Source: a virus. From it: a stretch of 64,000 bases of DNA. This document shows, in pieces, positions 1 through 64,000 of this stretch. The notes below the pieces were generated by a model that was not told where the DNA came from, ran no database searches, and saw only the letters and a program-made list of their open reading frames with translations. The stretch spans positions 103,972 through 167,971 of the IMG/VR virus record IMGVR_UViG_3300031521_000012, one strand, 5' to 3'. The position numbers were made by a program, and so were the translations under genes. Numbering within the stretch: position 1 is the first letter of the stretch; each line of letters starts with the position of its first letter.

Positions 1-240
1 TCCAATATATGCACAATTGTCTTCAATAAATTCATATACATAAACACATCTAAAAAATTTACTACCGATTGGTCTCATGTGTTGCGATATATCATTCATC
101 CAGCCATTTCTTCTTGCAGCAGCCGTAGCTCCACCAGATTTTTCACTAAACTCCTTCTTTGTTGAATATTTCAATGCTTCATCACGACATCTTTCATATG
201 TCCAATATCCATTAGGCTTCATACTTTTTTGAATTAACAT
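1..240 (-). CDS. GIY-YIG homing endonuclease-like protein, runs off the window start
   Basis: Manual translation (ATG at 240 or 222): MKPNGYWTYERCRDEALKYSTKKEF...NGWMNDISQHM...CVYVYEF..NCAYIG. Has a VY...YIG motif preceded by a WTYExC helical repeat typical of phage homing endonucleases. Confidence 0.7.
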   Translation of the reverse strand, partial: MLIQKSMKPNGYWTYERCRDEALKYSTKKEFSEKSGGATAAARRNGWMNDISQHMRPIGSKFFRCVYVYEFIEDNCAYIG

Positions 241-391
241 TATAAAAGTTATTAATATAATTCAAATCATATCGTCTATGACCATTAGGTGTATATACTG
301 GAGTGATTTTTCCCTCTTTCTCCCATAATCTCAATGTCTTCTGAGTTACACCTAAAATTTGACTTGCTGTACTAATCGAAATTAATTTCAT
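212..391 (-). CDS. MerR-type/IS607 TnpA-like helix-turn-helix protein (59 aa, below ORF-track cutoff)
   Basis: Manual translation MKLISISTASQILGVTQKTLRLWEKEGKITPVYTPNGHRRYD; GTATTTAT motif upstream. Confidence 0.75.
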   Translation of the reverse strand: MKLISISTASQILGVTQKTLRLWEKEGKITPVYTPNGHRRYDLNYINNFYNVNSKKYEA

Positions 392-405
392 TTGTGATAT
401 TTTAT

Positions 406-413
406 ATAAATAC
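406..413 (-). promoter_or_regulatory. GTATTTAT motif (putative late promoter)
   Basis: ataaatac on + strand, 14 bp upstream of ATG at 391. Confidence 0.6.
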
Positions 414-452
414 TTAAAATGTTCAGAAAAGTATTAAAATGTTCATATTTGT

Positions 453-647
453 CTATTTTAAGCTCCACCAACGGTTTTTCTTTAACTCTCTTGCTTTAAC
501 TATTAAATCTTGAAGTTCTTCATAATCAAAATCTTTGATTGTAAAATTTCCATCCATATCAGCTAAATCATTCTTAGCTAACACATCAACTATTTTCAGT
601 GCTTCTTTAAGTAATTTGCCTTTCTCAAAGGCTTCCACATCTTTCAT
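453..647 (-). CDS. small hypothetical protein, paralog of 651..833
   Basis: ORF track; shares KEALKI...AR.L..N pattern with its neighbour. Confidence 0.6.
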   Translation of the reverse strand: MKDVEAFEKGKLLKEALKIVDVLAKNDLADMDGNFTIKDFDYEELQDLIVKARELKKNRWWSLK

Positions 648-650
648 ATG

Positions 651-833
651 TTATGTTTTAAAATATTTATTTATTCTTAATATTCTCGCTCTTCTAACCA
701 ACTCAAATAACTTATGTTCATCATGAAGAAAATCTTCATGATCTTCAAAATTATGGTCGCCTAGTTCGTAGATTATCTTTAAAGCTTCTTTTATTAAAGC
801 CATTTTTTCTTCACAAATTTCACCACTTTTCAT
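651..833 (-). CDS. small hypothetical protein, paralog of 453..647
   Basis: ORF track; tight packing and shared motif. Confidence 0.6.
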   Translation of the reverse strand: MKSGEICEEKMALIKEALKIIYELGDHNFEDHEDFLHDEHKLFELVRRARILRINKYFKT

Positions 834-857
834 GTTATTATGTTTTAATTATAACTA

Positions 858-3800
858 TTATTCTAATATTACCGATGAAATACCATCGTCATTTAATGTA
901 ACATTTAATAAATAGTCTGGTGATACTTCATGCATCTGTTCTACGATTAAAACTTTTTTCATATTTGCTTTAATGATTTGCAATATCTCAACAAATTCCT
1001 CAATACTATCATCACTTAGCTTGCCCATAACTTCGTCAAGCAAGAATATTGTTGGTTTAGCTTTTATATTTATCTGGTTTAACGAGAATTTCAACACTAC
1101 ACTTGCAAATGTTCTTTCTTTTCCAGAAGCACTAATACAATCAATTATTGCAGTAGGTCTATTGTTATAGACAAGCTTTGGTCTTAGATCGTCAGCATCA
1201 AGCCAAACTTTAAATGGCGCTGATGATAATACTCTTTCTAAAGTAAAATTGATTTTGGGTAATATATAATTACTTAGCATCTGCCTAGGTATACCATCAC
1301 GATGAACACATTTTTTATATAATTCCATAACCTTATCACGATATTCCTGTATCTCAAATTCAGCAAGCAATTCTTCGTTTTCTTTTATCTTTATCTGCTT
1401 ACCACCAATATCAGTTTTCCTAAGATAAACATCTTCTTTGAGTTCAGAATCTTCTGTTTCAAGCTGTTCCAATCTTAGCTTAGCTGCTTTAATTCCTATT
1501 TCAATGGCTTTGTTTTCTTCAATTAGCTTTATGCTATTATCATAATTATTGATTTTCGTTTGTAATGAACCGATAATCAATTCTTCATTAGAGATTTTTA
1601 ATGGAATCTGATCTAACTCATTTTGTAATTCCTTACGCTTTTCAACATCATTTTTTTCATTAGTAAGTTCACCGATCTCTCTTAAAATGTCTTCCATGGC
1701 TAAGGAATCTTTTTCAATTTGTAACCTGATAGCATCAATTGTTGCAATTTCATTAGATATGCTAGTGTCATGTACCAATTTATCAACAGTTTCCTTATCA
1801 TTAATTTTATCACCAATATCAAACATTTCATTTTCAATAGTTTCAATTTCAGCATTAATATGTACTTGATGATCTGCAGATAATAACTGCCCACATGTTG
1901 GGCAAGTCTTGCTATTTTTAAGCTCAAATATTTTATTCTTACATGCTAAACCAGCATTTTTTAATCTGAAAATATCACCATTGATTATTTCAATTTCATG
2001 TTCTTCATTGTGTATGATTTGCTCATGTGATTTAATATCTAACTTGTATTTATATTCGTTTTGTTTGTTGAGTTCCTTTTGATCAATTAACACAGTCAAT
2101 CGCTTTTCATCATATTCTTTCTTTAACGGCAATATACTTTTCAATAAAACGTCATTACGTGCCTTCAGGTCAACGATTGTTTCTTCATGAGTACTTATAT
2201 CCTCTTTAATGTCATCTACGCTTAGATTGTAGATTTCAGGGTCTATGGTGTATAATTTCTTGTTTAAGCCCTCAACATATGTTCTTCCAGTAGCAATTTT
2301 GGTTTGTATATCAATAATCTTAACTGTTTCAATCTCTACAACCTCACTATTAAGTTTAATAATTTCGCTGCGCATTTCTACGTTTTGATTAGTAACATTT
2401 TCAACACGACATGTTACCCTAGATTTACCCATAAGCTTTTTCTGATACGCTTTATAGCCTTCAAGTTTTTTATCAAAAATATCCAAACCGCTATCGAATA
2501 ATATTGAATCAATGAAAACTGCCATATCGTTTGATAATATTTTATTTAAAGTATCTGATGTTGTCATAACAATACGCATGAAATTATCATATGTACCAAT
2601 AATAGATTCAATTCTTTTTTGAGTTTTAATTCTATTATCATCCGTTAATTTATCAATTGAAGTATCATCATTCATTTCATCATCGGGTGATGTAAGCAAA
2701 TAGTAGCCAATACTGGTAGGTGCGCCATTAATGCTCCCATCTTTAGCTCTATTTATTTCAGTTTTCTTCTTGATTCCAAAATATTCTCCGTTGGCTTCGA
2801 TAATAATATATCCCTCACAACTTTTAGCATCGTTTCTATTGTTAACAAAACGAGCATCCCCATACTTCACTCTGTTCTCAGTTTCAAGTGTTTTGCCAAA
2901 TAAGACGTATGTCATCAGTTTCATAATGGTTGTTTTTCCAGCTGTATTGACTCCTGTTATTTGAAACAGTCCATCCATATCTCTCCAATCAATGTCTAAT
3001 TGTTCATATGACATGAAATTTTTGCCACCAAATTTAACAACATTCCATTCGACACTCGTATCATCAGCAGTATCAATTTCCTTTAAAATCTCTTCATCTA
3101 ATGCAATAACATCGTCAATTACCTTTTCATCAATACCTATTTTAATCAGATATTCCTTAAATATTTCATGCTGAACGGTTTGATTGGCTACATTATCTAG
3201 TGTTACGTTTTCATTTACATCAATTTTATCTGTTTCAATGAATTCATTTTTATGCGAAATGGTTGTATTCTGATATTTAGATTTTATATATTCGGCTAAC
3301 CTTCTCTCGTTATTCCTACATCTTGACGATGGCAGCGTGTTCCAAATAATTCTAATCTTCATGTACTTTGTTGGGTCTGGAATATCAAAATCCAAATCAT
3401 CAAAATCGGTATATGTTGTAATTTTTACATTTTTAAGCGAATAGTCATTTTCAACAGATATTTCTTTAGCTTTTTTAGTGCTGACATTCCATAAAAGATA
3501 ACCATGAAAATTATCATCGCCTTCATCAAATCTTTGAGCGATAAGACTACTCGAATATGCCTTGGTCTTAGCTTTATCTAAGTATTGCTGCTTATGTATA
3601 TCACCAAACATACTCATATCGCCCTTAAAATCAGTCGATTTATAGAATGCTTTGCTTTTAACTTCAATACCCGATGGCATTTTGCTGCCGTTTATTTGAT
3701 CGTGAAATAAATCAATTGCGGTATATTGACTAGATGTTTCTCTTAGCTTTTCGTATATTTTTCCTTCCTTAGTTTTCCAAGGATTATTTTTATCTTCACC

Positions 3801-4187
3801 ATGATGCCAAACCATCCATGCTACATTTTCATCATAGAAAACATCTGTCTTATCATAATAAACGACATTGGGATTATTTAATGTATCAACAATTGCCTTA
3901 ACGCTATCAACTCTATTCGATGCTTTTTTACGATAATCATGATTACCACGTGTAATACGAACAGGCGCTATCTTGCTTAGATCATTAAGTAATTTAGATG
4001 CCATTATTAATTGTTCACCCTGTAAATCAAGATTATCATGAACTAAATCGCCTACTATTACAATTCTATCTGGTTTTTCAGCAGTAAGTGATTTAATTAA
4101 ATTATCGAATACTCCATCATATTCATCATTTCTTGTGGGTATCTTTCTAATATGAACATCGGCAATCTGTGCTATATTTTCAATCAT
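858..4187 (-). CDS. Mre11/SbcD nuclease - Rad50/SbcC ATPase fusion (gp47-gp46-like recombination nuclease)
   Basis: N-terminal phosphoesterase motifs DVH, GDLVH, GNHD, GDIH; Walker A GVNTAGKT; coiled coil with Zn-hook CPTCG; signature ASGKE; Walker B FLLDE. Confidence 0.92.
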   Translation of the reverse strand: MIENIAQIADVHIRKIPTRNDEYDGVFDNLIKSLTAEKPDRIVIVGDLVHDNLDLQGEQLIMASKLLNDLSKIAPVRITRGNHDYRKKASNRVDSVKAIVDTLNNPNVVYYDKTDVFYDENVAWMVWHHGEDKNNPWKTKEGKIYEKLRETSSQYTAIDLFHDQINGSKMPSGIEVKSKAFYKSTDFKGDMSMFGDIHKQQYLDKAKTKAYSSSLIAQRFDEGDDNFHGYLLWNVSTKKAKEISVENDYSLKNVKITTYTDFDDLDFDIPDPTKYMKIRIIWNTLPSSRCRNNERRLAEYIKSKYQNTTISHKNEFIETDKIDVNENVTLDNVANQTVQHEIFKEYLIKIGIDEKVIDDVIALDEEILKEIDTADDTSVEWNVVKFGGKNFMSYEQLDIDWRDMDGLFQITGVNTAGKTTIMKLMTYVLFGKTLETENRVKYGDARFVNNRNDAKSCEGYIIIEANGEYFGIKKKTEINRAKDGSINGAPTSIGYYLLTSPDDEMNDDTSIDKLTDDNRIKTQKRIESIIGTYDNFMRIVMTTSDTLNKILSNDMAVFIDSILFDSGLDIFDKKLEGYKAYQKKLMGKSRVTCRVENVTNQNVEMRSEIIKLNSEVVEIETVKIIDIQTKIATGRTYVEGLNKKLYTIDPEIYNLSVDDIKEDISTHEETIVDLKARNDVLLKSILPLKKEYDEKRLTVLIDQKELNKQNEYKYKLDIKSHEQIIHNEEHEIEIINGDIFRLKNAGLACKNKIFELKNSKTCPTCGQLLSADHQVHINAEIETIENEMFDIGDKINDKETVDKLVHDTSISNEIATIDAIRLQIEKDSLAMEDILREIGELTNEKNDVEKRKELQNELDQIPLKISNEELIIGSLQTKINNYDNSIKLIEENKAIEIGIKAAKLRLEQLETEDSELKEDVYLRKTDIGGKQIKIKENEELLAEFEIQEYRDKVMELYKKCVHRDGIPRQMLSNYILPKINFTLERVLSSAPFKVWLDADDLRPKLVYNNRPTAIIDCISASGKERTFASVVLKFSLNQINIKAKPTIFLLDEVMGKLSDDSIEEFVEILQIIKANMKKVLIVEQMHEVSPDYLLNVTLNDDGISSVILE

Positions 4188-4208
4188 ATTTGAATATATT
4201 AATAAAGA

Positions 4209-4829
4209 TTATTCATCAATTATTTCCGATAAATTTTTCTTTAGTTTAGTCTTAATGTAATTTACTTTATTACTAACAGTACTACTGGTTAAATTAAATT
4301 CCTTTCCGATTTCGCAATAATTATATCCTTGCATATATTTCATGTTTAATAAAGTGTAATCTGTTGGTGATAATTGAGTGGTTATATAATTTATTGAGTC
4401 GCAATTTTCAAAACATGTATTACTTGAAGAGTATTGAATATTTCCAGAACACGTACAATTAGACGTGAATGTGAATGGACTATTGCCACTAGTACTAGTT
4501 GAGTTAATTTCAGACCAATCAATAGATATTGTATTTGTAGATGTTAACTTCATTGAGTTACAACGCCATTTATCAATCATATAGTTTTTGGCTATGGTTA
4601 ACACCCATGAATTGAATTGAGCTATCGAGCTATTGAATGTTTTGATATTCAAAAATATTTTAATCATAATTTCTGACACATCATCTTCAATATCACAGCC
4701 TGATTTATATTTATTTTTTATGAAAGATTCTATAACCTTTCTATATTTATTATATAATTTTTCTTCGGCAATACCATCCCCATTTAATATATCATTAATG
4801 AGAATTAAATCTTCCTGATCTTTTAGCAT
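4209..4829 (-). CDS. ECF-type RNA polymerase sigma factor
   Basis: Region 2 DIEDDVSEIMIKIF...FNSWVLTIAKNYMID; region 4 LSPTDYTLLNMKYMQGYNYCEIGKEFNLTSSTV. Confidence 0.88.
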   Translation of the reverse strand: MLKDQEDLILINDILNGDGIAEEKLYNKYRKVIESFIKNKYKSGCDIEDDVSEIMIKIFLNIKTFNSSIAQFNSWVLTIAKNYMIDKWRCNSMKLTSTNTISIDWSEINSTSTSGNSPFTFTSNCTCSGNIQYSSSNTCFENCDSINYITTQLSPTDYTLLNMKYMQGYNYCEIGKEFNLTSSTVSNKVNYIKTKLKKNLSEIIDE

Positions 4830-4858
4830 CTATCATAATTCATAATATTAAGTTATTT

Positions 4859-5920
4859 TTAAAATTTACTAGTTCCACTATATCTATAGTAAGCATTTTT
4901 TTCATATTTACTATTGAAATCATTCTTAATCGTTTTTTTATCAAAATAGTCCATATCGTTCAATTTCCTTGCACCATATAAACGTTTAATTACTTCATCC
5001 TCACCTAAAAACTTACGTATTTCATCAACATCATATTCACCAGTTAAATTAACGACTAATATCTTATTCGTTTCATCGTCATAGATTAATTTTAAAATAT
5101 CATATAAATTCATTTCATTAGTCCATGCATCAGGGTCTAATATTATTATTATTTTAGGCTGATACTCTTTTAATCTTAAATACAGCAGTTTAGATATTGT
5201 TTTACCTAATAACGGTATTGAATTAGGTACTGAAAACATATCAAATACACCCTCAACTAAAAAAACAGGCGAATCCCAATCAATAAATCCCTCATTAAAT
5301 ATTAAAGCATCCTTATCCGATTGTGGATTATCATATTTTCTTTTTTTAACTCTAGGATCGTATGTTCTTGAAACAAAATAATTTACTTCACCATATACAT
5401 CATATGACGGTATAATTATTCGTTTAGAGTATTTTCCTTCAATACAAAAACCAAGCCGATATCTTAGTATTGTTTTTTTCGTTAATTTTCGCTCAGTTAT
5501 TAAATAATTATATGCTTCGAAATGCTCAGGATTCTTTAAATCAATATCGGAAAACAGTATTGTTTCTTTAGGCAATCCAATTCTTGCGTATTCTGCTTCC
5601 TCATATTCCTTATCTTCGTCATCCTCGAAATCAGTAAGTCCTTTATATGATTTATACAATTCATAATCACTCGCTGAACCATATTTTTTTATTAATCTGT
5701 CTAACGAGCCAGCAAACTTAGGTTCACATTTCCAGCAATGAAAGACTTTTCTACCATTAGCCGTTGAGATTTCTAGGTTGAACTTTCCATCTGGTTGTGA
5801 CAAACCTTCTCTCTGAGCACACATCGGACAGCAAACGCTTAGCTGACTGCTAACATTTAACCCTCTAACATCCTGAAAGATGTTAAATATAATTCCATGT
5901 AGCTCCTGTCCTTGTACCAT
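4859..5920 (-). CDS. DNA primase (Zn-binding + TOPRIM)
   Basis: CPMC...HCWKC zinc finger; RIIIPSYD, EGVFD, DPD. Start moved to ATG 5920 because a promoter lies at 5945-5976. Confidence 0.88.
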   Translation of the reverse strand: MVQGQELHGIIFNIFQDVRGLNVSSQLSVCCPMCAQREGLSQPDGKFNLEISTANGRKVFHCWKCEPKFAGSLDRLIKKYGSASDYELYKSYKGLTDFEDDEDKEYEEAEYARIGLPKETILFSDIDLKNPEHFEAYNYLITERKLTKKTILRYRLGFCIEGKYSKRIIIPSYDVYGEVNYFVSRTYDPRVKKRKYDNPQSDKDALIFNEGFIDWDSPVFLVEGVFDMFSVPNSIPLLGKTISKLLYLRLKEYQPKIIIILDPDAWTNEMNLYDILKLIYDDETNKILVVNLTGEYDVDEIRKFLGEDEVIKRLYGARKLNDMDYFDKKTIKNDFNSKYEKNAYYRYSGTSKF

Positions 5921-5944
5921 AATGTTTAATTGATAATAATGTAG

Positions 5945-5976
5945 CAAATATAAACAACAATTCCCTTAAAAGCAAA
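5945..5976 (-). promoter_or_regulatory. Bacteroidota primary-sigma promoter (TTTG-N20-TATATTTG)
   Basis: Matches the -33/-7 consensus TTTG-N19-21-TAnnTTTG; upstream of the primase-sigma-Mre11/Rad50 operon. Confidence 0.75.
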
Positions 5977-5991
5977 GGTTTTTAAGGGAAT
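5960..5991. terminator. inverted-repeat hairpin downstream of 6016..6558
   Basis: attcccttaaaa / ttttaagggaat 12-bp stem; overlaps the -33 element. Confidence 0.5.
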
Positions 5992-6015
5992 CATTCAAAT
6001 TAATATGTATTAAAA

Positions 6016-6558
6016 CTAGAACCTTCTATAATTTTCAGTAAATGGAAATAATGAAATCATTTGTTTTAACAAGTATTCGATTTGTGCTTCTCTCCACGCA
6101 GTTCTCTCAGGATTATTACCAATAAAATTATTTTGTAATTCATGAAACATAATCAACACGTTTTGCTTTGTTGTTTCATTTAACATACTTGAATCTTGAT
6201 TGTGATATTGATCGAAAATACGCGTATAATCATCCCTAGATTGTGCTAGTTCACCTCTCAATTGTTCAGTTTCCTCTGATAGTGCAGCTACCTGTTCTTG
6301 AAGCCATTCGATACCTGTAACATCTTTAGTATTATCAGGTTCGTTTATTGCTACTACACTAGCTCCACCATTATTAAGAGTTAATGCAGTATCTACATCT
6401 TGAAGCAATTCTTCGACCTTTTGTTTAGCCTTTAAATCTCTTTCTTCTTCAGGTGTTAAAGACTTTTCAACAACAACTATCTTTTTTGGCTCACTTGTCT
6501 TTTTATTAATAGCTGGAGTGGGATTACTTTTTGCTAAATTTACTAAACTTTTTTTCAT
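6016..6558 (-). CDS. hypothetical coiled-coil protein
   Basis: ORF track, 180 aa. Confidence 0.7.
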   Translation of the reverse strand: MKKSLVNLAKSNPTPAINKKTSEPKKIVVVEKSLTPEEERDLKAKQKVEELLQDVDTALTLNNGGASVVAINEPDNTKDVTGIEWLQEQVAALSEETEQLRGELAQSRDDYTRIFDQYHNQDSSMLNETTKQNVLIMFHELQNNFIGNNPERTAWREAQIEYLLKQMISLFPFTENYRRF

Positions 6559-6561
6559 ATT

Positions 6562-8145
6562 TTATTCAATTATTAAATTTGCGTTTAAATGAGCAATTAA
6601 GCCAGTCTTATCATTCCAAATAAATGCTTCACCAGCCTTAATAGAACCCGTGAAACCCTTAGAAAAATGCCACGAATCAGTCCCACTAAGACTTGACAAA
6701 TATCTTACAGTAACACCTAAATCTTCATTAGTCATTCTTTTATTATCTAAAGCTATAATCTTTACATCTCTTTTTCGATGAATATGTCCTACGTGAAACT
6801 CATGATATGTTGTTTCACTCCACATTGGTTTTGATTCAATGTCTGATGCCATTAGCATCGGTAAGCTATTTTCCTTTTCTTCGCTACCATGAGTAAAACC
6901 TAATAAGACTTCACCAAATCGATAATATTTTCTTGGTGATGCGCCATTATTGATATTTACCATATGATCATCATTAAACCAAGCTACGAGGAATTCTCCC
7001 ATATAATAGCTACGTTCAAAGTCATGATTCCCCGGGATTACCACAACATCGACTCGTCTACCCGTTTGTTTCAACATATTAATTGCATCCACAAGCAATC
7101 TTGTCCCAATCTGGAATGTTTTCTGCCAGCGTACATCTTCATCTTGTAATGTGCCCTTAGTGGTTGTATTAAATATAGTATCACTATTAAAAAAGTCATT
7201 TCCAACAGGAAATAATATTCGAGAATATTCAAACCCTTTGACTCTATTAATTAATGTTACTATTGTATTTAAAAACCTTTCACTTGCAATTTTAATATCA
7301 TAATTTTCACCAGTTTCTTTATTCCAACAAAGTTTTCCGAGGTGTAAATCATTGAGTGCTAGCTCAAAGAGATTATTCTCATTTTTAATAAGTTCAGCTG
7401 GCTGCAAACAATTAAGAACAGGTGGTTCATAATTAGATACCATATCTTTAAATATTTCACCAAGTATTTGTTCCTTTACTATACTACAATCTCTTTCAAG
7501 ACGTGCTTTCACCTGAAAATTCTGAATTGTTTGTGGAGTATCTCTTTTCCAGCTTGTTACATCCCATTTATTGACTGTATAATCTTTTACATGCCAAATT
7601 TTCTGATCTACATCAGCAGCAATTAACAGCTGTTCTAGGGTTTTAATGTGATCTGCAGGGTAACTTGAATCTGACTTCCACTCAACAGTTGCTTCGTTTC
7701 CACTAGCACTATATTCTATATTTCCCTGCATCGGTGAAGCAACGAAGTCCTTTTTTCCGCTATCATATGCATAAACTTGATTTGGTTCATGTGATATTGC
7801 GGTCATTAATGGATAGTTGCCAAATTGTGTTTGAGTACAAACGCCTGATACAGCGTTCATAGCCCTATTACCGATTTTATCTATTTTTTTACTGGTTTCA
7901 ATGTCATCTACCTTAGATGAACCAGCTTTATAATGCATTAGATATCTCCGATATGCAGCATTGAATAACGTAAATAATTCGTCATCAAGTGTATCATTAT
8001 CAAATTTTTCATAAACCAATGCTTTGATGTTTTTAATATAGGTGTCTGCAAATCCACATTTTACTGATGCTTCTTTTACTGAAATATTATTATCTACAGC
8101 ATAATTCATTACACTAACAGCACTTAAAATTCTTTCTTTTTTCAT
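6562..8145 (-). CDS. calcineurin-like metallophosphoesterase with N-terminal extension
   Basis: DLHLGK, GNDFFN, GNHD, THG, GHIH motifs. Confidence 0.85.
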   Translation of the reverse strand: MKKERILSAVSVMNYAVDNNISVKEASVKCGFADTYIKNIKALVYEKFDNDTLDDELFTLFNAAYRRYLMHYKAGSSKVDDIETSKKIDKIGNRAMNAVSGVCTQTQFGNYPLMTAISHEPNQVYAYDSGKKDFVASPMQGNIEYSASGNEATVEWKSDSSYPADHIKTLEQLLIAADVDQKIWHVKDYTVNKWDVTSWKRDTPQTIQNFQVKARLERDCSIVKEQILGEIFKDMVSNYEPPVLNCLQPAELIKNENNLFELALNDLHLGKLCWNKETGENYDIKIASERFLNTIVTLINRVKGFEYSRILFPVGNDFFNSDTIFNTTTKGTLQDEDVRWQKTFQIGTRLLVDAINMLKQTGRRVDVVVIPGNHDFERSYYMGEFLVAWFNDDHMVNINNGASPRKYYRFGEVLLGFTHGSEEKENSLPMLMASDIESKPMWSETTYHEFHVGHIHRKRDVKIIALDNKRMTNEDLGVTVRYLSSLSGTDSWHFSKGFTGSIKAGEAFIWNDKTGLIAHLNANLIIE

Positions 8146-8184
8146 ATTTAAATATTTGTTAAAATATAGTTATATAATTTTTGC

Positions 8185-8216
8185 CAAACTTACAACAAAA
8201 GCATTAAACGTGCAAG
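8185..8216 (-). promoter_or_regulatory. Bacteroidota-type promoter (TTG-N20-TAAGTTTG)
   Basis: -7 TAnnTTTG at 8185-8192; TTG 20 bp upstream. Confidence 0.65.
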
Positions 8217-8221
8217 TGTTT

Positions 8222-8530
8222 TCAAATAAATATATTACCATTACTTTTCATAAAGATAATATTTTTCTCAATTTCAATACACTCTCCAATAAATGATAGT
8301 TCATGACTTACAGACATATCGAACCATTCCCTTTCTTTTCTCAAATGTGAATACCTATTCTGTAATGATTTTTCAATTTGATATGCATATTCAGATTTAT
8401 AAACTTCAATAAGTTTTAACTTAGAAGGATTACCTGTACTTAATTCGTTTATTCGTTTTTGAGGATGCTTAGAAACACCTACTTTATAGTAGCTGTTTTC
8501 TAATGATTGTATTAAATAAATATAATTCAT
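8222..8530 (-). CDS. GIY-YIG superfamily (T5orf172/MUG113-like) protein
   Basis: YIYLI...YKVGVSKHPQKRINELSTGNP...IEK...REWF. Confidence 0.85.
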   Translation of the reverse strand: MNYIYLIQSLENSYYKVGVSKHPQKRINELSTGNPSKLKLIEVYKSEYAYQIEKSLQNRYSHLRKEREWFDMSVSHELSFIGECIEIEKNIIFMKSNGNIFI

Positions 8531-8533
8531 ATG

Positions 8534-8935
8534 TTAGAATATACAAATACATCTAAATGGCTGAAATCTAGCAACAAATCCTTCACCATTGTCGTTTAGA
8601 CTAATTATTTCGGTATATTGAACTTCAATAATCCATTTACTGATTTCAATACCAGCAGGGTCTATCGTAATTAATTTGAATGAAAATGTATGACCTAATG
8701 AATGATTATAAGTCTTAAAGAATTCAATTAAATTTTCACGTGTCGTATCACCCAAAGCACAAGCGATAAATGTTAATTCAATGTCATTCCAAACAAATTT
8801 ATTAGGGCAATCACCTATTCGATTCTCATATGCTATATTAGGTGTAACATTCAGTTTAGGTTTACTAATTGTATCAACAATCCATGGCTGTAACCCATAT
8901 TCGCTATTAAACTCAACTAAATATCTATTTTTCAT
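8534..8935 (-). CDS. divergent T4 gp19-like tail tube paralog
   Basis: NRYLVEF..SKPKL..WNDIELTF..IDPAGIEISKW; aligns by eye with 8939..9478. Confidence 0.55.
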   Translation of the reverse strand: MKNRYLVEFNSEYGLQPWIVDTISKPKLNVTPNIAYENRIGDCPNKFVWNDIELTFIACALGDTTRENLIEFFKTYNHSLGHTFSFKLITIDPAGIEISKWIIEVQYTEIISLNDNGEGFVARFQPFRCICIF

Positions 8936-8938
8936 ATG

Positions 8939-9478
8939 TTAATATAAATTAACGCATTTAGATGGTCTAAATACTACTTTAATCTCTTGAATTTTGTCAT
9001 CAGCCAAATCAAATTTTCCAAAATCAATTGATACAATATATTCAACAATTACTTTCCACTTTTCGATTGTAACTCCAGTAGGGTCTAACGTATCAATAAA
9101 AAAATATGGTATTGGTGTTGAAACAATGCCCTCTATTGATTTTTTAATTAACGATTCTGCAAGATTGTTAAAATATTGTGATGTTGATGGCTCAATGATA
9201 CTCATAAATGTAACTTCAATATCATCCCAATGATATCTAGGCATATGACCTCTTATGGTCTCCTTATAGTTAATTTCGCCCATTGTTAGCTTAGGTTTAT
9301 TAATACTATTAACTAACCACGATTCAATCTTAAAATTTTTATCTTCTGACTCAAGATTAACTGTTTCAGGAAATGTAACGATAAACCTATTATTTATTTT
9401 TGGTTCTGCCAGTTGTGGTACAAGTATATTTCTGCCTAGTTTTTCATGTAATTCTTTGCTGTTATTAAAATAAGCCAT
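8939..9478 (-). CDS. T4 gp19-like tail tube family protein
   Basis: EPKINNRFIVTFP..WDDIEVTF..LDPTGVTIEKW..IDFGKFD..EIKVVF pattern of gp19-type tube proteins. Confidence 0.65.
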   Translation of the reverse strand: MAYFNNSKELHEKLGRNILVPQLAEPKINNRFIVTFPETVNLESEDKNFKIESWLVNSINKPKLTMGEINYKETIRGHMPRYHWDDIEVTFMSIIEPSTSQYFNNLAESLIKKSIEGIVSTPIPYFFIDTLDPTGVTIEKWKVIVEYIVSIDFGKFDLADDKIQEIKVVFRPSKCVNLY

Positions 9479-9494
9479 TGTTGATTATAATTAA

Positions 9495-10115
9495 CTATTT
9501 AATGTTATTTCCAATTCCAAACATAATCATACCACTAACACAACAACAATAAGAGTCAGCCATATCAAAGTTCATATCTTTAGGACTTCCATCTTTTTTA
9601 TAAAACCATTCAATTTGTGGCTCTAAGCTACGGACTTTTTCCCATATATACAACTTTTTTTCTTTTCTATATTCAACTGGAAATGAAAGGGTTTCAACTT
9701 TTTCACGATTTTTATCATATGAAACAGTAATTAGTTCACGTAAAAATAGTCTACGTGAATCGTAAACCGAAATAAGTTTTGGATATAGATCAAATATCTG
9801 ATATAAAATATAACATACAATTCCATTAAATCCATACAATAAAGAAACGGTATTTGCATTATTGCTCCCACCCAAAGGTTTTTCGACAATTATATGAATA
9901 ATTTCACCATTAAGTTCGTTTAAAACACGTTCTTTAAATTCCAGCACATATTTTCTAAAAATTTCAGCTTTATGTATTATTCTATCATTAATGAGAACAT
10001 CTTTACCTAGTTTTAATTCTAAGTGTTTTAACTCAATCAATTTTCCATCTGTACTCATTAAAGTACTACCGATATTAGTGGTGCTTACATCTAGTGACCA
10101 TATATACTTTTCCAT
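9495..10115 (-). CDS. RuvC-like Holliday junction resolvase
   Basis: SLDVSTTNIG, IIVEKP, DMADSY acidic motifs; start at MEKYIW avoids overlap with the upstream gene. Confidence 0.75.
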   Translation of the reverse strand: MEKYIWSLDVSTTNIGSTLMSTDGKLIELKHLELKLGKDVLINDRIIHKAEIFRKYVLEFKERVLNELNGEIIHIIVEKPLGGSNNANTVSLLYGFNGIVCYILYQIFDLYPKLISVYDSRRLFLRELITVSYDKNREKVETLSFPVEYRKEKKLYIWEKVRSLEPQIEWFYKKDGSPKDMNFDMADSYCCCVSGMIMFGIGNNIK

Positions 10116-10116
10116 A

Positions 10117-10308
10117 TTATGCTCTTTCTTTATGTTCATCAATCATTTTTTGCATGTTTTTATAGTTATCTAAATAAAGTCCAATTAGGTCTTCAATAAC
10201 ACCACCGATTTTCATGCTTTTTCCCTTGCACAATAGTTTAAATCTATTATGCAGGCTACCATCGATTATGACAGATTTAGGTTTTACTTCTGTTAGTAAA
10301 TTTTTCAT
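10117..10308 (-). CDS. ribbon-helix-helix-like DNA-binding protein
   Basis: KSVIIDGSLHNRFKLLCKGKSMKIGGVIEDLI pattern. Confidence 0.6.
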   Translation of the reverse strand: MKNLLTEVKPKSVIIDGSLHNRFKLLCKGKSMKIGGVIEDLIGLYLDNYKNMQKMIDEHKERA

Positions 10309-10333
10309 ACGTATTTTATTATGTTAATCTATA

Positions 10334-10341
10334 ATAAATAC
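10334..10341 (-). promoter_or_regulatory. GTATTTAT motif
   Basis: Upstream of 10308 start. Confidence 0.6.
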
Positions 10342-10381
10342 TAAGAATTATAAAAAAGTATATTTTTTTATAATTATTGGG

Positions 10382-11113
10382 TTAGAAATCGAGTGCAAAT
10401 ACTATTGTTCTTGAGATTGTTGAATCTTTTTCAATTGGATTGTTGAGTTTTCCAATAGCAACAAGATTTTTATTCGAATCATAAATGCCTATTTCAGTTA
10501 TTGCCACCTTATCTTCATTCCATGTTTCATTGGTAGATGAATTAAATTCATTCAATGGTAATATGATTGAAATATCTGTGGTATATGCAATAGCTTTTAT
10601 ATCGGTTATGACATTACCCAAGAAAAATACTTCGTCACCAAAGCATAAATCACCATCAGCTGAAGTCTCTTTTGAAGGATATGTAATAATATCACTAATA
10701 TTATATGTTGGAAACGTTAAGTAATTCAACAATGGTATTTTAAACACTTGTTGTGTCAATTCTAATGGTGTTAAAGTACTACCACTAACATTTGTAATTA
10801 TTTGTGGCGTTAAATCATATACTCTCCAATTAGAAGCAATTGGTTTAGCTTCGGCTGCTGTAGTAAAACCACTATTGTTTACTATTTGAACTAATGCTTT
10901 GATTTTATTAGCTGTATATCCTGTACCACCACTAAGACTATTACTTAGGAACTTAAAATCACTTATATTAGGGAAACTTAATGATATTTCCTGTATATAT
11001 GGATTGTTTGCATCCAAAAATAAGGATTTAATATAATTACAGTGTATAGATTTGCTATAACCATTATTGGGTACTAAAATATATGAAGTAAAAACTGTAT
11101 AACCGTTTGCCAT
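10382..11113 (-). CDS. virion structural protein (tail collar/fibre-attachment-like C-terminus)
   Basis: C-terminal ITEIGIYDSNKNLVAIGKLNNPIEK motif; structural-gene context. Confidence 0.65.
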   Translation of the reverse strand: MANGYTVFTSYILVPNNGYSKSIHCNYIKSLFLDANNPYIQEISLSFPNISDFKFLSNSLSGGTGYTANKIKALVQIVNNSGFTTAAEAKPIASNWRVYDLTPQIITNVSGSTLTPLELTQQVFKIPLLNYLTFPTYNISDIITYPSKETSADGDLCFGDEVFFLGNVITDIKAIAYTTDISIILPLNEFNSSTNETWNEDKVAITEIGIYDSNKNLVAIGKLNNPIEKDSTISRTIVFALDF

Positions 11114-11126
11114 TATTATTTTTATT

Positions 11127-11134
11127 ATAAATAC
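11127..11134 (-). promoter_or_regulatory. GTATTTAT motif
   Basis: 13 bp upstream of 11113 start. Confidence 0.65.
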
Positions 11135-11153
11135 TTAATTAATTATTAGATTA

Positions 11154-13115
11154 TTATACGCAGTTGTGCGTTAATCCTGAACAATCTAAATTATATTGAT
11201 TATCACATGTAATGCTTGTTGTGCCAAAATCAACAGCTGCTGAGGCAAGTGTTATTGTTACAAAACCATTTTTACCATTACGTCCAAAATCACAGTCAAC
11301 TATGCCTTGTACCCTTATCAAGCCAACGTTAGTTATTCCAGAAATTGTTGTACTACCAGTTACTGTTTGAGAATCTGCTTGTGCTGTAGGATAGTTACCG
11401 CCTGAAACGCTTGCATTTGCAGTATTAATACTTGTCCAAGTACTTCCACCATCTGTTGATAATATAAAGTCAGAAGTTGCACTATTATAGTCTTGACCAT
11501 CACTACCTGCATTATCACAACCAGCAGTTATTGTATAATCCAATGTTAATGAAAATGTTTGTCCTACAGGATGATTTACAGCTAAAATAGCTTGATTACT
11601 AGCTATTGAGCCGAAGTATACTTGTGAACCATATACTGGTATTGGTGTAGAAGTCGGTGTTGGCGTTGGGGTGGCTGTTGGCGCACCTGTTGCAGTAGGC
11701 GTTGGAGTTGGAGTAACTGTAACTGGAATTGGTGTTGCAGTTGGTGTCGCTGTCGGTGGAGCTGGTGTTGGTGTAGGGGTTGGTGTTATTGTTGGTAATG
11801 GTGTAGGAGTTGCAGTTGGTAATGGTGGACATGGTGTTAATCCACCAAATCCAGCTATTAAATAATCAGGCATCGTCCACGATCTATTTGATTTATAAGA
11901 CATAGCAAACAATAACTCCTGATCTTCAATCACAAATATTTTTAAACCAGTAAATACTTTACCTACAATATTGCCACTTAAATCAGCTAGATCATAATAG
12001 GTAATATTTAATGATTTGGTTGCACCCGATAGAATTTTGCTACTACCTGTTGCGACAAGTGTAACACCTAAAGTATTTCCACTTGATTTGTGCCACATTA
12101 TTGTTGGAATCTGTAAAATTTCAGTGTTTAAATAAAATTCTTCGCCATATGTATTTGCAGGAGAATTATTACTATAATGAATCACACCTAGCTTTTTATT
12201 AACAGGTGCTTGATTTTGTATATATGAAACAAAACCGCCATAGACTCTACTATTGAATTGTGCAAATTTTCTATCAGCAGCTTGAATTCCAGCTATTTCA
12301 TCTGTATATATAATGGACATGTTCCAAAATGGAAATGCACTTATTGAGCATTGACTGTTTTCTAAAAATGTTAATACACTTTGATTAATATAATCGGTTG
12401 AGTATTGATTGGCTACTGTAATACCGCTATAATATACAAGTGCACCAGCTTTTCCTGTAGGAGTAAAGCTAGTTAAATTAGGCAGTTCTCTATCAACTAT
12501 AACAACTAAATTATTACTTCCTAATGTACCTGTTTTACTTATGATTTGATACATTAAATATGGTGTAGGCGTATTTTTATTAATAGTATAACCAGTTGTG
12601 TCTGAATTCAAAGTCCATTTCACTAACAATAAATCACCAGCAGTTGGTTCATTTGCACTTGTACCATATAACGGTGCTTTTTTCAATGATAATTTCGTAC
12701 CGCCAGTAATTCCACTCATGTATATCATACAATCTGGTTGTTTTACATGATTGCTATCTGTTATGAAAGTAGTTCCGCTATTATTAAAAAATCCAATGGA
12801 TTGAGCACTATTCACAATATCATATGATACTGGTGAAATTGTTGATATTTGATTATAAGGATCGCCACTAATATTTCTAGGTATAAATGAAATAATCTTA
12901 GGATTTTTATCCCTAGGTCTTAAAATACTTAAATTAAACGGGTTGTAATCAACAGCAAGCTCGCTATTAATTTCTCTTATGAAATTATAGTCTATTTCGC
13001 TATCACCAACAGCAAAGTAACTAAATGATAAATCACCTGTTGATAATAATTCTCTACCTTTTGAAGTTAACATTATGTTTAACACAATGGGGTCTGTTTT
13101 CTCAATAAATGCCAT
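11154..13115 (-). CDS. virion structural protein with Pro/Thr stalk and Cys-containing C-terminal domain
   Basis: N-terminal LTSKGRELL..FAVGDSEIDY collar/baseplate-like motif; PT-rich linker of about 65 aa. Confidence 0.7.
   Translation of the reverse strand: MAFIEKTDPIVLNIMLTSKGRELLSTGDLSFSYFAVGDSEIDYNFIREINSELAVDYNPFNLSILRPRDKNPKIISFIPRNISGDPYNQISTISPVSYDIVNSAQSIGFFNNSGTTFITDSNHVKQPDCMIYMSGITGGTKLSLKKAPLYGTSANEPTAGDLLLVKWTLNSDTTGYTINKNTPTPYLMYQIISKTGTLGSNNLVVIVDRELPNLTSFTPTGKAGALVYYSGITVANQYSTDYINQSVLTFLENSQCSISAFPFWNMSIIYTDEIAGIQAADRKFAQFNSRVYGGFVSYIQNQAPVNKKLGVIHYSNNSPANTYGEEFYLNTEILQIPTIMWHKSSGNTLGVTLVATGSSKILSGATKSLNITYYDLADLSGNIVGKVFTGLKIFVIEDQELLFAMSYKSNRSWTMPDYLIAGFGGLTPCPPLPTATPTPLPTITPTPTPTPAPPTATPTATPIPVTVTPTPTPTATGAPTATPTPTPTSTPIPVYGSQVYFGSIASNQAILAVNHPVGQTFSLTLDYTITAGCDNAGSDGQDYNSATSDFILSTDGGSTWTSINTANASVSGGNYPTAQADSQTVTGSTTISGITNVGLIRVQGIVDCDFGRNGKNGFVTITLASAAVDFGTTSITCDNQYNLDCSGLTHNCV
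11637..11835 (-). repeat. low-complexity (PT)n mucin-like coding repeat
   Basis: PTATPTPLPTITPTPTPTPAPPTATPTATPIPVTVTPTPTPTATGAPTATPTPTPTSTPIP. Confidence 0.95.
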
Positions 13116-13132
13116 TTTTTAACAATTTAATT

Positions 13133-13140
13133 ATAAATAC
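13133..13140 (-). promoter_or_regulatory. GTATTTAT motif
   Basis: Upstream of 13115 start. Confidence 0.65.
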
Positions 13141-13171
13141 TATTATATAGAGTTTCAATTGATAATTGTGC

Positions 13172-16100
13172 TTAACAACTAACTGATTGAATAATCGTGC
13201 CTGTATTATCAACCTGTACTGCAAACCAATTAACACCACTATCAATACCAGTACCAATTGTGATTGCAATCCAATTATTTGGAGTAACGCTTAAATCAGG
13301 ATTTCCCATACTGTCACGTAAAACTCTACCAACCATCGGTGGACCGAATTCAGGTTCTAACATATAATAACTACGACCAAATGTTTTGTTTAAACAAGCT
13401 AATGTTGAGGTTGTATAACTACTAACAGTTCCCATCCACAAAAATAATGTTGGGGTAGGCGTAATTGATGTAAGTGGTGTGGTTATAGCTGATTTTACAC
13501 TACCATATCCAATTCCAACACTATTTTTAGCAAATGCTCTATAAAACGTTTCTGTGTTTGGTGCAAGACCTGATAACACATCAGAATAGGGAATACTTGT
13601 ATCACCAGAAATAAATTGCTTAGATATTAGTGTTGGGTAATTTTCGACTATTAAAGATACTGATGGATTTTGTGAATATAATACACCGTATTCCATAATA
13701 ATTAAATTACCTTTATTTGTTATCGTATTACCGCTTGTTGATATTTGCGTTGGAGTTATAGCATATACTTGTCCTGTAATTACAGTAGGGATAAACGTTG
13801 GAACTGATTGTGTTGTAGTCTGAAGAATATTACCTGTATATGAAATACCTGATATCGATATATATGCTCGATATTGATATGTTGTATTTGCAGATAAACT
13901 TATAATATTATAGTTATAACTATTGCCAGTAATTACTGTTGATAATAAAACTGTTGTAGCCCAAGTACTATCACTAGGCTTTTTATATTGCATACCATAG
14001 TAATCAATATTTCCATTAATAATAATATTTATGCCACCAGTATTAATGTTGTTAACACCAGCAGTTCCTATTTTAGTTTCAATATGTGTTGTAGCTGCTG
14101 AAACAGGAGTTAATATTTGTAAGGTATTTCCAGTATAACCATATTTACCTGATCTAATATATGCACGATAATTATATAACGTAAAGTCAGTGACTCCTGT
14201 AATGGTAGTTACGTAATTATCAACAGATAATGCACCTAATTTATTAACACGTTTCCATGCGCCCCATACACCATTATATAATTTACTATACTCAATACCA
14301 TATTCAGTTAATAAAGTATTTCCCTGTATGTTCTTGCCACCAGTTATTATACTACCAGTAATGCCACTTATTGTTTCAACAAATAATGTTGGTGGTATTG
14401 GTGGCGATGGTTTGACAGTATCTTGATTAATTTTAAAAACAGCGCCATCATCCCCTAAATATTTCAACATGGGATTACCTCTCATATCAATCGTAGTTGA
14501 ATTACCTGAATATACGTTGACACCCCTTCGATACATGAACTTTTGTTTAGTAAAGAAACTGTTTTCGATTAATAATCCACTTTTTCTTAAAATAATTGTA
14601 GCTGGCAGTAATTGATCAACAAATCTTTGAAAAAAAGCATTATACTTGCTTAAGAAAGAATATAAATTAGCAAAGGTATAGCCATTTGATTTTAATGGAT
14701 CGTCATTTGGTAATGTGCTTCGTTTCAGATATTCAACATATATTTTTAATAATGCAGGATACCAACCGCCTTTAAAATCGGATATTGTTTTTCTGTTTTT
14801 AACATTTACCATTCTTTTCTGTACTAATTCAACAAATTCTAAAAATGATAACTGACTAATATCGCCAACGCCAAAAACATCGTTGATTATCGGTTGGAAA
14901 AATGAACTATGCGCTATTAGATAATAAACGGTTATTACTGTTCCATATCTAATTCCACTAGGTAAAAATATTTCATATGGGTTTTGCACATTAATACTAT
15001 AATCTAAATTAGGCTCTAATGCAATTCCATCTATCAATACTTTAACATCAGAAGCAGCATTTGCTTTATAGTTTAACTTATATACATATTTATTAGCAAA
15101 ATTATTGAAATATATCTTGCTACTGTTGAAGCTATCAACTCTAATAACTTCACTTCTAGCTGAAATATCATCACTACCTGCTACTTCAACATATGCCACC
15201 TGAATATCTGGATTTATTTTTAAATAAGAAATAACCTCCTGATTTTGAATAATTATTTGGCTAGAACCTGTTGTATTATTTGGATCAACAATATAATCAG
15301 CAACAAATTGTGGAGTGCCTTTAGTTAATGCAATACCATTTACAGTAAGCTGTACATCACCACGTGGATATGTTGGCAATGGAATTGCAGTACCACTTGT
15401 ATTAGCCTTTATTCTTGTTACAATATAATCAACAGTTATGCCACTGACAGATCGTGTGTTTCCTGAATATATGTACGTTACTTGAATAACGTCTCTTCCT
15501 GATGAATTATTTTTAGCATAAACCGCATTCGCTAAGGTAAATGAATTTCCGTTAATAACATAATCAGCTTGTGCTGTTATACCTGTGGTTGTACCTGTTT
15601 TGGGCGCATTTAATAAAATACCATTGAAACGAACTTCAAAATCTCCCATTAGTTTATTAGCTGTTGTAGGAAGTGTAAAAGTATTTTGTGATGCACCAAC
15701 ACCTAACGATATATTTACATATGAATAAGGTAATGTATATCCGCTAGAATTAGCTGCAAAGTCTTTTTGTATATAGTCATATACGTCATGCTCAATTCCA
15801 CGTGAAGTGTCTAATGCAACATCAACTTCTTTTGTATTGATAACCAACCTACTATCTTCTTGATAATATTGAGGTGTTGAGCTATGAATTCTTGTTGTTG
15901 CTCCGCTTTGCGACCAAGACTTTTTATTATCAACAGTTCTGTTTAAATCAAAACCAGCTAGCCTAAATGCATTCATATATGCTTGACCGCTATCTGTATC
16001 ACCAGACACTTGAAAATAAAAATCGCTTGTTTCTATTGGTGCTATTGGATAGCCTTGTGTATCATACGGTAATGAACTAGATGGAAAATCACTTAACGAT

Positions 16101-17566
16101 AGTTGGACATTATTAGGATTAATTTTTCCATCAACGGTATATACATATTCAGTTATATTAATAAACGGTTCTGGTATTCCAATTAATAAGAATATTGACT
16201 TAATTGATTCTCTAGTGCCTTTAGATTTCCAATAATAATTAGTATTCATTAGAATTCTTCTCCACAATTCAATATCAATTTCCGCAGGCATTAAGTCATT
16301 ATTTAAATTTCTTTCATTGCTATCAACAGTTAAAAAACTATTAACCAGTTCATCTTCATTAAGTAACGAGAAGTAATCCCAACCAAACGTTCTTGACATA
16401 TTTTGAATTAGTTGATCTGGTACGTTGTTTATTTTATCATATGTTACTTTATTGATATATGTTAATGAGTCAATGAATTCTCTAAGTTGGTCAAATTCTC
16501 TACCATAAATTCTCAATAATTTCGTCATTTTGCCTTGTTCGGTAAAATCGTATGCCTTGATTGATGATGGTGTTAAGAATCTAGCAATTAAATCGGTTTT
16601 GATTTTATCATATTTAGCACCAATGGTTAATAAAATTTGTAAAAATTTTTCATAATTTGGTGTATTGAAATCAATATTATATTTATCACTTGTTGACCAT
16701 GATAATGTAGTATCGCTATATACTATAGTTCCATCATCCAGTAATGTAGGGTCTTTAAGTGTAAACTGAAAACTATCAGAATTAACTCTATTTGATATTA
16801 TATACTTTTCATATTCACTTAGCGATGATCTAAATTCTTCGAAAACATGCGCATTAGGTTTAATATGAAAATCAATAGAAGCCGTTGTTGCACTTACAAT
16901 GCCTAAAGGATTGCCATTCGCCTTAATCATTAAATAAGGTCGTCCCGATGTATTTCCAGTATATCCAATTACATTCGATGCATTATTTGATGCATTTTGC
17001 GCTGTCCATATTACATATTTATCGTATGATTGATTTATGTTTTTCAATACCTCACCATCAGGAACACTACTATTCCCATAATTATATACCAATCCAAATG
17101 TATTGATAACAATACCAATTGGTATTTTAAATGATGAAGTATCTGATATTAAGTCATATGTATAATCAAAATATGTTGTTGCACCACTTCTGGATAATTG
17201 TGAATTCATGAAAAGACTTCCAGTATAACCAGTAATAATATTTTGAATAGAAACTCTTAAGTATTCATATGCAGACCCAAATCTAATAAATGTGTTTAAA
17301 TCGGATTTATCTAAATTCAACACTGCGTTTGTGGTGTAAGAATGTATAATTTCTGATTGGGCATTAGTAACACCTAGTGTATCCAGTGTTACAGCTCTCA
17401 CAAATGAACTTAATGTATTACTATAATCAATATACTTCCTACCATCAAAATTTGATGTAACAGCGAAGCTTCCAAACGAAAAAATGGTTTCAGATGCAGT
17501 GTTATTGAAATTATTTCCGTTTAAATTTTGATCAAGATTATTATTTACGACTTTAACTTTTGCCAC
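13172..17566 (-). CDS. large baseplate/tail protein (gp7/tail-protein-I-like core plus FN3/Ig-like C-terminal repeats)
   Basis: YWKSKGTRESIKSIFLLIG motif; repeated EYG..Y...YxYRAY FN3-like units; GTG start. Confidence 0.7.
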   Translation of the reverse strand: MAKVKVVNNNLDQNLNGNNFNNTASETIFSFGSFAVTSNFDGRKYIDYSNTLSSFVRAVTLDTLGVTNAQSEIIHSYTTNAVLNLDKSDLNTFIRFGSAYEYLRVSIQNIITGYTGSLFMNSQLSRSGATTYFDYTYDLISDTSSFKIPIGIVINTFGLVYNYGNSSVPDGEVLKNINQSYDKYVIWTAQNASNNASNVIGYTGNTSGRPYLMIKANGNPLGIVSATTASIDFHIKPNAHVFEEFRSSLSEYEKYIISNRVNSDSFQFTLKDPTLLDDGTIVYSDTTLSWSTSDKYNIDFNTPNYEKFLQILLTIGAKYDKIKTDLIARFLTPSSIKAYDFTEQGKMTKLLRIYGREFDQLREFIDSLTYINKVTYDKINNVPDQLIQNMSRTFGWDYFSLLNEDELVNSFLTVDSNERNLNNDLMPAEIDIELWRRILMNTNYYWKSKGTRESIKSIFLLIGIPEPFINITEYVYTVDGKINPNNVQLSLSDFPSSSLPYDTQGYPIAPIETSDFYFQVSGDTDSGQAYMNAFRLAGFDLNRTVDNKKSWSQSGATTRIHSSTPQYYQEDSRLVINTKEVDVALDTSRGIEHDVYDYIQKDFAANSSGYTLPYSYVNISLGVGASQNTFTLPTTANKLMGDFEVRFNGILLNAPKTGTTTGITAQADYVINGNSFTLANAVYAKNNSSGRDVIQVTYIYSGNTRSVSGITVDYIVTRIKANTSGTAIPLPTYPRGDVQLTVNGIALTKGTPQFVADYIVDPNNTTGSSQIIIQNQEVISYLKINPDIQVAYVEVAGSDDISARSEVIRVDSFNSSKIYFNNFANKYVYKLNYKANAASDVKVLIDGIALEPNLDYSINVQNPYEIFLPSGIRYGTVITVYYLIAHSSFFQPIINDVFGVGDISQLSFLEFVELVQKRMVNVKNRKTISDFKGGWYPALLKIYVEYLKRSTLPNDDPLKSNGYTFANLYSFLSKYNAFFQRFVDQLLPATIILRKSGLLIENSFFTKQKFMYRRGVNVYSGNSTTIDMRGNPMLKYLGDDGAVFKINQDTVKPSPPIPPTLFVETISGITGSIITGGKNIQGNTLLTEYGIEYSKLYNGVWGAWKRVNKLGALSVDNYVTTITGVTDFTLYNYRAYIRSGKYGYTGNTLQILTPVSAATTHIETKIGTAGVNNINTGGINIIINGNIDYYGMQYKKPSDSTWATTVLLSTVITGNSYNYNIISLSANTTYQYRAYISISGISYTGNILQTTTQSVPTFIPTVITGQVYAITPTQISTSGNTITNKGNLIIMEYGVLYSQNPSVSLIVENYPTLISKQFISGDTSIPYSDVLSGLAPNTETFYRAFAKNSVGIGYGSVKSAITTPLTSITPTPTLFLWMGTVSSYTTSTLACLNKTFGRSYYMLEPEFGPPMVGRVLRDSMGNPDLSVTPNNWIAITIGTGIDSGVNWFAVQVDNTGTIIQSVSC

Positions 17567-17583
17567 AAGCTTTAAATTTTATT

Positions 17584-17591
17584 ATAAATAC
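17584..17591 (-). promoter_or_regulatory. GTATTTAT motif
   Basis: Upstream of 17566 start, immediately after a terminator. Confidence 0.65.
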
Positions 17592-17594
17592 GCT

Positions 17595-17628
17595 AAAAAG
17601 AAAAATCCTGATCATTTAGATCAGGATT
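17595..17628 (-). terminator. rho-independent terminator
   Basis: aatcctgatc/gatcaggatt stem followed by a T-run on the minus strand. Confidence 0.8.
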
Positions 17629-17640
17629 CTTACGTATTGT

Positions 17641-18540
17641 TTAAATTCCCAATGTAACATCATTAAAATTCTGAGAGGTATCAATTGTCGTTCTTTTCTC
17701 TTTAACCTCAAAAAGTGGAGCATTACCAACAGTGTCCTTAATCGTATAAAGATCAAACTGTTTAGTAATATTTCTATTTTTGTCATAGTAAGTCAATATT
17801 CCATTATCAACATCCTTTATTTGTTCACCCAATAAATCCGCAATACTATTAATTGTGTTTTCGACCAATTCTACTTCTAAAACGATTGGCGAAAAATAGG
17901 TGTTGGATAACAATATTATTTGACCTGCATTTCCAATGAACGGAGTTGCAGAAGGTTTTACGTCAGACGATGAGCTTGGAGTTAATTGTAGGAATAATAA
18001 ACTGCCTGAATCATCAAATCTATATCTTTGTGTTTTTTGACTTGTATCACCAACATTATCCTTCGATACTGCCACTTTATTTGACGTTACAACGTATCTT
18101 ACTACATTCCTTAGCTTAGTACCATCAGTATTAAGATATTCGATCCTATACCCCTGTAATGCGTTATTTACCCTCAATGCTTCAGGTAGTGAGTTCATAT
18201 CGATTGTAATTCCCTTTACTGTTGGTAATGCAGATAAGACAGAACAATCATGAATGATAGTTGTCACTAGTTTAGGTTTAATATAAATGGTATATATTCC
18301 CAACTGATTAAATATTGTAGCAGGTAATCTTAGGTCATATAAGCCTTCTAAAAGATTTTCAGTACCAACTGCATTAGGGTCAGTAATTGGCAAATAGCAA
18401 TAATCCAACAATTCAGATGGATTTAGTGGTATTATATCGTTATTATTCGTATACCTATCTGGAATGTAATTATAATACATTTCAATATCATTAATATTTA
18501 CATCGCTAGGTCTTGTTATTCCAATTTGTCCTACTGCCAT
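17641..18540 (-). CDS. probable virion structural protein
   Basis: ORF track; baseplate operon context. Confidence 0.6.
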   Translation of the reverse strand: MAVGQIGITRPSDVNINDIEMYYNYIPDRYTNNNDIIPLNPSELLDYCYLPITDPNAVGTENLLEGLYDLRLPATIFNQLGIYTIYIKPKLVTTIIHDCSVLSALPTVKGITIDMNSLPEALRVNNALQGYRIEYLNTDGTKLRNVVRYVVTSNKVAVSKDNVGDTSQKTQRYRFDDSGSLLFLQLTPSSSSDVKPSATPFIGNAGQIILLSNTYFSPIVLEVELVENTINSIADLLGEQIKDVDNGILTYYDKNRNITKQFDLYTIKDTVGNAPLFEVKEKRTTIDTSQNFNDVTLGI

Positions 18541-18544
18541 TTTC

Positions 18545-19195
18545 TTAAGTGTTATTTACTATATTAAAGAAATTTCCACCAGCATATGTATTTAAATCAC
18601 TCAAGTCCTTGATATATTCAAGCCTGTAATTTTTATCGAATGCTGATTGTTCTTGTCTTAATATAAATACATCATCGTTAATTTTCGGGTTACTAATTAT
18701 GTTTTCTTTATTCGGACTCTTATAATATGGTACATTAATGAAGTTTAGATCAGTAATGCCTTGAGGTGTGAATATATTAAGAGTTGTTCCCGAAGAACTG
18801 CCAGATATTATATCAACATATTGAATACCTCCTAAGTAATATATAATTTCACTTAATGGATTTGAATTTAATAAATCAACACCATCACTATTTATCGTCC
18901 CACCTGTTACATATTGCTTAGTAAAATCTGACGTTATTGTATATTTACGCAATTCAACCAATCTACTTATTGAAGTACCTGTTACTGTACTTGCAGTAGT
19001 TGGAATAATCGTAGTATTTCCAGTATACGAAGTATCTGCATCAAAAAAGCCAATATCATTGACAACCGATTTAAAACCAATCTTCATATGGTATACAGCA
19101 GTTAAATCGGGAACTATAATATATTTATTTCCTTGTGTTGTTGCTGTTATGCCAGTTGTTAATAATTGTAATATTGTTTTTTTAATCAATTCCAT
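18545..19195 (-). CDS. probable virion structural protein, Thr/Gly-rich
   Basis: ORF track; translationally coupled to the baseplate gene. Confidence 0.6.
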   Translation of the reverse strand: MELIKKTILQLLTTGITATTQGNKYIIVPDLTAVYHMKIGFKSVVNDIGFFDADTSYTGNTTIIPTTASTVTGTSISRLVELRKYTITSDFTKQYVTGGTINSDGVDLLNSNPLSEIIYYLGGIQYVDIISGSSSGTTLNIFTPQGITDLNFINVPYYKSPNKENIISNPKINDDVFILRQEQSAFDKNYRLEYIKDLSDLNTYAGGNFFNIVNNT

Positions 19196-21048
19196 TATGT
19201 AGTGCTTTTACGTAAAAATACTTTGATATCAACCGAGGGAAACCGGATCTCAAACATTGATTCAGGAACGGAATAAATAGTATTGTTAATAATTTTTATT
19301 TCACCTGTTTTTACGTCTAAAATATCTTGTGAGACAACATTATTAGAATATAACCCACCTTGTTTATTATAAACACGTAAACTAACGATGTTAATAACGC
19401 CATTGGCATCCAAAATTTGTCTTTGTAGTCTTCCTAGAAAGATATCTTGATTCATTTCGTGATTGTTAATATCCAAATAGTTTCTAACAATTGTTATAAT
19501 GCTATTAGCAACTTGATTATCTGCAATGTTTTCAACATATACATCAATATCGAAGGCTAAGTTAAATATTTTACCATCTTTAACTTCAACATAATCATTT
19601 ATCATTCTGTACTGGCTAAGATATTCAGTAATATTGTTTTTCAATAACGTATTACTTGAATTAGAAAGCTTTCCATCTGAACCGATATCCAATACTGATA
19701 TAACAATCTTATTATTAATTTTAAATGCATTGGCACGAAATGGTGAACCAAATTTTCCAGCCATTTTATATATCTGAAGCAAGTAGTCGGTTATTGAAAC
19801 ATCACGTTGCTGTGACGAAAAATTATATTTTATAAGTTGTCTAATCTGTTCAACGCTAAGTCCATCATTACCACCAATAGCAGGAATTGGGTTACTCACC
19901 TTTAAACTTCTAGTAACCGATTGTTGATAATCCTGACGAGAACCATTTGAGGTTAATGTGTAACTCCCCATTTGGGTTAATATTCTTGCGCCCACATTAG
20001 AATTAGAACCACCACCTGTTCGGTACTTAATAAAAAGAGTATAATTAGCTTTTAGTTTTTCGCCTAGAGCAGTATTATTTAGAAAATTCTCCAAAAAATA
20101 TTTATTACTAACACCTTCTTTAAGAAATCCACTCTTAAACGCATCACTATCGGCATCACCCGAACCAAACGTTATTTTACAATAACCATTAGGTGTAAAT
20201 TCTTTTATGAATTTTTTTGTAACATCAATCCATGTTGCTGTTTTTATTCCAGTAGGATTTGTTTGTGAACTCTGATAGTTTTCAGTGAAAACTCTTTGTT
20301 GTGCTAAGTAATCAACTTCATAATATCTATTAGTTGAATTATTGAATTCATTAGCTGTTGGTATAACAGAAAAATTAGTACCTTCCATCAATATAATACT
20401 ATCTATTTCAATAACATCAGGGTCTGGTAGTGTTAAACCGAAAAATGGAATAATATCGGTTGAATTGATAACACGTTTAAATATACTGGTTGTGCCATTT
20501 AACACAACCTCTCTTTTAGTTACATTATAGCTGACAATAATTCCATTCGAGTCTAAATTAGGTATAATTGATCGATTAGGGTCACCTAAACTACTAAGTG
20601 CCGAATTCCAATCAATTACATTCTGAGTTTCAAAGATTTTTCCACCACCAATTATTTGTGCACCAGCATCAAGAGTGGGATAATAAGAACCATCAGGGCG
20701 GTCACCCAAAACAGGAATTACCACCGTAAAGTCAACAATAGTAACTGAAGGTCGTTTAGCTGGTATGTTGAAACCCATGTTTTTAGCTATGTTTAATATA
20801 GATGCTCTTTGTTGGGCGTACTCAATTTGTGTTTCCTGAAAGTTACGATCTGTATTGATACTCAGGTTATTAGCGACACCAGCATTTAAATCAATAAGCA
20901 TTGCACCTATACTACTGTCTGTCAGGTCATTAAGAATTTCCCCATAATTTTGTCTGATTAGCGATATTAAATCCGTCCTAATTTCTCCAAATGTTCGGCT
21001 TCCAAAACGAATTATATTATTACTTGTATTATCTACTATTGTTGCCAT
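19195..21048 (-). CDS. baseplate wedge protein (T4 gp6/baseplate J-like)
   Basis: RTFGEIRTDL..SSIGAMLIDL..AQQRASILNIAKNMG..GGGSNSNV..AIGGNDGLSVEQIR..SQQRDVSITDY. Confidence 0.88.
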   Translation of the reverse strand: MATIVDNTSNNIIRFGSRTFGEIRTDLISLIRQNYGEILNDLTDSSIGAMLIDLNAGVANNLSINTDRNFQETQIEYAQQRASILNIAKNMGFNIPAKRPSVTIVDFTVVIPVLGDRPDGSYYPTLDAGAQIIGGGKIFETQNVIDWNSALSSLGDPNRSIIPNLDSNGIIVSYNVTKREVVLNGTTSIFKRVINSTDIIPFFGLTLPDPDVIEIDSIILMEGTNFSVIPTANEFNNSTNRYYEVDYLAQQRVFTENYQSSQTNPTGIKTATWIDVTKKFIKEFTPNGYCKITFGSGDADSDAFKSGFLKEGVSNKYFLENFLNNTALGEKLKANYTLFIKYRTGGGSNSNVGARILTQMGSYTLTSNGSRQDYQQSVTRSLKVSNPIPAIGGNDGLSVEQIRQLIKYNFSSQQRDVSITDYLLQIYKMAGKFGSPFRANAFKINNKIVISVLDIGSDGKLSNSSNTLLKNNITEYLSQYRMINDYVEVKDGKIFNLAFDIDVYVENIADNQVANSIITIVRNYLDINNHEMNQDIFLGRLQRQILDANGVINIVSLRVYNKQGGLYSNNVVSQDILDVKTGEIKIINNTIYSVPESMFEIRFPSVDIKVFLRKSTT

Positions 21049-21058
21049 TGTTTATATT

Positions 21059-21457
21059 TTAAAAATTTAAGTTTAATTCACCTTGTTCTGAAAAAAAATC
21101 TTCACTGTAAGTGAATCTAATATTAACATTCAATTGTGTATCTGGAATTACTTCGCCATTGTCATCTAAGTACTGCTTAAAAGTAACACTATCAATAGTT
21201 AACGCTGGTATATATAATGAAACTGTTGTTTTAATATCTTGTTCAATATCACCTTCAGTTATATTATCATTTGGTTCGAAAATAAATTTCAATAAATTAG
21301 TCCCATAATCTGGTTCGTAATACCTTTCACCCTTTTCAGTTAATAACAATAAAATTAAATCCGACCTAAATGCATCTTTAGTTACTTTAGTCATTTGAAA
21401 AAATGTGTTGGTAGATACGTCATCAACCAATGGAAATTTAATATTATATGAAAACAT
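21059..21457 (-). CDS. baseplate wedge subunit, gp25/GPW family
   Basis: LLLTEKGERYYEPDYGTNLLKFIFEP. Confidence 0.92.
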   Translation of the reverse strand: MFSYNIKFPLVDDVSTNTFFQMTKVTKDAFRSDLILLLLTEKGERYYEPDYGTNLLKFIFEPNDNITEGDIEQDIKTTVSLYIPALTIDSVTFKQYLDDNGEVIPDTQLNVNIRFTYSEDFFSEQGELNLNF

Positions 21458-21888
21458 TATTCGCTCTTTTTATCTAAAATCAAATTATAATTATTTATCA
21501 GTTCATTATGTAAATCTTCGTGAACGCCATGCAATTCAGCTACTATATTTTCTTGAACAATTATTTGTGTTTCAAGTATTGTTTCAATTTTTATTGTAAG
21601 TTCTTCAATTTTTTTAATCAGTTCTAATTGAAGTACTGCTCTTTCTTCAGCCTTTTTATTTGTAATGTTTTGACCTACCTGTAATAAAGGCATAAACATA
21701 AGTTGTATTAGATTGCTGATAAATAGTAACAACGGAAACCATTGCCCATCAAATCTCATGCTCGTTGGAACTAACGAATTATATACAATCCAGCATCCAT
21801 ATGATATAATAATGCTCCAGAAAAATTGCATACTTCCGCCTAAATTTGTTAAATATCCAGATGTTCTTTCGTTAAATTTATTGAACAT
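21457..21888 (-). CDS. DUF1003-like membrane protein
   Basis: GSMQFFW...FDGQWFPLLLFISNLIQLMFMPLLQVGQN; two hydrophobic helices plus coiled coil. Confidence 0.7.
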   Translation of the reverse strand: MFNKFNERTSGYLTNLGGSMQFFWSIIISYGCWIVYNSLVPTSMRFDGQWFPLLLFISNLIQLMFMPLLQVGQNITNKKAEERAVLQLELIKKIEELTIKIETILETQIIVQENIVAELHGVHEDLHNELINNYNLILDKKSE

Positions 21889-21906
21889 AAATAATTGAAT
21901 TTAATC

Positions 21907-21914
21907 ATAAATAC
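21907..21914 (-). promoter_or_regulatory. GTATTTAT motif
   Basis: Upstream of 21888, head of the baseplate operon, after a terminator. Confidence 0.65.
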
Positions 21915-21922
21915 TTATAAAC

Positions 21923-21954
21923 AAAAAAATCCCGATCATAAGGTCGGGATTTTT
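21923..21954. terminator. rho-independent terminator (possibly bidirectional)
   Basis: aaaaatcccga / tcgggattttt. Confidence 0.8.
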
Positions 21955-21977
21955 GTTACATCACATAGTATTAATAA

Positions 21978-22439
21978 TTATTCGGCAGATTTCTTGGTTT
22001 TCTTAGCCTTTTTTTGTGCTTTAGCTTCGTCTTCCTTCTGTTTTTGAACATCATAAAGACTCTTAATCGATTCTTTCAACGTAATGATCTTATCATGCCC
22101 ATATTTCTTTAATACGCCTGTATGTGTATTAAAATTTGGTTTTTCTGATGAAAGAGTATCGGTATCACTTACTCCAACACCTGCAAGACATTCATCGATT
22201 GCTAATTTTTGCATATCTAGCGGTAAGCCAACTAAGATACTTTCATTGATAACAACAGCAAAGTTAACACCTTCGCTAAGTAATTCAACAATCTGATTTG
22301 ATCTAACTAGTTTGCATAATTCTTTTTGCTTATCATTACACAGAACTTTAAACTCGACCCATTGTGGAATAGTGCTATTATCACGTATTTCATCGAAAAT
22401 TTTTACTACATCTTCCGATGCTTCTTCAATTTTTGCCAT
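21978..22439 (-). CDS. phage metallopeptidase-like protein with degenerate HExxH
   Basis: NFAVVINE..QKLAIDECLAG..PNFNTHTGVLKKYG resembles the putative phage metallopeptidase layout. Confidence 0.5.
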   Translation of the reverse strand: MAKIEEASEDVVKIFDEIRDNSTIPQWVEFKVLCNDKQKELCKLVRSNQIVELLSEGVNFAVVINESILVGLPLDMQKLAIDECLAGVGVSDTDTLSSEKPNFNTHTGVLKKYGHDKIITLKESIKSLYDVQKQKEDEAKAQKKAKKTKKSAE

Positions 22440-22444
22440 AAACT

Positions 22445-22906
22445 TTAATTTATTAAGGATTTATATTTAACATTTAATTCTTCAATTTTTGAATACAGAT
22501 CACCATACAGCTTATTATCAGCAGTAAGCTTTTCAGCAAACACCTTTTCCATTTCATCAATAAACGAAAACATATCTTCAATTGATGCTTTAACCATATC
22601 TTCGATTTCAATCAACGTGGTAAAGTTCTTCATTACTGAATCTCTTTCTTTCAGTTCAGCCATTTTGATTTCATATTCGGTATTAGCTGCTGTTGCCACT
22701 TCTTTATCAACAGGAGCAACATATCCACCGTTTTCTTCAATAAATTTATCCATATTTTCCTTACGTTTATTAAGTTCTTCCATGTTATGATCTTGCTTTA
22801 GATCAGCCAATGCAGTTATTTCGGTAATTTTTTTAGCTGCTTCGGAATTAAATTCTCCTTTTTCAACAGCATTTTGTAAGTTTTTTAAAAAATCGCTATT
22901 TGCCAT
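22445..22906 (-). CDS. hypothetical helical protein
   Basis: ORF track. Confidence 0.7.
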   Translation of the reverse strand: MANSDFLKNLQNAVEKGEFNSEAAKKITEITALADLKQDHNMEELNKRKENMDKFIEENGGYVAPVDKEVATAANTEYEIKMAELKERDSVMKNFTTLIEIEDMVKASIEDMFSFIDEMEKVFAEKLTADNKLYGDLYSKIEELNVKYKSLIN

Positions 22907-22938
22907 TATTAGTTATTTTCAATAATCATTATTTTTTA

Positions 22939-23856
22939 TTAGTACGCTCCCATGTCTTGCATTTCAATTCCTTCGAATTTCCAAACCTCATGAGTATCGT
23001 TATACCTTATTCTTTTTATAAATTTATTTATTCCATATCCGATTAGTTTTCCATAATCATCTTTGACAAAAATAGAAGTAAAATTCGTAATATCCAAGAA
23101 TATTTCAGAATTTTCTTCAACATCTTCTGTTTTAAATTTCAACGGTATGAAAAACTCTAACTGTCTGAATTCGAAGCCTATCTTTTTCACATGCAAGAAT
23201 TCAGTAAGTTGTTCAATTTTATTTATTATGTTTTCGTCTTCACGATATGCCTTTATGGGGAACCTAAACTGTTTGGATTTCCTAAACACGTCTACAACCT
23301 GATACTCGAATTCGCTACCTTCCTTTTCGATCTTCTCAACCACATCCAAGACTTTAGAAAATCCAACCTCAATGGGTTTATTATTATAAATCTGTAACAA
23401 TTCATAATCATCATCCTTTGTACGTCTTTCTTCTAAATCCAATGCTATAACTTCTGCAATGGTCTTACCCGAATGCCTATGTTTTTCATCGAAAAAACCA
23501 TAATGCTCCCATCGTCTGCCATACTGATCTTTTAATCCGTAATTGCTTCCATGCTTATCACCAGCTAACGCCATTTTGTGTGGAGTTGCTGTTTTTATGA
23601 ACTTATCAGCCTTCATTAATAACTCATAGTAGCTATTTACCATTTGTTCGTTTTTAACACCACTTAGTAGCATTTCAATAAACGGATTGTGATGCAACAT
23701 TCTTTGCGACTGTCGTTTACCATCTTTATCCGATGAATTACTTTCAGCATGTAATACATCATACTCTGTTCGATGCATTGCTAATGCCAATGCCATCATA
23801 TATACACGAAATTTTATATATGTCCAAAGCAATATTCTACTCAGTAGTTTTCTCAT
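22939..23856 (-). CDS. hypothetical protein (hydrophobic N-terminus)
   Basis: ORF track, 305 aa. Confidence 0.7.
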   Translation of the reverse strand: MRKLLSRILLWTYIKFRVYMMALALAMHRTEYDVLHAESNSSDKDGKRQSQRMLHHNPFIEMLLSGVKNEQMVNSYYELLMKADKFIKTATPHKMALAGDKHGSNYGLKDQYGRRWEHYGFFDEKHRHSGKTIAEVIALDLEERRTKDDDYELLQIYNNKPIEVGFSKVLDVVEKIEKEGSEFEYQVVDVFRKSKQFRFPIKAYREDENIINKIEQLTEFLHVKKIGFEFRQLEFFIPLKFKTEDVEENSEIFLDITNFTSIFVKDDYGKLIGYGINKFIKRIRYNDTHEVWKFEGIEMQDMGAY

Positions 23857-23928
23857 AGTTTAAATTTATTCTGATAATTCAATTTTTCCTAAATCATTCA
23901 ACGAAAAATATTCAATGTTTTTTATCCC

Positions 23929-24489
23929 CTAAAAAAGAGTATTGGATTCATTATCGTTGTTATAATCGTAATTATGTTCCGTTTTCAGCTTTTTATGATG
24001 TTCACTCTTAATAATATGATATTCTAAGGCTCTATCAAGACGTTGTTCAGGTGTTGTATTTTTAACATAATCGTCCATAATTTCATTTTGTTTTCTTATC
24101 ACCTTACCCCAATTTTCAAAGCTTTTGAGGCTATCATAAAGTTTTCTTTCAAATATGAACATATAAATTCTAGTGAAAAACATAGCACATTTGCTTTTCA
24201 ATGGAAGAACTATTGGTTCATTACGCTGAGACAATTTGCCATCATGATCAGGATAATGAACGGCAGCATAAAAGAATTTCCGATATCTATCACAATCAAT
24301 CCTTAAAAGGATTGATTGTTTAACTTTAGCTCTGCGTAGAGTTTCATTATCCACACCATAAGCTCTCTTTCCAAATATAGCCAAAAACCTTGGGTCTGTC
24401 GTTATCAAAAATCTTCGAACTAAAGATTTATAAATATTGTTTCTTATTTTTTCACAATAAAAATTGTATACATTTCTTAGATATTTCAT
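23929..24489 (-). CDS. hypothetical protein
   Basis: ORF track, 186 aa. Confidence 0.6.
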   Translation of the reverse strand: MKYLRNVYNFYCEKIRNNIYKSLVRRFLITTDPRFLAIFGKRAYGVDNETLRRAKVKQSILLRIDCDRYRKFFYAAVHYPDHDGKLSQRNEPIVLPLKSKCAMFFTRIYMFIFERKLYDSLKSFENWGKVIRKQNEIMDDYVKNTTPEQRLDRALEYHIIKSEHHKKLKTEHNYDYNNDNESNTLF

Positions 24490-24502
24490 GAGTTTAATTT
24501 TT

Positions 24503-25885
24503 TTATGTAGTCTCTAATGTTTTAGCAACTATTGCTTTATAAAATTCAGCACGCTTTTTTGTAACGGTTGCAAGATTATATTTATCTTTAAAATCTTCAT
24601 AAAGTTGTTCACCTAACCTTTTTCTTAAATCAGCATCTAAGATAAGGTTTTTTAAATGTTTCTGCCAATCCTTGTATGCTTGTTTACCTGTTGGTATTAA
24701 TACGCAGTTTTCTAAATGTTTTCCATCTACGTTATATGGTGGAATATCTGAGCAAACGATTGGAAGCTTTCTGCTCCAGCACTCAACTTGTTTCAAATTT
24801 GATTTCATTTTATTGAAATCATTGTCTTCAAGTGGTGCAATAACAATATCTGTTTCGTCTAATACGCTAGCATACATGTTAGCCTTTTGTGTCCAACGTC
24901 TTCCAAAGCTTCCTTCATCACTATATTTAACGTTTCTCTCATAGTTCATAAGCCACTGCATATAATCAGGATTGGTTATGAGTCTATGATTATCAGTTAA
25001 AACATTTTCATAATGTAAATATACACTTTCATCTGATTTAATATCACGTTTATTCGTGATAAATATTTTATCTCTATATTTTTCCTTTATTGCTTTAGAT
25101 ATTTTAGGTATCTTATCAACATCACCTCTTGAGCTATTAATAGCTTTCACTACTTCGTGCACCCATAAACCCTTTTTCTTGAGTTCTTCACCGAATTCCT
25201 GATTGAACGTAATATCTGTTGTGCTACCTTCAGTATCCCATCCAGCTAAAATCACCTTGAATTTATCTTTCAAACGATAATCTGAATTCAATACATTCAT
25301 TACACCTTCAAGTTGTTCAATATCTCCACTGTGGCTTGAACCTGCCATATATGTGATTCTCACACGACCATCAGGGTCAGGTTTCCAGTTGTTTTGGAAC
25401 TGTTTCATCCACGTAGGGTCAATTGAATTATATAATACTTCGACATTATCTCTACCAGTTGCTTTCCTTATTTCATTAGCAAATAAATCACTTGTTGTTG
25501 TAACATAATCAGCAATTTTTAGATTTTGTATGATAGGCGCTGCCATTTTATTTTCAACGCTCATTGCATAGAAAGGGTGCTTTTTATGTAGATTCCAATA
25601 ATCATCAATATCTACAACCAATAAAGTACCTGTTTTTCTCAACTCATTACTTAGTTTAATCATCTGACTGACATCATCCAAAAACTGACGATGATAATGA
25701 ATAATATGAAATGTTTTTAAATATTCAAGTATATTGGGGTCATTAAAGTCAATCGTTGGATTGATTTCTACATAAAATTCATCAGAATGATTTCTTTCTA
25801 GTTCCATTGCTGGTGTAAGTGTTCTGAAATAATTAACTCCAGCGGAATCCCGGTTGTAAAATAATATTCTAATTTTTCTGTCCAT
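24503..25885 (-). CDS. GT-B (GT4-like) glycosyltransferase
   Basis: GVNYFR..VVDIDDYW..ADYVTTTS..DIVIAPL..FNKMKSNLKQVEC..PIVCSDIPPY. Confidence 0.85.
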   Translation of the reverse strand: MDRKIRILFYNRDSAGVNYFRTLTPAMELERNHSDEFYVEINPTIDFNDPNILEYLKTFHIIHYHRQFLDDVSQMIKLSNELRKTGTLLVVDIDDYWNLHKKHPFYAMSVENKMAAPIIQNLKIADYVTTTSDLFANEIRKATGRDNVEVLYNSIDPTWMKQFQNNWKPDPDGRVRITYMAGSSHSGDIEQLEGVMNVLNSDYRLKDKFKVILAGWDTEGSTTDITFNQEFGEELKKKGLWVHEVVKAINSSRGDVDKIPKISKAIKEKYRDKIFITNKRDIKSDESVYLHYENVLTDNHRLITNPDYMQWLMNYERNVKYSDEGSFGRRWTQKANMYASVLDETDIVIAPLEDNDFNKMKSNLKQVECWSRKLPIVCSDIPPYNVDGKHLENCVLIPTGKQAYKDWQKHLKNLILDADLRKRLGEQLYEDFKDKYNLATVTKKRAEFYKAIVAKTLETT

Positions 25886-25904
25886 TTTATTTTGCTTAAT
25901 TATA

Positions 25905-26429
25905 TTAATTTAATTTATAGTAATAATAGTTTAATGTTAAAACATTTTCGTCCTTCACTGACATATCAAAAATCACCATCTTATTATCAGCATTTTCGCT
26001 TCTCATTAATTTTAATTCGTTAATGTCATCCAATATTGACGTTAGATCATCGATTGATTCATCTAAATTTACAGTTCTTCTGATAACCTCAAATCTGCTG
26101 AAAACTTCACCATTAAATCTAAAGATAGGCAATGCATATCCTACAGATTGATTGAAAATAATTTTCATAAAGAACTTGTTTAATTCTTCTTTATGCCTTT
26201 CAGCTATGCTAATCTTATTAACGAATAATCCAATCTTTGTTAATGGATCAAATGTAATTCCAAACGTTCCATTCTGCTCAGAAATAAAATTAAATTCTTT
26301 CAATATATCAAATATATAAACTCTCTTTAAATTTTTATATTCATTATAGAAATCGAATACATTAAAATCATTAAAATTAATAGGGCATATTCCTTTATTG
26401 TTTTTATCCACGTTTTTAATATTTATCAT
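25905..26429 (-). CDS. hypothetical protein
   Basis: ORF track (to 26468); first ATG at 26429, start uncertain. Confidence 0.55.
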   Translation of the reverse strand: MINIKNVDKNNKGICPINFNDFNVFDFYNEYKNLKRVYIFDILKEFNFISEQNGTFGITFDPLTKIGLFVNKISIAERHKEELNKFFMKIIFNQSVGYALPIFRFNGEVFSRFEVIRRTVNLDESIDDLTSILDDINELKLMRSENADNKMVIFDMSVKDENVLTLNYYYYKLN

Positions 26430-26535
26430 AAATACGTGCACATTTTGCAAAAGTTGCAGAATCTGCAAAAAAAGCTAAAATATTTTGTATTATATCATAT
26501 TATACGCATTCGATAAAAAAATATTGAATGTTAAC

Positions 26536-26564
26536 AAAAAAAAAGCCAGCAATTACGCTGGCTT
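26536..26564 (-). terminator. rho-independent terminator
   Basis: aagccagc-N6-gctggctt with a 9-T tail on the minus strand. Confidence 0.85.
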
Positions 26565-26592
26565 CACAATGTTTTAAATAAAAATAGTTGTT

Positions 26593-26922
26593 TTATTTTG
26601 ATGATTTTTTCCTATTCTGTTTTAATTCAGTATCATCGGTTTCAACAGGCACAATTGGTTGAGCAACGGGCTTAGCTTGACTAGCTTGTATTGAAGCTAA
26701 TTCGCTCTTGCTAATTTCATCAACGGTTATTAGGTTTTTCATCCTTAGTCCGTGAACCGAAATTGGTAATGATGATGCACTTAAATAAACAACCTCTGTT
26801 GGTTTAACGGAAATTATTTTCTTTTTCATATCATCTACGTATTCAATATTTACTATGGTGTTGAATTTAATATCACGCTTACCTAGCATATCGGTAATGT
26901 TTGTAATTTTATATGTATTCAT
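26593..26922 (-). CDS. hypothetical protein
   Basis: ORF track. Confidence 0.7.
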   Translation of the reverse strand: MNTYKITNITDMLGKRDIKFNTIVNIEYVDDMKKKIISVKPTEVVYLSASSLPISVHGLRMKNLITVDEISKSELASIQASQAKPVAQPIVPVETDDTELKQNRKKSSK

Positions 26923-26928
26923 AATTTT

Positions 26929-27744
26929 TTATTTTAGTCCTTGAATTAATGTATCGCCATATTTAATACCATCAAAACCCATCTTCATTGCTTTTTGTGC
27001 ATTTGCCTTGGTCTTTATGTTAATAGCTGGCATGTTATATTTTTCACCTAGTTTTTCAAAATTTACATTCGGAAACCATATTTTAGCTAGAATGTCAACT
27101 GGCTGTTGACTATCTTTATATGCAATCCCCAATGAATTTGTATCCAAAAGATTATCAAATTCGATTTCATATTTACTATATCCCTCAATAGGATTAATAG
27201 TAAAAAAGTTACCAACAACGGAATTATTCTTAATTGGGTCTCGTCTATATGCTATGATCTTTTGCTGATTAAGACTTGGGGTTTCAGTTTGAATGTTAAA
27301 ATTATCTTCATCCAACGAAGATAGAAATTGATCTTCATCATCACCATAATAATTTATAGCATCTTGCATTTCAACTTCTTCAATACCTTGTGAACCTTCA
27401 TATTCGTAAATATCCTGTATCTTATTTAAAATACGACAAGCATCATTTTTATTTAACATGACCATAACTGCTTTTAGATTAACACCATCCAATATAGCTT
27501 TAATTTGGCGATGATGTCCATCAATTACATTAAAATCCATATCTATATAGATTGGTTTAAGATCGTTTATTTCTGCTTTTCCTACTTCATCAGCAAATAC
27601 TATTTGTTGAGATACGTTTAATTTATTTGGGTCGGCATCCACTATTTTATAGCCAATACCCTCATCATCCAGTTTCTGTAACACAATACTGTATGGTAAA
27701 TTCAACTGAGGCATGAAGTAAGGTTTGTAGCGAGCATCAATCAT
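26929..27744 (-). CDS. ParB/Srx-like nuclease domain fused to possible ART-like C-terminal domain
   Basis: PIYIDMDFNVIDGHHR; acidic linker; C-terminal AYR..GNFFT..NLLD..GFDGIKY. Confidence 0.7.
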   Translation of the reverse strand: MIDARYKPYFMPQLNLPYSIVLQKLDDEGIGYKIVDADPNKLNVSQQIVFADEVGKAEINDLKPIYIDMDFNVIDGHHRQIKAILDGVNLKAVMVMLNKNDACRILNKIQDIYEYEGSQGIEEVEMQDAINYYGDDEDQFLSSLDEDNFNIQTETPSLNQQKIIAYRRDPIKNNSVVGNFFTINPIEGYSKYEIEFDNLLDTNSLGIAYKDSQQPVDILAKIWFPNVNFEKLGEKYNMPAINIKTKANAQKAMKMGFDGIKYGDTLIQGLK

Positions 27745-27757
27745 AAAATATTTTATT

Positions 27758-27765
27758 ATAAATAC
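27758..27765 (-). promoter_or_regulatory. GTATTTAT motif
   Basis: 13 bp upstream of 27744. Confidence 0.65.
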
Positions 27766-27772
27766 GCAAATC

Positions 27773-28675
27773 TTATTTTTTTATTTCCTTATCAATAAAA
27801 TCCCAATTGCTTAATGGAATCCACCCATATTTAGTGTTTATTTCTAATTCGCTAACTGGAATCTCTTTAGTTGTTATCCATTCATAGCCATCTTTCTTAT
27901 TGAACTTTGGTGATTGCTGAAAATCATCGGTTAATTTAGTTCTTAATACAACTGCTTTATTATCTCCACCTTTCATGTTAGCATAGTAATTAGCAACGTT
28001 AAGATCACTTGTAAACGAAGTAAATTGTTCATTGGCAGCATCGGGTCTCATTCTACCTTCACGCTGTATATGATACCCTGCGCCATCAGAAGTGCCATGA
28101 TAAATATAATTACCAGCAACAAAATCTTTAATTACTTCATCGATAATACCACCTACATTAAATTCAGACTCAACTAATGCAAAGTTGCCATCATGTGCCT
28201 CATATATATTAAATGTAATATGTTGAGGAAGCAAATGTTTAATACCTTGGTATGATTCAATATCAGTATCTCTATCATCAAAAACACTGATCTCAACTAA
28301 ATCTGGAAATTTAGCAACATATTGTAATATTTTCTCACCCTTAGTTAATTCGCTATGCTTCATATCGAGTTTATCAACATGAATGTTGTTTATATCTAAA
28401 ATTGCTTGAACTTCAGGGCGTAATTTCTCCATTCTTGATGTTAATACAATTACATAGGTATCAGGAGTATTCTTTTCCTTTAAATATTGTTGATACATAC
28501 TAGGAAATGGCTTAATATCAAAGATATTTAAGTCTAAACTTTCTTTCCTGCCCCACCAGCCAATATATGGAAAAGGTCTATTATAGTAATTAGCCCATGC
28601 AATTTTTCCCTCTTCAGGCAATGCTGTGGGGAATAACGTAGCATCTAAATCAAACGCCACCAGTCTTTTAATCAT
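27773..28675 (-). CDS. HAD phosphatase (Swiss-Army-Knife RNA-repair type) fused to ADP-ribosyltransferase-fold domain
   Basis: FDLDATLF, WW, LTSR, K, FDDR; C-terminal YHGTS..TSFTSD..A..YA..YEWI. Confidence 0.75.
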   Translation of the reverse strand: MIKRLVAFDLDATLFPTALPEEGKIAWANYYNRPFPYIGWWGRKESLDLNIFDIKPFPSMYQQYLKEKNTPDTYVIVLTSRMEKLRPEVQAILDINNIHVDKLDMKHSELTKGEKILQYVAKFPDLVEISVFDDRDTDIESYQGIKHLLPQHITFNIYEAHDGNFALVESEFNVGGIIDEVIKDFVAGNYIYHGTSDGAGYHIQREGRMRPDAANEQFTSFTSDLNVANYYANMKGGDNKAVVLRTKLTDDFQQSPKFNKKDGYEWITTKEIPVSELEINTKYGWIPLSNWDFIDKEIKK

Positions 28676-28720
28676 AATTTATTTTTTTTCGTAATCGATA
28701 GTAATTAAAATTATTTTTCG

Positions 28721-28739
28721 TGTATTTATTATAAATACA
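28721..28739. promoter_or_regulatory. palindromic double GTATTTAT motif between divergent genes
   Basis: tgtatttat-t-ataaataca, a perfect inverted repeat. Confidence 0.7.
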
Positions 28740-28744
28740 AAACT

Positions 28745-29752
28745 ATGAAAAATTATGATATAAAGCAAATGGCTGAATACTATTTTAACAGTAAACTTAC
28801 AAACAGAGAAATTGCAAAAATTTTTAACATATCGCCATGTACTGTTACTTATCAACTAAAAAGAAATGGATATACTCTTATTGATAAAGTACAATATGGA
28901 AACAATAGAAAACATAGTATAGATTTGAATTTTTTCAAAACAATCAATTCGTCCAATAAGGCATATATTTTGGGCTTAATATTATCTGATGGCTATGTAG
29001 ATGACTATACCAAATTAACGTTTACATCTAAAGATATTGAATTGGTTAAAATTTTTAAAAAAGAATTAAAATCAGAGCATAAATTGGCAACATATGATGT
29101 GTTCGATAAAAGAACCAATAAAACATATACAAGACATTCAATACAAATAGCATCAAAAGAAATTGTTTCTGATTTAAATAAACTTGGTGTATTTTCGAAA
29201 AAATCATTCACATGTACAATGCCTGAAATACCTGAAGCATATTTTTGGCATTTTATTAGAGGACTTTTCGATGGGGACGGTTCTATAAGCAAAGGAAGTA
29301 TGCGTAAAGAAGGCGCATTACAGTTTTCGATTATAGGTTCCGAAAACATGTTGAGGGTGATAAAAAACAAATTTAAATTATATGGGTTATCAAACACTAA
29401 ATTTGAAATTACTAAATATCATTCAGAGGATGACCATATCGCAAAGTTACATTATTATTCATATAATGACTTGTTTTTTCTAAATGAAAAAATATATGAA
29501 AATTCTGAGGGTCTAAGACTGACAAGAAAATATGATGTTTTTCAAACACTAAAAGAATATAGATTAGGGACTTACGATAGAACACCATCTTTACGCCAAA
29601 TTAGCATGTATGATTTAGAAAATAATTTACTTAAGATGTATAAAAACATACATGAAGCTTGTGATGAAAATAATTTATCTTATAAAACAATACATAGAGT
29701 TGCAATGGGTGAAAGAAATCACACACACTATCTGGTTTTTAGATATGTTTAA
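28745..29752 (+). CDS. LAGLIDADG homing endonuclease with N-terminal HTH and C-terminal NUMOD1-like domain
   Basis: AYILGLILSDG and FIRGLFDGDG; the only substantial + strand gene. Confidence 0.9.
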   Translation: MKNYDIKQMAEYYFNSKLTNREIAKIFNISPCTVTYQLKRNGYTLIDKVQYGNNRKHSIDLNFFKTINSSNKAYILGLILSDGYVDDYTKLTFTSKDIELVKIFKKELKSEHKLATYDVFDKRTNKTYTRHSIQIASKEIVSDLNKLGVFSKKSFTCTMPEIPEAYFWHFIRGLFDGDGSISKGSMRKEGALQFSIIGSENMLRVIKNKFKLYGLSNTKFEITKYHSEDDHIAKLHYYSYNDLFFLNEKIYENSEGLRLTRKYDVFQTLKEYRLGTYDRTPSLRQISMYDLENNLLKMYKNIHEACDENNLSYKTIHRVAMGERNHTHYLVFRYV

Positions 29753-29766
29753 TAACAATCATATTT

Positions 29767-30291
29767 TTATTTATAAAATGTTTTATATATTAATTTATCT
29801 ATATCAGCAAAAGGAACTTTAACTGTTATATCATTTCTTCCCCAATTTTTTCTACAATACCTTCGATAATTACCTAAACCAGCTTTTTCATAATATATCG
29901 TAAATCCTTCATCGTCAATATCAGACTTTCTAACGTTTTCTTCAACTAATGTTACTAAATCGGTTCTCATTACAAGATCAAAACGATTATCTCTTTCAAA
30001 TGCAATAGCTTTTAATTCACTGACATAAAGCCAACCAATGTCGCCATGAACGTTTTTAAGTTCAACCCATGTCTTGCCATCAGCTGTATCATGCTTAATA
30101 CCTTTCACATCGATGCTTTCATAAACACCATCTTTCGCTATCATTACATCCCAATGCTCATGCATATTCTCATATCGACTCGACTTCTCACATGTATAGC
30201 CTTCGGCAATTGCTAACTTCATGAACAAATCTTCACTAATATCACCCTTAGCTAAATCATCACTAATTTTACTTCTCAATTGATCATCCAT
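29767..30291 (-). CDS. PD-(D/E)XK nuclease-family protein
   Basis: GDISEDLF..HWDV..IDVKG..WVELKNVHGDIGWLY; start set at MDDQL. Confidence 0.65.
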   Translation of the reverse strand: MDDQLRSKISDDLAKGDISEDLFMKLAIAEGYTCEKSSRYENMHEHWDVMIAKDGVYESIDVKGIKHDTADGKTWVELKNVHGDIGWLYVSELKAIAFERDNRFDLVMRTDLVTLVEENVRKSDIDDEGFTIYYEKAGLGNYRRYCRKNWGRNDITVKVPFADIDKLIYKTFYK

Positions 30292-30296
30292 TATAT

Positions 30297-30677
30297 TTAT
30301 CTTGTTACTTCGGTTACTACGCCTGTTAATTTCAACGGAAACTTTATTGGTTGCCAATTATCCAATTTATTAGACATGAATGGTTTACCACCTGCAAGTC
30401 TATTTACGGCTACGGTAATATGTGCTTTATTATTTTGTGTATGATACCCCTCAACACCAACAGCCATTACCATAAAATCCATAGCATAGTCAATAACTGT
30501 TAGCTGAACTTCCATCCCAATATCATTTCTATATTGGGAATTGATTTCACCCATGTTAATTGTTGAATGGTGTGCTAATAACTCCCAATCATCAGGAATC
30601 ATTGGCTTAAACACTTTGATTAATCTGTCGTGTGATTCTTGATCAAGAACCACTGCGCTATATGATATGTTATTCAT
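30297..30677 (-). CDS. 2H phosphoesterase (tRNA-ligase cyclic phosphodiesterase-like)
   Basis: YSAVVL..HHSTINMG..AHITVA, two HxT motifs. Confidence 0.85.
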   Translation of the reverse strand: MNNISYSAVVLDQESHDRLIKVFKPMIPDDWELLAHHSTINMGEINSQYRNDIGMEVQLTVIDYAMDFMVMAVGVEGYHTQNNKAHITVAVNRLAGGKPFMSNKLDNWQPIKFPLKLTGVVTEVTR

Positions 30678-31713
30678 TAATATGTAAATTTTTTATTAAA
30701 ATATTGAAATCATCATAATTTTTATCAATAATAAATATAAACAGAAATCCGTTTTTTATACAGGCTTCACGTTTTAACTGGTTTTTTTCAAAATCTTTAG
30801 TATATAAATATCCGTTTTTAATCTCCACAATCAAATTATATTCAGGTAATAAAAAATCAGAATAATATATTTTATTGAACTCCAAATACACATAAGGAAT
30901 TCTAGGACCTCTCTTTATATCATAATATTCATAATATTTATCAAGAAAATCTTTTTCGTAACTACCTTGATAATAAATATCTTCATATTCGTGTACTTTC
31001 ATTGCACTTTTTTGCTGTTTGTTGAAAATTTCTTCATTTTGAGAACAATATTCAACGCCATATTTTGCTAAATTAGTCTTTTTTATTTCCTCCCGCATTC
31101 TTTTTGATTGAAACAAATATTCAACACCATATTTTGCTAAATTAGTACTTTTTGTTTTAGCCCTAGCTTTGTCGGTTTGACATGCAAATTCAATACCGTA
31201 TTTTATAAAATTATTTTTCTTGATATTATTTTTAATTGTTTCATTTTGAAAAGGATGAATAGTACCATAGTTTTTCATAAAAGTTTTTTCTTTTTTTTCT
31301 TTTACACTGGCATTATTTAAAGTACATTTATTTCCATATTTACGAATGTTCGTGTCAGCTATTTTTTCTTTAATTTTTTCATCATGCATTTGATGATAAA
31401 CACCGTGCTTGTTAAAATAATTGTTTTTTCTTTTTTCTAAAACATCTTTGTTCATGGTGGGCACATCACATCCATATTTTTTAACATTAGTTTCGCATGT
31501 TTTTGCTCTTATACATTTCGCAGAACATGTCTTAGAATATCCGTCACTTATTCTCAAATACTTGGTTTCGTTTCCACAATACTTACAAATGCCATCGTTT
31601 TCATCTTTAACCCATTTATCAAAATATATTTTAGGGTGAAAATGTTTCTCGGTAATATGTGTGCCAAGTGAAATAAAATTTTTTGCAAGAAATCCACATT
31701 CTTCACAAATCAT
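30670..31713 (-). CDS. homing endonuclease-like protein (Zn fingers, KYG repeats, PD-(D/E)XK)
   Basis: CEEC..H..H; CKYC; repeated T.L.KYGV; YYSDF..IVEIK. Confidence 0.8.
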   Translation of the reverse strand: MICEECGFLAKNFISLGTHITEKHFHPKIYFDKWVKDENDGICKYCGNETKYLRISDGYSKTCSAKCIRAKTCETNVKKYGCDVPTMNKDVLEKRKNNYFNKHGVYHQMHDEKIKEKIADTNIRKYGNKCTLNNASVKEKKEKTFMKNYGTIHPFQNETIKNNIKKNNFIKYGIEFACQTDKARAKTKSTNLAKYGVEYLFQSKRMREEIKKTNLAKYGVEYCSQNEEIFNKQQKSAMKVHEYEDIYYQGSYEKDFLDKYYEYYDIKRGPRIPYVYLEFNKIYYSDFLLPEYNLIVEIKNGYLYTKDFEKNQLKREACIKNGFLFIFIIDKNYDDFNILIKNLHINE

Positions 31714-31771
31714 TTTGCCGTCACTATTTTTTTCTATATTCTTTCACAATTCATTCATTAATCATACAATA

Positions 31772-34700
31772 TTATTTCTTTTCGTTTAAATTATTGTTAA
31801 GCGTCATATCAACATTATCATCGCCAAATTCACTATATGAAAACACTAATTTATTGCCAGTTAATGTTAGTTCATTATCAAATGTTTTCACATATTTTTT
31901 ACCTTCGCCTTTTTTCACATATGCAATCGTTATATGTGGATGATATTCATCAAATTCTGAAGTGTATGGTAATGTTTTCATTAACTTATTCAATCTTGTC
32001 AATTCTTCCGAATGTACATCAAATTTAACCACATCGAATTCGTCATTTTCAAATGTTGATATTCCTGAAATCTTAATAGATATTGGCTTTAATGACGTAT
32101 TTTTCTTAAATAATTCAAATGCCTCATTAGCCTTTACATCATTATTAAAACCATATAAAATAGTGACATGTGGCTCTGTTTCTATTCCATATCCATTGTC
32201 TTTTATGTACAAGTCATCAGATTTAATTATTGAGGTTAGCTTCTTCCATTTAGGAACATCCAAATACAACATCAAACAGCCATATTCAATATCATCACTA
32301 TTAGGCGCTTCATTCATGGTAATATTCATTTTATCATCCGAGTGTGCTTGATTTGGAAATCTCGCTCTACGAATCATTTCATTGCTGATCTTATTGGCGT
32401 ATATATTGAAAAATTTAAACTGTGAACTCTTGTTTTGAGCGATTTCTGTTAATTTTTTAACATTATTTGCTTGCTGTTCACCTCTATCCATATAATCATC
32501 ACTCGTATCTGATAGTCCAAATGCATTGTTTGATGATATTCTTCTTAATAATAAGTATTGATCTTGATGATCATCGATAAAATCATATGGCTCAATAAAT
32601 CCCAAAGCCTTAGCCATCGAATTATGATTGAAATACATATCTTCAGTCGCAACATATAAATCACCGTTTTTGTCAGCAATTGCACGCACAAACGAATTAA
32701 AGCCAGACAAAGACTTAGGATTTTTGAAGATTGGTGTCCATTCTTCTGTTCTAGTGTGCTGAACATATGCTATTGGCTTTTCAGCATTAATACTTAATGC
32801 CTTTTCTTGTGCATATTTATTATCAAACTCTTTTCCAGCATCGGGAATATTAAATGCTTTTTCAGCATATTTATCACCGATACCTTCTTGTACTGAATTA
32901 TCGCCAATAGTTGTCAATAATGCATTTTTATCATTGCTTACCTTATCAGAATAGATTTTTAATAATAATGCTTTTTGTGTATCACCAATTTGCTTACCTT
33001 TTAAGCCCATCGACATTAAATCATTACCATTTACAGCTAATTCATTAATAGTCTTAGGATATTTACCCGAAAGCAGTTCTTGCGCTGCATTTTGTACTTC
33101 AGTAGGTATTATCTTGCTTTGTAGTGATACTGGCGATATAACGTACACGTTGTGAGCAATTGATCTTGCTTTAACTGCATTATCAACTTCACCTGAACCA
33201 AATGCTTGCTCATATGCTTTAATCTCCTTATAGGTATCAATATCGCCTTTTAAATTGTTTTTAAAGAATTCTGCAGGATTCGGCATTAAACGAGTTAGTA
33301 AGTAAATGTATTCACCCATTGTATGTACATCTTCGAACGGACTTCTATCGATAGTTGATTGTTGTAAATCAGTATCGAATATCTGTTGAAATATACCAGT
33401 GTCTTTAAGTAATTGTGTACCTGTTCTTTTATTACCTTTACTCACTATTTTTTGAAATTCGATTAATATTCTTTCAGGTGGAATTTCTTTAATTCTACTT
33501 GCGTTATCGATTATTAATTGCATTGTCTCAGGCTCAATAGTAAAACCAAATCTAGAAGAAAATTGAACGCTCCTGAGCATGCGGAGGGGATCATCTGCAA
33601 ATGCTTGTGGATTAACAACACGAATTATCTTATTCTTCAAGTCTTCCTGACCACCGAATGGATCGATTATGTTACCATCAATATCTTTAGCCATTGCATT
33701 AATGGTAAAGTCCCGGCGCCTAAGATCATCCTCAATAGGTAATTCATGATCAGATGTAACATCAAATCCTTTATGACCACCCTCACCAGTTGGTTTGTCT
33801 TGTCTAGGAATAGCAATATCAATATCTTCTGATGCGCCAGCTGGTTTGAACTTTAATACGCCAAATGATTTACCAACAGCATCGACTTTACCATATTTAG
33901 ATAATATTTGCTCTAGTCTATCCATTGGAATACCTGCGATAAGAATATCTAAGTCTTTAGATTCCTTGCCAAGAAATTCATCACGCACTGATCCTCCAAC
34001 CTGTAGGATTCTTCCTCCAAGATATTGTACTTCTTCTTTAAATGGTAGGTCTTGTAAAGACATCAATTCTTTCATTTCAGTTAATTCATTTTCGTTAATA
34101 CGTGTATTTGGCTCATAAAGATAGTTCAGTTCTGGAATAAAATTAAATCTAGGATTCAATATCTTAGCCTTATCCATAAATTGTTTAAACTGAGCAATTG
34201 CATCATCATAACTAGGATAACGTTTCCATGTAAAAGTAGGCAATGCTTCTCTTTCAATATCAGGTGTTGCCATAATATTAGATTCACCAAGTAATATAAC
34301 ATTTGTACTTAAATATCTTTGAACTGTTATAAATCCTGCTACTAACGGTGGTACTTGATTCCAGTTATAATAATCCAATTTGACAGCACCAACTCTATTT
34401 AGTATTCTTAACATATCATCATGAATTCCAAAGCTCTCACGTTCAGCATAAAAATTTCCCTCGGCATCAATAATTCCTCTTATATCATATCCGACACTAT
34501 CAGGTGTTTTAGGGTTTTTTATTATTTCATTTCCAATCTTATCTCTATATAATACGTTTTCGTTATCAATAAGGTTACGGTTTGCACGATATTTTTTATC
34601 AAATTCTTTAAATTCAGGCTCAACACCTTGCTTTTCAGCATACTTATCACCAATACCTTCACTAAGTCCTTTCCAATCTTTTATTGCGTGAATTTTTATG

Positions 34701-37700
34701 TGTTCATTGATGAAATTTATACCATGGTTTTTTGCTTTAGCTTTATCTAGAAATTGCTTAAATATTACTAATGCATCGTCAAACTTAGTAATACTATTCC
34801 AATCAGGTTGAGGACTTACTCTGGACTTAAAATCATCAGGAATTAAAGCTAAGTTAGATTCACCGACAAATATGTCATTTGTTCTTTCATAACGTTGTAC
34901 AGTAACAAAATTAGTTTCTAATGGCGTTTTAATATTCCATTCTTGAGCATCATTTAATAAATGCAATTCATCTAATATTCTAAGTAATGTAATATGTATA
35001 TATCTTGGATAACTTTCGATATATAAATTACCTTCTCTGTCAATAACACCCCTAACATTTCCAAAAATATTTTTCAATGAAGACGGATTTCTTATTATAA
35101 AATATTCTTCATCATCTTCTCTAAATACAATATTTTCTTGATCTTGTTGAATCAAATGATTTGTGTATTTTTTATTAAATTCTTTGAATTCTGGCTCAAC
35201 CCCTTGCTTTTCAGCATATTTATCACCAACTCCTTCTTCTATTTCTTCTTCTCTGATGCCATATAGGAAACCAGCTAGCTTATTATTATCATTTGGTAAT
35301 CTGAATGTATAGTGATTGCCTTTAACATCAAGATATATTTCCGATTGTCTTGAGCTTAAATAATTTATGAAAACAGTCTTTATTATTTCATTTATTCTAC
35401 CTGCCTTATTACCCTGTAGCATTAGATTTGGCTTTATTCCAACTAGTTGATAATCTAGCCTAATTAAACCATCATTAAATGCTTTATCATATAACTTATC
35501 AATATTATCATCAGTATATTCGAATTGTTCACCTGACAAATATACATCAACTAGATAATCTATATGTGATTGAACTTGAATAAATCTATTATCGGGTAAT
35601 ATCCAACCCAATATTCTTCTTTGTGTTAGCATATTTTTTAATGCGAATAAACCAATTCCAACATATTCATCAGTATTAACTTCTTCATCGATTTCATCAG
35701 GATGTGGTTCGACAGGCAATTTGCTTATATACTCTTTGTATATATATTTATTTATTGATTCATCACTATAGCCCAATAGTCTACCTATCTCATAAGCTTC
35801 TTCAGGTGTCTGATCATCAGCATAACCACCATGTTGCATCATTATAGTATATAGCTTCTCTGCATTTGCTTTAGCTTCAGGTGTATTTCGATAAACTACA
35901 TATGTTTCAGCATCATGATCTGTTTGCTCAACAGGGATTCCTTGAAGTCCGTTCTCAATTGCGATATTCATTAATTTGTCACGTAATGCTGGAAAATTGT
36001 TAAATGATATGATTGAAACATCTTTACTTCCATCTGCCATTGCTTGTAACGCACTTTCGTCACGATATCCTACACTTGCATCAACAGTTTCATTGATAAC
36101 ATCTTCGGATATATAATCAGCTAGTTTAGCTTTACCATCTGCATTACCAGTATAAAATTTTTCATATTCTTCAGGATTCTCATATTCTAAGTATATTGTA
36201 TTGTCACCATACTGAATAAAATTTAAGAATAACTTTTTAAGTACATCAACAACTCTTTTTTTATCATAACCATTCAAAGATAATTCAGTTCTATATTGTT
36301 TAGGAGAATATTCTGATATAACCCTCACCCATCCATCTTCATAAGCTTTTTCAAATACACCATCCCTGCCGAAACTTCTGGCATATTGTGATTCAATGAA
36401 AGCTGCGTGTCTTAGCTTCGGAACTTGTATTAATTCATCTTGTGGTGATACCCATGCCCAATATGTTTGATTATATGGAATCTGTTCTTCGTTCAATGGC
36501 TTAATAATTAAATTATTGATATCACCTTGATTACATGCAGCACTTGTATTGCCTAAACCACCTAATCTACATTTCTTCTTAACATCAACTGTGCTACTGC
36601 CAGCCATTGAAGAAGTTATTCTTTCGTTAACAGTCATGTGGTATCTATCGTTACCTATTTTATCAACAATCTTGCCTTTAAAATATTTAATCAATAAATC
36701 CTTCATATATGGATTTACCACATCTAAATTTAATTTAACTTTATTACCAAACATGCTACGGTACTCTTTAAACTGATTAATACCATCTTGTGTCAATTCA
36801 CGACCAATTCCAGTACCACGATACTTTTCATCAACTACAACATCAAACGAAAATTGATTATCTGATGCATCAAATTCTGAAAAGATTGCACCTGCAACAA
36901 CACCATCTTTCAAGACAAAGCCAGTTAATTCTTTACCACGTAAAATATTAATACCACTTTTTCTTGCTATTTCAACTGATTGATTATATACATCTTCTCT
37001 GTCGTATTCAGCTTCGTCTTCATCATAATTCATATCATCACCATCTTCAGAATATCCTATTACTTCTTCATCAACAACATATTCATCTTGTGTTGCATCA
37101 TCAACATGTGAATTTTCTAAATCCTCAGTATACATTGCAGAATTGGCATTTAGATCGTTTTCGATTGATGGTGATGTATCAATTGGATTATATGAAGGAA
37201 AATCATCTGTAGTTGTCAATGAAGTAGCATCTTCATCAACTTCAATTTGCTTAGTTGTATTTGGATTGGGGTATTCCCGTTCACTGAAACCAATATCGAA
37301 AAAGCCAATAACACCGCTTTTCTTATAACCTAGATTCTCTGGTCTTATAAAATCATAGCTTTCAACACCATTTTCTTGTGCTTCTTTAGCTATGTTTAAT
37401 ACACTATCGAAAAAATATTTATCATCAGGATTCTTATCCAAATATTTTTGAACCTTATTATACCCTGCTTCGCCCAAGTAATTAGCTAAAACATCTGTTA
37501 TCACATCGCTAAAATGTAAACCCAATATTTTGCTAAAAGCAAAATTCATTCGGTCTGTTAATCGTTTAAAATTACCATCTGTTTTTAATTTTTCCAATAT
37601 AATTGCAAAAAGATTTTCTTTTAACTTGTTAGATCGTGATTTAATTGCGTAAACATCATAAATATCAGCAATGTACTCCAATCTTTTACCTATAAGTTCA

Positions 37701-38884
37701 AGTGATTCATAAGCTTCACTACTATCAGTAGTAACTTTCAATACCTTACCATTTCCAATATCATATGCAGCGCCAAACATACCACCACCTAAAAATACTA
37801 GGTTATTGAAACCTAATCTCTCACCGATTTGTTTAGCAGCATCGTCAAATTCTTGTCTAGTTGGGTAGCCTTCGTTTAATATTTTTTCTTTGCTTAATGG
37901 AAATTCTTCAAGCATTAATGGGTCTCTATCGTAACGACCTTGACTAATTAAATATTCTTGTAGTTTTATTAGATTTCTATAGAATTTTTTCTTATCTTGT
38001 GTATGATTCAGTACTTCCTTAATGTTGTTTACACAATCATGGAAATTTTCGACCAAATAAGGTAAACTAGGAATTGGAATATTTGGGTAATAATCACGAT
38101 TAGAAACAAAATGAATGAATTCCTCATTGACTACTTCATCACCATCACCCACGCCATACGGTATTTGCGCCCACATACCCATTCTAATATCACTATCACC
38201 GCCAGCATCAGATAATATATCATCGTTACCATCAGCAAAGTTATATAGTTCGTACATTTGTTGACGTTTTCCATTACCGCTATAATGTGTAGCAAGTACT
38301 CCATCAGTTAATCCATAATCAGTTAATACGATTGTTGGTTGACCATCGTGTAATACTTCTCCATATAAACTAGTTCTACCTAAGTCACCAACATTCATGT
38401 TATAATCTAAAGACAACATCAGTACTCGCTGAGTAAACTCGTTTTCATCGAAAAATTCAATAAGTGCTTTGTCTTGATGCCAAGTAGCACGTTTTCCATT
38501 ATTTAACTCTATGAAAGTTTGAATATACGTCTTCATACTCCATAAATCAGGTATACCTGTTAATTGCTTAATTCTTGCTTCTGAAACTTTTCTTGCTTTT
38601 TCAACAATTAACCATGCATCGTTTTCATCATACTCAAAAACTTTTGTTACAATATCTTGAGTATTATGGTATATACCAATACTGCTTTCCACTTCATTTT
38701 GAGCAACACCTTTAGCGTTTTTAGCTAATTTAAATACTTTGCTACCGTCTATATCATAAACGATTCTACCTGAACCACTACCGATTTTAGCGAGATTTTG
38801 ATTAGAAAATTCTATTTTCTGCCTATAAGATTTGATTTCTAGAAACTTATCTAAAAAATTATTAAGGAATTCATCGTATGTCAT
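31772..38884 (-). CDS. 2370-aa polyvalent protein: kinase - kinase - GNAT - repeated unknown modules - CCA-adding tRNA nucleotidyltransferase - Acb1-like 2H phosphoesterase
   Basis: GSGSGRIVY/VFKLAK/TDYG; GGGMFG/VLKVT/DFIRPENLG/FDIG; VDEKYRGTGIG; VGGSVRD..DLD..DLRRRDFTINAMA..DDPLRMLR; PHVTILYG..PHITIAY. Confidence 0.88.
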   Translation of the reverse strand: MTYDEFLNNFLDKFLEIKSYRQKIEFSNQNLAKIGSGSGRIVYDIDGSKVFKLAKNAKGVAQNEVESSIGIYHNTQDIVTKVFEYDENDAWLIVEKARKVSEARIKQLTGIPDLWSMKTYIQTFIELNNGKRATWHQDKALIEFFDENEFTQRVLMLSLDYNMNVGDLGRTSLYGEVLHDGQPTIVLTDYGLTDGVLATHYSGNGKRQQMYELYNFADGNDDILSDAGGDSDIRMGMWAQIPYGVGDGDEVVNEEFIHFVSNRDYYPNIPIPSLPYLVENFHDCVNNIKEVLNHTQDKKKFYRNLIKLQEYLISQGRYDRDPLMLEEFPLSKEKILNEGYPTRQEFDDAAKQIGERLGFNNLVFLGGGMFGAAYDIGNGKVLKVTTDSSEAYESLELIGKRLEYIADIYDVYAIKSRSNKLKENLFAIILEKLKTDGNFKRLTDRMNFAFSKILGLHFSDVITDVLANYLGEAGYNKVQKYLDKNPDDKYFFDSVLNIAKEAQENGVESYDFIRPENLGYKKSGVIGFFDIGFSEREYPNPNTTKQIEVDEDATSLTTTDDFPSYNPIDTSPSIENDLNANSAMYTEDLENSHVDDATQDEYVVDEEVIGYSEDGDDMNYDEDEAEYDREDVYNQSVEIARKSGINILRGKELTGFVLKDGVVAGAIFSEFDASDNQFSFDVVVDEKYRGTGIGRELTQDGINQFKEYRSMFGNKVKLNLDVVNPYMKDLLIKYFKGKIVDKIGNDRYHMTVNERITSSMAGSSTVDVKKKCRLGGLGNTSAACNQGDINNLIIKPLNEEQIPYNQTYWAWVSPQDELIQVPKLRHAAFIESQYARSFGRDGVFEKAYEDGWVRVISEYSPKQYRTELSLNGYDKKRVVDVLKKLFLNFIQYGDNTIYLEYENPEEYEKFYTGNADGKAKLADYISEDVINETVDASVGYRDESALQAMADGSKDVSIISFNNFPALRDKLMNIAIENGLQGIPVEQTDHDAETYVVYRNTPEAKANAEKLYTIMMQHGGYADDQTPEEAYEIGRLLGYSDESINKYIYKEYISKLPVEPHPDEIDEEVNTDEYVGIGLFALKNMLTQRRILGWILPDNRFIQVQSHIDYLVDVYLSGEQFEYTDDNIDKLYDKAFNDGLIRLDYQLVGIKPNLMLQGNKAGRINEIIKTVFINYLSSRQSEIYLDVKGNHYTFRLPNDNNKLAGFLYGIREEEIEEGVGDKYAEKQGVEPEFKEFNKKYTNHLIQQDQENIVFREDDEEYFIIRNPSSLKNIFGNVRGVIDREGNLYIESYPRYIHITLLRILDELHLLNDAQEWNIKTPLETNFVTVQRYERTNDIFVGESNLALIPDDFKSRVSPQPDWNSITKFDDALVIFKQFLDKAKAKNHGINFINEHIKIHAIKDWKGLSEGIGDKYAEKQGVEPEFKEFDKKYRANRNLIDNENVLYRDKIGNEIIKNPKTPDSVGYDIRGIIDAEGNFYAERESFGIHDDMLRILNRVGAVKLDYYNWNQVPPLVAGFITVQRYLSTNVILLGESNIMATPDIEREALPTFTWKRYPSYDDAIAQFKQFMDKAKILNPRFNFIPELNYLYEPNTRINENELTEMKELMSLQDLPFKEEVQYLGGRILQVGGSVRDEFLGKESKDLDILIAGIPMDRLEQILSKYGKVDAVGKSFGVLKFKPAGASEDIDIAIPRQDKPTGEGGHKGFDVTSDHELPIEDDLRRRDFTINAMAKDIDGNIIDPFGGQEDLKNKIIRVVNPQAFADDPLRMLRSVQFSSRFGFTIEPETMQLIIDNASRIKEIPPERILIEFQKIVSKGNKRTGTQLLKDTGIFQQIFDTDLQQSTIDRSPFEDVHTMGEYIYLLTRLMPNPAEFFKNNLKGDIDTYKEIKAYEQAFGSGEVDNAVKARSIAHNVYVISPVSLQSKIIPTEVQNAAQELLSGKYPKTINELAVNGNDLMSMGLKGKQIGDTQKALLLKIYSDKVSNDKNALLTTIGDNSVQEGIGDKYAEKAFNIPDAGKEFDNKYAQEKALSINAEKPIAYVQHTRTEEWTPIFKNPKSLSGFNSFVRAIADKNGDLYVATEDMYFNHNSMAKALGFIEPYDFIDDHQDQYLLLRRISSNNAFGLSDTSDDYMDRGEQQANNVKKLTEIAQNKSSQFKFFNIYANKISNEMIRRARFPNQAHSDDKMNITMNEAPNSDDIEYGCLMLYLDVPKWKKLTSIIKSDDLYIKDNGYGIETEPHVTILYGFNNDVKANEAFELFKKNTSLKPISIKISGISTFENDEFDVVKFDVHSEELTRLNKLMKTLPYTSEFDEYHPHITIAYVKKGEGKKYVKTFDNELTLTGNKLVFSYSEFGDDNVDMTLNNNLNEKK
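32859..35236 (-). repeat. three coding repeats starting EG(I/V)GDKYAEK (35167-35236, 34591-34660, about 32859-32887)
   Basis: First two copies are 576 bp apart and match at 63 of 70 nt. Confidence 0.9.
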
Positions 38885-38904
38885 GTTCTGATTATTAGTT
38901 AATA

Positions 38905-38912
38905 ATAAATAC
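38905..38912 (-). promoter_or_regulatory. GTATTTAT motif
   Basis: 20 bp upstream of the polyprotein start. Confidence 0.65.
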
Positions 38913-38945
38913 AGAATTCATTATAAAAGGGCGTTTATTTAATTA

Positions 38946-39662
38946 TTACTGCCTTTTTGCTTCGTTTTTTGCTTTGAGTTCTCTAAACGCTTCAAAAACA
39001 ATGCTTTTAATCATTTCTTTATTATCGCCTAATACTTCCTTAATACGTTCAACAGCATACATTTCCAATATTGTGCTCTTAATTGCTTCCTCGACAATAG
39101 GACCGAAATTCTCTACCAAATAATTATTTACTATAGTTTTTACATTTTCGGTTAAATATGCTTCATTAATCTGCATTGGCGCACCCGTCATTTGCTGCTG
39201 TGGTTGTTGTGGAACATAATTATTATTCATTGGCGCACCTATGTTAGGAGTTTGTGTATATGCTCCCATTTGTTCGGCTAAAGTCTGTTTTCTTTTTCTT
39301 TCTACATCAAGATATAATTGTTCATCCCTTTCAGCAGATGACATATCACCTTCATTGATTCTATTGGGTTGTTGTGTTTGTTGACGGGTAGGTTCTGCAT
39401 CTTTAATTGGTAATTTTGTTCCCAATTTTATATTGCCTTTCCTTTCCATTGCATTATCATATGTTTTAACTAAAATAGTTGATGGAGTTTCCTTACCAGT
39501 ATTAAATGATTCCAACAACCCACTTAGAAATGAATCACGTGGTGCTAAATTATTACCGCTATTACTGATATTTTCGCCTAATCTAGTCGATACTCTATTT
39601 TTCTCATTTGTACGAGTAGATATTTCATCCCTCAGAATATTTAAGTCAAATTTTTGTGTCAT
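38946..39662 (-). CDS. hypothetical protein rich in (I/L)xE sites (candidate internal head protein)
   Basis: LGEN, LLES, INEG, INEA, LTEN, LVEN; own GTATTTAT motif. Confidence 0.65.
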   Translation of the reverse strand: MTQKFDLNILRDEISTRTNEKNRVSTRLGENISNSGNNLAPRDSFLSGLLESFNTGKETPSTILVKTYDNAMERKGNIKLGTKLPIKDAEPTRQQTQQPNRINEGDMSSAERDEQLYLDVERKRKQTLAEQMGAYTQTPNIGAPMNNNYVPQQPQQQMTGAPMQINEAYLTENVKTIVNNYLVENFGPIVEEAIKSTILEMYAVERIKEVLGDNKEMIKSIVFEAFRELKAKNEAKRQ

Positions 39663-39686
39663 TTTTATAAATTTTTACTGTTTTTT

Positions 39687-39694
39687 ATAAATAC
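39687..39694 (-). promoter_or_regulatory. GTATTTAT motif
   Basis: Upstream of 39662. Confidence 0.6.
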
Positions 39695-39695
39695 G

Positions 39696-40601
39696 TTATT
39701 GTTTGAAAAAAGGTTTCTTTTCAAATGGAATTGAAGGAGATTCACCATTTTCCGTATTTTTATTATCAGCTGTTCTTTGATTTTTAGCCTTTTCCCTATT
39801 TTGATTGAAAAAATTATCTTCAACAGAAGCGTTCTTTCTAATCAATGTATCATAAAGATTTGGTAAACTACCAACAATAGCGTTTTCAGGCACTTTATCT
39901 TTATCTTTAACATCTATAATATCAAATTCGTTATTATTATTAATAACAACCAGAAAACTGCCTTGTTTTTTCTTATAAACTCTACTGGCGATATCACGTA
40001 ATTTAATTACATCGTCAGCCAAAATTCTTCTATTATTTTTATTTCCTCTAGTAAAATTATCCCATTTAGTTCTTTTCTCACCTGCTTGTTGTTGTGGTTG
40101 AACTTCTTTGGGCTGAAAATCAGGTTCATTCTTTGATGAAACATATGCAATAATACTTGACATGCCACCATCAGCACCTTCATTATATTTAGGTGGAATC
40201 ATTACTGTACCATCAGGATTATTGAATTTTTTACCGATTGGGTAAGCTTTACTTATTTTATCGAGACTGAACATACGCCACCCGGGCTTCACACCCTCAT
40301 TATCATTCCAATAATCATGTTCTAAGCTATCTGTACGTGTTGGTCTGTTATCAAAAGTAACACTATTCTTTTTATTGTCTTGCCATGCTCGAATTACTTT
40401 ATTACCTGCAGTTGACACACCTAACACGTAGGGTCTTATTGTTCGATAGCCTTTTTGATTGGTTTCATCACCAGTATAGTAAATATAAACATATTCGTGA
40501 TTTTGAATATATTTCGCCATGTCACTATCGTTTACCGCTTCTGTTAATAGCAGACGAAAACGCTTAATATTATTAAATAATGTTTTTACTTCGTTTAACA
40601 T
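39696..40601 (-). CDS. WYL-domain protein without HTH
   Basis: VYIYY..GYRTIRPYVLG..VIRAW..GWRMFSLDKI. Confidence 0.8.
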   Translation of the reverse strand: MLNEVKTLFNNIKRFRLLLTEAVNDSDMAKYIQNHEYVYIYYTGDETNQKGYRTIRPYVLGVSTAGNKVIRAWQDNKKNSVTFDNRPTRTDSLEHDYWNDNEGVKPGWRMFSLDKISKAYPIGKKFNNPDGTVMIPPKYNEGADGGMSSIIAYVSSKNEPDFQPKEVQPQQQAGEKRTKWDNFTRGNKNNRRILADDVIKLRDIASRVYKKKQGSFLVVINNNNEFDIIDVKDKDKVPENAIVGSLPNLYDTLIRKNASVEDNFFNQNREKAKNQRTADNKNTENGESPSIPFEKKPFFKQ

Positions 40602-40604
40602 ATC

Positions 40605-40844
40605 TTATGCAGTACCAGCATCATACAGTTTATTCTTATTAAATTTATTTTTAGCGACCAATGTTTCTCTAACTTTGATGTCAGTGGCACTTCCAACCTG
40701 TCCGTTATTTTGATCTTTACCTTTTTCATCACCATTAGATATTTCGTCTGGATGACCATTAGTATACTGATCTGTTTCACTATAATCATTTTTAACCAAA
40801 TTTGATTTTCTATATGAAACACTTATTTTTTCTAAATTACTCAT
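40605..40844 (-). CDS. small hypothetical protein
   Basis: ORF track; motif variant CTATTTAT at 40879-40886 upstream. Confidence 0.65.
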   Translation of the reverse strand: MSNLEKISVSYRKSNLVKNDYSETDQYTNGHPDEISNGDEKGKDQNNGQVGSATDIKVRETLVAKNKFNKNKLYDAGTA

Positions 40845-40889
40845 GTTATAAATTTTATTATTTTAATGTTATTTTATCATAAATAGTTG

Positions 40890-41669
40890 TTATTCGTACT
40901 TTACGAAGACCAAATTGATATATTCTATTAAAAGTGGAACGGTATCTAAATATGACATTTCTTCAACATCAAACCAACCATAATTAGTATTTTCCTTATT
41001 TAATGTAATGGCAGTTGGGTCACCATCATATCTACAAGCAAACATATGTTCAATACTGCCTTTATGCCTTTGGATAGTAAATGTTTTAGTGAACTTATTG
41101 ATATCTAAATCTGTTTCTTCCTTAATTTCTCTTTCAACAGCTTTTTCAGGTGTTTCACCCTTTTCAACACCACCACCAACTAAGCTCCATTGATTATTGC
41201 CCCAGCCATTTTTAACTTCACCTCTTTTCAATAATAATATTTTATTATCTGGATTAACAATTACAGCTAATGCATTTTTTTTAATTTCCTTTTTATCATC
41301 ACTCTCGTTTATTCTAGGTGCTTGATATGGCATTAATTCTGAATTGGGATTTGAAGTCATATCCCTTCTCACTTCAGTTGATCTACTTACGGCATCCCTA
41401 TTTGCATTAAGTGTCCGATCAACAAACGATTTCATCAGTTCACCACCAGCTAATACATATTGGGTCTTGTCATCATTTTGAATGTTGAAGTGATCAAAGA
41501 AGTTTTTCAACCTCTTTAATGCCTGATAGGTTATAACACCGTTTTTAAGCAGGTATTTAGCTCTTTTAACGCCATTTCCATTAGGATTGGATATAAGAGC
41601 TGCCCTGATGCTTTGCAACACGTCAGGAGCTATTCTAAACGTTTTATCGTATAATTGAGCATTTGCCAT
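40890..41669 (-). CDS. Nudix hydrolase with unknown N-terminal domain
   Basis: Nudix box GGVEKGETPEKAVEREIKEET. Confidence 0.9.
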   Translation of the reverse strand: MANAQLYDKTFRIAPDVLQSIRAALISNPNGNGVKRAKYLLKNGVITYQALKRLKNFFDHFNIQNDDKTQYVLAGGELMKSFVDRTLNANRDAVSRSTEVRRDMTSNPNSELMPYQAPRINESDDKKEIKKNALAVIVNPDNKILLLKRGEVKNGWGNNQWSLVGGGVEKGETPEKAVEREIKEETDLDINKFTKTFTIQRHKGSIEHMFACRYDGDPTAITLNKENTNYGWFDVEEMSYLDTVPLLIEYINLVFVKYE

Positions 41670-41672
41670 TGA

Positions 41673-43364
41673 TTATAAATTTAGGGTAAATTTCATATTA
41701 CCACAATCATAAATACATAAAAATCCCCTTTCGGACATAATTTCATGCTCGGTTTTATTTGGGTCAAATCCTTCTCTTACCAATACATCTTTACGATAGT
41801 TAAATCTATGGTGTCTTATCATTTCATTCTTTTCAAAATACCAATAATTAGGTTTGGTATTTTTAATAAAATGAAATCCCAATTGTTTATATAAATTACC
41901 TTGTGAATATCTTCTATCGGCAAATGTTAGTATTGACACAGGTTTATATGTTTTAATAAAATACGATAATAGTCTACTTGCACCGCCAATAACGCTTGTG
42001 TTAAGCTTATTACAAAAACGTAACATTTCATACTCTCCGTCAACATTAATTTTGTTACCCATGACTAATCTTTTATTACCAAAAGTCATTAATGACACCA
42101 ATTCATTATTATAGAATAGCCCTATTTTAATTTTAGCATTAACATTCCCTTGAATGTGATTATTGTTAAGAAATGTCTGTGATGTATTACCATCAATTTC
42201 TCTAACAACACATTTTCTAGCAAATATTTTATTATCGATTATTCCTAACTTACTTTTAAGTATTGACTTAACTATTTCATTTTTATTAAGCCATTCATCT
42301 TCAAATATGTGTATTAGCTGAATACCTTGTTGTTCACATAATTCTGTTTTATTTAAATGATAGTCGGTAGATTTACCAGCATTTGAATGCCAATATAATC
42401 CATCGAATTCAATGCCAAGATTGTGCGACTCAACATAAACATCTAGCTCCAAGGGTGATATGATTTTTCTAGTATTTCTCACATTTTCAACATGTAAATC
42501 ATCGATAAAATATTGAAGGTCTTTTCCCCTTAACGAATCACATTCACTAATAGGAAAACATTTTGTGCAAAATTTATCGTGTTTATATGAAATAAAACGA
42601 GAATATAAATTATGCTTTGAAATTTCAAACGATTCGTGTTTTTCACAATAATTATTAATAATAATCGTTTTATCTGCAATTTCAAGATTATGTATATCAA
42701 TATTCAACAGCTTAGAAATTTTTCGTAAATATTTTTTATCTTGTATGGTTTTAGAATTGCTCAAGAATTCGGTGGATTGAAAATTATATTCATATCCACA
42801 ATTTTCTAAATTAGTTTGTTTCTTTTTTTCTTTTATTTCTACAGATTGCGAATTATGTTCAACACCAAATTTTTTTAAATTCGTTTCTGTTATTTTATCT
42901 TTCGTTTCTTTACACAATAAATTAGTTACTGCGCCAAATCTTTCAATATATGTTTGCTGTTTTTTTTCTTTAACTGAATCTAATTGTGATTGATGATCGA
43001 CACCATATTTTTCCTGAAACAATTTCCTTCTTTTTTCCTGAACAACAGCTAATTGTAACGGGTTTTCAACGCCATGTTTTTCAAAATAGTTTTGTTTATT
43101 TTTTACTTTCAATTCTTCATCCTTATATCTACATTCGTTTGAGCAATATGAATAATATCCCCTACCAAATTTTAAAAACTTAAGCGCATTACCGCATTTA
43201 CATACAGGCAATGTGCTTAAGCCATTAACATAATTATACATTTTTTGACCCCAAGAAATATCACCAAAATTTTTATTAAGCTCAACTACCTTAAGATATT
43301 CATCATAATAATTATCTCGCATTTGAGCAATTCCGTAATATTTTCCAGTTAGTAATTCACACAT
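41673..43364 (-). CDS. homing endonuclease-like protein (KYG repeats, Vsr/DUF559-like, Hef-like C-terminus)
   Basis: ELDVY..IEFDGLYWHS..IHIFEDEW..FARKC..NHIQG..MLRFC..GGASRL..ADRR..IYDCG. Confidence 0.8.
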   Translation of the reverse strand: MCELLTGKYYGIAQMRDNYYDEYLKVVELNKNFGDISWGQKMYNYVNGLSTLPVCKCGNALKFLKFGRGYYSYCSNECRYKDEELKVKNKQNYFEKHGVENPLQLAVVQEKRRKLFQEKYGVDHQSQLDSVKEKKQQTYIERFGAVTNLLCKETKDKITETNLKKFGVEHNSQSVEIKEKKKQTNLENCGYEYNFQSTEFLSNSKTIQDKKYLRKISKLLNIDIHNLEIADKTIIINNYCEKHESFEISKHNLYSRFISYKHDKFCTKCFPISECDSLRGKDLQYFIDDLHVENVRNTRKIISPLELDVYVESHNLGIEFDGLYWHSNAGKSTDYHLNKTELCEQQGIQLIHIFEDEWLNKNEIVKSILKSKLGIIDNKIFARKCVVREIDGNTSQTFLNNNHIQGNVNAKIKIGLFYNNELVSLMTFGNKRLVMGNKINVDGEYEMLRFCNKLNTSVIGGASRLLSYFIKTYKPVSILTFADRRYSQGNLYKQLGFHFIKNTKPNYWYFEKNEMIRHHRFNYRKDVLVREGFDPNKTEHEIMSERGFLCIYDCGNMKFTLNL

Positions 43365-44251
43365 TATTTTATCTCCAATAAGTTAATCAATTTGTTTACA
43401 TCACCTCTATCCATTTTATTGATTAATCCAGCAATTTTTTCTAATTTCTTTGCACGAACCTCATTATCATCGGATTTAGATGTTATTTCATCTTCACTTT
43501 TTTTATCAATCATTTTATCCTCAACCACATTAACTTCAGTCAATGAATCTGGTTTAACAGCATAAAAGTCAGGATGATTTTTATTTATCCAATTGAAAAT
43601 TTCTTCATCACTAATAGCAAGACCAAGCCAATCAGGATATCCAATATGCCAATTATTTCTAACACTATCTAATCTGCCAGCTTTATCGAAATTAAATGTA
43701 ATATAGAATTGATCATTCAGCTTACTTTTAATCGTTAACGGTTTTCTTTCTTCAATTGGTTTTTGCTGCCATGATGTGTTATAACCATTGTCATCGATTG
43801 TTTCATCAATGGCTTCTGGTTCATTAAATGCGTTTTCGAAATGCTTTTCCATTATCTTCATTGCCTTTTTAGCATATTGAGTATTAACGTGTTTATCGAC
43901 ACCAATATCTCCATCAGATATTTTTCTATAATCAGATTTTAATTTATTTGGATTCTGGTAATAAAACTTCAATATTTGCTTATATCTTTCAAACATAAGT
44001 TCCGTAAGATCAGTAAGTAATTCCGTTTGTCCTTGATTTTCAGTGCCTTCTTCCATGAAAGGCATTAATGTGAAACCAAAACGACCAAGCATGTCATATC
44101 TGAATGGCTGTTGACCTATTTTTGCATTACTATCGGTAGTGCCGTTTGCTTGTGATTCTAAATCAGAACCATTTGTAGGTATATCGTTTAAGCCAATTAA
44201 GTCACCGTTTGAATCGATGATTTCATCTAAAGCTTTCTTATTAAATTCCAT
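43364..44251 (-). CDS. hypothetical protein with several (I/L/V)xE sites
   Basis: ORF track; GTATTTAT upstream. Confidence 0.7.
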   Translation of the reverse strand: MEFNKKALDEIIDSNGDLIGLNDIPTNGSDLESQANGTTDSNAKIGQQPFRYDMLGRFGFTLMPFMEEGTENQGQTELLTDLTELMFERYKQILKFYYQNPNKLKSDYRKISDGDIGVDKHVNTQYAKKAMKIMEKHFENAFNEPEAIDETIDDNGYNTSWQQKPIEERKPLTIKSKLNDQFYITFNFDKAGRLDSVRNNWHIGYPDWLGLAISDEEIFNWINKNHPDFYAVKPDSLTEVNVVEDKMIDKKSEDEITSKSDDNEVRAKKLEKIAGLINKMDRGDVNKLINLLEIK

Positions 44252-44268
44252 AATTACATATTTTTTAT

Positions 44269-44276
44269 ATAAATAC
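44269..44276 (-). promoter_or_regulatory. GTATTTAT motif
   Basis: 17 bp upstream of 44251. Confidence 0.65.
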
Positions 44277-44285
44277 TAATAAATA

Positions 44286-47200
44286 TCAATATGAGACATC
44301 TTCACCACCGTCAGTTTCACCATCAAAATATTCATCAGCATCAGCATTTGCGTTTTCTTCCTGCATTCCAATAAAGGTTTCGAACATATCAATCGATTCT
44401 GCATCATTTTTTGCCATCTGTTCCATTGTCATAGTCAGTGATATATTAAAGGTTTGTTTGAATTTTATGAAATATTTATCTCTCAATTCCCTTTCAAGTT
44501 CTAATGCAATTTCTTTTTCGGTTTTTTCTGTTAATTCACCCGATTTTAGTTCATTAATCTTTTCTTCAAGCGCTGCTTTTTTCCTATCCAATTCTAATTC
44601 GATTTCACATTTAGGTACTTCAACATTTTCTCTAACAATCTGAATAAACGTGCCGTTATATGCACCAACATGATATTCTTTATCATCTTTAATCAATATT
44701 AAATCACCATCCAAATACTTATCATTGATTGACTTAATTAATGGCATATTCTTTTCAGCCATTTTTTCGTTAAGATGTTTTAATGCGTTTTCATATATTT
44801 CAAAATAAACAACATTATCGTCTTTCATCTTAAAACCATCCCAAACTAATCGTGGATCATAACCAGTTTTATTCCAGAATTCCACTTCCTTTTCTTCAAG
44901 ATACATTGAATCGTCATAATCATCAAGATTATAGTTTTTAAGTTTTAATTCTTCGCTAGTGAACATTTCCTTTATCAAATTACCCTTTTTATCAATTTTA
45001 GCGAGTAACTTTTTTTGAATATTATAATCAAAACCAATAATTAATGACTTAACACGTTTATTAAACGCAGCAAAATACTTTTCGTAATTATATACGCCTG
45101 TCATATTTGGATTATCAATTAGGTCTTCGGTACTGATCAATGCAGCACATAATCTTTCAACACCACTTTCTTTATCAATAATAACCCTTGAGTCAGCATG
45201 TGATTTTCTATAACCAGTATTAACATAATACACAACACTATCAACTTCAGGTTCTTGTGGCATATAATTGGCAACTAGCTTCATTTTATCCAACGCAGTC
45301 AGCTCTTTCTTGCCTTTCCCTAAGTTTAGTGTATCTTTATGTATTTCAAATAATTCTTCGGCTATTTGCTTACGCTTGTTAATCAACAATTCCATATGAG
45401 CCTGCATGCCCTTTTCTCTGCCGTTTTTATCCTTACCTCTTTTAAGGTATGATTGTATCGAATTTTTAATTTTGCTTTTACTGGCTATTTTCTTTAATGG
45501 AATTCGCATGTAACGGATATCATCGCAATAATCATAGTAGTAATCAACGAATTCACTTCCCTGACCATGAAGAACCATTGCCAACCCTTTATCGATAAAA
45601 TCTTCAATATATTCGGGCATTGTCTTAGACTTGATGGTATTACCAGTCAATTTAGTTTTTTCTTTCATTTCACCACTCTTTTTGTCTTTAGCTAAAGACA
45701 ATGTAGCATAGTTGATACGTGAAAGATTCAAACACGAAATTGATTCTCCGTCATTATCGAGAGAAATAAAACTTTGCCGTCCTGATGTATTATGACACAA
45801 TATACCACCAATTCCAGAAACAAAAGTTTCATCTTCAGTACTTACATCATAAACATAGGTATTATCATATTTTTTTAATATTTTGTTGTTCCAAATTAAA
45901 TTCGTTTTTCTGCTTTTACTAAAATTAGTGGCTCGATTTTTAGCATCAATTTTGCTAAATCTAGCCGTAATGAAATTTTCCTTATCTTTTCTTGTTGAAA
46001 GAGTATACTCCATGTTCAATGATTTCAGTAAATAAGTAAATCCTGCCATGCCCACAATACTTTTTTGACCTAAGGAAATACCCTCTCTTGGCGATGAACC
46101 ATATCCATCAGAATCCAACGCGCCTAGAATAAAACTTTTCTTAATGTCATCAGATGAATTTAAAATTATTTTAGGTATTTTCTTTTCTCTATATGACGTA
46201 TAAAAATCAATTGAATATTGTTTCGATATTACATCATTGAATGAAATAATTTCATATAATGGCAACACATTATATGAATTCTTCTGCGAAATCCTTCTAT
46301 CAATAGAATGTAATTTAATACCATATTCAGCATTGAAAATCTCAATGCATTTATCTAAATGTTCAAGATTTGTACTAGATATTTTCCATGACTTTCTCAT
46401 GCCTAATTTTCTAACAACGCCATTATCATCAATTTGAGTTCTTTTGCAATGCACAGATGAACCATCCCCAAAGAAAAATCCATACAGCCACGCTAAATCA
46501 ACACTTAATCTATCATCATTAGAATTACTAATTGTGATTGGAATATTTATTGTGTCAATTTTATCGTATCTTTCCAATGTGCTAGGCTTAACTTCTACTC
46601 CATTTTGAAAAACCGAGTGATCTTCCGTTATATTAATTAATCTATCCTTAGTCTCCAATCTATGAATTTTCTTATTTGTCTTATGTTTAAATACATAGTT
46701 AATTTTAGACCATCCACTCTTTGTCAATACCTTGATATTTTTATCCTCATAATCACGCTCTTTGGTTTCATCCAACGAACTAGAATTTTCATTAAATAAA
46801 TCACAAATCGGTATAATATCGATATTATTATCACTATCTTGAATATACATCGGAGAATCAAAGCTCACTGATTCTGCTTGTATCTGAATTTCATTATTAT
46901 ATTTTTCAATAATAGCACTGATGCCTGTTTTACCGCCATATTGCCACATATCTTCAATAGCTCCCTCAACAGCTCCCTCAACAGCTCCTTCATCTGTTAC
47001 CCTTATATTTGTTCGTTCAGGGTAACTAAAGTTAATACCGTCAGTTACTGCAAGTAATGCAATACAGCCATAATTACTAAACCAATCAACAGCATGTCTT
47101 AAATGTAGTCTACCTGTACATGTAATCCTTGCAGCACATACATTATCAGACCATTTAAACGATATTGCCGAACCTAACGCACCGAATAACGAGTTATTTA

Positions 47201-49055
47201 AAATTTTAACTGGTAACTGTTTGATTTTAAACATTGCTCTATCTTCCGAAGTTATTGTATTATTAATAAACTTTATGTGAACTTCAGGGTCAATTTCTTT
47301 CAATAATTGAATTTCTTCAGCATTTAATGCATCGGAATTCGCAAGCTTTTTGTATATATTACGTGTTGTAGTAAGATAGAATAGTATCTTCTTAATAACA
47401 CCTGTAATATCGAAAATAGGAAATACATCATCACTTAATTGAATCATTGGGTAAAGTGAAGCGTAGTCAATTTTGATAATTCTTGTAGAATATCCGATTT
47501 TATAACATCTTGCCAAACCACCTGAAAATACCATACTAACATCTGATATTGGTATTGCCAAATCATTTTCATAACTCCATACAGTTAGTAATAAGTTCCA
47601 GATTGCAGCAGTACCCATAGTACACACTCTTTGGTATGTAGTTGGAACAATCTTTGCAACCATGAATGACGATTGATTATATAATTCGTCAACCATTTCT
47701 GTTTCCTGTAAGTCATCCAAAAGATACTGTCTTAGCAATCTTTTACCGCTTATGAACTTATTCATATTTTTAGGCAATGGCTCTTTCATTAGCCATTCAT
47801 AAAATTCTGGATTATTATCTAAATAAGCTGCTCTAACCTCTTTGTATGCTTCATCTGAAATTCTACTTTTATTTTCTTGTAGTTTATGAAATTTTTTACC
47901 TATTACCTGAAATTCATCGGGCAATATAATATACTTATTACAATCATCCATTAGAAATATTTTATTCTCAGAATAAAACTTACCAATCGAGTTATCTTCA
48001 CCTTTAATATACGTTCTGTTAGGCTTAGCTACTTTTTCATGTTTAGCAATATATTTTAAGCCAGTTTCCTTTATTTCACTGTTGATGGCAGCAGTTTTCT
48101 TTACTGCGTGAATGATATCAATAACAGATATTCCCCACATTTCAGTTGCAGTGTATTTTTCGGCAGTGTTACCATATTTAACAGACACATTGGGTCTGCG
48201 CTTCATGTGAACTTCTTTCTTAAGACTTGTTTGAATTTCATTCATATTCATCTTAAGTGTTTTAGCTCTACCAAGCAAATAATCAAAGTCGAATGTTTCA
48301 GAAAAATATCCTGAAATTACAGCAGGTTTTAGATATATGATCAGATTAAAGAAGTCTTGTATAAGTCTTACTTCGGATTCATCATCATTAATCTTATCAA
48401 CCTCTAATATTGTCTCAAAACCTCTATTATCCCTTACGCCAATAGCAAAAACTCTGGTTGTTTGATAACGAAGCCCGGTCGTTTCAATATCGAAAGTTAC
48501 CTTATGAACATTCTTATATTCTTCAAATCCTTTAAATAGCCTAGCTTGGTTGGATATGAAAAACTGTTCTGTTGTCCTTACTGAATAAAATAAATCACGA
48601 TATGGGTAAATATATTCACCTTTAGCATCACGAATAAAATCGCCATCAATGTCACATGCTTTAGCATATGGATTAATACCACCATCACGTAAAAAAGCTA
48701 GTATATCATTGAATGACTTACTACTTGTTATCTTATAACAATAACCATTTAAAAGTCTTTTTTGATTACCTGTTTTCAATTCAGTAACAGTAATACCATA
48801 TTTAATCTTCTTACTGGCAATCATTGTAACTGAACTACCTTCATATAAAATATGCTTGGTTTTCTTCAAATCTTTCATATACATGAAAGGTTCATATTTA
48901 ACCTTAACTATTTTAGTATCACAATCAGGTTCATGTATAATACATTCAGCAATATTGGTATTCGGGTCTGTTTCTACATTTACTAGATATTTTAAATCAG
49001 TATTATAGCCCTCAAGAAATGATTTAATTTCGCCTAATACTTTTTTCTTATCCAT
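44286..49055 (-). CDS. family B DNA polymerase containing an intein
   Basis: ExoI FDIETTG, ExoII FDFDYL, ExoIII YLLDD; motif A IDYASLYP; motif B KILNNSLFG; motif C variant AVTDG. Confidence 0.93.
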   Translation of the reverse strand: MDKKKVLGEIKSFLEGYNTDLKYLVNVETDPNTNIAECIIHEPDCDTKIVKVKYEPFMYMKDLKKTKHILYEGSSVTMIASKKIKYGITVTELKTGNQKRLLNGYCYKITSSKSFNDILAFLRDGGINPYAKACDIDGDFIRDAKGEYIYPYRDLFYSVRTTEQFFISNQARLFKGFEEYKNVHKVTFDIETTGLRYQTTRVFAIGVRDNRGFETILEVDKINDDESEVRLIQDFFNLIIYLKPAVISGYFSETFDFDYLLGRAKTLKMNMNEIQTSLKKEVHMKRRPNVSVKYGNTAEKYTATEMWGISVIDIIHAVKKTAAINSEIKETGLKYIAKHEKVAKPNRTYIKGEDNSIGKFYSENKIFLMDDCNKYIILPDEFQVIGKKFHKLQENKSRISDEAYKEVRAAYLDNNPEFYEWLMKEPLPKNMNKFISGKRLLRQYLLDDLQETEMVDELYNQSSFMVAKIVPTTYQRVCTMGTAAIWNLLLTVWSYENDLAIPISDVSMVFSGGLARCYKIGYSTRIIKIDYASLYPMIQLSDDVFPIFDITGVIKKILFYLTTTRNIYKKLANSDALNAEEIQLLKEIDPEVHIKFINNTITSEDRAMFKIKQLPVKILNNSLFGALGSAISFKWSDNVCAARITCTGRLHLRHAVDWFSNYGCIALLAVTDGINFSYPERTNIRVTDEGAVEGAVEGAIEDMWQYGGKTGISAIIEKYNNEIQIQAESVSFDSPMYIQDSDNNIDIIPICDLFNENSSSLDETKERDYEDKNIKVLTKSGWSKINYVFKHKTNKKIHRLETKDRLINITEDHSVFQNGVEVKPSTLERYDKIDTINIPITISNSNDDRLSVDLAWLYGFFFGDGSSVHCKRTQIDDNGVVRKLGMRKSWKISSTNLEHLDKCIEIFNAEYGIKLHSIDRRISQKNSYNVLPLYEIISFNDVISKQYSIDFYTSYREKKIPKIILNSSDDIKKSFILGALDSDGYGSSPREGISLGQKSIVGMAGFTYLLKSLNMEYTLSTRKDKENFITARFSKIDAKNRATNFSKSRKTNLIWNNKILKKYDNTYVYDVSTEDETFVSGIGGILCHNTSGRQSFISLDNDGESISCLNLSRINYATLSLAKDKKSGEMKEKTKLTGNTIKSKTMPEYIEDFIDKGLAMVLHGQGSEFVDYYYDYCDDIRYMRIPLKKIASKSKIKNSIQSYLKRGKDKNGREKGMQAHMELLINKRKQIAEELFEIHKDTLNLGKGKKELTALDKMKLVANYMPQEPEVDSVVYYVNTGYRKSHADSRVIIDKESGVERLCAALISTEDLIDNPNMTGVYNYEKYFAAFNKRVKSLIIGFDYNIQKKLLAKIDKKGNLIKEMFTSEELKLKNYNLDDYDDSMYLEEKEVEFWNKTGYDPRLVWDGFKMKDDNVVYFEIYENALKHLNEKMAEKNMPLIKSINDKYLDGDLILIKDDKEYHVGAYNGTFIQIVRENVEVPKCEIELELDRKKAALEEKINELKSGELTEKTEKEIALELERELRDKYFIKFKQTFNISLTMTMEQMAKNDAESIDMFETFIGMQEENANADADEYFDGETDGGEDVSY
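45789..46871 (-). mobile_element. intein with LAGLIDADG endonuclease (361 aa, residues 729-1089)
   Basis: Starts SVSFDSP; block B ITEDH; LAWLYGFFFGDG and FILGALDSDG; ends VYDVST..ILCHN followed by T. Confidence 0.9.
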
Positions 49056-49067
49056 AGGTTATTTATT

Positions 49068-49991
49068 TTAATTAGAAGGACTGCAATTCTTACTATATTT
49101 ATCGTCGCACATTTCCAACTCTTGACCATCACATGAACTGCATTTTTTAATCCATTTATAATTAGCATCTGCTTCAGCCATCACATCATCGTCAAAGAAG
49201 TTAAACGATAATTGAACATATTCGGGCTTCTTTACCTCACAAGCAGCTTTGCTCGCATAATAATCAACGCCATAGTTATCATGAAAGGTATATCCTAATG
49301 TTCTTGCTTTACGTGCATAAAACATAGTTAAATTGTTTATATAGTTTGCAGGAAAGTCATGTAGCCCATAATAATTTGATGCTATAATTGATCTACATGG
49401 AATACACTCACAGCATGGTTCAAATTCAATAATTTTAGCATCTTTATCGCCTATATACCTTGGGTACTCGCATGTTACTATCAAATCCCTATAGTTTTTC
49501 GGCAAATCAGCTGCCATAAATTCCTTTTTATGCTTTGCTAATGGAAATACTAACGGAATTAATTTATTGAGAGCAATTGATTGATATGATTTATATATTT
49601 TTTTAATATCACTTAAATATGATATAGCATCGTCATTTGAAACATAACCAATCTGAATTTCATCGACTTTTAACCCCTGCGAAAATACAATTCCTAACAT
49701 CCAAATAGGAACTTGCTTAAACGATAAATCGCTCTCATATGCACGAACACCAACGTTTAAAACATACTCAATTTCTGCTATGTTTAAAGGATATTGACTG
49801 TCTTTATCAAATTCTTTTCTAAATTCTTGATGCAATAGCTTTATATGATTTTTTTCAATGATTGTTTTATTTTCATTGTTTTCGATTTCAATATAAATCG
49901 GTACTACTCTATTACCGTTTTTTAGATTTATATAGGTAAGGTACGTAGAATCAAGTCCCCCACTAAACAGTACAGCAACAGTTTTACTCAT
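49068..49991 (-). CDS. QueC-like PP-loop ATPase (7-cyano-7-deazaguanine synthase family)
   Basis: VLFSGGLDST; IGYV..DD; TCEYP...PCCECIPC zinc site. Confidence 0.8.
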   Translation of the reverse strand: MSKTVAVLFSGGLDSTYLTYINLKNGNRVVPIYIEIENNENKTIIEKNHIKLLHQEFRKEFDKDSQYPLNIAEIEYVLNVGVRAYESDLSFKQVPIWMLGIVFSQGLKVDEIQIGYVSNDDAISYLSDIKKIYKSYQSIALNKLIPLVFPLAKHKKEFMAADLPKNYRDLIVTCEYPRYIGDKDAKIIEFEPCCECIPCRSIIASNYYGLHDFPANYINNLTMFYARKARTLGYTFHDNYGVDYYASKAACEVKKPEYVQLSFNFFDDDVMAEADANYKWIKKCSSCDGQELEMCDDKYSKNCSPSN

Positions 49992-50349
49992 GTGTGATTG
50001 TTTTATATGTTAATTCATTCGTTTTTTCGTTATATTTGTATTTTCTATTACCAAGAAGAAAAACCTTACTATGTACTAAGGTTTTTACATTGCTGATTAA
50101 TATTCCGCTTAACCAAAGCGCAGAAACACAATTTTTTCCTATGATTTTATACTCGCCATCATCATTAATAATTTCAAAGTTCAAATATAATGCTTCTTCG
50201 GGACTTTCCAAAAGGTTTTCTAAAATAAATATAAGTGATGAATGAATCTCCTTTTTGAACTTAGCATCTGCTATGTCAACACCATGTTCTACGCTCCGTA
50301 TAAAAAAATCACGAAATGGGTTTCTCTCCCATTCATATTTATGTGCCAT
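49984..50349 (-). CDS. hypothetical protein
   Basis: ORF track; overlaps with neighbours typical of an operon. Confidence 0.65.
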   Translation of the reverse strand: MAHKYEWERNPFRDFFIRSVEHGVDIADAKFKKEIHSSLIFILENLLESPEEALYLNFEIINDDGEYKIIGKNCVSALWLSGILISNVKTLVHSKVFLLGNRKYKYNEKTNELTYKTITHE

Positions 50350-51481
50350 GTATTATTTCACTATTAATAATTATATTATTTATTTTTTCAACAATCATAT
50401 TCATTTGATTATCAACATCTCTTAAAAATTCCTTTTCGTTAATATGTATTATGTGACAGCCGAAATTTTCTTTAATATATTGCTCACGAATAACATCCTT
50501 TTCAGCAAATTTCTTAATTTTATGATACTTCTCGTCCCATTCAATACAAATATTATATTGTTCAATATAACCATCTACCCAATATTTTACAAATTTTTTC
50601 TCACCGCCATTTAATGCATGCTGGATTGGTATTTGGAGAATTGCTGAAAGCATGTCTAAATATATTAACGAATTGGCATTATATGCAGGTGTATGTCTGA
50701 GCCATTGTTCGCCATATCTTTCAATCATAGTGTTCGTAGCTTTTTCTGAAATTTCTTTATTCTGATGCGAAAATTCAAATCCATATCTTTCAATATTCGT
50801 TTTTTTCGCCCTTTCTTTTATTTCAGTACATTGCATTACATGCTCAACGCCATATTTTAATAAAACAGTTGCCCTCATTTTTTTCTTAACAGCATCAACC
50901 TCCATGGGATTTTCAGTACCATATTTTTCTAAAATAGCTAATCTCCTTTTTTTTCTAAATTCTTCTGTTTTCAGGTAAGAATCTACACCATATTTATCTA
51001 AACTAATCAATTTTTTCTTTTCTTTATATACATCAGCTTGTGTATAATGTTCAACGCCATATCTCACAATATTAGTTTTTTTAAATTTTCCATTAAAATC
51101 TGGATGCTTTGAATATGCAGTTACACCAAATTTTTTTAAATTAGAGTTTTTTAAATTGTTTTTTACTACATCAGATTTCATTGGATTTTCAAAACCATAT
51201 AAATTATAATTACTTTCAGAATATTTAGTCATAGAGCATTTATTGCTACATCCATAAAATCGTCCATTTTTAGTATTTTTATTATACGTTTTATAGCTCA
51301 AATATTTTTCTTTCCCACACATATCACATTTCACATGCAAAACTACATGACTACTCCTTTTTAAATCTGACACATTAATTAGAATATCCGTATCGATTCC
51401 AGTATATCTGTATCCCTTTTCAATTAAATATTTTTTATTGGATGCATGCCATTTTACGATAATAAATTCATCTAGTATCAT
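50339..51481 (-). CDS. homing endonuclease-like protein (Zn ribbon, KYG repeats, PD-(D/E)XK/DUF559-like)
   Basis: CDMC..CSNKC; KYGV repeats; YWVDGY..CIEWDEKYH. Confidence 0.8.
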   Translation of the reverse strand: MILDEFIIVKWHASNKKYLIEKGYRYTGIDTDILINVSDLKRSSHVVLHVKCDMCGKEKYLSYKTYNKNTKNGRFYGCSNKCSMTKYSESNYNLYGFENPMKSDVVKNNLKNSNLKKFGVTAYSKHPDFNGKFKKTNIVRYGVEHYTQADVYKEKKKLISLDKYGVDSYLKTEEFRKKRRLAILEKYGTENPMEVDAVKKKMRATVLLKYGVEHVMQCTEIKERAKKTNIERYGFEFSHQNKEISEKATNTMIERYGEQWLRHTPAYNANSLIYLDMLSAILQIPIQHALNGGEKKFVKYWVDGYIEQYNICIEWDEKYHKIKKFAEKDVIREQYIKENFGCHIIHINEKEFLRDVDNQMNMIVEKINNIIINSEIIHGT

Positions 51482-53274
51482 TTTTTCTTATGTTTATTTT
51501 TTATGATTTCAATAACCTCACCTAAAATAGATTCACTTATATTTGATTCATAATCTTCATTATCCATTACCTTGACAATTGATTTACGTTTATTTTCTAT
51601 TGCAGAAAACACATAGTCATCAATTGTATCTCTATATATCAAAGGATAAATACTCACTGGAAATCGCTGCGAAATTCTATGAATTCTATCTGCAACTTGA
51701 TCATAATCACCTACACTATAAGGTAAAGTCATTAAAAACATTTTAGATGCGCAAGTTAATGTTAATCCAAAACTACATGTTTGTATTGACCCAATGAACA
51801 CTTTTAAATTACTATTGGGGTCTTGAAATTGTTTGACAATTTCAGCACGTTCCTCAGCTGTTTGATCACCAGTATGGAGTCCAGCAACATCACCAAGTAT
51901 TTTTTTTAATTCATATAATGGCTCTTTGAAAAAATCAACAATAACTACTTTTTCGCCAGTTTCTAAAATATTCTCTATTAATTCAATAACTGGTTTTATT
52001 TTAAGATGCGATGTGTATTGACGAAGACGAATCATTAATGTTAATGGATTAGTTGTTGGGTTAGTTATAAATTCATTGGCAACACCTGATTCAATTTCAT
52101 CATATATTGAGCTTTCTTTATCATCCATTTCTAGTATAATTCTTTGATACGTTTTTTCAGGCAAATCTAAAGCATCTATTTTACGCTTGCGATGTGTATA
52201 TGGTGCTATCTTATAATACAATTCTTCTAACTTTGCTTCCGCATCATTGGTTACATATCCCCATCCACCGACATCATATGACATGCCACAATAATATTCC
52301 TGAAAATAAGTTTTTGATGCAAAATCTGCTGGAGATATCTGATTCATAACACTATAGATTTCTGCAGCACGATTGGGCATGGGAGTTCCGCTAAGGAATA
52401 TTTTACTTACCTTTTCATCTTTAAATATTTCGTTTTTAAATGTTCTTGCAAAATTTTTATATGTGTTTGATTTAGTGTTTTTCAACTTCGAGCTTTCATC
52501 ACAAATAACAGCATCTATTTTACCAATTTCAAGACTTTTCCATTTTCTATTAAAATCATCTTTATTGCCAGTGTTGAAGAAGTCATAATTCACAATAATA
52601 TATTTAGCATCGGCAATACCACATTTATTCTTTTTCCAATTAATAATATGTGAATTACTATTCGTAAACTTCTCAACCTCGTTTTTAAAATTATGCTTCA
52701 AACTGTTGGGTGTTACCACAATAACCTTCTTGAAATTATTCATTTCTACATACAATATACTCGAAAGTGTTTTACCAAGACCCATTTCATGGGAGATTAG
52801 TGTACTACGTGTAATATTCATAAATAAAGCTGCTACAACCTGATGTTTATATAGCTTAATGCCGTTATTTAATAATCCATGCATTTTTTCGCTATATTGT
52901 TCGTATGTGGTTTCCAGTTCTTCCTTATATTTAACCCAATTTTCTTTTTTAATATTTAAATCAGCTATGAAGACACGTTTTTCTTCTTCATCCTTTTCAA
53001 GTTTTTCGATTTGTTGGATGAACACAGTACGACTAGCTTCTGTTCCGAAGTCAAAATGTATTTTGCTTGATGTTTTATATTTCTTAATTAATGAATATAG
53101 TGATAGAGTACTAACTTCCCATGCTAGGTTTAAGCCACTCCATTTACGTGTGTCGTATGGTAATTCCTTGATACGCAACAAAAGTTGATCGTTTGGGTTA
53201 AATCTAAGATAATAGGCTTGTTTTCTACCTATACGCTCACAATGTACAATAAACTGGATGATATTCTCTGCCAT
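51478..53274 (-). CDS. SNF2-family helicase (HARP/SMARCAL1-like)
   Basis: EMGLGKT, DESS, LSGTPMPN, FGLTLT, QVADRIHRI; N-terminal W....AW HARP-like segment. Confidence 0.9.
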   Translation of the reverse strand: MAENIIQFIVHCERIGRKQAYYLRFNPNDQLLLRIKELPYDTRKWSGLNLAWEVSTLSLYSLIKKYKTSSKIHFDFGTEASRTVFIQQIEKLEKDEEEKRVFIADLNIKKENWVKYKEELETTYEQYSEKMHGLLNNGIKLYKHQVVAALFMNITRSTLISHEMGLGKTLSSILYVEMNNFKKVIVVTPNSLKHNFKNEVEKFTNSNSHIINWKKNKCGIADAKYIIVNYDFFNTGNKDDFNRKWKSLEIGKIDAVICDESSKLKNTKSNTYKNFARTFKNEIFKDEKVSKIFLSGTPMPNRAAEIYSVMNQISPADFASKTYFQEYYCGMSYDVGGWGYVTNDAEAKLEELYYKIAPYTHRKRKIDALDLPEKTYQRIILEMDDKESSIYDEIESGVANEFITNPTTNPLTLMIRLRQYTSHLKIKPVIELIENILETGEKVVIVDFFKEPLYELKKILGDVAGLHTGDQTAEERAEIVKQFQDPNSNLKVFIGSIQTCSFGLTLTCASKMFLMTLPYSVGDYDQVADRIHRISQRFPVSIYPLIYRDTIDDYVFSAIENKRKSIVKVMDNEDYESNISESILGEVIEIIKNKHKKK

Positions 53275-53291
53275 AATATATCAATATCAGG

Positions 53292-53322
53292 CAAAGATAG
53301 AGAATATTAGCTGAATGTCAAA
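53292..53322 (-). promoter_or_regulatory. Bacteroidota primary-sigma promoter (TTTG-N19-TATCTTTG)
   Basis: Exact consensus match; heads the SNF2-QueC-PolB operon. Confidence 0.8.
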
Positions 53323-53334
53323 GGGAAATTTTAA

Positions 53335-53754
53335 TTAAATAACTGTTGTCTTAGTGATTGAATCAGATATAACTACATTAACATATCCTTCAATCGGAAA
53401 CTTAATCTTGCCACAGCCGTATTGACTTCCCAAAAAATCCACAGTTATTTCAGCTAAGTATCTTCCTGACCTATTAGTGTCTTTTAACTTGAACTTGTAT
53501 GTTAAGGTATATTTTTCTTCATCTGGATTCGCAGCTATATCATTAATAATAACTAAATTAGCTGGAGCATTAGCAATTTTATACAATCCAGTATCAGCAT
53601 CCATCATAGAGAATGTAACAGCTACGTTCTCTAACATGTCGTCAGTAATATCATATTTCTCCCTTATTTGTTGAATAAGAGGATATTTGAACAATGGAAA
53701 TGTACTATTCTTCTTAATGAAGAAATTGTTTATATTAAATGTTGAATAATTCAT
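53335..53754 (-). CDS. probable virion protein (BppU N-terminal-like Ig fold)
   Basis: FFIKKNST.P..VTFSM..YKF..DT..SGRYLAE..KFP pattern. Confidence 0.55.
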   Translation of the reverse strand: MNYSTFNINNFFIKKNSTFPLFKYPLIQQIREKYDITDDMLENVAVTFSMMDADTGLYKIANAPANLVIINDIAANPDEEKYTLTYKFKLKDTNRSGRYLAEITVDFLGSQYGCGKIKFPIEGYVNVVISDSITKTTVI

Positions 53755-54164
53755 TACTTTTCTGCCCCTTCATTATTATTATCAGCTCTAATACCTTTCA
53801 TTATTTGGGGTCTGTTAGCACCAATCCAATTAGCTAATCTTTTCTTTACAGTAGCAGCAATACCATCGCCCATTACACCCATTAAAACAGAATCATAATT
53901 TCCAAAAGGATGTCCACTGATTTCAGTTGAAAATCTGAATAGAATATATGAACATATAAATGTAGTAATATACCTACGCCAGTTATCTAAAAACCAGAAT
54001 TTCCAACTCCATTTCACTGGTGTTGCTGGACACAATACATCACGACCTGATGTTTCAACCAATCCATAAGCTATGTAGCCTATAATAAAGAACCATATAA
54101 ATCCAAATAATTGAATCATTGTATAGTCACCAAACATTATTTTAATTATTTCATCCATAATCAC
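53754..54164 (-). CDS. membrane protein (holin-like candidate)
   Basis: Two to three hydrophobic segments, 136 aa. Confidence 0.55.
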   Translation of the reverse strand: MIMDEIIKIMFGDYTMIQLFGFIWFFIIGYIAYGLVETSGRDVLCPATPVKWSWKFWFLDNWRRYITTFICSYILFRFSTEISGHPFGNYDSVLMGVMGDGIAATVKKRLANWIGANRPQIMKGIRADNNNEGAEK

Positions 54165-54191
54165 AATTATTAATATTAATTATTATTTACT

Positions 54192-54199
54192 ATAAATAC
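54192..54199 (-). promoter_or_regulatory. GTATTTAT motif
   Basis: Upstream of 54164. Confidence 0.6.
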
Positions 54200-54206
54200 A
54201 ATTAAT

Positions 54207-56354
54207 TTAGCAAATTCTTTTAGCTCTTATCATACCATATGTTACGCAAGAAGTATTTGCTCCACGTGCATAATTAATAGTTAGACAATGACAACCAGCT
54301 GTTAATGTAATATCTCTTGATAGCGATGCTGATGACACCCAACTACCTTCTGCACCACATGAATGGTAACATGTTCCAATTGTAACACCATCCAAAGCAA
54401 ACCAAGCAAAAGTATTACCAACACTAGTATTTCCAAACTGAGCACTAAAATCAATCTGATATCTACCTGCTTTAAATGTCCATGGTGTTCCTGATAAATA
54501 AATAACAGTGCCTGCACCAGTGCTTGTTGATAATGTTGTATTATCACTATAAAAATAAGAATCACTACCACCAGTTAATTTTACTTGTCTTAGGACACAT
54601 GTTGTTGGGTTATAGTATAATGCACGATCTGTTGAAATATCACCTGTAGCAGGGCTGCCTAAACATGTAGTACCTCTAAATATTGTTGTGCCAGTTGTAG
54701 TAAGACTGGAATTAATTACAATTGCACCAGTAAATGTGGCTCCGCTTAAAAATGCTTTCTGACCTAATTTGGTTTGAGTTGCGCCAGTATAAATGTTATA
54801 AGCTGTTTTTGTTACATATGTAGCTGGAACGGTTGTACCTGTGTATGTATTGAATATAGTAGTTAGTAATCTATTATTTATACTTGTTTGAGTTGTACCA
54901 GTATAAACATTAATCTGAGTCTTAGTATAGTAAGTGTTAGGCGCTGTAGTACCTGTGTATGTGTTAAATATAGACTTACTTGCAAATGCAGCAGGTGCTG
55001 TAGTGCCCGTGTAACCATTAAAAACAGTTGTTAATAGTCTGGAGTTTATGTCTATTAACGTAGTGCCAGTATATGTATTGATTTGTGTCTTATTGTAATA
55101 AGTGTTGGGAACTGTTGTTCCAGAATATGTATTAAACGCTGTTTTGCCTAAGTAAGTGCTAGGTGCTGTTGTTCCGCTATAACTGTCAAATATTGAAGTT
55201 AGTAATCTATTATTAATATTAGTTAATGTACTACCAGAATACGTATTAAACGATGATGTATTCAACTTACTGTTTAATACTGTTGATAATGTTCCAATTG
55301 TTGTGTCAACATTGAAGCTATTTCCTGTCCAAGAAATCGAATTTCCTGCTAAACCATTTCCATCAACACACATTACACCAGTATTATAGCACAACCCAAT
55401 ACCTGCTAAGCTTTGATTGATGTATAAGCCCGATGCATCGTTACACAACCCACAATTATTTGCTAATTTAGTGGCTACAACATAGTTTCCGCCTGTTGTT
55501 GTTACATTTATTCCATTTCCTTCGCTAATACCCTTTACCGAACTAAATAACACAAATGTCAATGGCGTTACACCAACATTAATTGGGTCGGGTGTTGTTA
55601 ATATCCATGATGTACTTTGATTAGTGATTCCTGTTAATACAAAAAAATATGATCCATTTACCGCTTGAGTATTACCACTAAAATCGGGTGCGCGTTGCCA
55701 TGCGCCAACTGCTGCAATATATACGCCATTTGTTGCAGGAAGAATTTGATTTTTAGCTAAAATTCTCATGCCTACCGCAACTTGTTTACCACCTATAATA
55801 GGTAAACCACTAAGTGCAGTATCACCTGTTGTAGCTAAGTTAACTGCAATTTGTGGAACCAATCCGCCTGAACGATTATCCACATATTCTTTATCAACAA
55901 GCGAACGATTTGTAAATGTTAGCGAATAATCATTATTATATTGAATACCTGTGGGAATTACTCTATTATCAGTAAATATTACCTGTACATCACCAACACT
56001 AAATTTAGTTTTTTCCACTTTGGCTACATTGTTTCCGTGTAAATCAATACTACTGCCATTACTGACAATATTTATATTGCCAACAGAAAATAGATTTAAA
56101 TTATTTGAAGCTAATGTGAAATCATGTGTATTACCCGATATAGTAGTAGCTTGTGATAAGTTACCACCTAATGCAACATATCTTCCTGATTTACTTAAGC
56201 CATTTGTACCACCAGTAATGGCAGAATCTAAAATGGGTTGTGTACTACCAGTATATGGATTAAATATACATGTTGAAACCATATCGGTGTTATCAAAGTC
56301 ACCAATGAATAAATGTTTTTTTCCCGTTAAAAGATCAATTGAAAATGTTGCCAT
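54207..56354 (-). CDS. fibre/decoration-like virion protein with Y(S/T)GTT repeats
   Basis: GMRILAKNQ..NGVY..WQRAPD fibre-type domain; nine Y[ST]G[STA]T units. Confidence 0.75.
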   Translation of the reverse strand: MATFSIDLLTGKKHLFIGDFDNTDMVSTCIFNPYTGSTQPILDSAITGGTNGLSKSGRYVALGGNLSQATTISGNTHDFTLASNNLNLFSVGNINIVSNGSSIDLHGNNVAKVEKTKFSVGDVQVIFTDNRVIPTGIQYNNDYSLTFTNRSLVDKEYVDNRSGGLVPQIAVNLATTGDTALSGLPIIGGKQVAVGMRILAKNQILPATNGVYIAAVGAWQRAPDFSGNTQAVNGSYFFVLTGITNQSTSWILTTPDPINVGVTPLTFVLFSSVKGISEGNGINVTTTGGNYVVATKLANNCGLCNDASGLYINQSLAGIGLCYNTGVMCVDGNGLAGNSISWTGNSFNVDTTIGTLSTVLNSKLNTSSFNTYSGSTLTNINNRLLTSIFDSYSGTTAPSTYLGKTAFNTYSGTTVPNTYYNKTQINTYTGTTLIDINSRLLTTVFNGYTGTTAPAAFASKSIFNTYTGTTAPNTYYTKTQINVYTGTTQTSINNRLLTTIFNTYTGTTVPATYVTKTAYNIYTGATQTKLGQKAFLSGATFTGAIVINSSLTTTGTTIFRGTTCLGSPATGDISTDRALYYNPTTCVLRQVKLTGGSDSYFYSDNTTLSTSTGAGTVIYLSGTPWTFKAGRYQIDFSAQFGNTSVGNTFAWFALDGVTIGTCYHSCGAEGSWVSSASLSRDITLTAGCHCLTINYARGANTSCVTYGMIRAKRIC
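54778..55262 (-). repeat. hierarchical coding repeat: 18-20 aa units within a 56-aa (168 bp) super-period
   Basis: IN(N/S)RLLT recurs at 55201, about 55033 and 54865. Confidence 0.85.
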
Positions 56355-56370
56355 GTGATAAATATTTTTT

Positions 56371-56378
56371 ATAAATAC
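56371..56378 (-). promoter_or_regulatory. GTATTTAT motif
   Basis: 16 bp upstream of 56354. Confidence 0.65.
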
Positions 56379-56414
56379 TTAAATATTTGCGATTTGTTTC
56401 TAAGTATATAAAAT

Positions 56415-56444
56415 AAAAAAGGTGATAAAATTTTATCACCTTTT
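56415..56444. terminator. perfect palindrome / terminator
   Basis: aaaaggtgataaaattttatcacctttt. Confidence 0.75.
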
Positions 56445-56501
56445 GAAAACCAGTTATCTATGGCTATTATACGCACAAGTGCGCAAGTCTATTATTTAGT
56501 A

Positions 56502-56750
56502 CTATACATACGTATAACTTAAACGTTCATCCCAAATAAAGCTAAACATTTGATTTCCGTCAGGAAATAATGCGGTTGCCCAAACATCGCCTGACTTACT
56601 AATTTTTTTAATTTGCCAGATTGGTTTACTGGTATCATTTCCATTATTCGATAAACCAAAATAAAATTCAGTTGCACCTGCTTCGTGAATTAATTCGATT
56701 GGTTGAAAATCGGGAAATTGAAGGTTCATATCTGTGTTGAAATCTGTCAT
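56502..56750 (-). CDS. small hypothetical (probable virion) protein
   Basis: WQIKKI..FIWDERLSYTY; GTATTTAT at 56786-56793 within the glf 3' end. Confidence 0.65.
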   Translation of the reverse strand: MTDFNTDMNLQFPDFQPIELIHEAGATEFYFGLSNNGNDTSKPIWQIKKISKSGDVWATALFPDGNQMFSFIWDERLSYTYV

Positions 56751-56783
56751 GGCTGATGATTTTTTGTATTATATTGTTATTTT

Positions 56784-57872
56784 TCATAAATACTTTAATC
56801 CACTGAATTCTTCCAAAGCTTTTCTAACAATATCTGTCATATCATAATACACATAATCAGCAAGTCTTCCACCGAAGATAACATTTGTTTCATTTACCAT
56901 CAATTGTTTATATTGATGATATTTCACTTTGTTTAATCCATCACTGATTGGGTAATAAGGATCGCCAATATCAGTTGGGTATTCCTTAGTTATTATTGTG
57001 TTTGACTGATCACCAAATTCAAAGTGTTTATGTTCGATAATTCGTGTGTAGGGAATATTAATATCAGTATAATTCATTCCTGCAATTCCCTGATAATCTT
57101 TTATCGGTAATATTTCGTGCTTAAATTCTAAACTACGATAATCTAGTTTTCCAAATTTATAATCATAAAATTCATCAACGCTACCAGTATAAATAATTAT
57201 ATCAGCTAATGAATTAAAGTATTCTCTATCACTAAAATAGTCGCAATCCAATAAAACATCGACACCTGACAATAATTTTTCGAATATAGGCGTATATCCA
57301 CCAATAGGTATGCCTTGATAAGTATCAAAATAATAATTATCATCATATGTAAGTCTAATTGGTATTCTTTTGATAATGCTTGCTGGTAATTTAGATGGCT
57401 CACGTCCCCATTGTTTAGTGGTATAGCCCTTAATAAAAATATTATATAAATCCCAACCAACTTGCGATATCATCCAATCCTCTAAGTTAACTGGATTATC
57501 AATATTAATCTTAACCATATTAAAATAATCTATAGCCTCTTCGGGTGTTTTAACACCATATAGTTGATTAAGTGTTAATAGGTTAATTGGAAATGAAAAT
57601 ATATTATCTTTATAATTAACTTTAGGTCTATATGAGAAATGATTAAATTCAGCATATTTACACATATAGTCCCAAACTCGTTTATCTGATGTATGAAATA
57701 TGTGAGGACCGTACTTATGAACAGTAATTCCCTCAACGTTTTCAGTATGACAATTGCCACCAATATGTGATCTTTTATCAATAATCAATACCCTTTTACC
57801 ATTATCGGTTAATTCTCTTGCTGCTATGCTGCCATACAGTCCAGCACCGACTATAAGATAATCGTATTTCAT
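56784..57872 (-). CDS. glf: UDP-galactopyranose mutase
   Basis: IVGAGLYG, HIGGNC, HKYGPHIFHT, GYTTKQWG, YRSL, TRIIEHKHF, PYYP, GRLADYVYYDM. Confidence 0.96.
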   Translation of the reverse strand: MKYDYLIVGAGLYGSIAARELTDNGKRVLIIDKRSHIGGNCHTENVEGITVHKYGPHIFHTSDKRVWDYMCKYAEFNHFSYRPKVNYKDNIFSFPINLLTLNQLYGVKTPEEAIDYFNMVKINIDNPVNLEDWMISQVGWDLYNIFIKGYTTKQWGREPSKLPASIIKRIPIRLTYDDNYYFDTYQGIPIGGYTPIFEKLLSGVDVLLDCDYFSDREYFNSLADIIIYTGSVDEFYDYKFGKLDYRSLEFKHEILPIKDYQGIAGMNYTDINIPYTRIIEHKHFEFGDQSNTIITKEYPTDIGDPYYPISDGLNKVKYHQYKQLMVNETNVIFGGRLADYVYYDMTDIVRKALEEFSGLKYL

Positions 57873-58687
57873 TGTTTTAGTTTTAAAAAACCATTATCAC
57901 AATATGTTGAAATTCGTATCCAATCATCACACCAAATATCTTTAGGATTGTCTGGTACATCAGCACCAAACCATGTATCAGGAGCAACAACAATTTTATC
58001 AGGATTTCTCGATAGGTAAGCACCCCACCAAGAGAATGATGAATTAGATATTACGAAATGACTACACATTGACATTAACCATAAAGCATCACAGTCATAA
58101 TAATCATCATTATTGAATACACAATTAGGTAATCGAATATTGTCTTTACACCATTGAATATCGTCACTTATGACCAGAATGATATCATAATCAGGTATGT
58201 GTTTAATTGCTTCATATATATATTCTAATGTAATAACTGGATGTCTTGTTGGTTGAGTGAGATAATCACCTCTACGAACATTAATTACCAGTACTTTGCT
58301 ATCTTTCAGAAATGGAAAACTATTATAAGCTCTTTCTTCAAATTCTTTTGTTGGAGAATATAAATCTTTTATTACTTCGGTATATTTACTAAAAAACTTC
58401 TCTGATTGATACCAACCTGCAAAGCATGTCGGACAGCCATCATAAGGTTTTAATTCATTATATTCAAATTCAGACCAAATAATTCTACCATGTTCATATG
58501 AACAACCAATTCTAAAATCAAGCTTTCTAAATAATGTTTTTTCTAAATGTTGTGAAGATGAATCTCTTGAAGGCGCTATGAATTGTCTGTTATATTCCAA
58601 TGACTTTGTATATCCATGTGCTAATTGAAACATCATATTTCCAGTTCTTCCTTGTAGTCTGGATGTTATATAATTATTTGTTATCAT
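57869..58687 (-). CDS. GT11 alpha-1,2-fucosyltransferase-like
   Basis: GRTGNMMFQ, GWYQSEKFF, NVRRGDY, SDDIQWC, SNSSFSWWGAYL. Confidence 0.9.
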   Translation of the reverse strand: MITNNYITSRLQGRTGNMMFQLAHGYTKSLEYNRQFIAPSRDSSSQHLEKTLFRKLDFRIGCSYEHGRIIWSEFEYNELKPYDGCPTCFAGWYQSEKFFSKYTEVIKDLYSPTKEFEERAYNSFPFLKDSKVLVINVRRGDYLTQPTRHPVITLEYIYEAIKHIPDYDIILVISDDIQWCKDNIRLPNCVFNNDDYYDCDALWLMSMCSHFVISNSSFSWWGAYLSRNPDKIVVAPDTWFGADVPDNPKDIWCDDWIRISTYCDNGFLKLKQ

Positions 58688-58690
58688 AGG

Positions 58691-59383
58691 TTAGAAATTT
58701 CTAATAATTTCTTTAGTAAATGAATGTAAATACGGGAATAAACCAGTACCATTTGTGTATTTGCCTTGCTGAATATCAATATTGCTCATGCTAGTCCTTT
58801 GTACCATACCTAATGGATAAACAACATATTTTTTAAATAAAGTTCCTAGTTCTTGACTATCTAAACATTGATTACCCAACCAGCCATCTAAAGCTGAATC
58901 AGTTTCAGGATTATATTTTAAAAAACGATCATAAGCACGTTTATTTACACCATATGCATGACCTGTTAAAACAGTTCGTGGACTTAAAAGGTGTTCTGAT
59001 ACCATATTTAGTTTTTCATCGATTATTATTCCACCTAAATATATGATATCCCAATCATCAAAGTATTGTAATTCATCTAATGCCTGTTCAATTGCATTAA
59101 TACCTTTACCATAAAACATAGCATCATCTTCTAAGATCAAAACATTGTCTAAATCCAAGTCCTTTGCATATTGAATAATGTTTCTATGTGCAGTTCCACA
59201 TGCAATATGACCAGCACGACAAGGAAATTCATAGCCCTTATCAACAGCTAAAACACCAGATACTCTTCCAAAGAAGTTTTCTAAACCAACATTGCGCATT
59301 TCGTTTAGAAATTCTAATTTTCTATCTAGTCTTTCATCTAAGTTAATATAAACACCTCTGGTAAAAAATTCATTTATTTTCAT
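58691..59383 (-). CDS. GT25 glycosyltransferase
   Basis: YINLDERLDRK, GHIACGTAH, LILEDD, WDIIYLG, GHAY. Confidence 0.88.
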   Translation of the reverse strand: MKINEFFTRGVYINLDERLDRKLEFLNEMRNVGLENFFGRVSGVLAVDKGYEFPCRAGHIACGTAHRNIIQYAKDLDLDNVLILEDDAMFYGKGINAIEQALDELQYFDDWDIIYLGGIIIDEKLNMVSEHLLSPRTVLTGHAYGVNKRAYDRFLKYNPETDSALDGWLGNQCLDSQELGTLFKKYVVYPLGMVQRTSMSNIDIQQGKYTNGTGLFPYLHSFTKEIIRNF

Positions 59384-59387
59384 ATAT

Positions 59388-60557
59388 TTATAGTTTATTT
59401 ATGAAGTCAGACCACATTTGACCAACTCTATTAACATTAAATCTGTCGGTAATTGAGAAACTTCCATATTCTCTAATGTCTCTTTTTAGTTCATCGTTTT
59501 GCTCAATCAATTCAATAACTTCAACGATATTATCAACACATTTAAATTTTCCTTCTAAGTCCTTAGATAGCGGTTCATTTTGCATTTCAATTGGATTGGT
59601 ATCTTTAGGAAATGGAAGCCAAACACATAATCCATTAAAATTTTCAGGTAATGCACCTAATGGATATGTTATTACTATTGCGCCCAAAGCAATTGCTTCT
59701 GCCACAACGCATGAAAAAGTATCTTTATGTACATCTTGATATGGCGTATATAAAGGATATATGAAATATTCACTTTCTGCTATGTGTTGGAATAAGGTGC
59801 GCTTATCAACTCCATTATGTTTATAAAAGAAATCATCAGGATGTGGGTGAGTGCACATTAAATAATCAAATGCATGAAACTCCTTATCATCAAAGCCTAA
59901 TTGTCTAACAGCTTCCAATGCAATATCACCACCTCTTGCCCAAGCTGCATGAAATACAAATTTATGTTTCTTTCTAATTGGATTGGTTGCTAGAACTTCA
60001 TTAATCATTTCATCCATTACTGGATTTGGAATAATTGTGGTTATGGCAGATACTTCTCTGATTGCTCTAGCCATGACTGCAACATTCATCGATTTTTCCC
60101 AATTGGATATATTAACAAAACCAAATGTTAGATTATTGTTTTTAACATAATCAATTATTTGATCAATACCATAAATCCATTGCATGTGTGACCAATAAAT
60201 TAATGATTTAGTTACTTTGATTTTTAACTTATCGTAATCTTGAAACCAAAGCATACTAACCAATATATCAAACTCTAAATTATCAATTCCATCAAAATTA
60301 ATATTGGTATATTTAACCCCATAGAATTCTTCACCAAAAGTATTAATTATTCCTTTAGCATTATTTTCTATAATCAACTGTGGCTCTAATTCATCGGCAA
60401 CAAATACTACTTCATGCCCTTGTTTAGCTAAATATTCAGCAATCAACACTGCTGAACCATCAGTGCCTGAACCACCACCATTACCATATCTCAAATTATA
60501 TCCGTTGATATAATTTGATCTTCTACTGTTTCCTACAACTAAAAACGCTATTCGCAT
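59388..60557 (-). CDS. GT-B (GT4-like) glycosyltransferase
   Basis: GGSGTD..LAKQGHEV..DTFSCVVAEAIALG..GALPE. Confidence 0.82.
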   Translation of the reverse strand: MRIAFLVVGNSRRSNYINGYNLRYGNGGGSGTDGSAVLIAEYLAKQGHEVVFVADELEPQLIIENNAKGIINTFGEEFYGVKYTNINFDGIDNLEFDILVSMLWFQDYDKLKIKVTKSLIYWSHMQWIYGIDQIIDYVKNNNLTFGFVNISNWEKSMNVAVMARAIREVSAITTIIPNPVMDEMINEVLATNPIRKKHKFVFHAAWARGGDIALEAVRQLGFDDKEFHAFDYLMCTHPHPDDFFYKHNGVDKRTLFQHIAESEYFIYPLYTPYQDVHKDTFSCVVAEAIALGAIVITYPLGALPENFNGLCVWLPFPKDTNPIEMQNEPLSKDLEGKFKCVDNIVEVIELIEQNDELKRDIREYGSFSITDRFNVNRVGQMWSDFINKL

Positions 60558-60583
60558 TCGATTAATTATTATGTGTTATTATA

Positions 60584-61840
60584 TTATATATTTTTTTCGT
60601 ATCTATCGCTCCATTGCTTATCTTCATCAAATAAATACATCACAACCTTTTTAGGCTTATCTATTGACTCAAAAGAGACTGTAATTTGATTACATATTAA
60701 ATTTACATATTGTGGGTCTTTCTCAATTGTGAAGTCATGTCGATATAATTCATTATCTGATTGAGTTAAAACCCCTAATGTCATAAACTTAGGCTTGGTA
60801 AAATTATGCTTCTTGAAGAAATCCAAATCCCATTCGATTGTAATATCATATTTATTTCTAATGAATTGTGCTTCCCAATCGATAGGATTGGGTGGTTCTT
60901 TCACCTTTGATGTATATTCTTGAATTCTACATGTTTTAAAATCAAATCCACCGTATACTTCATAATCATGAACCGTTCTTACCTTACCTAATCCATATTT
61001 GCCCATGTCGATGTCATAATCTTCAGTACCAAACATTTGTCTTGTCTTATTTCTGGCAAAAGCATCCCTATCACCAGATAGCTTTTCAGTTTTGCTTTGT
61101 TGTGAGTGATCTTCCCAATGCTTAGTTCTGTAGTTACGTGTGAATTCATGCCACATTACCATTCTATATGGACTAAAGAAGTCATAACCATTTGTATATG
61201 CACGAACACTCATTGTTGTTTCTTCAGTATAACCACCAAAATAAATATCAGGGTCATATGGAACTTCTTTAATGAATTTGCCTTTTACAAAATAAAAGTG
61301 ACCACTCAATGTCCTTGCCCTGATTACCTTAGTTCTTTCTTTGTAGTCTTGGATATACCAAGGCATCGACATTAATAATCTATCTGCGCTGAATTCATAT
61401 TGCGACATTAATGAAGGTAATTGCTCATATTCACATGAACATGCTTTAGGATTGAATGGAGTGCAATAAGTGGTTATAATTGGCTTTTTGCTGACTTCTA
61501 ACGCTTGTTTATAGTCTTGCAATACTATTTCATCCCAATCCTGTACAAACCTGTGATGCGAGTCTATTTGCAATGTAAATTCTTCATTATCATATAGACT
61601 ATTAGTAATATTCCTAGCCCAACCCAAGCCACAACTTTCAGTGTAATGATATTTAGCAACTCTGAATTGTGGATTATTGTCGTATGTATCTATTGGCTCT
61701 GTTTCATCGTATTGCCAACAAATACCGAACACCAGATTTTCAGGATGTTTAGCTTTAGCTAGCATGTCTTTAATTGTTGGAATTAGTTCGGGGTCACGAT
61801 ATGATGCAATTTGAACCAGCGTTTTACCTTTCTTTATCAT
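60584..61840 (-). CDS. GT60 polypeptide alpha-GlcNAc transferase-like (Skp1 Gnt1/TcOGNT family)
   Basis: VQIASYRDPE..AKHPENLVFG..WQ..GLGWAR..QIDSHHRFVQDWD..YDPDIYF..EE..R.YT.GYD. Confidence 0.88.
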   Translation of the reverse strand: MIKKGKTLVQIASYRDPELIPTIKDMLAKAKHPENLVFGICWQYDETEPIDTYDNNPQFRVAKYHYTESCGLGWARNITNSLYDNEEFTLQIDSHHRFVQDWDEIVLQDYKQALEVSKKPIITTYCTPFNPKACSCEYEQLPSLMSQYEFSADRLLMSMPWYIQDYKERTKVIRARTLSGHFYFVKGKFIKEVPYDPDIYFGGYTEETTMSVRAYTNGYDFFSPYRMVMWHEFTRNYRTKHWEDHSQQSKTEKLSGDRDAFARNKTRQMFGTEDYDIDMGKYGLGKVRTVHDYEVYGGFDFKTCRIQEYTSKVKEPPNPIDWEAQFIRNKYDITIEWDLDFFKKHNFTKPKFMTLGVLTQSDNELYRHDFTIEKDPQYVNLICNQITVSFESIDKPKKVVMYLFDEDKQWSDRYEKNI

Positions 61841-61847
61841 AAAAATA

Positions 61848-61877
61848 ATGGTATTGGCTACTAATTGCCAATACCAT
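61848..61877 (-). terminator. hairpin downstream of tail fibre gene
   Basis: atggtattggc-N8-gccaataccat followed by TATTTTT on the minus strand. Confidence 0.65.
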
Positions 61878-61878
61878 G

Positions 61879-61909
61879 CAAAGATAATGAATATCTGATT
61901 TTAATCAAG
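61879..61909 (-). promoter_or_regulatory. Bacteroidota-type promoter (TTG-N19-TATCTTTG)
   Basis: Heads the glycosyltransferase operon. Confidence 0.7.
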
Positions 61910-61929
61910 AGTTTTCAAAAATTAAATCA

Positions 61930-63999
61930 TTAACTATTCAATCGTTCCATTATAATTCTTATGTTCTCTTTCAGTTCACTAATTTCATTTTTAAGACAAG
62001 TATTCTCTTTTGTTAATTCCTGTATACCTTTCCATGCAAATGACATCATTGAATAGCTATTGATAGCATTCTTATTATCATTTATTAAATGTTTATCATA
62101 TGTGTCAACTAGTTCGTCTTCAAATACTGGAAATAATGTCAAATCACATTGATTCTTATATCTACCTTCATGAATGATTGTGTTATTAATTAAATTTAAA
62201 CTACAGCCTGTCCAACCTTGAGTTTGATCAGTATAAATATCTTTAGATGATCTTAAAGAGTTGAAGCCACCACCAGTTGCAGTAACACTACCTGAGAAGG
62301 TAGCATTGCCATTATTAGCTATTGTAACAACATCACTACCGTTATTGAATGATAAAAAAGGATTACTACCTTTATTTATAACTCTTACTAATGCAAAACT
62401 ATTGTCATTTGAACCACCTGCGTATTCTTGATCTATAAATAGAGCATTGTTATTTGATGCACCTGAATACACACTACTTATCCTACCCCCCACATAAGCA
62501 TTCCCATTCACTGCCAATTTGTTGCCAGAGGTAGGGTCGGAAGTGTAGCCTAACCAAAGAGAACCTGCTGCATTTAATCTCATTTTCTCACTACTATCCC
62601 CAGCACCATTTCTTGTCCAAAAATATAAATCACCGTAAACATCCCCTGTAACAATATTTCCTATTCCACCAAAAGGATGACTTGCACCATATGTGTTAGA
62701 TGTGTGATAAAATGTAATTTCATCTGTATTCCCTAATGTGTAAGATGTAGGATTATATAAAATAAGTTGAGACGTTGCACTAACAATTTCTACTTTAGCT
62801 CTCGGACTATTAGCACCGAATCCAGTAGTTCCATTAAATATACTATTCCCACCAACTCCAATCCCTCCCCCTACTACTAATGCTCCAGTAGTTGAACTTG
62901 TTGAGGGGGTTGTTGAAGAAACATAAGCATTAATCATATTAAAGTTACCTGACTGATTTAATGTAGCACCAACAGAACCACCATTATAAAGTAATTCCAA
63001 TTTACCGACATTTGATTGTATCCCTGCACTCCAAACATTATTGTTCAGAGATATTTTTCTAATATCACTGGAGACATTAATGAAAGTAGTTGTATTACTG
63101 CCATCATCACTAATCAAACTATTAACCAATCCCCCTGTACCCATCTTAGGGATATAGTTAGCTGTAAGGTTAGTAGGGTTGATCTGTGTAGTAATAACAG
63201 GATTATTAAATATATGACTACCTACTGCATTATAAAGTAAGTTAGTACTGCTCTTACCAATACTATAACTATTACTAACACCATAATCAAATAATACATT
63301 ATAGTTAGCAGGAAGAATAAGATTAGTAAGAGATACAACATCATTACCTGTTATTCTACCTGTAGCACTCACACTCGATGAGAATGTGGCTGCACCTGTT
63401 AGATTTAATATACCACCATTAGCATCAATATTAATACTTTTACCACTTGGGCCAACTATATAAAAACTACCTGTTCCTATACCTGACCTCATAGTGTATA
63501 ACACTGCTTCACTTCCTAAATCATTTTGGAGTGAGAGATATTTTGTTGTAGTCGAAGAAGTTCCTTTAATGGTTACAATATCATTAAAATTTGCCCCAGT
63601 ACCATACAAAGTACCAGTCAAAGCATTCCCTGAACCTGCTGAAAGAGGTAGATAAGCAGTAGAAGTATAAGCATTTGAACCAAGACCAATCCAAGTTCTA
63701 ATTAAAGGTGCTGTACTGTAATGCCATTTCCCACTTGCGTTATCAGCTGTAAGCATATAATCAATAGATGTAGCTTGTGTATTATCAAATAGTTGGCCAT
63801 TCCATTTTTCAGCATTCAAATTACTAACCATAGTAGTACTATTCACTGTAAATGGTGCTGTTCCTGTTGCTACTGTGGATTGAAACTGTGTAGCACTCAC
63901 ATACCCATCCTTACTAACTCTCATCTTTTCTCCAAGAACATTATTAAGTTTTGAAAAGATCACAATATCAGAACTGATATTGCTCATATCTGTTTGAAC
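61930..63999 (-). CDS. tail fibre with C-terminal intramolecular chaperone (peptidase S74-like); 5' end probably beyond the window
   Basis: STVATGTAPFTVNSTTMVSNLNA, EKMRL, GFNSLRSSKDI, C-terminal coiled coil WKGIQEL; frame stays open to the window edge. Confidence 0.85.
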   Translation of the reverse strand, partial: VQTDMSNISSDIVIFSKLNNVLGEKMRVSKDGYVSATQFQSTVATGTAPFTVNSTTMVSNLNAEKWNGQLFDNTQATSIDYMLTADNASGKWHYSTAPLIRTWIGLGSNAYTSTAYLPLSAGSGNALTGTLYGTGANFNDIVTIKGTSSTTTKYLSLQNDLGSEAVLYTMRSGIGTGSFYIVGPSGKSINIDANGGILNLTGAATFSSSVSATGRITGNDVVSLTNLILPANYNVLFDYGVSNSYSIGKSSTNLLYNAVGSHIFNNPVITTQINPTNLTANYIPKMGTGGLVNSLISDDGSNTTTFINVSSDIRKISLNNNVWSAGIQSNVGKLELLYNGGSVGATLNQSGNFNMINAYVSSTTPSTSSTTGALVVGGGIGVGGNSIFNGTTGFGANSPRAKVEIVSATSQLILYNPTSYTLGNTDEITFYHTSNTYGASHPFGGIGNIVTGDVYGDLYFWTRNGAGDSSEKMRLNAAGSLWLGYTSDPTSGNKLAVNGNAYVGGRISSVYSGASNNNALFIDQEYAGGSNDNSFALVRVINKGSNPFLSFNNGSDVVTIANNGNATFSGSVTATGGGFNSLRSSKDIYTDQTQGWTGCSLNLINNTIIHEGRYKNQCDLTLFPVFEDELVDTYDKHLINDNKNAINSYSMMSFAWKGIQELTKENTCLKNEISELKENIRIIMERLNS

Positions 64000-64000
64000 T

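What the first reader, a model, noticed from the sequence alone, without database searches (positions are those of the whole stretch)
26593..44251. 18-kb late-regulated cluster of nucleotide/RNA-modifying effectors with [ILVM]-x-E sites at domain junctions: candidate capsid-packaged, protease-released counter-defence cocktail
Seen: junctions in the polyprotein read VVNEE, ILNEG, VDEE, VNER, LNEE, INET, IDEE, IEEG, LSEG, INENELTE, VQEG, MNEA and LNEKK. The Nudix domain starts after RINES, WYL after LLTEA, and the ART-like domain after LVES/IDEV. These genes carry the same GTATTTAT motif as structural genes. Established: T4 gp21 prohead protease cleaves after Glu in (I/L)-x-E. Inference: these enzymes are made late, packaged, cut into single domains and ejected into the next host before phage transcription starts.
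Basis: partly seen in the sequence, partly recalled or inferred. Interest (0 to 1): 0.88.

Follow-up and report, generated by a model that had tools for sequence, protein, structure and literature searches.

The report
Late-gene polyvalent protein with protease-site junctions
A jumbo phage encodes a 2370-residue chain of enzyme domains and neighbouring enzymes, behind the same promoter motif as its virion genes; the domains are separated by conserved sites that fit the head-maturation protease of its relatives, so they are probably packed in the capsid and cut apart, which is not yet shown.

Summary
The observation largely holds. All 13 listed motifs are in the 2370-aa protein (window 31772-38884, minus strand). 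The total count of [ILVM]-x-E is at chance (47 seen, about 44 expected), but the placement is not. About half the sites fall in the 15% of the protein that homology breakpoints and AlphaFold2 mark as junctions, and the domain cores are depleted.

Nine junction sites are 73-99% conserved across 120 giant homologues, with an invariant hydrophobic P3, a variable P2 and an invariant Glu at P1. Inserted domains are bracketed by duplicated sites.

GTATTTAT is a real promoter-like element. In a complete relative it precedes the portal, large terminase and tail-fibre genes.

The contig is only about 51% complete and has no protease gene. All 10 complete relatives examined encode a T4 gp21-type (Peptidase_S77) protease; the five checked for capsid genes carry it beside a gp23-type capsid gene.

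So "late, packaged, cleaved" is coherent and supported by comparison, but unproven. The ART label is unsupported and the WYL label is weak. Three genes in the cluster are homing endonucleases.

The concept is known (polyvalent proteins, Iyer 2017; T4 Alt). New here are the family built around a CCA-adding enzyme and the use of prohead-protease sites instead of an embedded peptidase.

The parts
44269..44276 (-). GTATTTAT late-type promoter motif, 17 nt upstream of the first gene of the block
43364..44251 (-). 295-aa protein of unknown function, conserved in relatives. Here it carries an extra domain of about 85 aa (residues ~152-235) bracketed by AIDE (148) and SLTE (237), each 95% conserved
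41673..43364 (-). Homing endonuclease (DUF7487 plus an HNH/REase-like domain): a selfish insert, not an effector
   Evidence: phrog_3339, E = 1.5e-138
40890..41669 (-). Nudix hydrolase. It has a 120-aa N-terminal domain, then the RINE|S junction (85% conserved), then the Nudix domain at 132-239
39696..40601 (-). 301-aa conserved protein, weakly WYL-like. LLTE|A at residues 19-21 is 98% conserved and could end an N-terminal propeptide
38946..39662 (-). 238-aa protein with a Q/N-rich middle and a conserved helical C-terminus. QINE|A (165) is 87% conserved. It has its own GTATTTAT at 39687-39694
38905..38912 (-). GTATTTAT motif 20 nt upstream of the polyprotein start. It is conserved at this place in eight relatives, often just after a terminator hairpin
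31772..38884 (-). 2370-aa polyvalent protein (P0001). Order of parts: kinase-like K1, linker, helical 'mid' domain, kinase-like K2, acidic module, GNAT, Cys module, X1, Y, X2, R1, R2, CCA-adding enzyme, R3, 2H phosphoesterase
37241..38884 (-). Residues 1-548. K1 (1-202) and K2 (339-548) have a protein-kinase-like fold, with a helical domain (255-325) between them. AF2 low-confidence linkers are 203-250, 326-338 and 552-560. The sites VNE (252-254), LNE (336-338) and VDE (549-551) sit at the linker edges
37067..37231 (-). Acidic module of about 55 aa (residues 552-606), conserved in 105 of 121 family members. It is bounded by VDE|D (99% conserved) and VDE|E (99% conserved)
36623..37066 (-). GNAT acetyltransferase cassette (residues about 607-754), present in only 5 of the listed homologues. 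It is inserted between the duplicated sites 604-606 and 752-754
36488..36622 (-). Nearly invariant 45-aa Cys module (residues 755-799), with a core motif ending CNQGDI. It is flanked by h-x-E|R on the left and [ILV]-x-E on the right (P3 100% hydrophobic, P1 98% Glu, n = 118). It is found only in this protein family: 189 clusters among 1.84 billion proteins
34091..36487 (-). Cassettes X1 (800-932), Y (933-1067), X2 (1068-1217), R1 (1218-1409) and R2 (1410-1598). X and R are internal repeats. Each R starts E|G-[IV]-[GA]-D-K-Y-A-E-K. R is a confidently modelled domain with no match among solved structures
32885..34090 (-). Class II CCA-adding enzyme / poly(A) polymerase domain (residues about 1599-2000). 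It is a separate gene in many relatives
31775..32884 (-). R3 (2001-2192) and a 2H phosphoesterase (2193-2370) of the LigT/Acb1 type with two H-x-T motifs. The protein ends with LNE-KK
30670..31713 (-). Homing endonuclease (DUF7487) inserted at the last cassette junction of the polyprotein
30297..30677 (-). 126-aa domain, weakly like the tRNA-ligase CPD / 2H type. In 65 homologues it is the C-terminal domain of the polyprotein, preceded there by [IL]-x-E. Here it is a separate ORF
29767..30357 (-). 196-aa conserved protein of unknown function (TTG start uncertain; overlaps the previous ORF)
28745..29752 (+). LAGLIDADG homing endonuclease on the opposite strand, served by the palindromic double motif at 28722-28738
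27773..28675 (-). HAD-type phosphatase (DxDxT at residues 9-13; weak PNK-like PHROG hit) plus an extra C-terminal domain (about 186-300) found in only 8 relatives. Junction sites: LVE|S 92% and IDE|V 73% conserved. The HAD domain is fused to the polyprotein in locus L024. The ART identity is not supported
26929..27744 (-). 271-aa conserved protein with a ParB/Srx-like DGHHR motif (read by eye; no Pfam hit). It has its own GTATTTAT at 27758-27765
26593..26922 (-). 109-aa conserved protein, the last gene of the block
26542..26565 (-). Strong intrinsic terminator (10-bp stem, T run) that closes the block

Best explanation
The region is a conserved gene block, transcribed from late-type promoters, of an uncultured jumbo phage. 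The full genome is probably about 330 kb (CheckV rates this 168-kb contig ~51% complete), and complete relatives are 321-365 kb. The promoters of other genes point to a Bacteroidota host, and the head module of relatives is of the T4 type.

The core of the block is a 2370-aa polyvalent protein built as beads on a string. It holds two kinase-like domains, a GNAT, a CCA-adding enzyme, a 2H phosphoesterase, several repeated domains of unknown fold, and two small, very conserved modules.

The beads are separated by conserved [ILVM]-x-Glu sites. These are most likely cleavage sites of the phage's gp21-type (Peptidase_S77) prohead protease. In T4 that protease works inside assembled proheads. If the same holds here, cleavage would mean that the polyprotein, and probably the neighbouring Nudix, HAD-phosphatase, WYL-like and unknown proteins, are built into the prohead. 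There they would be cut into single domains and most likely delivered with the DNA into the next cell. The domain content suggests they would act on RNA, tRNA ends and nucleotides.

Shown: the domain layout, the position and conservation of the sites, the shared promoter motif, and the S77 protease in relatives.

Inferred: cleavage, packaging, ejection, and the counter-defence role.
For: (1) All listed sites exist and are concentrated at junctions that were defined independently.
- BLAST breakpoints cluster at 328-343, 600-615, 736-760, 792-808, 928-935, 1048-1079, 1192-1215, 1392-1407, 1584-1607, 1992-2015 and 2160-2175.
- Natural gene fissions in relatives map to about 204, 331, 557, 751, 1594-1601 and 1994-1998.
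- AF2 low-confidence linkers are 203-250, 326-338 and 552-560.
- Enrichment: P = 4e-8. In shuffles, junctions hold 20 sites against 9.2 and cores are depleted, 24 against 33.4.

(2) Conservation across 120 homologues.
- Sites 252 (95%), 549 (99%), 604 (99%), 752 (85%), 797 (97%), 930 (95%), 1215 (73%), 1407 (82%) and 1998 (87%).
- Logos: acidic-module start, n = 103, P3 V/L/I/M 100%, P2 free, P1 Glu 99%. Cys-module right flank, n = 118, P3 I/L/V 100%, P1 Glu 98%, P1' free.

(3) Cassette logic.
- Inserted domains are bracketed by duplicated sites.
- The C-terminal 126-aa domain of 65 homologues is preceded by [IL]-x-E.
- Neighbouring proteins show the same rule: Nudix 85%, 301-aa protein 98%, HAD 92%.

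(4) All 10 complete relatives (321-365 kb) that carry the Cys module encode Peptidase_S77 above Pfam's cut-off. In the five also searched for PF07068 it lies next to a gp23-type capsid gene, whose N-terminal region carries a conserved M-I-N-E|S.

(5) GTATTTAT precedes the polyprotein in eight relatives. In complete relative G005 it also precedes the portal, large terminase, tail-fibre and head-module genes. On this contig it precedes the endolysin and tail/baseplate-module genes.

(6) Literature. T4 gp21 cuts after Glu, and the ejected enzyme Alt is cut at ITE-6 and LTE-619 (PMC5694885). Head-internal proteins are built into the prohead core and ejected (PMC9026906). Phage polyvalent proteins lie near late virion genes and are predicted to be packaged and processed (PMC5512222).
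Against: - No protease, capsid or portal gene lies on this contig, so the protease is inferred from relatives.
- There are no proteomic data, and no cultured relative exists. Only distant K1-like hits appear in GenBank phages.
- The polyprotein's N-terminus is a confidently folded helix of the kinase-like domain (pLDDT about 94). No T4-like capsid-targeting peptide is visible.
- The HAD protein's catalytic Asp is at residue 9, which leaves no room for an N-terminal propeptide.
- In many relatives the CCA enzyme is a separate gene. It would then need its own route into the head.
- A hydrophobic residue and a Glu two positions apart also fit an ordinary beta-strand end. The reverse motif is enriched at junctions too.
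- Late expression alone does not prove packaging. From my own recollection, T4 RNA ligase 1 is also made late.
- I chose the junction windows for the statistics after seeing the sites.
Confidence: 0.5

Rival explanations
1. A cytoplasmic, unpackaged multi-enzyme. The polyprotein and its neighbours are made late (or middle to late) and work inside the producing cell as an RNA-repair and nucleotide-metabolism factory, for example against tRNA-cleaving abortive-infection nucleases. The conserved h-x-E elements would then be structural linker features, or sites for some other protease.
For: - The domain content is typical of phage RNA repair: CCA-adding enzyme, 2H phosphoesterase, HAD/PNK-like phosphatase and Nudix.
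- Unchecked first-reader notes of this scan place tRNA-like genes, an RNA ligase, Thg1 and Pth2 elsewhere on the genome. Of these I confirmed only an RNA-ligase-family gene.
- The CCA enzyme is a separate gene in many relatives.
- No capsid-targeting peptide is visible.
- Jumbo-phage CCA enzymes are described as cytoplasmic repair or tRNA-maturation enzymes (PMC7824862, PMC3622015).
Against: - It does not explain why Glu at P1 and a hydrophobic residue at P3 are nearly invariant in otherwise variable linkers while P2 is free.
- It does not explain why inserted domains duplicate the site.
- It does not explain why domain cores are depleted of the motif.
- It does not explain why the block uses the virion-gene promoter six times within 18 kb.
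Confidence: 0.3
2. Packaged and processed, but not an ejected effector set. The fragments would serve head assembly or DNA organisation, like scaffold, internal-body or internal-peptide components, or would be expelled from the head during maturation. The enzyme domains would have no role in the next host.
For: - The acidic module (552-606), the nearly invariant Cys module and the Q/N-rich 238-aa protein look more like structural or docking elements than enzymes.
- T4 core proteins are cut into peptides that mostly leave the head (PMC9026906).
Against: - The catalytic motifs look intact: GGxVRD, DxD and RRD-x-T-x-NA in the CCA enzyme, two H-x-T motifs in the 2H domain, and the acetyl-CoA loop of the GNAT.
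- The accessory enzyme cassettes vary between phages (GNAT, ART-PolyVal, ParB, HAD). That pattern is typical of conflict effectors rather than scaffolds.
Confidence: 0.12
3. Chance. [ILVM]-x-E is simply frequent in an AT-rich, Glu- and Ile-rich proteome, and the first reader picked the copies that lie near domain borders.
For: The total count is at the composition expectation, 47 against about 44.
Against: - The positional skew (P = 4e-8) and the depletion in cores.
- 73-99% conservation at nine junctions across 120 homologues.
- The control motifs hxD, hxK and hxN are flat.
Confidence: 0.03

Closest known systems
Polyvalent proteins of phages and conjugative elements (Iyer, Burroughs, Anand, de Souza, Aravind 2017, J Bacteriol; PMC5512222)
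   Same: - One polypeptide carries many unrelated enzymatic domains.
- It is encoded beside late virion genes.
- The accessory domain set varies between members and includes GNAT, with ART-PolyVal (PF18760) and ParB (PF02195) in homologues.
- It is predicted to be packaged, processed and delivered with the DNA.
   Different: - There is no embedded zincin-like metallopeptidase: HExxH is absent here and present in only 2 of 121 homologues.
- There is no MuF or portal fusion.
- Processing would instead rely on prohead-protease sites between the cassettes.
- The core is a CCA-adding enzyme with twin kinase-like domains. That paper's main text never uses the term 'CCA-adding' (0 occurrences).
T4 Alt and internal proteins IPI-III (substrates of the gp21 prohead protease that are ejected into the host)
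   Same: - A T4-type head module in relatives (S77 protease plus gp23-type capsid protein).
- Sites of the form I/L-x-E. For comparison, Alt is cut at ITE-6 and LTE-619 (PMC5694885).
- A late promoter and a position beside baseplate and tail genes.
- Enzymes presumed to act at the start of infection.
   Different: - T4 substrates lose short terminal propeptides. Here about a dozen internal cuts would release separate domains from one 2370-aa chain.
- No 10-residue capsid-targeting sequence is recognisable.
- The enzymes are RNA- and nucleotide-directed, not an ADP-ribosyltransferase.
Head ejection and inner-body proteins of phiKZ-like phages (phiKZ gp175, SPN3US gp245 substrates)
   Same: Many head-internal proteins are cut after Glu at a three-residue motif, with multiple redundant sites, and are ejected into the cell (PMC9026906, PMC5694885, PMC10052503).
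   Different: - Those proteases prefer a small residue (A/S/G) at P3, not I/L/V/M.
- The cleavages reported for SPN3US remove terminal (mostly N-terminal) propeptides (PMC10052503) and do not dissect multi-enzyme chains.
- The phage lineage is different.
Stand-alone phage tRNA nucleotidyltransferases (PHROG 2244) and jumbo-phage RNA-repair genes (PMC7824862)
   Same: The CCA-adding domain (residues 1599-2000) matches PF01743/PF12627 and phrog_2244 (E = 5e-66). It co-occurs with phosphoesterase and phosphatase domains, as in RNA-repair sets.
   Different: Here the enzyme is embedded in, or encoded next to, a giant polyvalent protein under a virion-type promoter.

Membership tests
Polyvalent proteins (Iyer et al. 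2017) | Several domains of disparate biochemical activity in one polypeptide | tested here: met
   Kinase-like fold twice; GNAT, CCA-adding NTase and 2H phosphoesterase; plus domains of unknown fold
Polyvalent proteins (Iyer et al. 2017) | Encoded by a phage in the neighbourhood of late or virion genes | tested here: met
   Baseplate and tail genes lie 5-15 kb downstream. The promoter motif is shared with portal, large terminase and tail-fibre genes in a relative
Polyvalent proteins (Iyer et al. 2017) | Embedded zincin-like metallopeptidase (a frequent but not universal theme) | tested here: not met
   No HExxH in P0001, and only 2 of 121 homologues have one. No peptidase family in Pfam or PHROGs
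Polyvalent proteins (Iyer et al. 2017) | Hallmark accessory domains such as ART-PolyVal or ParB | tested here: inconclusive
   PF18760 and PF02195 are present in several homologues but not in this protein
Polyvalent proteins (Iyer et al. 2017) | Packaged in the virion and delivered with the DNA | not testable with these tools
   Needs proteomics of particles; no cultured relative exists
Substrates of a T4 gp21-type (Peptidase_S77) prohead protease | The phage encodes an S77 protease | tested here: inconclusive
   None on this 51%-complete contig. Present in 10 of 10 complete relatives that carry the polyprotein's Cys module
Substrates of a T4 gp21-type (Peptidase_S77) prohead protease | Cleavage motif with a hydrophobic residue (I/L) at P3 and Glu at P1, in accessible segments | tested here: met
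   Logos; conservation; sites at AF2 low-confidence linker edges
Substrates of a T4 gp21-type (Peptidase_S77) prohead protease | N-terminal capsid-targeting propeptide | tested here: inconclusive
   None visible on the polyprotein: residues 3-15 form a helix with pLDDT above 90. Only the 301-aa neighbour has a candidate, residues 1-21 ending in LTE, 98% conserved
Substrates of a T4 gp21-type (Peptidase_S77) prohead protease | Actual cleavage, and presence in proheads or virions | not testable with these tools
   Needs an experiment
Class II CCA-adding enzyme / poly(A) polymerase (PF01743) | Head domain and RNA-binding domain above Pfam's cut-offs; GGxVRD, DxD and RRD-x-T-x-NA motifs | tested here: met
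   PF01743 at 77.7 bits (cut-off 23) and PF12627 at 57.9 bits (cut-off 22). The motifs can be read at about residues 1630-1650 and 1722-1730
2H phosphoesterase (LigT / Acb1-like) | Two H-x-T/S motifs and a family HMM match | tested here: met
   PF13563 at 36.6 bits (cut-off 27) and PF23474 Acb1 at 28 bits (cut-off 27). HVT at 2239 and HIT at 2317. Which substrate it uses was not tested
WYL domain (301-aa protein, 39696-40601) | Pfam WYL match | tested here: inconclusive
   E = 0.18 and 12.3 bits against a cut-off of 21.8. The nearest Atlas clusters carry WYL in 13-22% of members
ADP-ribosyltransferase (C-terminal domain of 27773-28675) | Any ART family match | tested here: inconclusive
   No Pfam hit at E <= 1, no PHROG hit, and no similarity to the ART-PolyVal-bearing homologues. 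The domain was not folded

The most novel reading that the evidence does not exclude
A widespread group of uncultured T4-head jumbo phages pre-loads its capsids with an RNA- and nucleotide-directed toolkit: a CCA-adding enzyme, a 2H phosphoesterase, kinase-like enzymes, Nudix, a phosphatase and variable cassettes. The toolkit is made as one modular polyprotein. The prohead protease cuts it at conserved I/L/V-x-Glu junctions, so new effector cassettes can be added simply by inserting them between two sites. The enzymes would enter the next host with the DNA and pre-empt tRNA- or nucleotide-based defences before any phage gene is expressed.
Probability: 0.4. Interest if true: 0.8.

Novelty: new variant of a known kind. 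Interest (0 to 1): 0.62.

Why it matters
If true, it extends two known ideas, T4's ejected head proteins and Aravind's polyvalent proteins, to a new arrangement. The capsid-maturation protease would double as the processing enzyme of a modular effector polyprotein. RNA-repair-type enzymes such as a CCA-adding enzyme would be delivered as proteins rather than expressed early.

It would also give a simple sequence rule, conserved I/L/V-x-E between cassettes together with an S77 protease, for finding capsid cargo in uncultured jumbo phages.

It points to several conserved domains of unknown fold or function: R, X, Y, the acidic module and the Cys module.

Even if packaging fails, the family is a large uncharacterised group of giant phage proteins: at least 167 clusters at 90% identity, and 189 clusters at 50% identity for the Cys module.

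Tried and rejected
- The search for related loci with the whole protein found no close relative. An alignment of the Cys module was needed instead.
- PF03420 (gp21 protease) and PF07068 (gp23 capsid) are absent from this contig. The larger ORFs sampled in the other 104 kb are early-, replication- and repair-type genes and an endolysin, with no head genes.
- tblastn of residues 1-800 against GenBank phages found only weak K1-like hits in Xanthomonas and Alishewanella phages, so there is no cultured relative with virion proteomics.
- The R domain has no match among solved structures: best Foldseek E = 0.38, best VIA-align Z = 4.1. Its function is left open.
- ESM Atlas gave nothing usable for the 295-aa protein.
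- Pfam at E <= 1 gave nothing for K1, K2, X, Y, the claimed ART domain or the ParB-like protein.
- I tested whether the Cys module is a general capsid-targeting tag on many small proteins. It occurs only in this polyprotein family, and the short hits look like fragments.
- I looked for an embedded zincin peptidase and found none.
- I sent no complex prediction. A protease with its substrate is a poor use of that tool, and no binding is claimed.
- The 'pure chance' reading is rejected.

Full report
**Context**

The window is the last 64 kb of a 167,971-bp linear IMG/VR contig with about 30% G+C. CheckV rates the contig at about 51% complete. Nearly all genes lie on the minus strand.

Upstream of the finding are replication genes: a family B DNA polymerase with an intein, a helicase and a QueC-like gene. 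Downstream are baseplate and tail genes: gp6-like and gp25-like wedge proteins, a tail tube protein and large unknown proteins. The closest GenBank records are uncultured huge phages (LR756504, LR756508) and Flavobacterium phage immuto, all at low identity. Two genes outside the block have promoters of the Bacteroidota type, TTTG followed by TAnnTTTG.

**The block and its borders**

A GTATTTAT motif at 44269-44276 opens the block, and a strong terminator at 26542-26565 closes it. Five more copies of the motif lie inside the block.

Gene content:
- a 295-aa protein of unknown function
- a homing endonuclease
- a Nudix hydrolase with an N-terminal extra domain
- a 79-aa protein
- a 301-aa weakly WYL-like protein
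- a 238-aa Q/N-rich protein
- the 2370-aa protein
- a second homing endonuclease
- a 126-aa 2H-like domain protein
- a 196-aa protein of unknown function
- a LAGLIDADG endonuclease on the plus strand
- a HAD phosphatase with an extra C-terminal domain
- a 271-aa protein with a DGHHR motif
- a 109-aa protein

Apart from the three endonucleases, the order is conserved in dozens of related contigs.

**The 2370-aa protein**

Pfam and PHROGs recognise only three parts:
- a GNAT at about residues 650-708
- a class II CCA-adding enzyme at 1629-1992
- a 2H phosphoesterase at 2237-2341, near both 2_5_RNA_ligase2 and Acb1

Self-alignment shows internal repeats. There are two N-terminal domains with glycine-rich loops, two X domains, and three R domains that each start E-G-[IV]-G-D-K-Y-A-E-K.

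AlphaFold2 with a 43-sequence alignment gives a confident model of residues 1-560, with mean pLDDT 82. It shows folded parts at 1-202, 254-325 and 343-550, and low-confidence linkers at 203-250, 326-338 and 552-560. Foldseek places the two N-terminal domains in the protein-kinase-like fold, with hits to p38, CaMK and APH(2'') at E about 1e-4.

The R domain folds confidently (pLDDT 85, pTM 0.79) but has no match among solved structures.

**A large family**

A search of 5.8 billion proteins found 167 giant homologues of 1300-2900 aa, on contigs of up to 366 kb.

Nearly all share this core: K1, the helical domain, K2, an acidic module of about 55 aa, a nearly invariant 45-aa module with two cysteines, and the CCA-adding enzyme. 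The other cassettes vary. They include GNAT, 2H, X, Y, R, ART-PolyVal (PF18760), ParB (PF02195) and a tRNA-ligase-CPD-like domain.

The Cys module occurs in only 189 clusters at 50% identity among 1.84 billion proteins. All of them look like members or fragments of this family.

**The sites**

The overall number of [ILVM]-x-E sites is what the amino-acid composition predicts: 47 seen, about 44 expected. Counting alone therefore says nothing.
- BLAST breakpoints against 120 homologues
- natural gene fissions in relatives
- AF2 linkers

23 of the 47 sites lie in these windows, which cover 14.9% of the length (P = 4e-8). Shuffling within segments gives 20 sites against 9.2 +/- 2.6 at junctions and 24 against 33.4 +/- 4.9 in the cores. 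The control motifs hxD, hxK and hxN are flat. The reverse motif is also raised at junctions, partly because the sites are often followed by Glu and then a hydrophobic residue. I drew the windows after I had seen the sites, which weakens the P values but not the conservation data.

**Conservation**

Nine junction sites are conserved across the family:

| Site (P3 residue) | Conserved |
|---|---|
| 252 | 95% |
| 549 | 99% |
| 604 | 99% |
| 752 | 85% |
| 797 | 97% |
| 930 | 95% |
| 1215 | 73% |
| 1407 | 82% |
| 1998 | 87% |

Sites 336, 1065, 1596 and 2190 are weak, at 20-59%.

The logos are the most telling result. Before the acidic module (n = 103), P3 is V/L/I/M in 100%, P2 is free and P1 is Glu in 99%. 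After the Cys module (n = 118), P3 is I/L/V in 100%, P2 is free, P1 is Glu in 98% and P1' is free. These residues stand out from poorly conserved surroundings.

**Cassette logic**

Extra domains sit between duplicated sites:
- This protein's GNAT lies between V-D-E (604-606) and V-N-E (752-754). In most homologues that position is a single site directly before the Cys module.
- X1 lies between L-N-E (797-799) and I-N-E (930-932). Elsewhere the Y domain follows the Cys module directly.
- The 295-aa neighbour has an 85-aa insert between I-D-E and L-T-E, both 95% conserved.
- The HAD protein of most relatives ends shortly after L-V-E and I-[DN]-E. Here an extra domain follows.
- The 126-aa gene at 30297-30677 is the C-terminal domain of the polyprotein in 65 homologues, where [IL]-x-E always precedes it. 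Here a homing endonuclease sits exactly at that junction, and the polyprotein stops after L-N-E-K-K.

**The protease**

This contig has no match to Peptidase_S77 or to the gp23 capsid family, and its other 104 kb is mostly small early genes.

The Cys module retrieved 77 IMG/VR loci. All ten relatives that CheckV rates 100% complete (321-365 kb) encode Peptidase_S77 above Pfam's cut-off. In the five searched for PF07068, the protease lies next to a gp23-type capsid gene with E about 1e-64. The N-terminal region of that capsid protein carries a conserved M-I-N-E|S.

The literature agrees on the biology. T4 gp21 and its giant-phage homologues cut after Glu in a three-residue motif. T4 Alt is cut at ITE-6 and LTE-619. 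These substrates are built into the prohead core, and several are ejected (PMC5694885, PMC9026906).

**The promoter motif**

GTATTTAT occurs 21 times in the window against 10.1 +/- 3.2 expected. Nineteen copies are on the gene strand, typically 13-27 nt before a start codon, with no visible -35 element. Several follow terminator hairpins directly.

On this contig the motif precedes genes of the tail/baseplate module (including the operon holding the gp25-like wedge gene), a fibre-like protein, the endolysin, and six genes of the block. It is conserved before the polyprotein gene in eight relatives.

In the complete relative G005 about 50 copies precede genes. These include the portal, the large terminase, a tail fibre, the gene upstream of the capsid gene, and the polyprotein block. 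The protease gene has the variant CTATTTAT. Co-regulation with virion genes is therefore well supported. 'Late' remains an inference from gene content.

**Weighing**

The data fit the published polyvalent-protein concept: packaged, near late virion genes, proteolytically processed (PMC5512222). They also fit the T4 Alt precedent. The difference is that no embedded peptidase is present, and the junctions instead carry the signature of the prohead protease.

Against packaging:
- There is no proteomic evidence.
- No targeting peptide is recognisable on the polyprotein.
- The CCA enzyme is a separate gene in many relatives.
- A hydrophobic-x-Glu pattern could also be a structural feature.

My probabilities are about 0.5 for 'packaged and cut by the prohead protease', 0.3 for an unpackaged late enzyme complex, 0.12 for packaged but not an ejected effector set, and about 0.03 for chance.

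The counter-defence role rests only on domain content. The 'ART-like' label is unsupported and 'WYL' is weak.

**Novelty**

No paper in the searched library describes a packaged CCA-adding enzyme or this family. The principle is known; the variant is new.

Noticed in passing
L087 160-1947; L088 1396-3141 (relatives G001, G003; also G009, G010): In four of ten complete relatives the S77 prohead protease ORF is about 580-650 aa, and the Pfam match is split in two. In L088 the insert starts with Cys right after the conserved EADHP motif. This looks like an intein inside the protease gene.
   Followed up: partly
window 28722-28738: GTATTTAT and its reverse complement overlap by one base to form a 17-nt palindrome. 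It appears to serve both the plus-strand LAGLIDADG endonuclease and the minus-strand HAD gene: a bidirectional late promoter.
   Followed up: no
window 53275-53340 and 61841-61900: The helicase gene and the gene at 60584-61840 have upstream sequences of the Bacteroidota sigma-A type (TTTG ... TAnnTTTG). This suggests the host phylum and an early promoter class distinct from GTATTTAT.
   Followed up: no
window 4209-4829: A 206-aa phage sigma-factor-like gene (phrog_1740, E = 3e-16) is a candidate reader of the GTATTTAT promoters, which lack a -35 element. The motif resembles the -10 part (CGTATwAT) of the ECF-type promoters that another note describes elsewhere on this genome.
   Followed up: no
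window 44286-49055: The family B DNA polymerase ORF is 1589 aa, with a weak Intein_splicing match at residues 748-1089. It probably contains an intein.
   Followed up: no
window 24503-25885: A 460-aa protein just downstream of the block is very strongly conserved in relatives (E about 1e-256). Only its C-terminal part matches a glycosyltransferase PHROG, and its role is unknown.
   Followed up: no
P0001 residues 1218-1598 and 2001-2192 (window 34091-35233, 32309-32884): The thrice-repeated R domain (about 190 aa, conserved start G-V-G-D-K-Y-A-E-K) folds confidently (pLDDT 85) but has no match among solved structures.
   Followed up: partly
window 29767-30677: The ORFs 30297-30677 and 29767-30357 overlap by about 60 nt. 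The second has only a TTG start. Relatives' homologues align from about residue 23-40, so the true start is probably further downstream.
   Followed up: no
L024 9443-13966; L019 9872-12115: Relatives split or fuse the polyprotein differently. In L024 K1 is a separate gene and the HAD phosphatase is fused to the C-terminus. In L019 an ORF begins at M-N-E-D-S-T-S-K-F, exactly at the junction before the acidic module.
   Followed up: partly

Follow-up and report, generated by a model that had tools for sequence, protein, structure and literature searches.

Gene organization of the locus

The part of the window (the whole stretch of 64,000 nucleotides analysed, from an uncultured giant phage) that is of concern here encodes a giant protein followed by a row of smaller ones, the features being as follows:

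31772..38884, minus strand: P0001, multidomain 'polyvalent' giant protein (ORF and Pfam domains)
32885..34069, minus strand: CCA-adding (class II tRNA nucleotidyltransferase) domain, residues ~1606–2000 of P0001 (Pfam, NCBIfam, PDB)
32309..32884, minus strand: module 'A3' of P0001, a ~170-aa module present in repeated copies, this being the third; leader EG(I/V)GDKYAEK
31775..32308, minus strand: Acb1-like 2H phosphoesterase domain, residues 2193–2370 of P0001 (motifs HVT and HIT; Pfam)
30670..31713, minus strand: DUF7487-type homing endonuclease gene (Pfam DUF7487, 2e-36; phrog_3339, homing endonuclease)
30297..30677, minus strand: P0003, small 2H protein of 126 aa (two HxT motifs, tRNA_lig_CPD, AF2 fold)
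29767..30291, minus strand: P0004, ORF of 174 aa (from Met23) with a possible PD-(D/E)xK fold (structure-atlas leads)
28745..29752, plus strand: LAGLIDADG homing endonuclease with HTH (Pfam LAGLIDADG_3, 5e-8; phrog_4645, 8e-43)
28121..28675, minus strand: HAD phosphatase domain, HAD_SAK_1 family, residues 1–185 of P0002 (alignment A2, profile, AF2)
27776..28120, minus strand: ART-fold-like C-terminal tail, residues 186–300 of P0002 (alignment A2, atlas leads)

All four enzymes named in the preliminary description—a CCA-adding enzyme, two 2H phosphoesterases and a HAD phosphatase—are present at the places given there, as seen from Pfam, the alignments and the ORF translation. The CCA-adding enzyme and one of the 2H enzymes are, however, not separate genes, both being domains of P0001, a single uninterrupted ORF of 2370 aa, and the right-hand border drawn at 34070 is a domain border inside this protein instead of a gene end. 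Giant ORFs homologous to P0001 occur in the relatives, with lengths of 745–2689 aa and with their modules shuffled. Module A3, situated between the CCA and 2H domains, has matches inside P0001 and in the relatives and none in the family search; the family search also gave no match for the kinase-like modules of P0001, which contains further repeated modules with no assigned family and, at residues 650–708, a weak GNAT match at or below the Pfam cut-off. A WYL protein adjoins the giant gene.

In the relatives, the gene of the small 2H adjoins the giant gene or is fused to it, and none of them has at that place the DUF7487 gene that is inserted between the two here. The LAGLIDADG gene breaks the gene row on the opposite strand and has a homologue at the matching place in locus L017, while P0004, with atlas leads only (NOV_C for 18% and PDDEXK_14 for 13% of members), is facultative and in some relatives comes between the genes of the 2H and the HAD.

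The CCA-adding domain

The Pfam families PolyA_pol (77.7 bits), PolyA_pol_RNAbd (57.9 bits) and tRNA_NucTran2_2 cover residues 1629–1992 of P0001, the domain being complete with head, neck, body and tail and exhibiting the motifs GGSVRD..DLD, RRRDFTIN and DDPLRMLR. Its best match in the PDB is 1miv (BstCCA), with which the DxD, RRD and DDxxR motifs align, and it also matches phrog_2244 (5e-66). Both strings quoted earlier, RQDKPTGEGGHKGF and IEDDLRRRD, were found in the translation of 31772–38884 (minus strand), inside the Pfam CCA region; motifs A and B are separated by the flexible-loop region, which can be aligned to the CCA enzyme from B. stearothermophilus. The Bacillus-type model NF009814 is matched over positions 24–392 of 396 with 167.5 bits, a score that is below its curated cut-off of 290, whereas the E. 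coli-type model NF008137 is matched at positions 3–207 of 409 only, which agrees with the lack of an HD domain reported before, this being normal for Bacillus-type CCA enzymes. As judged from its sequence, the nucleotidyltransferase is a complete Bacillus-type CCA enzyme.

The small 2H and HAD proteins

Two 2H proteins had been described, and both were recovered, each with two HxT motifs, one at residues 2237–2341 of P0001 and the other in the 126-aa ORF at 30297–30677 (minus strand), i.e. P0003, whose H37-x-T39 and H86-x-T88 are invariant (alignment A1). The designation of the latter as a ligase-type 2H holds at the level of the family, tRNA_lig_CPD being matched by 16 of its 17 members with P0003 itself scoring 18.7 against a curated cut-off of 23, as well as at the level of the fold: the AF2 model (pLDDT 95.4) matches CNPase with a Z of 13.3 and an rmsd of 2.0 Å over 124 of the 126 residues, in comparison with a Z of at most 7.4 for the other 2H branches (7.1–7.4 for Acb1). 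Profile and model thus predict P0003 to be a minimal 2',3'-cyclic phosphodiesterase of the CNPase/Trl1-CPD type.

P0002 (whole ORF 27773–28675, minus strand) is a DxDxT HAD, in which the invariant D9, D11, R81, K106, K112 and D134 and the near-invariant T79 fit the four HAD motifs; its family shares also a conserved GWWG(R/K)xESLD insert (alignment A2). HAD_SAK_1, the 'Swiss Army Knife' HAD family reportedly treated by Burroughs and Aravind in 2016, is matched by all 16 family members (best E 7e-11), the score of P0002 itself, 15.9, being below the curated cut-off of 25.6. It should be noted that the scores of the window's proteins lie below the curated cut-offs of the specific families, the assignments resting on family-wide matches and on folds. 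The AF2 model (pLDDT >90 for residues 1–160) has as its top structural matches the T4 Pnkp phosphatase and Pnkp1, both with a Z of 13.5 and almost tied, within ~1.5 Z, with unrelated HADs. The earlier label of an RNA-repair HAD is borne out by the family and by these closest folds. The ART-like tail, found only in the window and in loci L004 and L006, gave atlas leads to Tox-ART-HYD1, PARP, RNA 2'-phosphotransferase (TM 0.62) and DUF952, the confidence of the model being moderate.

Conserved linkage and fusions

Among 80 viral loci chosen by the small 2H alone, on contigs of related jumbo phages, the CCA enzyme is found upstream of the small 2H in 63 of 67 and the HAD downstream of it in 73 of 77; of 19 related loci, 12 have the small 2H joined to the end of the giant CCA protein and seven have it free. 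Since most of the linked loci come from a single phage clade, the counts are not independent, and it is the rearranged fusions that carry independent weight. Those outside the polyvalent context comprise 2H-CCA-HAD proteins of ~700 aa (P0055, P0070, P0132, P0158–160), 2H-CCA proteins (P0098, P0125), CCA-HAD proteins (P0161–164) and 2H-HAD proteins (P0040, P0146). The catalytic motifs are intact in the nine fusion proteins checked—P0055, P0070, P0132, P0098, P0125, P0040, P0146 and the longer chains P0037 and P0041—except for P0041, which has no RRD match (P0158–160 and P0161–164 were outside this check). The stand-alone trifunctional genes occur in differing phage contexts, and locus L129 has a free 2H gene immediately before a gene for a CCA-HAD protein. 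Elsewhere, the small 2H occurs in fusions with CCA, HAD or an AAA_33 kinase, the last repeating the Trl1/CNPase arrangement; among the best 150 2H-bearing representatives, no fusion of the small 2H or the HAD to a ligase was found. In locus L103, a calcineurin-like phosphoesterase stands in the place of the HAD.

Gene order, together with fusions in all combinations, strongly supports the small 2H, the HAD and the CCA enzyme as evolutionarily linked. The joint action proposed in the preliminary description, which had included two 2H enzymes, therefore stands for this trio, with P0003 as its 2H, but not for the Acb1-like 2H with which P0001 ends. The latter is facultative (24 of 67 related loci, about a third), and in the relatives it always adjoins the CCA or small 2H modules.

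Proposed function

We consider it probable, at roughly 60%, that the region encodes a three-enzyme set that heals and rebuilds tRNA 3' ends. The small 2H would act after a metal-independent RNase, opening the 2',3'-cyclic phosphate that such cleavage leaves, the product being, by analogy with its 2H branch, a 2'-phosphate and a 3'-OH; the HAD_SAK_1 phosphatase would take off the remaining phosphate, and the class II CCA-adding domain would restore the missing C, C and A. Such logic would be that of the multifunctional CCA/repair enzyme of E. coli, 2H and HAD standing in for the HD domain. In this phage the set is dispersed, with the CCA enzyme as a module of the 2370-aa polyvalent protein and the 2H and HAD genes downstream, pushed apart by the two homing endonuclease genes. 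Most likely, the trio mends clipped tRNA tails and also finishes the phage's own tRNAs. From the above we infer its substrates, the order of its steps, its regiochemistry and its use against host damage to tRNA tails; a counter-defence purpose, originally put forward as a counter to host toxins, would belong to the same scheme.

In favour of such a use, cutting of the tRNA CCA tail has been proven as a defence against phages in the case of Cas12a3 (PMC12851939). Against it, Cas12a3, the best-documented of the immune nucleases that cut tRNA tails, works with a RuvC site and also removes the discriminator base. RuvC sites leave 3'-OH ends, which would not need a cyclic phosphodiesterase. A CCA enzyme may also fail to restore the discriminator base. 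It also counts against the trio that polyvalent proteins routinely fuse unrelated activities (PMC5512222).

Alternative interpretations

The complete relatives carry 50, 55 and 34 tRNA genes, ~93% of them without encoded CCA, and tRNA maturation is therefore a strong co-function; this large set by itself accounts for a CCA enzyme. A further task of the CCA domain of P0001 is very probably the addition of CCA to the tRNAs encoded by the phage itself, which is at least as likely as repair. A ligase search of the window and the record confirmed that the 64,000-nt window holds no RNA ligase, and the record-wide search for tRNAs and a ligase, recommended earlier, revealed an Rnl2-like ligase that an intein interrupts (G000:C1:68627–70747), beside a tRNA gene and ~60 kb from the module in the same virus record. 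The relatives have 2–4 PF09414 ligases, some within tRNA arrays, as well as small AAA_33 kinases. All this would suit a division of labour in which the CCA domain only matures the large tRNA set of the phage, while the 2H and HAD team up, in the manner of T4, with a polynucleotide kinase and the Rnl2-like ligase to repair breaks in the anticodon loop and do not serve the tRNA 3' terminus. The kinase-2H fusions are consistent with it, and PMC7824862, in the sections considered here, ascribes 2H and HAD to ligase-dependent repair. We nevertheless hold it for rather unlikely, since dozens of proteins show the small 2H and HAD fused to the CCA enzyme or next to it, none of the best 150 representatives mentioned has them fused to a ligase, the genes for ligase and kinase are tens of kb distant, and one relative (G004) keeps the trio with only six tRNAs. 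Moreover, ordinary removal of the tRNA 3' trailer leaves a 3'-OH, with no need for a cyclic phosphodiesterase.

The Acb1-like 2H domain probably represents a separate activity and may degrade immune signals instead. It scores 41.8 bits with 2_5_RNA_ligase2, 33.4 with Acb1 (cut-off 27) and 27.2 with LigT, and its profile matches, in the PDB, Acb1 chains only, although weakly (E 0.025–0.05); for this domain alone, signal degradation is about as likely as a role at RNA ends. Extended to both 2H enzymes, the idea would be that of anti-defence phosphodiesterases, similar to Acb1, destroying immune nucleotides (CBASS, type III CRISPR, 2'-5'-linked), with the HAD dephosphorylating the products and the CCA neighbourhood reflecting polyvalent mosaicism. 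It gains from the WYL neighbour of the giant gene and from the prediction of signal degradation or an RNase role for 2H domains of the polyvalent type, which never associate with ligases (PMC5512222). The fold of the small 2H, far closer to CNPase than to Acb1, its partnership with RNA-end enzymes (CCA, SAK-HAD, PNK-like kinase) and the compact 2H-CCA-HAD proteins outside polyvalent proteins make it improbable.

A poly(A) polymerase, or some other enzyme that does not add CCA, is a highly improbable identity for the nucleotidyltransferase: PcnB shares the Pfam head domain, PAP structures from E. coli align with the head (E 1e-25) and TIGR01942 (pcnB) reaches 110 bits, but the PcnB match is confined to the head, whereas the CCA models score higher from head to tail, the top PDB matches are CCA-adding enzymes, and the tRNA_NucTran2_2 body/tail match and the loop between motifs A and B are present.

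Comparison with known systems

The heal-and-rebuild trio has its closest parallel in E. coli Cca (class II nucleotidyltransferase and HD; NF008137), the HD domain of which, as Yakunin et al. are said to have found in 2004, has 2',3'-cyclic phosphodiesterase, 2'-nucleotidase and phosphatase activities. In both, the CCA enzyme is coupled physically to the opening of a cyclic phosphate and to phosphate removal, the single-chain 2H-CCA-HAD protein (~700 aa) being the natural counterpart; the phage CCA domain, however, is without HD, healing would be supplied by two unrelated folds, and the window encodes the parts as two separate genes plus a module within a 2370-aa protein. With Trl1 KIN-CPD and vertebrate CNPase the small 2H shares the branch, by both profile and fold, and its AAA_33 P-loop kinase fusions repeat the kinase-CPD order, but its 126 aa amount to only ~60% of the CNPase catalytic domain, it lacks the attached ligase of fungal and plant Trl1, its partners being the CCA enzyme and HAD, and its 2'-phosphate product is assumed by analogy. 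P0002 resembles T4 Pnkp and the Pnkp1 of the Pnkp1/Rnl/Hen1 repair complex in its DxDxT motif and nearest structures, but is without an attached kinase domain and has the GWWG(R/K)xESLD insert and, here, the ART-like tail. Acb1, the anti-CBASS 2H phosphodiesterase of phages, is approached by the C-terminal domain of P0001 in the Pfam score and the PDB matches, these being weak (E 0.025) and the generic 2_5_RNA_ligase2 model scoring higher, and the domain sits beside CCA or small 2H modules in the relatives.

Concerning the polyvalent proteins (Iyer et al. 2017, PMC5512222), in P0001, too, unrelated catalytic modules are strung into a very long chain and are shuffled between relatives, an Acb1-like 2H above the Pfam cut-off being among them; the term 'CCA' is absent from that text, and neither a zincin peptidase nor a MuF/portal linkage was seen here, the candidate cut sites being instead of the T4 prohead-protease type. 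For jumbo phages, the sections considered here of Iyer, Anantharaman, Krishnan, Burroughs and Aravind 2021 (PMC7824862) predicted a repair repertoire of 2H, SAK-type HAD, KptA ART, CCA-adding enzyme, Rnl1/Rnl2 and tRNA arrays, all of which the present phage clade has. According to PMC7824862 and PMC9503650, members of the SAK HAD family act in phages on the terminal phosphates of RNA, and the former states that the SAK HAD 'tends to occur as a standalone domain'. In the sections of PMC7824862 considered here, the repair parts are separate and serve ligases, with no 2H-CCA-HAD link described. The idea of healing and rebuilding is already known, whereas the arrangement of the parts is new.

Organization of the gene row

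The IMG/VR record analysed here (167,971 bp, ~30% G+C, CheckV completeness ~51%) belongs to a jumbo myophage, because its complete relatives reach 300-363 kb. The window represents the final 64 kb of this record. There is no close relative in culture, and a megablast search of positions 27000-39000 against GenBank phages returned zero matches. Almost all genes of the window lie on the minus strand, and those concerned here are, in the order of transcription:

Genes of the row carrying the CCA, 2H and HAD domains
31772-38884, minus strand: giant ORF of 2370 aa (P0001)
30670-31713, minus strand: DUF7487 homing endonuclease
30297-30677, minus strand: small 2H protein, 126 aa (P0003)
29767-30291, minus strand: ORF of 174 aa (P0004)
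28745-29752, plus strand (opposite to its neighbours): LAGLIDADG+HTH homing endonuclease
27773-28675, minus strand: HAD protein, 300 aa (P0002)

The two homing endonuclease genes, DUF7487 and LAGLIDADG, interrupt a row of genes which in the relatives adjoin each other or are fused, the LAGLIDADG gene having a copy, 62% identical, at the corresponding place of the related locus L017. The preliminary description treated the CCA enzyme and the first of its two 2H domains as genes of their own; they are instead residues ~1606-2000 and 2193-2370, respectively, of the stop-free giant ORF, in the translation of which both sequence strings quoted there were found. The product of the gene adjoining the HAD gene in all relatives—P0006 (26929-27744)—has a DGHHR motif that recalls ParB/sulfiredoxin-type domains. 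Pfam gave no match for it, and only phrog_2859, a group of unknown function, matched it, weakly (E 1.8e-4). The NCBIfam search of the HAD protein, the small 2H, P0004 and P0006 yielded no family.

The CCA-adding module

Within the giant protein, Pfam detects the PolyA_pol head (77.7 bits; cut-off 23), the PolyA_pol_RNAbd neck (57.9 bits) and a tRNA_NucTran2_2 body/tail match at residues 1944-1992. The top NCBIfam model, that of the Bacillus-type CCA enzyme (NF009814), is aligned over positions 24-392 of 396 with 167.5 bits, a score under the curated equivalog cut-off of 290 that leaves the module outside the curated membership. Since all its NCBIfam scores are under the equivalog cut-offs, the module is best described as a divergent CCA-type enzyme, i.e. 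a predicted divergent member of the superfamily that belongs to it at the Pfam level. Concerning the likeness to PcnB, this model scores 110 bits and covers the head alone, whereas the class II head, neck, body and tail are all detected in the module. The solved structures found nearest to it in the PDB search are CCA-adding enzymes, and in the alignment with one of them, 1miv, the segments GGSVRD..DLD (motif A), RRRDFTIN (motif B) and DDPLRMLR (motif D) all align, the loop between motifs A and B being of normal length.

The E. coli CCA/repair model NF008137 matches the module at its positions 3-207 of 409 only and the HD domain is therefore absent, as the preliminary description had it; Pfam, too, found no HD family in the giant ORF. 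CCA-type enzymes are frequent in large phages, being present in 332 GenBank phage records at E <= 1e-20, and the identity of the module to these is <45% throughout.

The small 2H protein and the HAD protein

Both catalytic motifs of the small 2H, H37-x-T39 and H86-x-T88, are invariant in the alignment of 17 sequences. The Pfam family tRNA_lig_CPD matches 16 of these 17 family members (best E 9e-8), the protein from the window itself scoring 18.7 bits, i.e. below the cut-off of 23. Searches of the PDB by sequence, either single or as a profile, produced no significant match to the small 2H, the HAD protein and the exteins of the RNA ligase described below, and fold searches were therefore required for the first two. 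In the exhaustive structural comparison of the AlphaFold model of the small 2H (pLDDT 95.4), the catalytic domain of CNPase was matched with Z 13.3 and rmsd 2.0 Å over 124 of the 126 residues. The Acb1-type (Z 7.4/7.1), DrCPDase (7.3) and LigT-type (6.2) structures followed, Appr>p CPDase and Usb1 being also among the matches and the whole non-CNPase set covering Z 5.5-7.4. Foldseek concurs with CNPase as the nearest fold. The modelled fold is nearer to CNPase/CPD than to the LigT, Acb1, Usb1 and AKAP7 branches and, because CNPase leads the comparison by far, the small 2H appears to belong, as a minimal member, to the CNPase/Trl1-CPD branch. Known members of that branch convert the 2',3'-cyclic phosphate to a 2'-phosphate.

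With regard to the HAD protein, residues D9, D11, K106, K112 and D134 are invariant and T79 nearly so among 16 sequences, all of them fitting the HAD motifs I-IV (DxDxT, T/S, K, DD). The profile of HAD_SAK_1—the 'Swiss Army Knife' family of RNA-repair HADs—matches 16 of the 16 family members (best E 7.3e-11), the one from the window at 15.9 bits, below the cut-off of 25.6, and the precomputed Pfam annotation places PF10307 on the CCA-HAD fusions. The Aravind group has described this family as one that processes terminal RNA phosphates in phages (PMC7824862, PMC9503650). The structural model is confident over residues 1-160. In the exhaustive search it comes closest to the 3'-phosphatase of T4 Pnkp and to the phosphatase of Pnkp1, a component of the Pnkp1/Rnl/Hen1 repair complex (Z 13.5 for each), unrelated HADs following within ~1.5 Z. 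Foldseek with the same model did not separate the RNA-end phosphatases from other HADs. Since other HADs follow so closely, the substrate is not identified by the fold itself.

The last 115 residues of P0002 (186-300; 27776-28120) form an ART-fold-like tail present in just three of ~19 relatives, i.e. in the window and two others. Its leads—RNA 2'-phosphotransferase (Tpt1/KptA), PARP and Tox-ART-HYD1—have equal scores, none of them decisive; the first would fit the removal of a 2'-phosphate. A Tpt1/Appr>p sub-pathway, uniting this tail with the Acb1-like 2H domain at the C-terminus of the giant protein, was dropped, the two occurring together in the window only.

Linkage and fusions of the three domains

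The first set of loci consists of 19 contigs retrieved via the CCA module, and all 19 exhibit the same row: a WYL protein, a 238-aa ORF, the giant CCA protein, the small 2H, optionally the 174-aa ORF, the HAD protein, a ParB-like protein and a glycosyltransferase. In 12 of them the giant protein ends in the small 2H, the two being fused in frame. The second set, 80 further loci picked via the small 2H alone, has the CCA module upstream of the small 2H in 63 of the 67 loci with enough flank and the HAD gene downstream in 73 of 77. It should be noted that these counts are not independent, because the loci come mostly from one clade; the independent evidence for the linkage is provided by rearranged fusions.

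The small 2H represents a large family of 2179 representative clusters, recovered as its relatives when 1.8 billion representative proteins were searched with a profile, and among the best 150 of these the CCA module is also present in 42. The fused forms are arranged as follows:

Fusions of the small 2H, CCA and HAD domains
2H-CCA-HAD, compact: P0055, P0070, P0132
2H-CCA, compact: P0098, P0125
2H-HAD, compact: P0040, P0146
CCA-2H-HAD, terminal part of a longer chain: P0037

All nine fusions checked retain the HxT motifs of the 2H domain. The eight listed have the 2H, NTase and HAD motifs intact as fits the domains of each, and in the ninth, P0041, the RRD motif was not matched by the pattern search. 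The search with the HAD profile points the same way, seven of the eight longer proteins being CCA-HAD or 2H-CCA-HAD; the HAD region used as a single query matched nothing among longer proteins, but the alignment used as the query did. The stand-alone trifunctional genes are found in different genomic surroundings, alone on their strand, one of them near a thioredoxin, an RNA ligase, a cREC protein and an AAA_33 kinase, and at the locus L129 a CCA-HAD gene is directly preceded by a free 2H gene.

The small 2H is also found with other partners. Four metagenomic proteins of 310-405 aa (P0075, P0089, P0100 and P0134) are fusions of an AAA_33 P-loop kinase with the mini 2H. In another lineage (L103:9959-11127; also L104 and L105), a calcineurin-like metallophosphoesterase follows the small 2H, with no CCA or HAD neighbour, and looks like a non-orthologous replacement of the phosphatase step. 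The recurrent partners of the small 2H are RNA-end enzymes throughout.

The proposed pathway, tRNA genes and RNA ligases

The best-supported reading of the trio is a pathway that heals and rebuilds the 3' end of tRNA, in which the small 2H would open the 2',3'-cyclic phosphate, the HAD protein would take the phosphate off and the CCA enzyme would finally restore the tail. From the domain identities, motifs, folds and linkage observed we infer the substrates, the order of the steps, their regiochemistry and the biological purpose, which may be a double one—repair as well as maturation. The CCA module would be needed for tRNA maturation anyway, because the tRNAs of the relatives are mostly without an encoded CCA: three complete relatives have 50, 55 and 34 tRNA genes and the fourth one 6, and ~93% of those examined (arrays L107-L112 of the complete relatives G001-G003) do not encode it.

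The relatives G001 and G002 each contain one tRNA with the anticodon CTA (amber-reading, suppressor-like); the ORFs of the window itself read normally under code 11. The record has one tRNA gene, the array being probably situated in its missing half. This sole tRNA (G000:C1:70770-70845, minus strand), assigned by ARAGORN as Ser(tga), is 76 nt long with no CCA encoded and seems to be devoid of the long variable arm usual in bacterial tRNA-Ser.

As far as the damage is concerned, the cyclic-phosphate chemistry points to metal-independent RNases. HEPN toxins trim the 3' ends of tRNA, and MenT and CapRel toxins block them; RuvC sites leave 3'-OH ends, with which the 2H step would not be required. 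Work on Cas12a3 has established the tRNA tail as a target of immunity, the removal of the CCA tail, by cleavage in the RuvC site, having been shown to stop phages (PMC12851939).

The preliminary description rightly saw no RNA ligase in the window; with the search extended to the rest of the record, one Rnl2-like ligase was found outside the window, along with the one tRNA. The ligase is formed by the exteins of a 706-aa ORF (G000:C1:68627-70747, i.e. L002:128-2248; minus strand; PF09414 in the N-terminal part), split after GEWAG by a LAGLIDADG intein of ~370 aa and adjoining the sole tRNA gene. Its exteins carry KAHGTN, which we take to be the Rnl2-like motif I. Neither Rnl1 (PF09511) nor RtcB (PF01139) had a match in the ~51%-complete record, the Rnl1 control search having also matched nowhere. 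In the relatives, PF09414 ligases number as many as four, and small AAA_33 kinases are encoded as well. Classical break repair is available too, though unlinked to the trio.

The giant polyvalent protein

The chain of P0001 comprises the CCA module, the Acb1-like 2H domain, a weak GNAT match below the cut-off and unknown modules, and the corresponding ORFs of the relatives, 745-2689 aa long, have their modules shuffled. The protein fits the polyvalent class, characterized by many unrelated, shuffled catalytic domains, the founding paper of which leaves a CCA enzyme unmentioned (Iyer et al. 2017; PMC5512222).

The C-terminal 2H, taken as an isolated domain, scores in Pfam 41.8 bits with the generic 2_5_RNA_ligase2 model, which outscores Acb1 at 33.4 bits (itself above the gathering cut-off of 27), and 27.2 bits with LigT. 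Its HVT and HIT motifs are invariant in five sequences, and the profile of five homologues found in the PDB Acb1 chains alone, with weak E values of 0.025-0.05. The domain occurs in only 24 of 67 related loci and is treated here as a putative activity apart from the trio, either degradation of an immune signal or another RNA-end reaction.

All 15 homologues compared (the window and 14 relatives) have a tripeptide (I/L/M/V)-x-Glu on either side of the CCA module, and like motifs precede other modules as well as the fused small 2H. The border tripeptides of P0001 occupy residues 336-338, 1215-1217, 1407-1409, 1603-1605, 1998-2000 and 2190-2192, the same borders being found in the related loci L003-L020. 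It is only their placement at the module borders that is notable, not their number, the total of [LIVMF]xE[GAS] in the giant protein being 10 versus 9.1 expected, i.e. not above chance. In T4, the prohead protease cleaves Alt, an ejected protein, at ITE and LTE, a motif that the border tripeptides match, and the relatives encode a protease of the T4 gp21 type (Peptidase_S77); taken together with the border motifs, this suggests that the giant protein might be packaged in the head, processed and ejected.

The N-terminus of P0001 (38842-38884) reads MTYDEFLNNF..., which presumably resembles the capsid targeting sequence of T4 internal proteins, MKTYQEFIAE.

We consider it rather doubtful that the giant protein is a head-packaged polyprotein, cut by the gp21-type protease at (I/L/M/V)-x-Glu and ejected with the DNA as a pre-emptive counter to immune systems by which tRNA tails are clipped or blocked. 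If so, a kit for the repair of tRNA tails—the CCA enzyme, in many relatives the mini cyclic phosphodiesterase, the Acb1-like esterase and other modules—would be in the cell ahead of any phage gene expression, and the stand-alone 2H-CCA-HAD proteins of ~700 aa in other large phages would represent a novel class of anti-defence enzymes with three tRNA repair functions.

Comparison with known systems

Each part of the trio has already been predicted, in a previous publication, as a component of jumbo-phage RNA repair (PMC7824862). The recurrent 2H-CCA-HAD linkage, the single-chain trifunctional forms and a CCA enzyme inside a polyvalent protein were not found in the literature examined, short of the 2016 paper defining the SAK family; with the last of these, if true, an RNA-repair enzyme would join the known cargo of polyvalent phage proteins.

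Bacterial immunity is now known to have tRNA as one of its main targets, the known phage answers being spare tRNAs and the kinase-phosphatase-ligase repair of anticodon cuts by T4. To our knowledge, no dedicated phage system for the tRNA 3' tail has been demonstrated, and the linkage reported here offers a concrete and widespread candidate, with the genes adjacent in ~70 related loci and, in other phages, fused in every order. The trio is a real feature and directly testable, the natural single-chain forms of ~700 aa being easy to express and assay.

With respect to the healing cassettes already known, the AAA_33-mini 2H fusions are phage-type miniature versions of the kinase-CPD cassette of Trl1/CNPase. 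The concept that a CCA enzyme carries its own end-healing activity is established for E. coli, and the trio would follow the same logic, its 2H and HAD domains taking the role that HD has in the E. coli CCA/repair enzyme. The CCA module, being without HD, is a functional analogue of that multifunctional type rather than a member of it, and the trio would thus, if the proposed pathway is true, represent a second, non-homologous solution to the job done in E. coli by the HD domain of the CCA enzyme.

Follow-up and report, generated by a model that had tools for sequence, protein, structure and literature searches.

Which molecule does a phage glycosylate when it carries a set of glycosyltransferases of its own? 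The question is raised by a locus in a 64,000-nt stretch of DNA (the window), part of a 168-kb contig (~51% complete) from a giant uncultured Bacteroidota phage. The glycan could be built on virion proteins, on the host envelope, on other cytoplasmic proteins or on DNA. From its sequence features, we consider it somewhat more probable than not that the cassette provides cytoplasmic O-glycosylation of the phage's own virion proteins (tail or fibre).

Gene order and predicted enzymes

Coordinates and gene order were re-checked. Five tightly packed genes occupy 56784-61840 of the minus strand, with junctions of 26, 4, 3 and -4 nt from GT60 to Glf (Table 1). A sequence-only reading had described five contiguous, co-oriented genes for GT60, GT4, GT25, GT11 and Glf, and their coordinates and families were verified, GT4 being a divergent GT4-like enzyme. 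The count of five holds for the enzymes, but the unit includes a sixth gene, orf82, before the terminator. Its product has three metagenomic homologues (81-82 aa, 60-68% identity) and no Pfam match, and is absent from the 56 related phage loci compared below. Transmembrane segments and signal peptides were predicted in none of the five enzymes, all of which are thus predicted to be soluble. No sugar-nucleotide synthesis gene besides Glf was found here.

Table 1. Positions of the cassette, its neighbours and its putative control elements in the window
Feature	Position	Strand	Basis or remark
653-aa late protein with Pro/Thr linker	11154-13115	-	PT scan of contig
715-aa tail-fibre-like protein, downstream neighbour	54207-56354	-	PHROG matches
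Intrinsic terminator, 12-bp stem and T-run	56417-56444	-	Closes unit; terminator scan
orf82, small conserved protein	56502-56750	-	Last gene before terminator
Glf, UDP-galactopyranose mutase, 362 aa	56784-57872	-	TIGR00031, PF03275; predicted UDP-galactofuranose supply
GT11-family glycosyltransferase, 272 aa	57869-58687	-	PF01531; predicted alpha-1,2-fucosyltransferase-type capping enzyme
GT25-family glycosyltransferase, 230 aa	58691-59383	-	PF01755; optional cassette member
GT4-like divergent GT-B glycosyltransferase, 389 aa	59388-60557	-	Fold match; sub-threshold Pfam
GT60-family glycosyltransferase, 418 aa	60584-61840	-	PF11397; predicted initiating enzyme
Perfect 11-bp hairpin, then TATTTTTATG	61848-61877	-	Runs into GT60 start codon; terminator scan
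Host-type promoter candidate	61879-61909	-	CTTG (61909-61906), N19, TATCTTTG (61886-61879)
685-aa fibre-/spike-like protein, upstream neighbour	61930-63987	-	Atlas lead

The GT60 protein matched PF11397 with an E-value of 2.7e-56 (192 bits; cut-off 21) and has 3244 metagenome homologues. It consists of a GT-A catalytic domain (~residues 1-320) and an all-beta C-terminal domain (~325-418); D93-S94-H95 and H231 do not vary across 26 homologues. With its structure model (pLDDT 92.4), Foldseek returned ppGalNAc-T1/T2/T3/T4 as the best PDB folds (E 1e-10), and VIA-align placed ppGalNAc-transferases at Z 21.1 and 19.3, with no other GT-A enzyme above 16.7. The top alignment, at Z 21.1, spanned 274 residues with 3.4 Å rmsd. 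The nearest viral folds include proteins of Megaviridae and Pandoravirus.

The GT27 polypeptide GalNAc-transferases of animals and apicomplexans are the initiators of mucin-type O-glycosylation. They provide the nearest solved folds for the phage enzyme, whose DSH has the same form as the ppGalNAc-T Mn site. Unlike them, the phage GT60 belongs to another CAZy family (13-17% identity) and has neither a ricin-type lectin domain nor a membrane anchor. The primer-plus-extender logic suggested earlier for the cassette fits this fold. The GT60 family itself includes the Trypanosoma cruzi mucin ppGlcNAcT and, in Dictyostelium, Gnt2 and the cytoplasmic Gnt1, which acts on Skp1. These protist enzymes share with the phage protein PF11397, the GT-A fold, the DxH site and, to judge by the neighbouring genes, what looks like a preference for Thr-rich acceptors. 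The phage enzyme, known here from sequence and model, differs in being soluble without a Golgi anchor, in its extra all-beta C-terminal domain, in being phage-encoded and in being tied to a private GT-B partner.

The fold also bears on whether DNA could be the acceptor. Phage multi-GT clusters put di- and trisaccharides on 5hmC (Pyle et al., bioRxiv 10.1101/2023.12.21.572611), and a QueC-like gene in the window indicates that this phage may modify its own DNA. The cassette might then hypermodify phage DNA with an oligosaccharide as a protection against restriction, in the manner of the T4 glucosyltransferases and the 5hmC-glycan systems. However, DNA-acting phage GTs are JGT/TarP- or T4 beta-GT-like and lie beside DNA-modification enzymes (bioRxiv 10.1101/2023.12.21.572611), whereas GT60 is closest to ppGalNAc-T and aligned less well with the TarP fold (Z 15.3, VIA-align). 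Neither a thymidylate-synthase-type hydroxymethylase nor a C5-methyltransferase was found in the contig, where such negatives cover about half of the genome, or in the complete relatives G001 and G003, which carry the cassette; a Tet/JBP search of the same sequences, run without a positive control, gave no match. We regard DNA as a very improbable acceptor.

The GT4-like enzyme gave only sub-threshold Pfam matches (19.2 bits; cut-off 27), and none of its 582 homologues carries a precomputed Pfam domain. Its AlphaFold model (pLDDT 92.5) has a GT-B fold with PimA, MshA, BshA, PglA and tll1591 as best PDB folds, the top ones being retaining GT4 enzymes. It is a candidate for the core-extending enzyme. 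The GT25 protein passed the PF01755 cut-off of 24 with 25.6 bits. Nineteen of 22 orthologues match this family (best E 1.1e-19), E85-D86-D87 is invariant, and the family profile retrieved procollagen galactosyltransferase 1 (E 5e-14) and Mimivirus R655 (E 5e-11). GT11 matched PF01531 with 93.4 bits over profile positions 33-297 of 298 and contains the motifs NVRRGDY and SNSSFSWW. Glf is a TIGR00031 equivalog (364.9 bits; cut-off 303.75) that also matched PF03275 (E 6e-73) and the PDB mutases 4mo2 (E 1.8e-128) and 1i8t (E 8e-126).

Conserved core and variable middle of the cassette

We compared 56 related phage loci, which were dereplicated at 90% GT60 identity into 36 lineages. The GT4-like gene directly follows GT60 in 25 of them, and Glf accompanies the pair in 21 of the 23 evaluable lineages. 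The middle of the cassette varies, with FkbM-type and other methyltransferases among its genes in the related loci. GT11 is confined to GT25-bearing cassettes (11/11 lineages), which fits an order in which GT25 acts before GT11.

In T. cruzi mucins, alpha-GlcNAc-Thr is extended with galactofuranose, and the constant pairing of GT60 with Glf in the phage cassette parallels this arrangement. The scheme that we propose is putative for donor sugars, linkages and order of action, and equally for its acceptors, its timing and possible consequences for the virion. GT60, a soluble GT-A enzyme with a DxH metal site, would start the chain on Thr or Ser of phage structural proteins, preferably in Pro/Thr linkers, and its first sugar would most likely be alpha-GlcNAc donated by UDP-GlcNAc. 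The next sugar would be added by the GT4-like GT-B enzyme, the constant partner of GT60. Glf would convert host UDP-Galp to UDP-Galf for one transferase, and co-occurrence points weakly to the GT4-like enzyme as the best candidate. GT25 and then GT11 would build an optional branch with a GT11-type cap, which would be alpha-1,2-fucose if GT11 behaves like its family. The Fuc-Gal-GlcNAc (H-antigen-like) structure, the [ST]Gx[TS] acceptor motifs and the engagement of glycan-foraging receptors suggested earlier are speculative.

The families in the cassette also invite another explanation, namely that a glycan of the host envelope (LOS, O-antigen, capsule, or an S-layer or surface glycoprotein) is remodelled during infection, which could block superinfection or alter the cell surface. 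GT25, GT11 and Glf are known chiefly from the synthesis of LOS, O-antigen and capsule, a point against virion glycosylation; the variable cassette middle resembles serotype-type diversity, and the host-type, probably early promoter described below also speaks for remodelling. However, the cassette contains no membrane protein, flippase, polymerase or polyprenyl-phosphate transferase, all its enzymes are predicted to be soluble, and a GT2 family match occurs nowhere in the contig. Moreover, the conserved initiator GT60 is closest to polypeptide transferases, and its phage and bacterial neighbourhoods hold PT proteins and contractile-tail machines rather than polysaccharide loci. Envelope remodelling thus appears unlikely.

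Neighbouring genes and candidate acceptors

The cassette had been placed between fibre genes. This stands for the downstream neighbour: the 715-aa protein matched tail fibre, head decoration and virion structural PHROGs, contains about nine (F/I)NxY(S/T)G(T/S)T repeats and has the highest Ser+Thr fraction of the contig (25%). For the upstream 685-aa protein it stands as a lead only, since there was no Pfam or PHROG match and 27 of 30 Atlas feature matches were Peptidase_S74 clusters (score 0.93-0.94). The closest relatives (L003-L008, L048) have the cassette surrounded by small genes and lack fibre and PT genes within 10 kb of it; the fibre neighbours in this window thus do not count as conserved evidence.

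PT stalks, suggested earlier as glycan carriers, do not occur beside the cassette in this window. Both flanking proteins lack a PT tract, the 685-aa protein having a short SSTTPSTSSTT patch, and a scan of the whole contig found a single PT-tract protein among 244 ORFs, 44 kb from the cassette. This 653-aa protein contains an ~80-residue Pro/Thr linker (~residues 428-510), and its gene lies downstream of baseplate genes (baseplate wedge PHROG match at 19195-21048). Its N-terminal domain has homologues in the phages G001 and G002, which carry the cassette; in G002 the homologue overlaps a PT tract. We infer that the Pro/Thr linker is the likeliest candidate acceptor in the available half-genome; the Ser/Thr-rich flanking fibres are possible, unsupported acceptors. 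The 44-kb distance, like the lack of PT proteins within 10 kb in the closest relatives, weighs against virion glycosylation.

The PT link is weaker in this window than across related phages and bacteria. A PT-tract protein lies immediately upstream of the cassette in 13 of 36 lineages and immediately downstream in 5 of 30, and other flank ORFs have a PT rate of 24/375 (Fisher p 3e-6, with phylogeny ignored and the lineages phylogenetically non-independent). This non-independence and the ~51% completeness of the contig also count against the virion reading. Every related near-complete genome searched has multiple PT tracts; in the complete relative G001, a further point against, >70 kb separates them from the cassette. 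In Sphingomonas, Opitutaceae, Vicinamibacterales, Saprospiraceae and other bacteria, the GT60 homologue begins where a long PT protein ends, and the order in Sphingomonas sp. BE123 is PT protein, GT60, GT60, eCIS core and CIS tape measure. These neighbourhoods independently replicate the PT association.

Full-length GT60 homologues, C-terminal domain included (32-39% identity), were found in the Xanthomonas phages XacN1 (ORF334) and Xoo-sp13, the Stenotrophomonas phages CM1 and RAS14, and Sphingomonas sp. BE123. The homologues of cultured jumbo phages and eCIS loci occur near PT-tract proteins in a baseplate or contractile-tail context. That of Xanthomonas phage XacN1 (33% identity) is ~9 kb from a 3314-aa PT-tract protein, itself beside baseplate genes. 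They differ from this cassette by a carbamoyltransferase in XacN1 and Jiulongibacter and by the tandem GT60 in Sphingomonas, and a search of GenBank phages, among them XacN1, with the GT4-like partner gave no match.

Virion glycosylation has precedents. Freeman and co-workers are said to have described, in Cell Host Microbe in 2023 (cited in PMC12619734), mycobacteriophage virions whose capsid and tail-tube subunits are glycosylated on their C-terminal tails. Phage GTs reportedly act there in the cytoplasm on the phage's own structural proteins, and methyltransferases recur in relatives of our cassette; enzyme families and hosts differ, and the acceptors proposed here are PT linkers of tail, baseplate or fibre-type proteins. 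The glycans of the Chlorovirus PBCV-1 capsid and the Mimivirus fibrils are assembled by virus-encoded, host-independent sets of enzymes on virion proteins, as is proposed here, although these viruses infect eukaryotes and their glycans and acceptors are different.

Promoter type and expected timing

One promoter for all five genes had been claimed, and a single promoter-like element (CTTG-N19-TATCTTTG) indeed precedes the unit. It is a candidate host-type promoter, which we infer to be Bacteroidota sigma-A-like. The same TATCTTTG box, with TTTG-N19, lies in front of the helicase gene (51478-53274), and a TAnnTTTG box (TAAGTTTG) in front of the exonuclease gene (6562-8145); in seven relatives (L014, L015, L018, L024, L026, L032, L036) TAnnTTTG lies 21-31 nt upstream of where GT60 starts. 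In contrast, late-type motifs precede the genes of the 715-aa protein (GTATTTAT, 24 nt before the ATG) and the 653-aa PT protein (at -25). The cassette promoter thus appears to be of the type common to replication genes and not that of the fibre and PT genes, which speaks against virion glycosylation. From such a promoter, the enzymes would be made ahead of late gene expression.

The same promoter type, together with the soluble enzymes, would suit glycosylation of non-virion cytoplasmic proteins, such as host or phage regulatory proteins, by analogy to Gnt1 and Skp1 or to bacterial effector glycosyltransferases. The GT60 family takes in Gnt1, and the small genes around the cassette in the closest relatives look early and include no PT or structural neighbours. 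Yet a multi-enzyme, hypervariable glycan with methyltransferases would be unusual for a regulatory modification, and this reading offers no reason why PT-tract structural-type proteins and eCIS genes are adjacent time and again. We give non-virion targets the same low probability as envelope remodelling.

The hairpin between promoter and GT60 may act as a terminator-like element of the upstream fibre gene, as a 5' leader structure in the operon, or as both, and is not kept in relatives. At the other end of the unit, the late-type motif GTATTTAT recurs at 56793-56786, 43 nt before the orf82 ATG, so that orf82 may have a late-type promoter of its own.

Composition of the cassette and fold of its enzymes

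The viral record is 167,971 bp long and ~51% complete (CheckV); the window covers its final 64 kb. In the window, base composition is ~30% G+C and almost every gene lies on the minus strand. PHROG matches comprised DNA polymerase, helicase, primase, exonucleases, homing endonucleases and a baseplate wedge protein, and the TAnnTTTG boxes, taken as promoters, would fit a Bacteroidota host. No match to the cassette region was obtained among GenBank phages with megablast.

A sequence-only reading had described five contiguous genes (GT60, GT4, GT25, GT11 and the UDP-Galp mutase Glf) behind one promoter as a mucin-type O-glycosylation pathway. Coordinates and order of the five ORFs were confirmed (see table), with junctions of 26, 4, 3 and −4 nt, and the GT60, GT25, GT11 and Glf assignments held in family searches. 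All five proteins are soluble, and hydrophobic segments were found in none of six proteins when the product of orf82, the small last gene of the unit, was included. GDP-mannose dehydratase (for GDP-fucose supply) and GT2 were searched for in the contig and were absent. A 460-aa glycosyltransferase-like protein is encoded away from the cassette, near tail-type genes (phrog_7162, E 4e-33; no Pfam match).

Coordinates of the cassette, its signals and other features discussed (window positions)
Feature	Position	Strand	Remarks
Cassette, five ORFs	56784-61840	minus	
GT60	60584-61840	minus	
GT4-like	59388-60557	minus	389 aa
GT25	58691-59383	minus	
GT11	57869-58687	minus	
Glf	56784-57872	minus	
orf82	56502-56750		next after Glf, sixth gene of unit
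Strong terminator	56444-56417		after orf82
Candidate cassette promoter, class 3	61909-61879		CTTG-N19-TATCTTTG
Hairpin	61848-61877	minus	perfect 11 bp plus T-run; starts 2 nt downstream of the TATCTTTG box and extends into the GT60 start codon
Late-like 8-mer GTATTTAT	56786-56793	minus	overlaps final Glf codons, 43 nt before orf82 start
Motif class 1, ECF-type			TGTAAC-N16-CGTAT; before many small genes
Motif class 2, late-like			GTATTTAT(A/T); 21-28 nt before ATG of the PT protein, a 1464-aa protein, the 715-aa fibre, a 2370-aa polyprotein and others
Motif class 3, host-type			TTTG-N19-TAnnTTTG or TAnnTTTG box; before helicase, an exonuclease, a few other genes and the GT60 operon
Examples of motif classes	11116-13171, 51478-53334, 54207-56420		
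653-aa PT protein	11154-13115		
685-aa flanking protein	61930-63987		
715-aa flanking protein	54207-56354	minus	
460-aa glycosyltransferase-like protein	24503-25885	minus	

The GT60 protein matched PF11397 (GlcNAc transferase) with 192 bits (cut-off 21) in two stretches covering profile positions 4-45 and 98-350 of 352. Its predicted activity is to move alpha-GlcNAc from UDP-GlcNAc, with retention, to Ser, Thr or Hyp residues of a polypeptide. Residues D93-S94-H95 and H231 were invariant in 26 GT60 homologues, matching what would be the DxH...H metal site of the GT27/GT60-type superfamily. The predicted model (pLDDT 92.4) has a GT-A fold, and nearly all Foldseek matches were polypeptide GalNAc-transferases. 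VIA-align, which is independent of Foldseek and covered 48,161 chains, gave Z 21.1 for mouse GalNAc-T1 and Z 19.3 for T. gondii GalNAc-T3, compared with ≤16.7 for other GT-A enzymes. Sequence and profile searches of PDB sequences with GT60 and its GT4-like neighbour returned nothing useful.

Residues ~325-418 of the GT60 model form a confidently predicted all-beta C-terminal domain, which is kept in the bacterial homologues and in that of the Xanthomonas jumbo phage XacN1; in one phage lineage (L045-L051) it is missing and the alignment stops at residue ~319. The match lists of the whole-model searches were filled by the GT-A domain and not by this region. By analogy with the lectin domain of ppGalNAc-transferases, it may serve to bind the acceptor or a glycan. 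The GT60 family had 3244 members in one search, and UniProt names some uncultured-phage proteins 'Glycosyltransferase, GlcNAc'. No paper on phage GT60 enzymes turned up in the literature searched.

The 'GT4' label of the second gene stood only in part. Its product has a two-Rossmann GT-B fold (pLDDT 92.5), and the best structural matches were retaining GT4 enzymes (tll1591, PimA, MshA, BshA and PglA; E 5e-12 to 1e-9, TM 0.55-0.68). However, all Pfam scores were below threshold (PF13692, 19.2 bits versus 27; PF00534, 14.8 versus 26.4; PF13439, 13.1 versus 28.5), its homologues carry no precomputed Pfam domain, and the canonical E-x7-E of the C-terminal domain is absent: E287 is invariant, position 295 is Val and the next conserved Glu is E305. 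Because this motif is absent, we filed the protein as GT4-like and not as a GT4 member.

The GT25 protein of this phage scored 25.6 bits against PF01755 (cut-off 24), which is marginal on its own. The profile was matched by 19 of the 22 GT25 orthologues (best E 1.1e-19), in which E85-D86-D87 is invariant. A profile of the family matched procollagen galactosyltransferase 1 (ColGalT1; E 5e-14), Mimivirus R655 (E 5e-11) and bacterial GT25 structures (E 1e-5), and the GT25 assignment is solid for the orthologue family. GT11 scored 93.4 bits against PF01531, and the alignment spans positions 33-297 of the 298 in the profile. It contains NVRRGDY and SNSSFSWW; we take HxRRGDY to be the GDP-fucose motif, so that Asn stands here where the family has His, and SxxSFSWW to be the second signature. 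GT11 is thus a member of the alpha-1,2-fucosyltransferase family and a predicted fucosyltransferase. Searched singly against PDB sequences, the GT11 and GT25 sequences gave no matches.

Glf exceeded the cut-off of the TIGR00031 equivalog (364.9 bits versus 303.75), matched both PF13450 and PF03275 and has the FAD Rossmann motif VGAGLYG at residues 8-14. Solved mutases were matched at E 1e-126 to 1e-128 (best 4mo2, E 1.8e-128; E. coli Glf 1i8t, E 8e-126). The best match is presumably the Campylobacter jejuni mutase that also interconverts the pyranose and furanose forms of UDP-GalNAc, and UDP-GalNAcf is a possible product of the phage enzyme.

A conserved core with variable outer genes

A scan of IMG/VR yielded 56 loci with GT60 relatives, which were dereplicated at 90% GT60 identity to 36 lineages. 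The GT4-like gene directly follows GT60 in 25 of the 36, and Glf is last in the run or just upstream in 21/23 evaluable cases. Between the conserved members lie zero to several variable genes encoding GT25, GT11, a second GT4-like copy, a GT1-like enzyme, FkbM-type and other methyltransferases, or unknowns. This arrangement of constant members around a variable middle indicates a core of GT60, its GT-B partner and Glf, and the GT25/GT11 pair in the window appears to be one of several optional outer sets. All lineages with GT11 (11/11) also have GT25 and no GT11 was found without it, a dependence that fits GT25 acting first and GT11 second.

In the closest GT60 relatives (73-75% identity), the cassette lies amid small genes, with no PT (Pro/Thr repeat) or fibre gene within 10 kb. 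We conclude that the cassette is a mobile module whose position between fibre genes in this phage is not conserved.

Minimal cassettes such as L055, which consists of GT60, the GT4-like gene and Glf only, hold two transferases, so UDP-Galf must be the donor for one of them unless the gene of another transferase lies elsewhere. Compared with GT60, the GT4-like enzyme would be the better candidate, with a link to Glf that is not absolute. As a proven Galf transferase it was rejected: Glf occurs without the GT4-like gene in one GT60 lineage (L046-L051), and two GT4-like lineages (L033 and L035) have no Glf within 10 kb.

Transcription signals

The genome shows three upstream motif classes (see table), which suggest a three-tier transcription programme. 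The box before the cassette belongs to the host-type class, no convincing late or ECF motif was found upstream of the cassette, and TAnnTTTG precedes GT60 in seven related lineages too. A single promoter, as had been proposed, is therefore plausible, but it is of the host type shared with replication genes and not with the flanking fibre gene.

The hairpin ahead of GT60 is not kept in relatives. Read-through from the fibre gene would face it as a full terminator, and transcripts from the predicted cassette promoter would begin inside or just before its 5' arm. It could terminate transcription of the upstream fibre gene, act as an attenuator or stabilise the 5' end.

At the other end of the unit, orf82 is a real gene with homologues elsewhere (60-68% identical), and no counterpart was present among the 56 related loci. 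Since a GTATTTAT copy precedes it, orf82 may also be transcribed late on its own. This 8-mer is common in the AT-rich genome (36 copies), and its occurrence before orf82 may be due to chance.

Acceptor proteins and likely function

A PT-tract protein is encoded immediately upstream of GT60 in 13 of the 36 lineages and after the cassette in 5/30, compared with 24 PT proteins among the 375 other ORFs of the same flanks (Fisher p 3e-6, with shared ancestry ignored). The near-complete related genomes contain several PT-tract regions each. The pattern extends to cellular genomes from several phyla: in Sphingomonas, Opitutaceae, Vicinamibacterales, Saprospiraceae and others, the end of a long PT protein coincides exactly with the start of a GT60 homologue. 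Sphingomonas sp. BE123 (L120, 4435-15890) encodes in succession a 1186-aa PT protein with an Rv2525c-like glycoside-hydrolase-like domain, two GT60 proteins, an eCIS core domain protein and a CIS tape measure protein. This gene order places the GT60 system in contractile-tail machinery. In the cultured phage XacN1 (L059/L060, AP018399.1, 203370-223508), ORF334 is a full-length GT60 homologue (33% identity) directly followed by a gene for a 765-aa carbamoyltransferase. About 9 kb from ORF334, next after the baseplate wedge genes, lies ORF325, which encodes 3314 aa with PT tracts. A GT60-carbamoyltransferase pair also stands beside a PT protein in the chromosome of the Bacteroidota member Jiulongibacter sediminis (L121), together with an FkbM-HtrL fusion.

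The window is a weaker instance of the link between GT60 and PT proteins. The sole PT tract in the 168 kb is a linker of ~80 residues in the 653-aa late protein encoded downstream of the baseplate genes. Homologues of its N-terminal domain are encoded by G001 and G002, two phages that carry the cassette.

On balance, the cassette most likely serves to O-glycosylate structural proteins of the phage in the cytoplasm, on linkers rich in Thr, a reading we favour by a modest degree. The gene set noted in the sequence-only reading is confirmed, and its interpretation is supported in part. The further proposals of an H-antigen-like structure, [ST]Gx[TS] acceptors and receptor engagement are speculation.

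Remodelling of the host envelope glycan would agree with the GT25, GT11 and Glf families and with the early-type promoter. However, the cassette has no membrane or lipid-carrier component, in contrast to the Gtr and other O-antigen-modifying phage systems with their GtrA flippase, GtrB-type GT2 and membrane serotype glycosyltransferase, and the PT and eCIS neighbourhoods would be left unexplained. We consider this function unlikely, and the same applies to non-virion cytoplasmic proteins as the targets.

Glycosylation of phage DNA seems highly improbable, because no known route to a base that could be glycosylated was found in the genomes searched. Neither PF00303 (ThyS hydroxymethylase) nor PF00145 (C5-MT) nor PF12851 (Tet/JBP; a search without a positive control) was found in the contig (51% complete) or in the complete related genomes G001 and G003. 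The phage glycosyltransferases known to act on DNA have other fold relatives and other neighbours (Pyle et al., bioRxiv 10.1101/2023.12.21.572611). Unlike the T4 alpha/beta-glucosyltransferases and the 5hmC-glycan clusters (Pyle et al.), the cassette comes, in these searched sequences, with neither a hydroxymethylase nor a C5-MT and 5mYOX partner.

Structural-protein glycosylation by a phage would be of a kind already known from mycobacteriophages and giant viruses. Virion glycosylation is well established in eukaryotic viruses and, in phages, experimentally mainly in mycobacteriophages, in which the glycosyltransferase genes lie within the late structural operon and glycans are attached to the extended C termini of capsid and tail-tube subunits. 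The mechanism would be analogous, but the gene arrangement differs: the cassette described here has a host-type promoter, no late motif and no capsid or tail-tube genes nearby. A GT60-initiated form with PT linkers, a private GT-B partner and Glf was not described in the literature searched. Added by this locus are a conserved core with variable outer genes, the dependence of GT11 on GT25, a promoter of the host type and an example in which no PT gene is adjacent.

More broadly, and with less confidence than for the single phage, we put forward that GT60-led cassettes are a widespread, as yet undescribed system of prokaryotes and phages that parallels mucin-type O-glycosylation and covers the Pro/Thr linkers in contractile-tail machines with glycans. 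A soluble transferase that initiates on the polypeptide would, with its private GT-B partner, put glycans on the linkers of jumbo-phage baseplates and fibres and of bacterial eCIS particles. Variation in the outer sugars (Galf, a fucose-capped GT25/GT11 branch, methyl or carbamoyl groups) would resemble that of serotypes, with selection acting at the surface of the particle. If this is true, mucin-like glycan coats are made by thousands of environmental phages on the linkers of their tails, baseplates or fibres, and bacterial contractile injection systems are likewise glycan-coated. With such coats, host recognition and the stability and protease resistance of the particle could change, as could its recognition by defences or grazers, and the type of glycan could be read from the variable genes in the middle of the cassette. 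Carriers available in culture (XacN1, Xoo-sp13 and the Stenotrophomonas phages CM1 and RAS14) make the idea open to direct test, with XacN1 as a ready experimental system.

The 685-aa and 715-aa proteins flanking the cassette are the most Ser/Thr-rich of the contig and are fibre-like, with no PT tract. For the 685-aa protein, an Atlas lead to Peptidase_S74 had no Pfam counterpart even at E 5. As the relatives differ in context, we rejected adjacency as evidence that these fibres are acceptors. Residues ~355-540 of the 715-aa protein hold about nine tandem units of ~22 residues with (F/I)NxY(S/T)G(T/S)T. This contains the [ST]Gx[TS] motif of the sequence-only reading, which nothing ties to glycosylation, and the units look like a structural fibre repeat.
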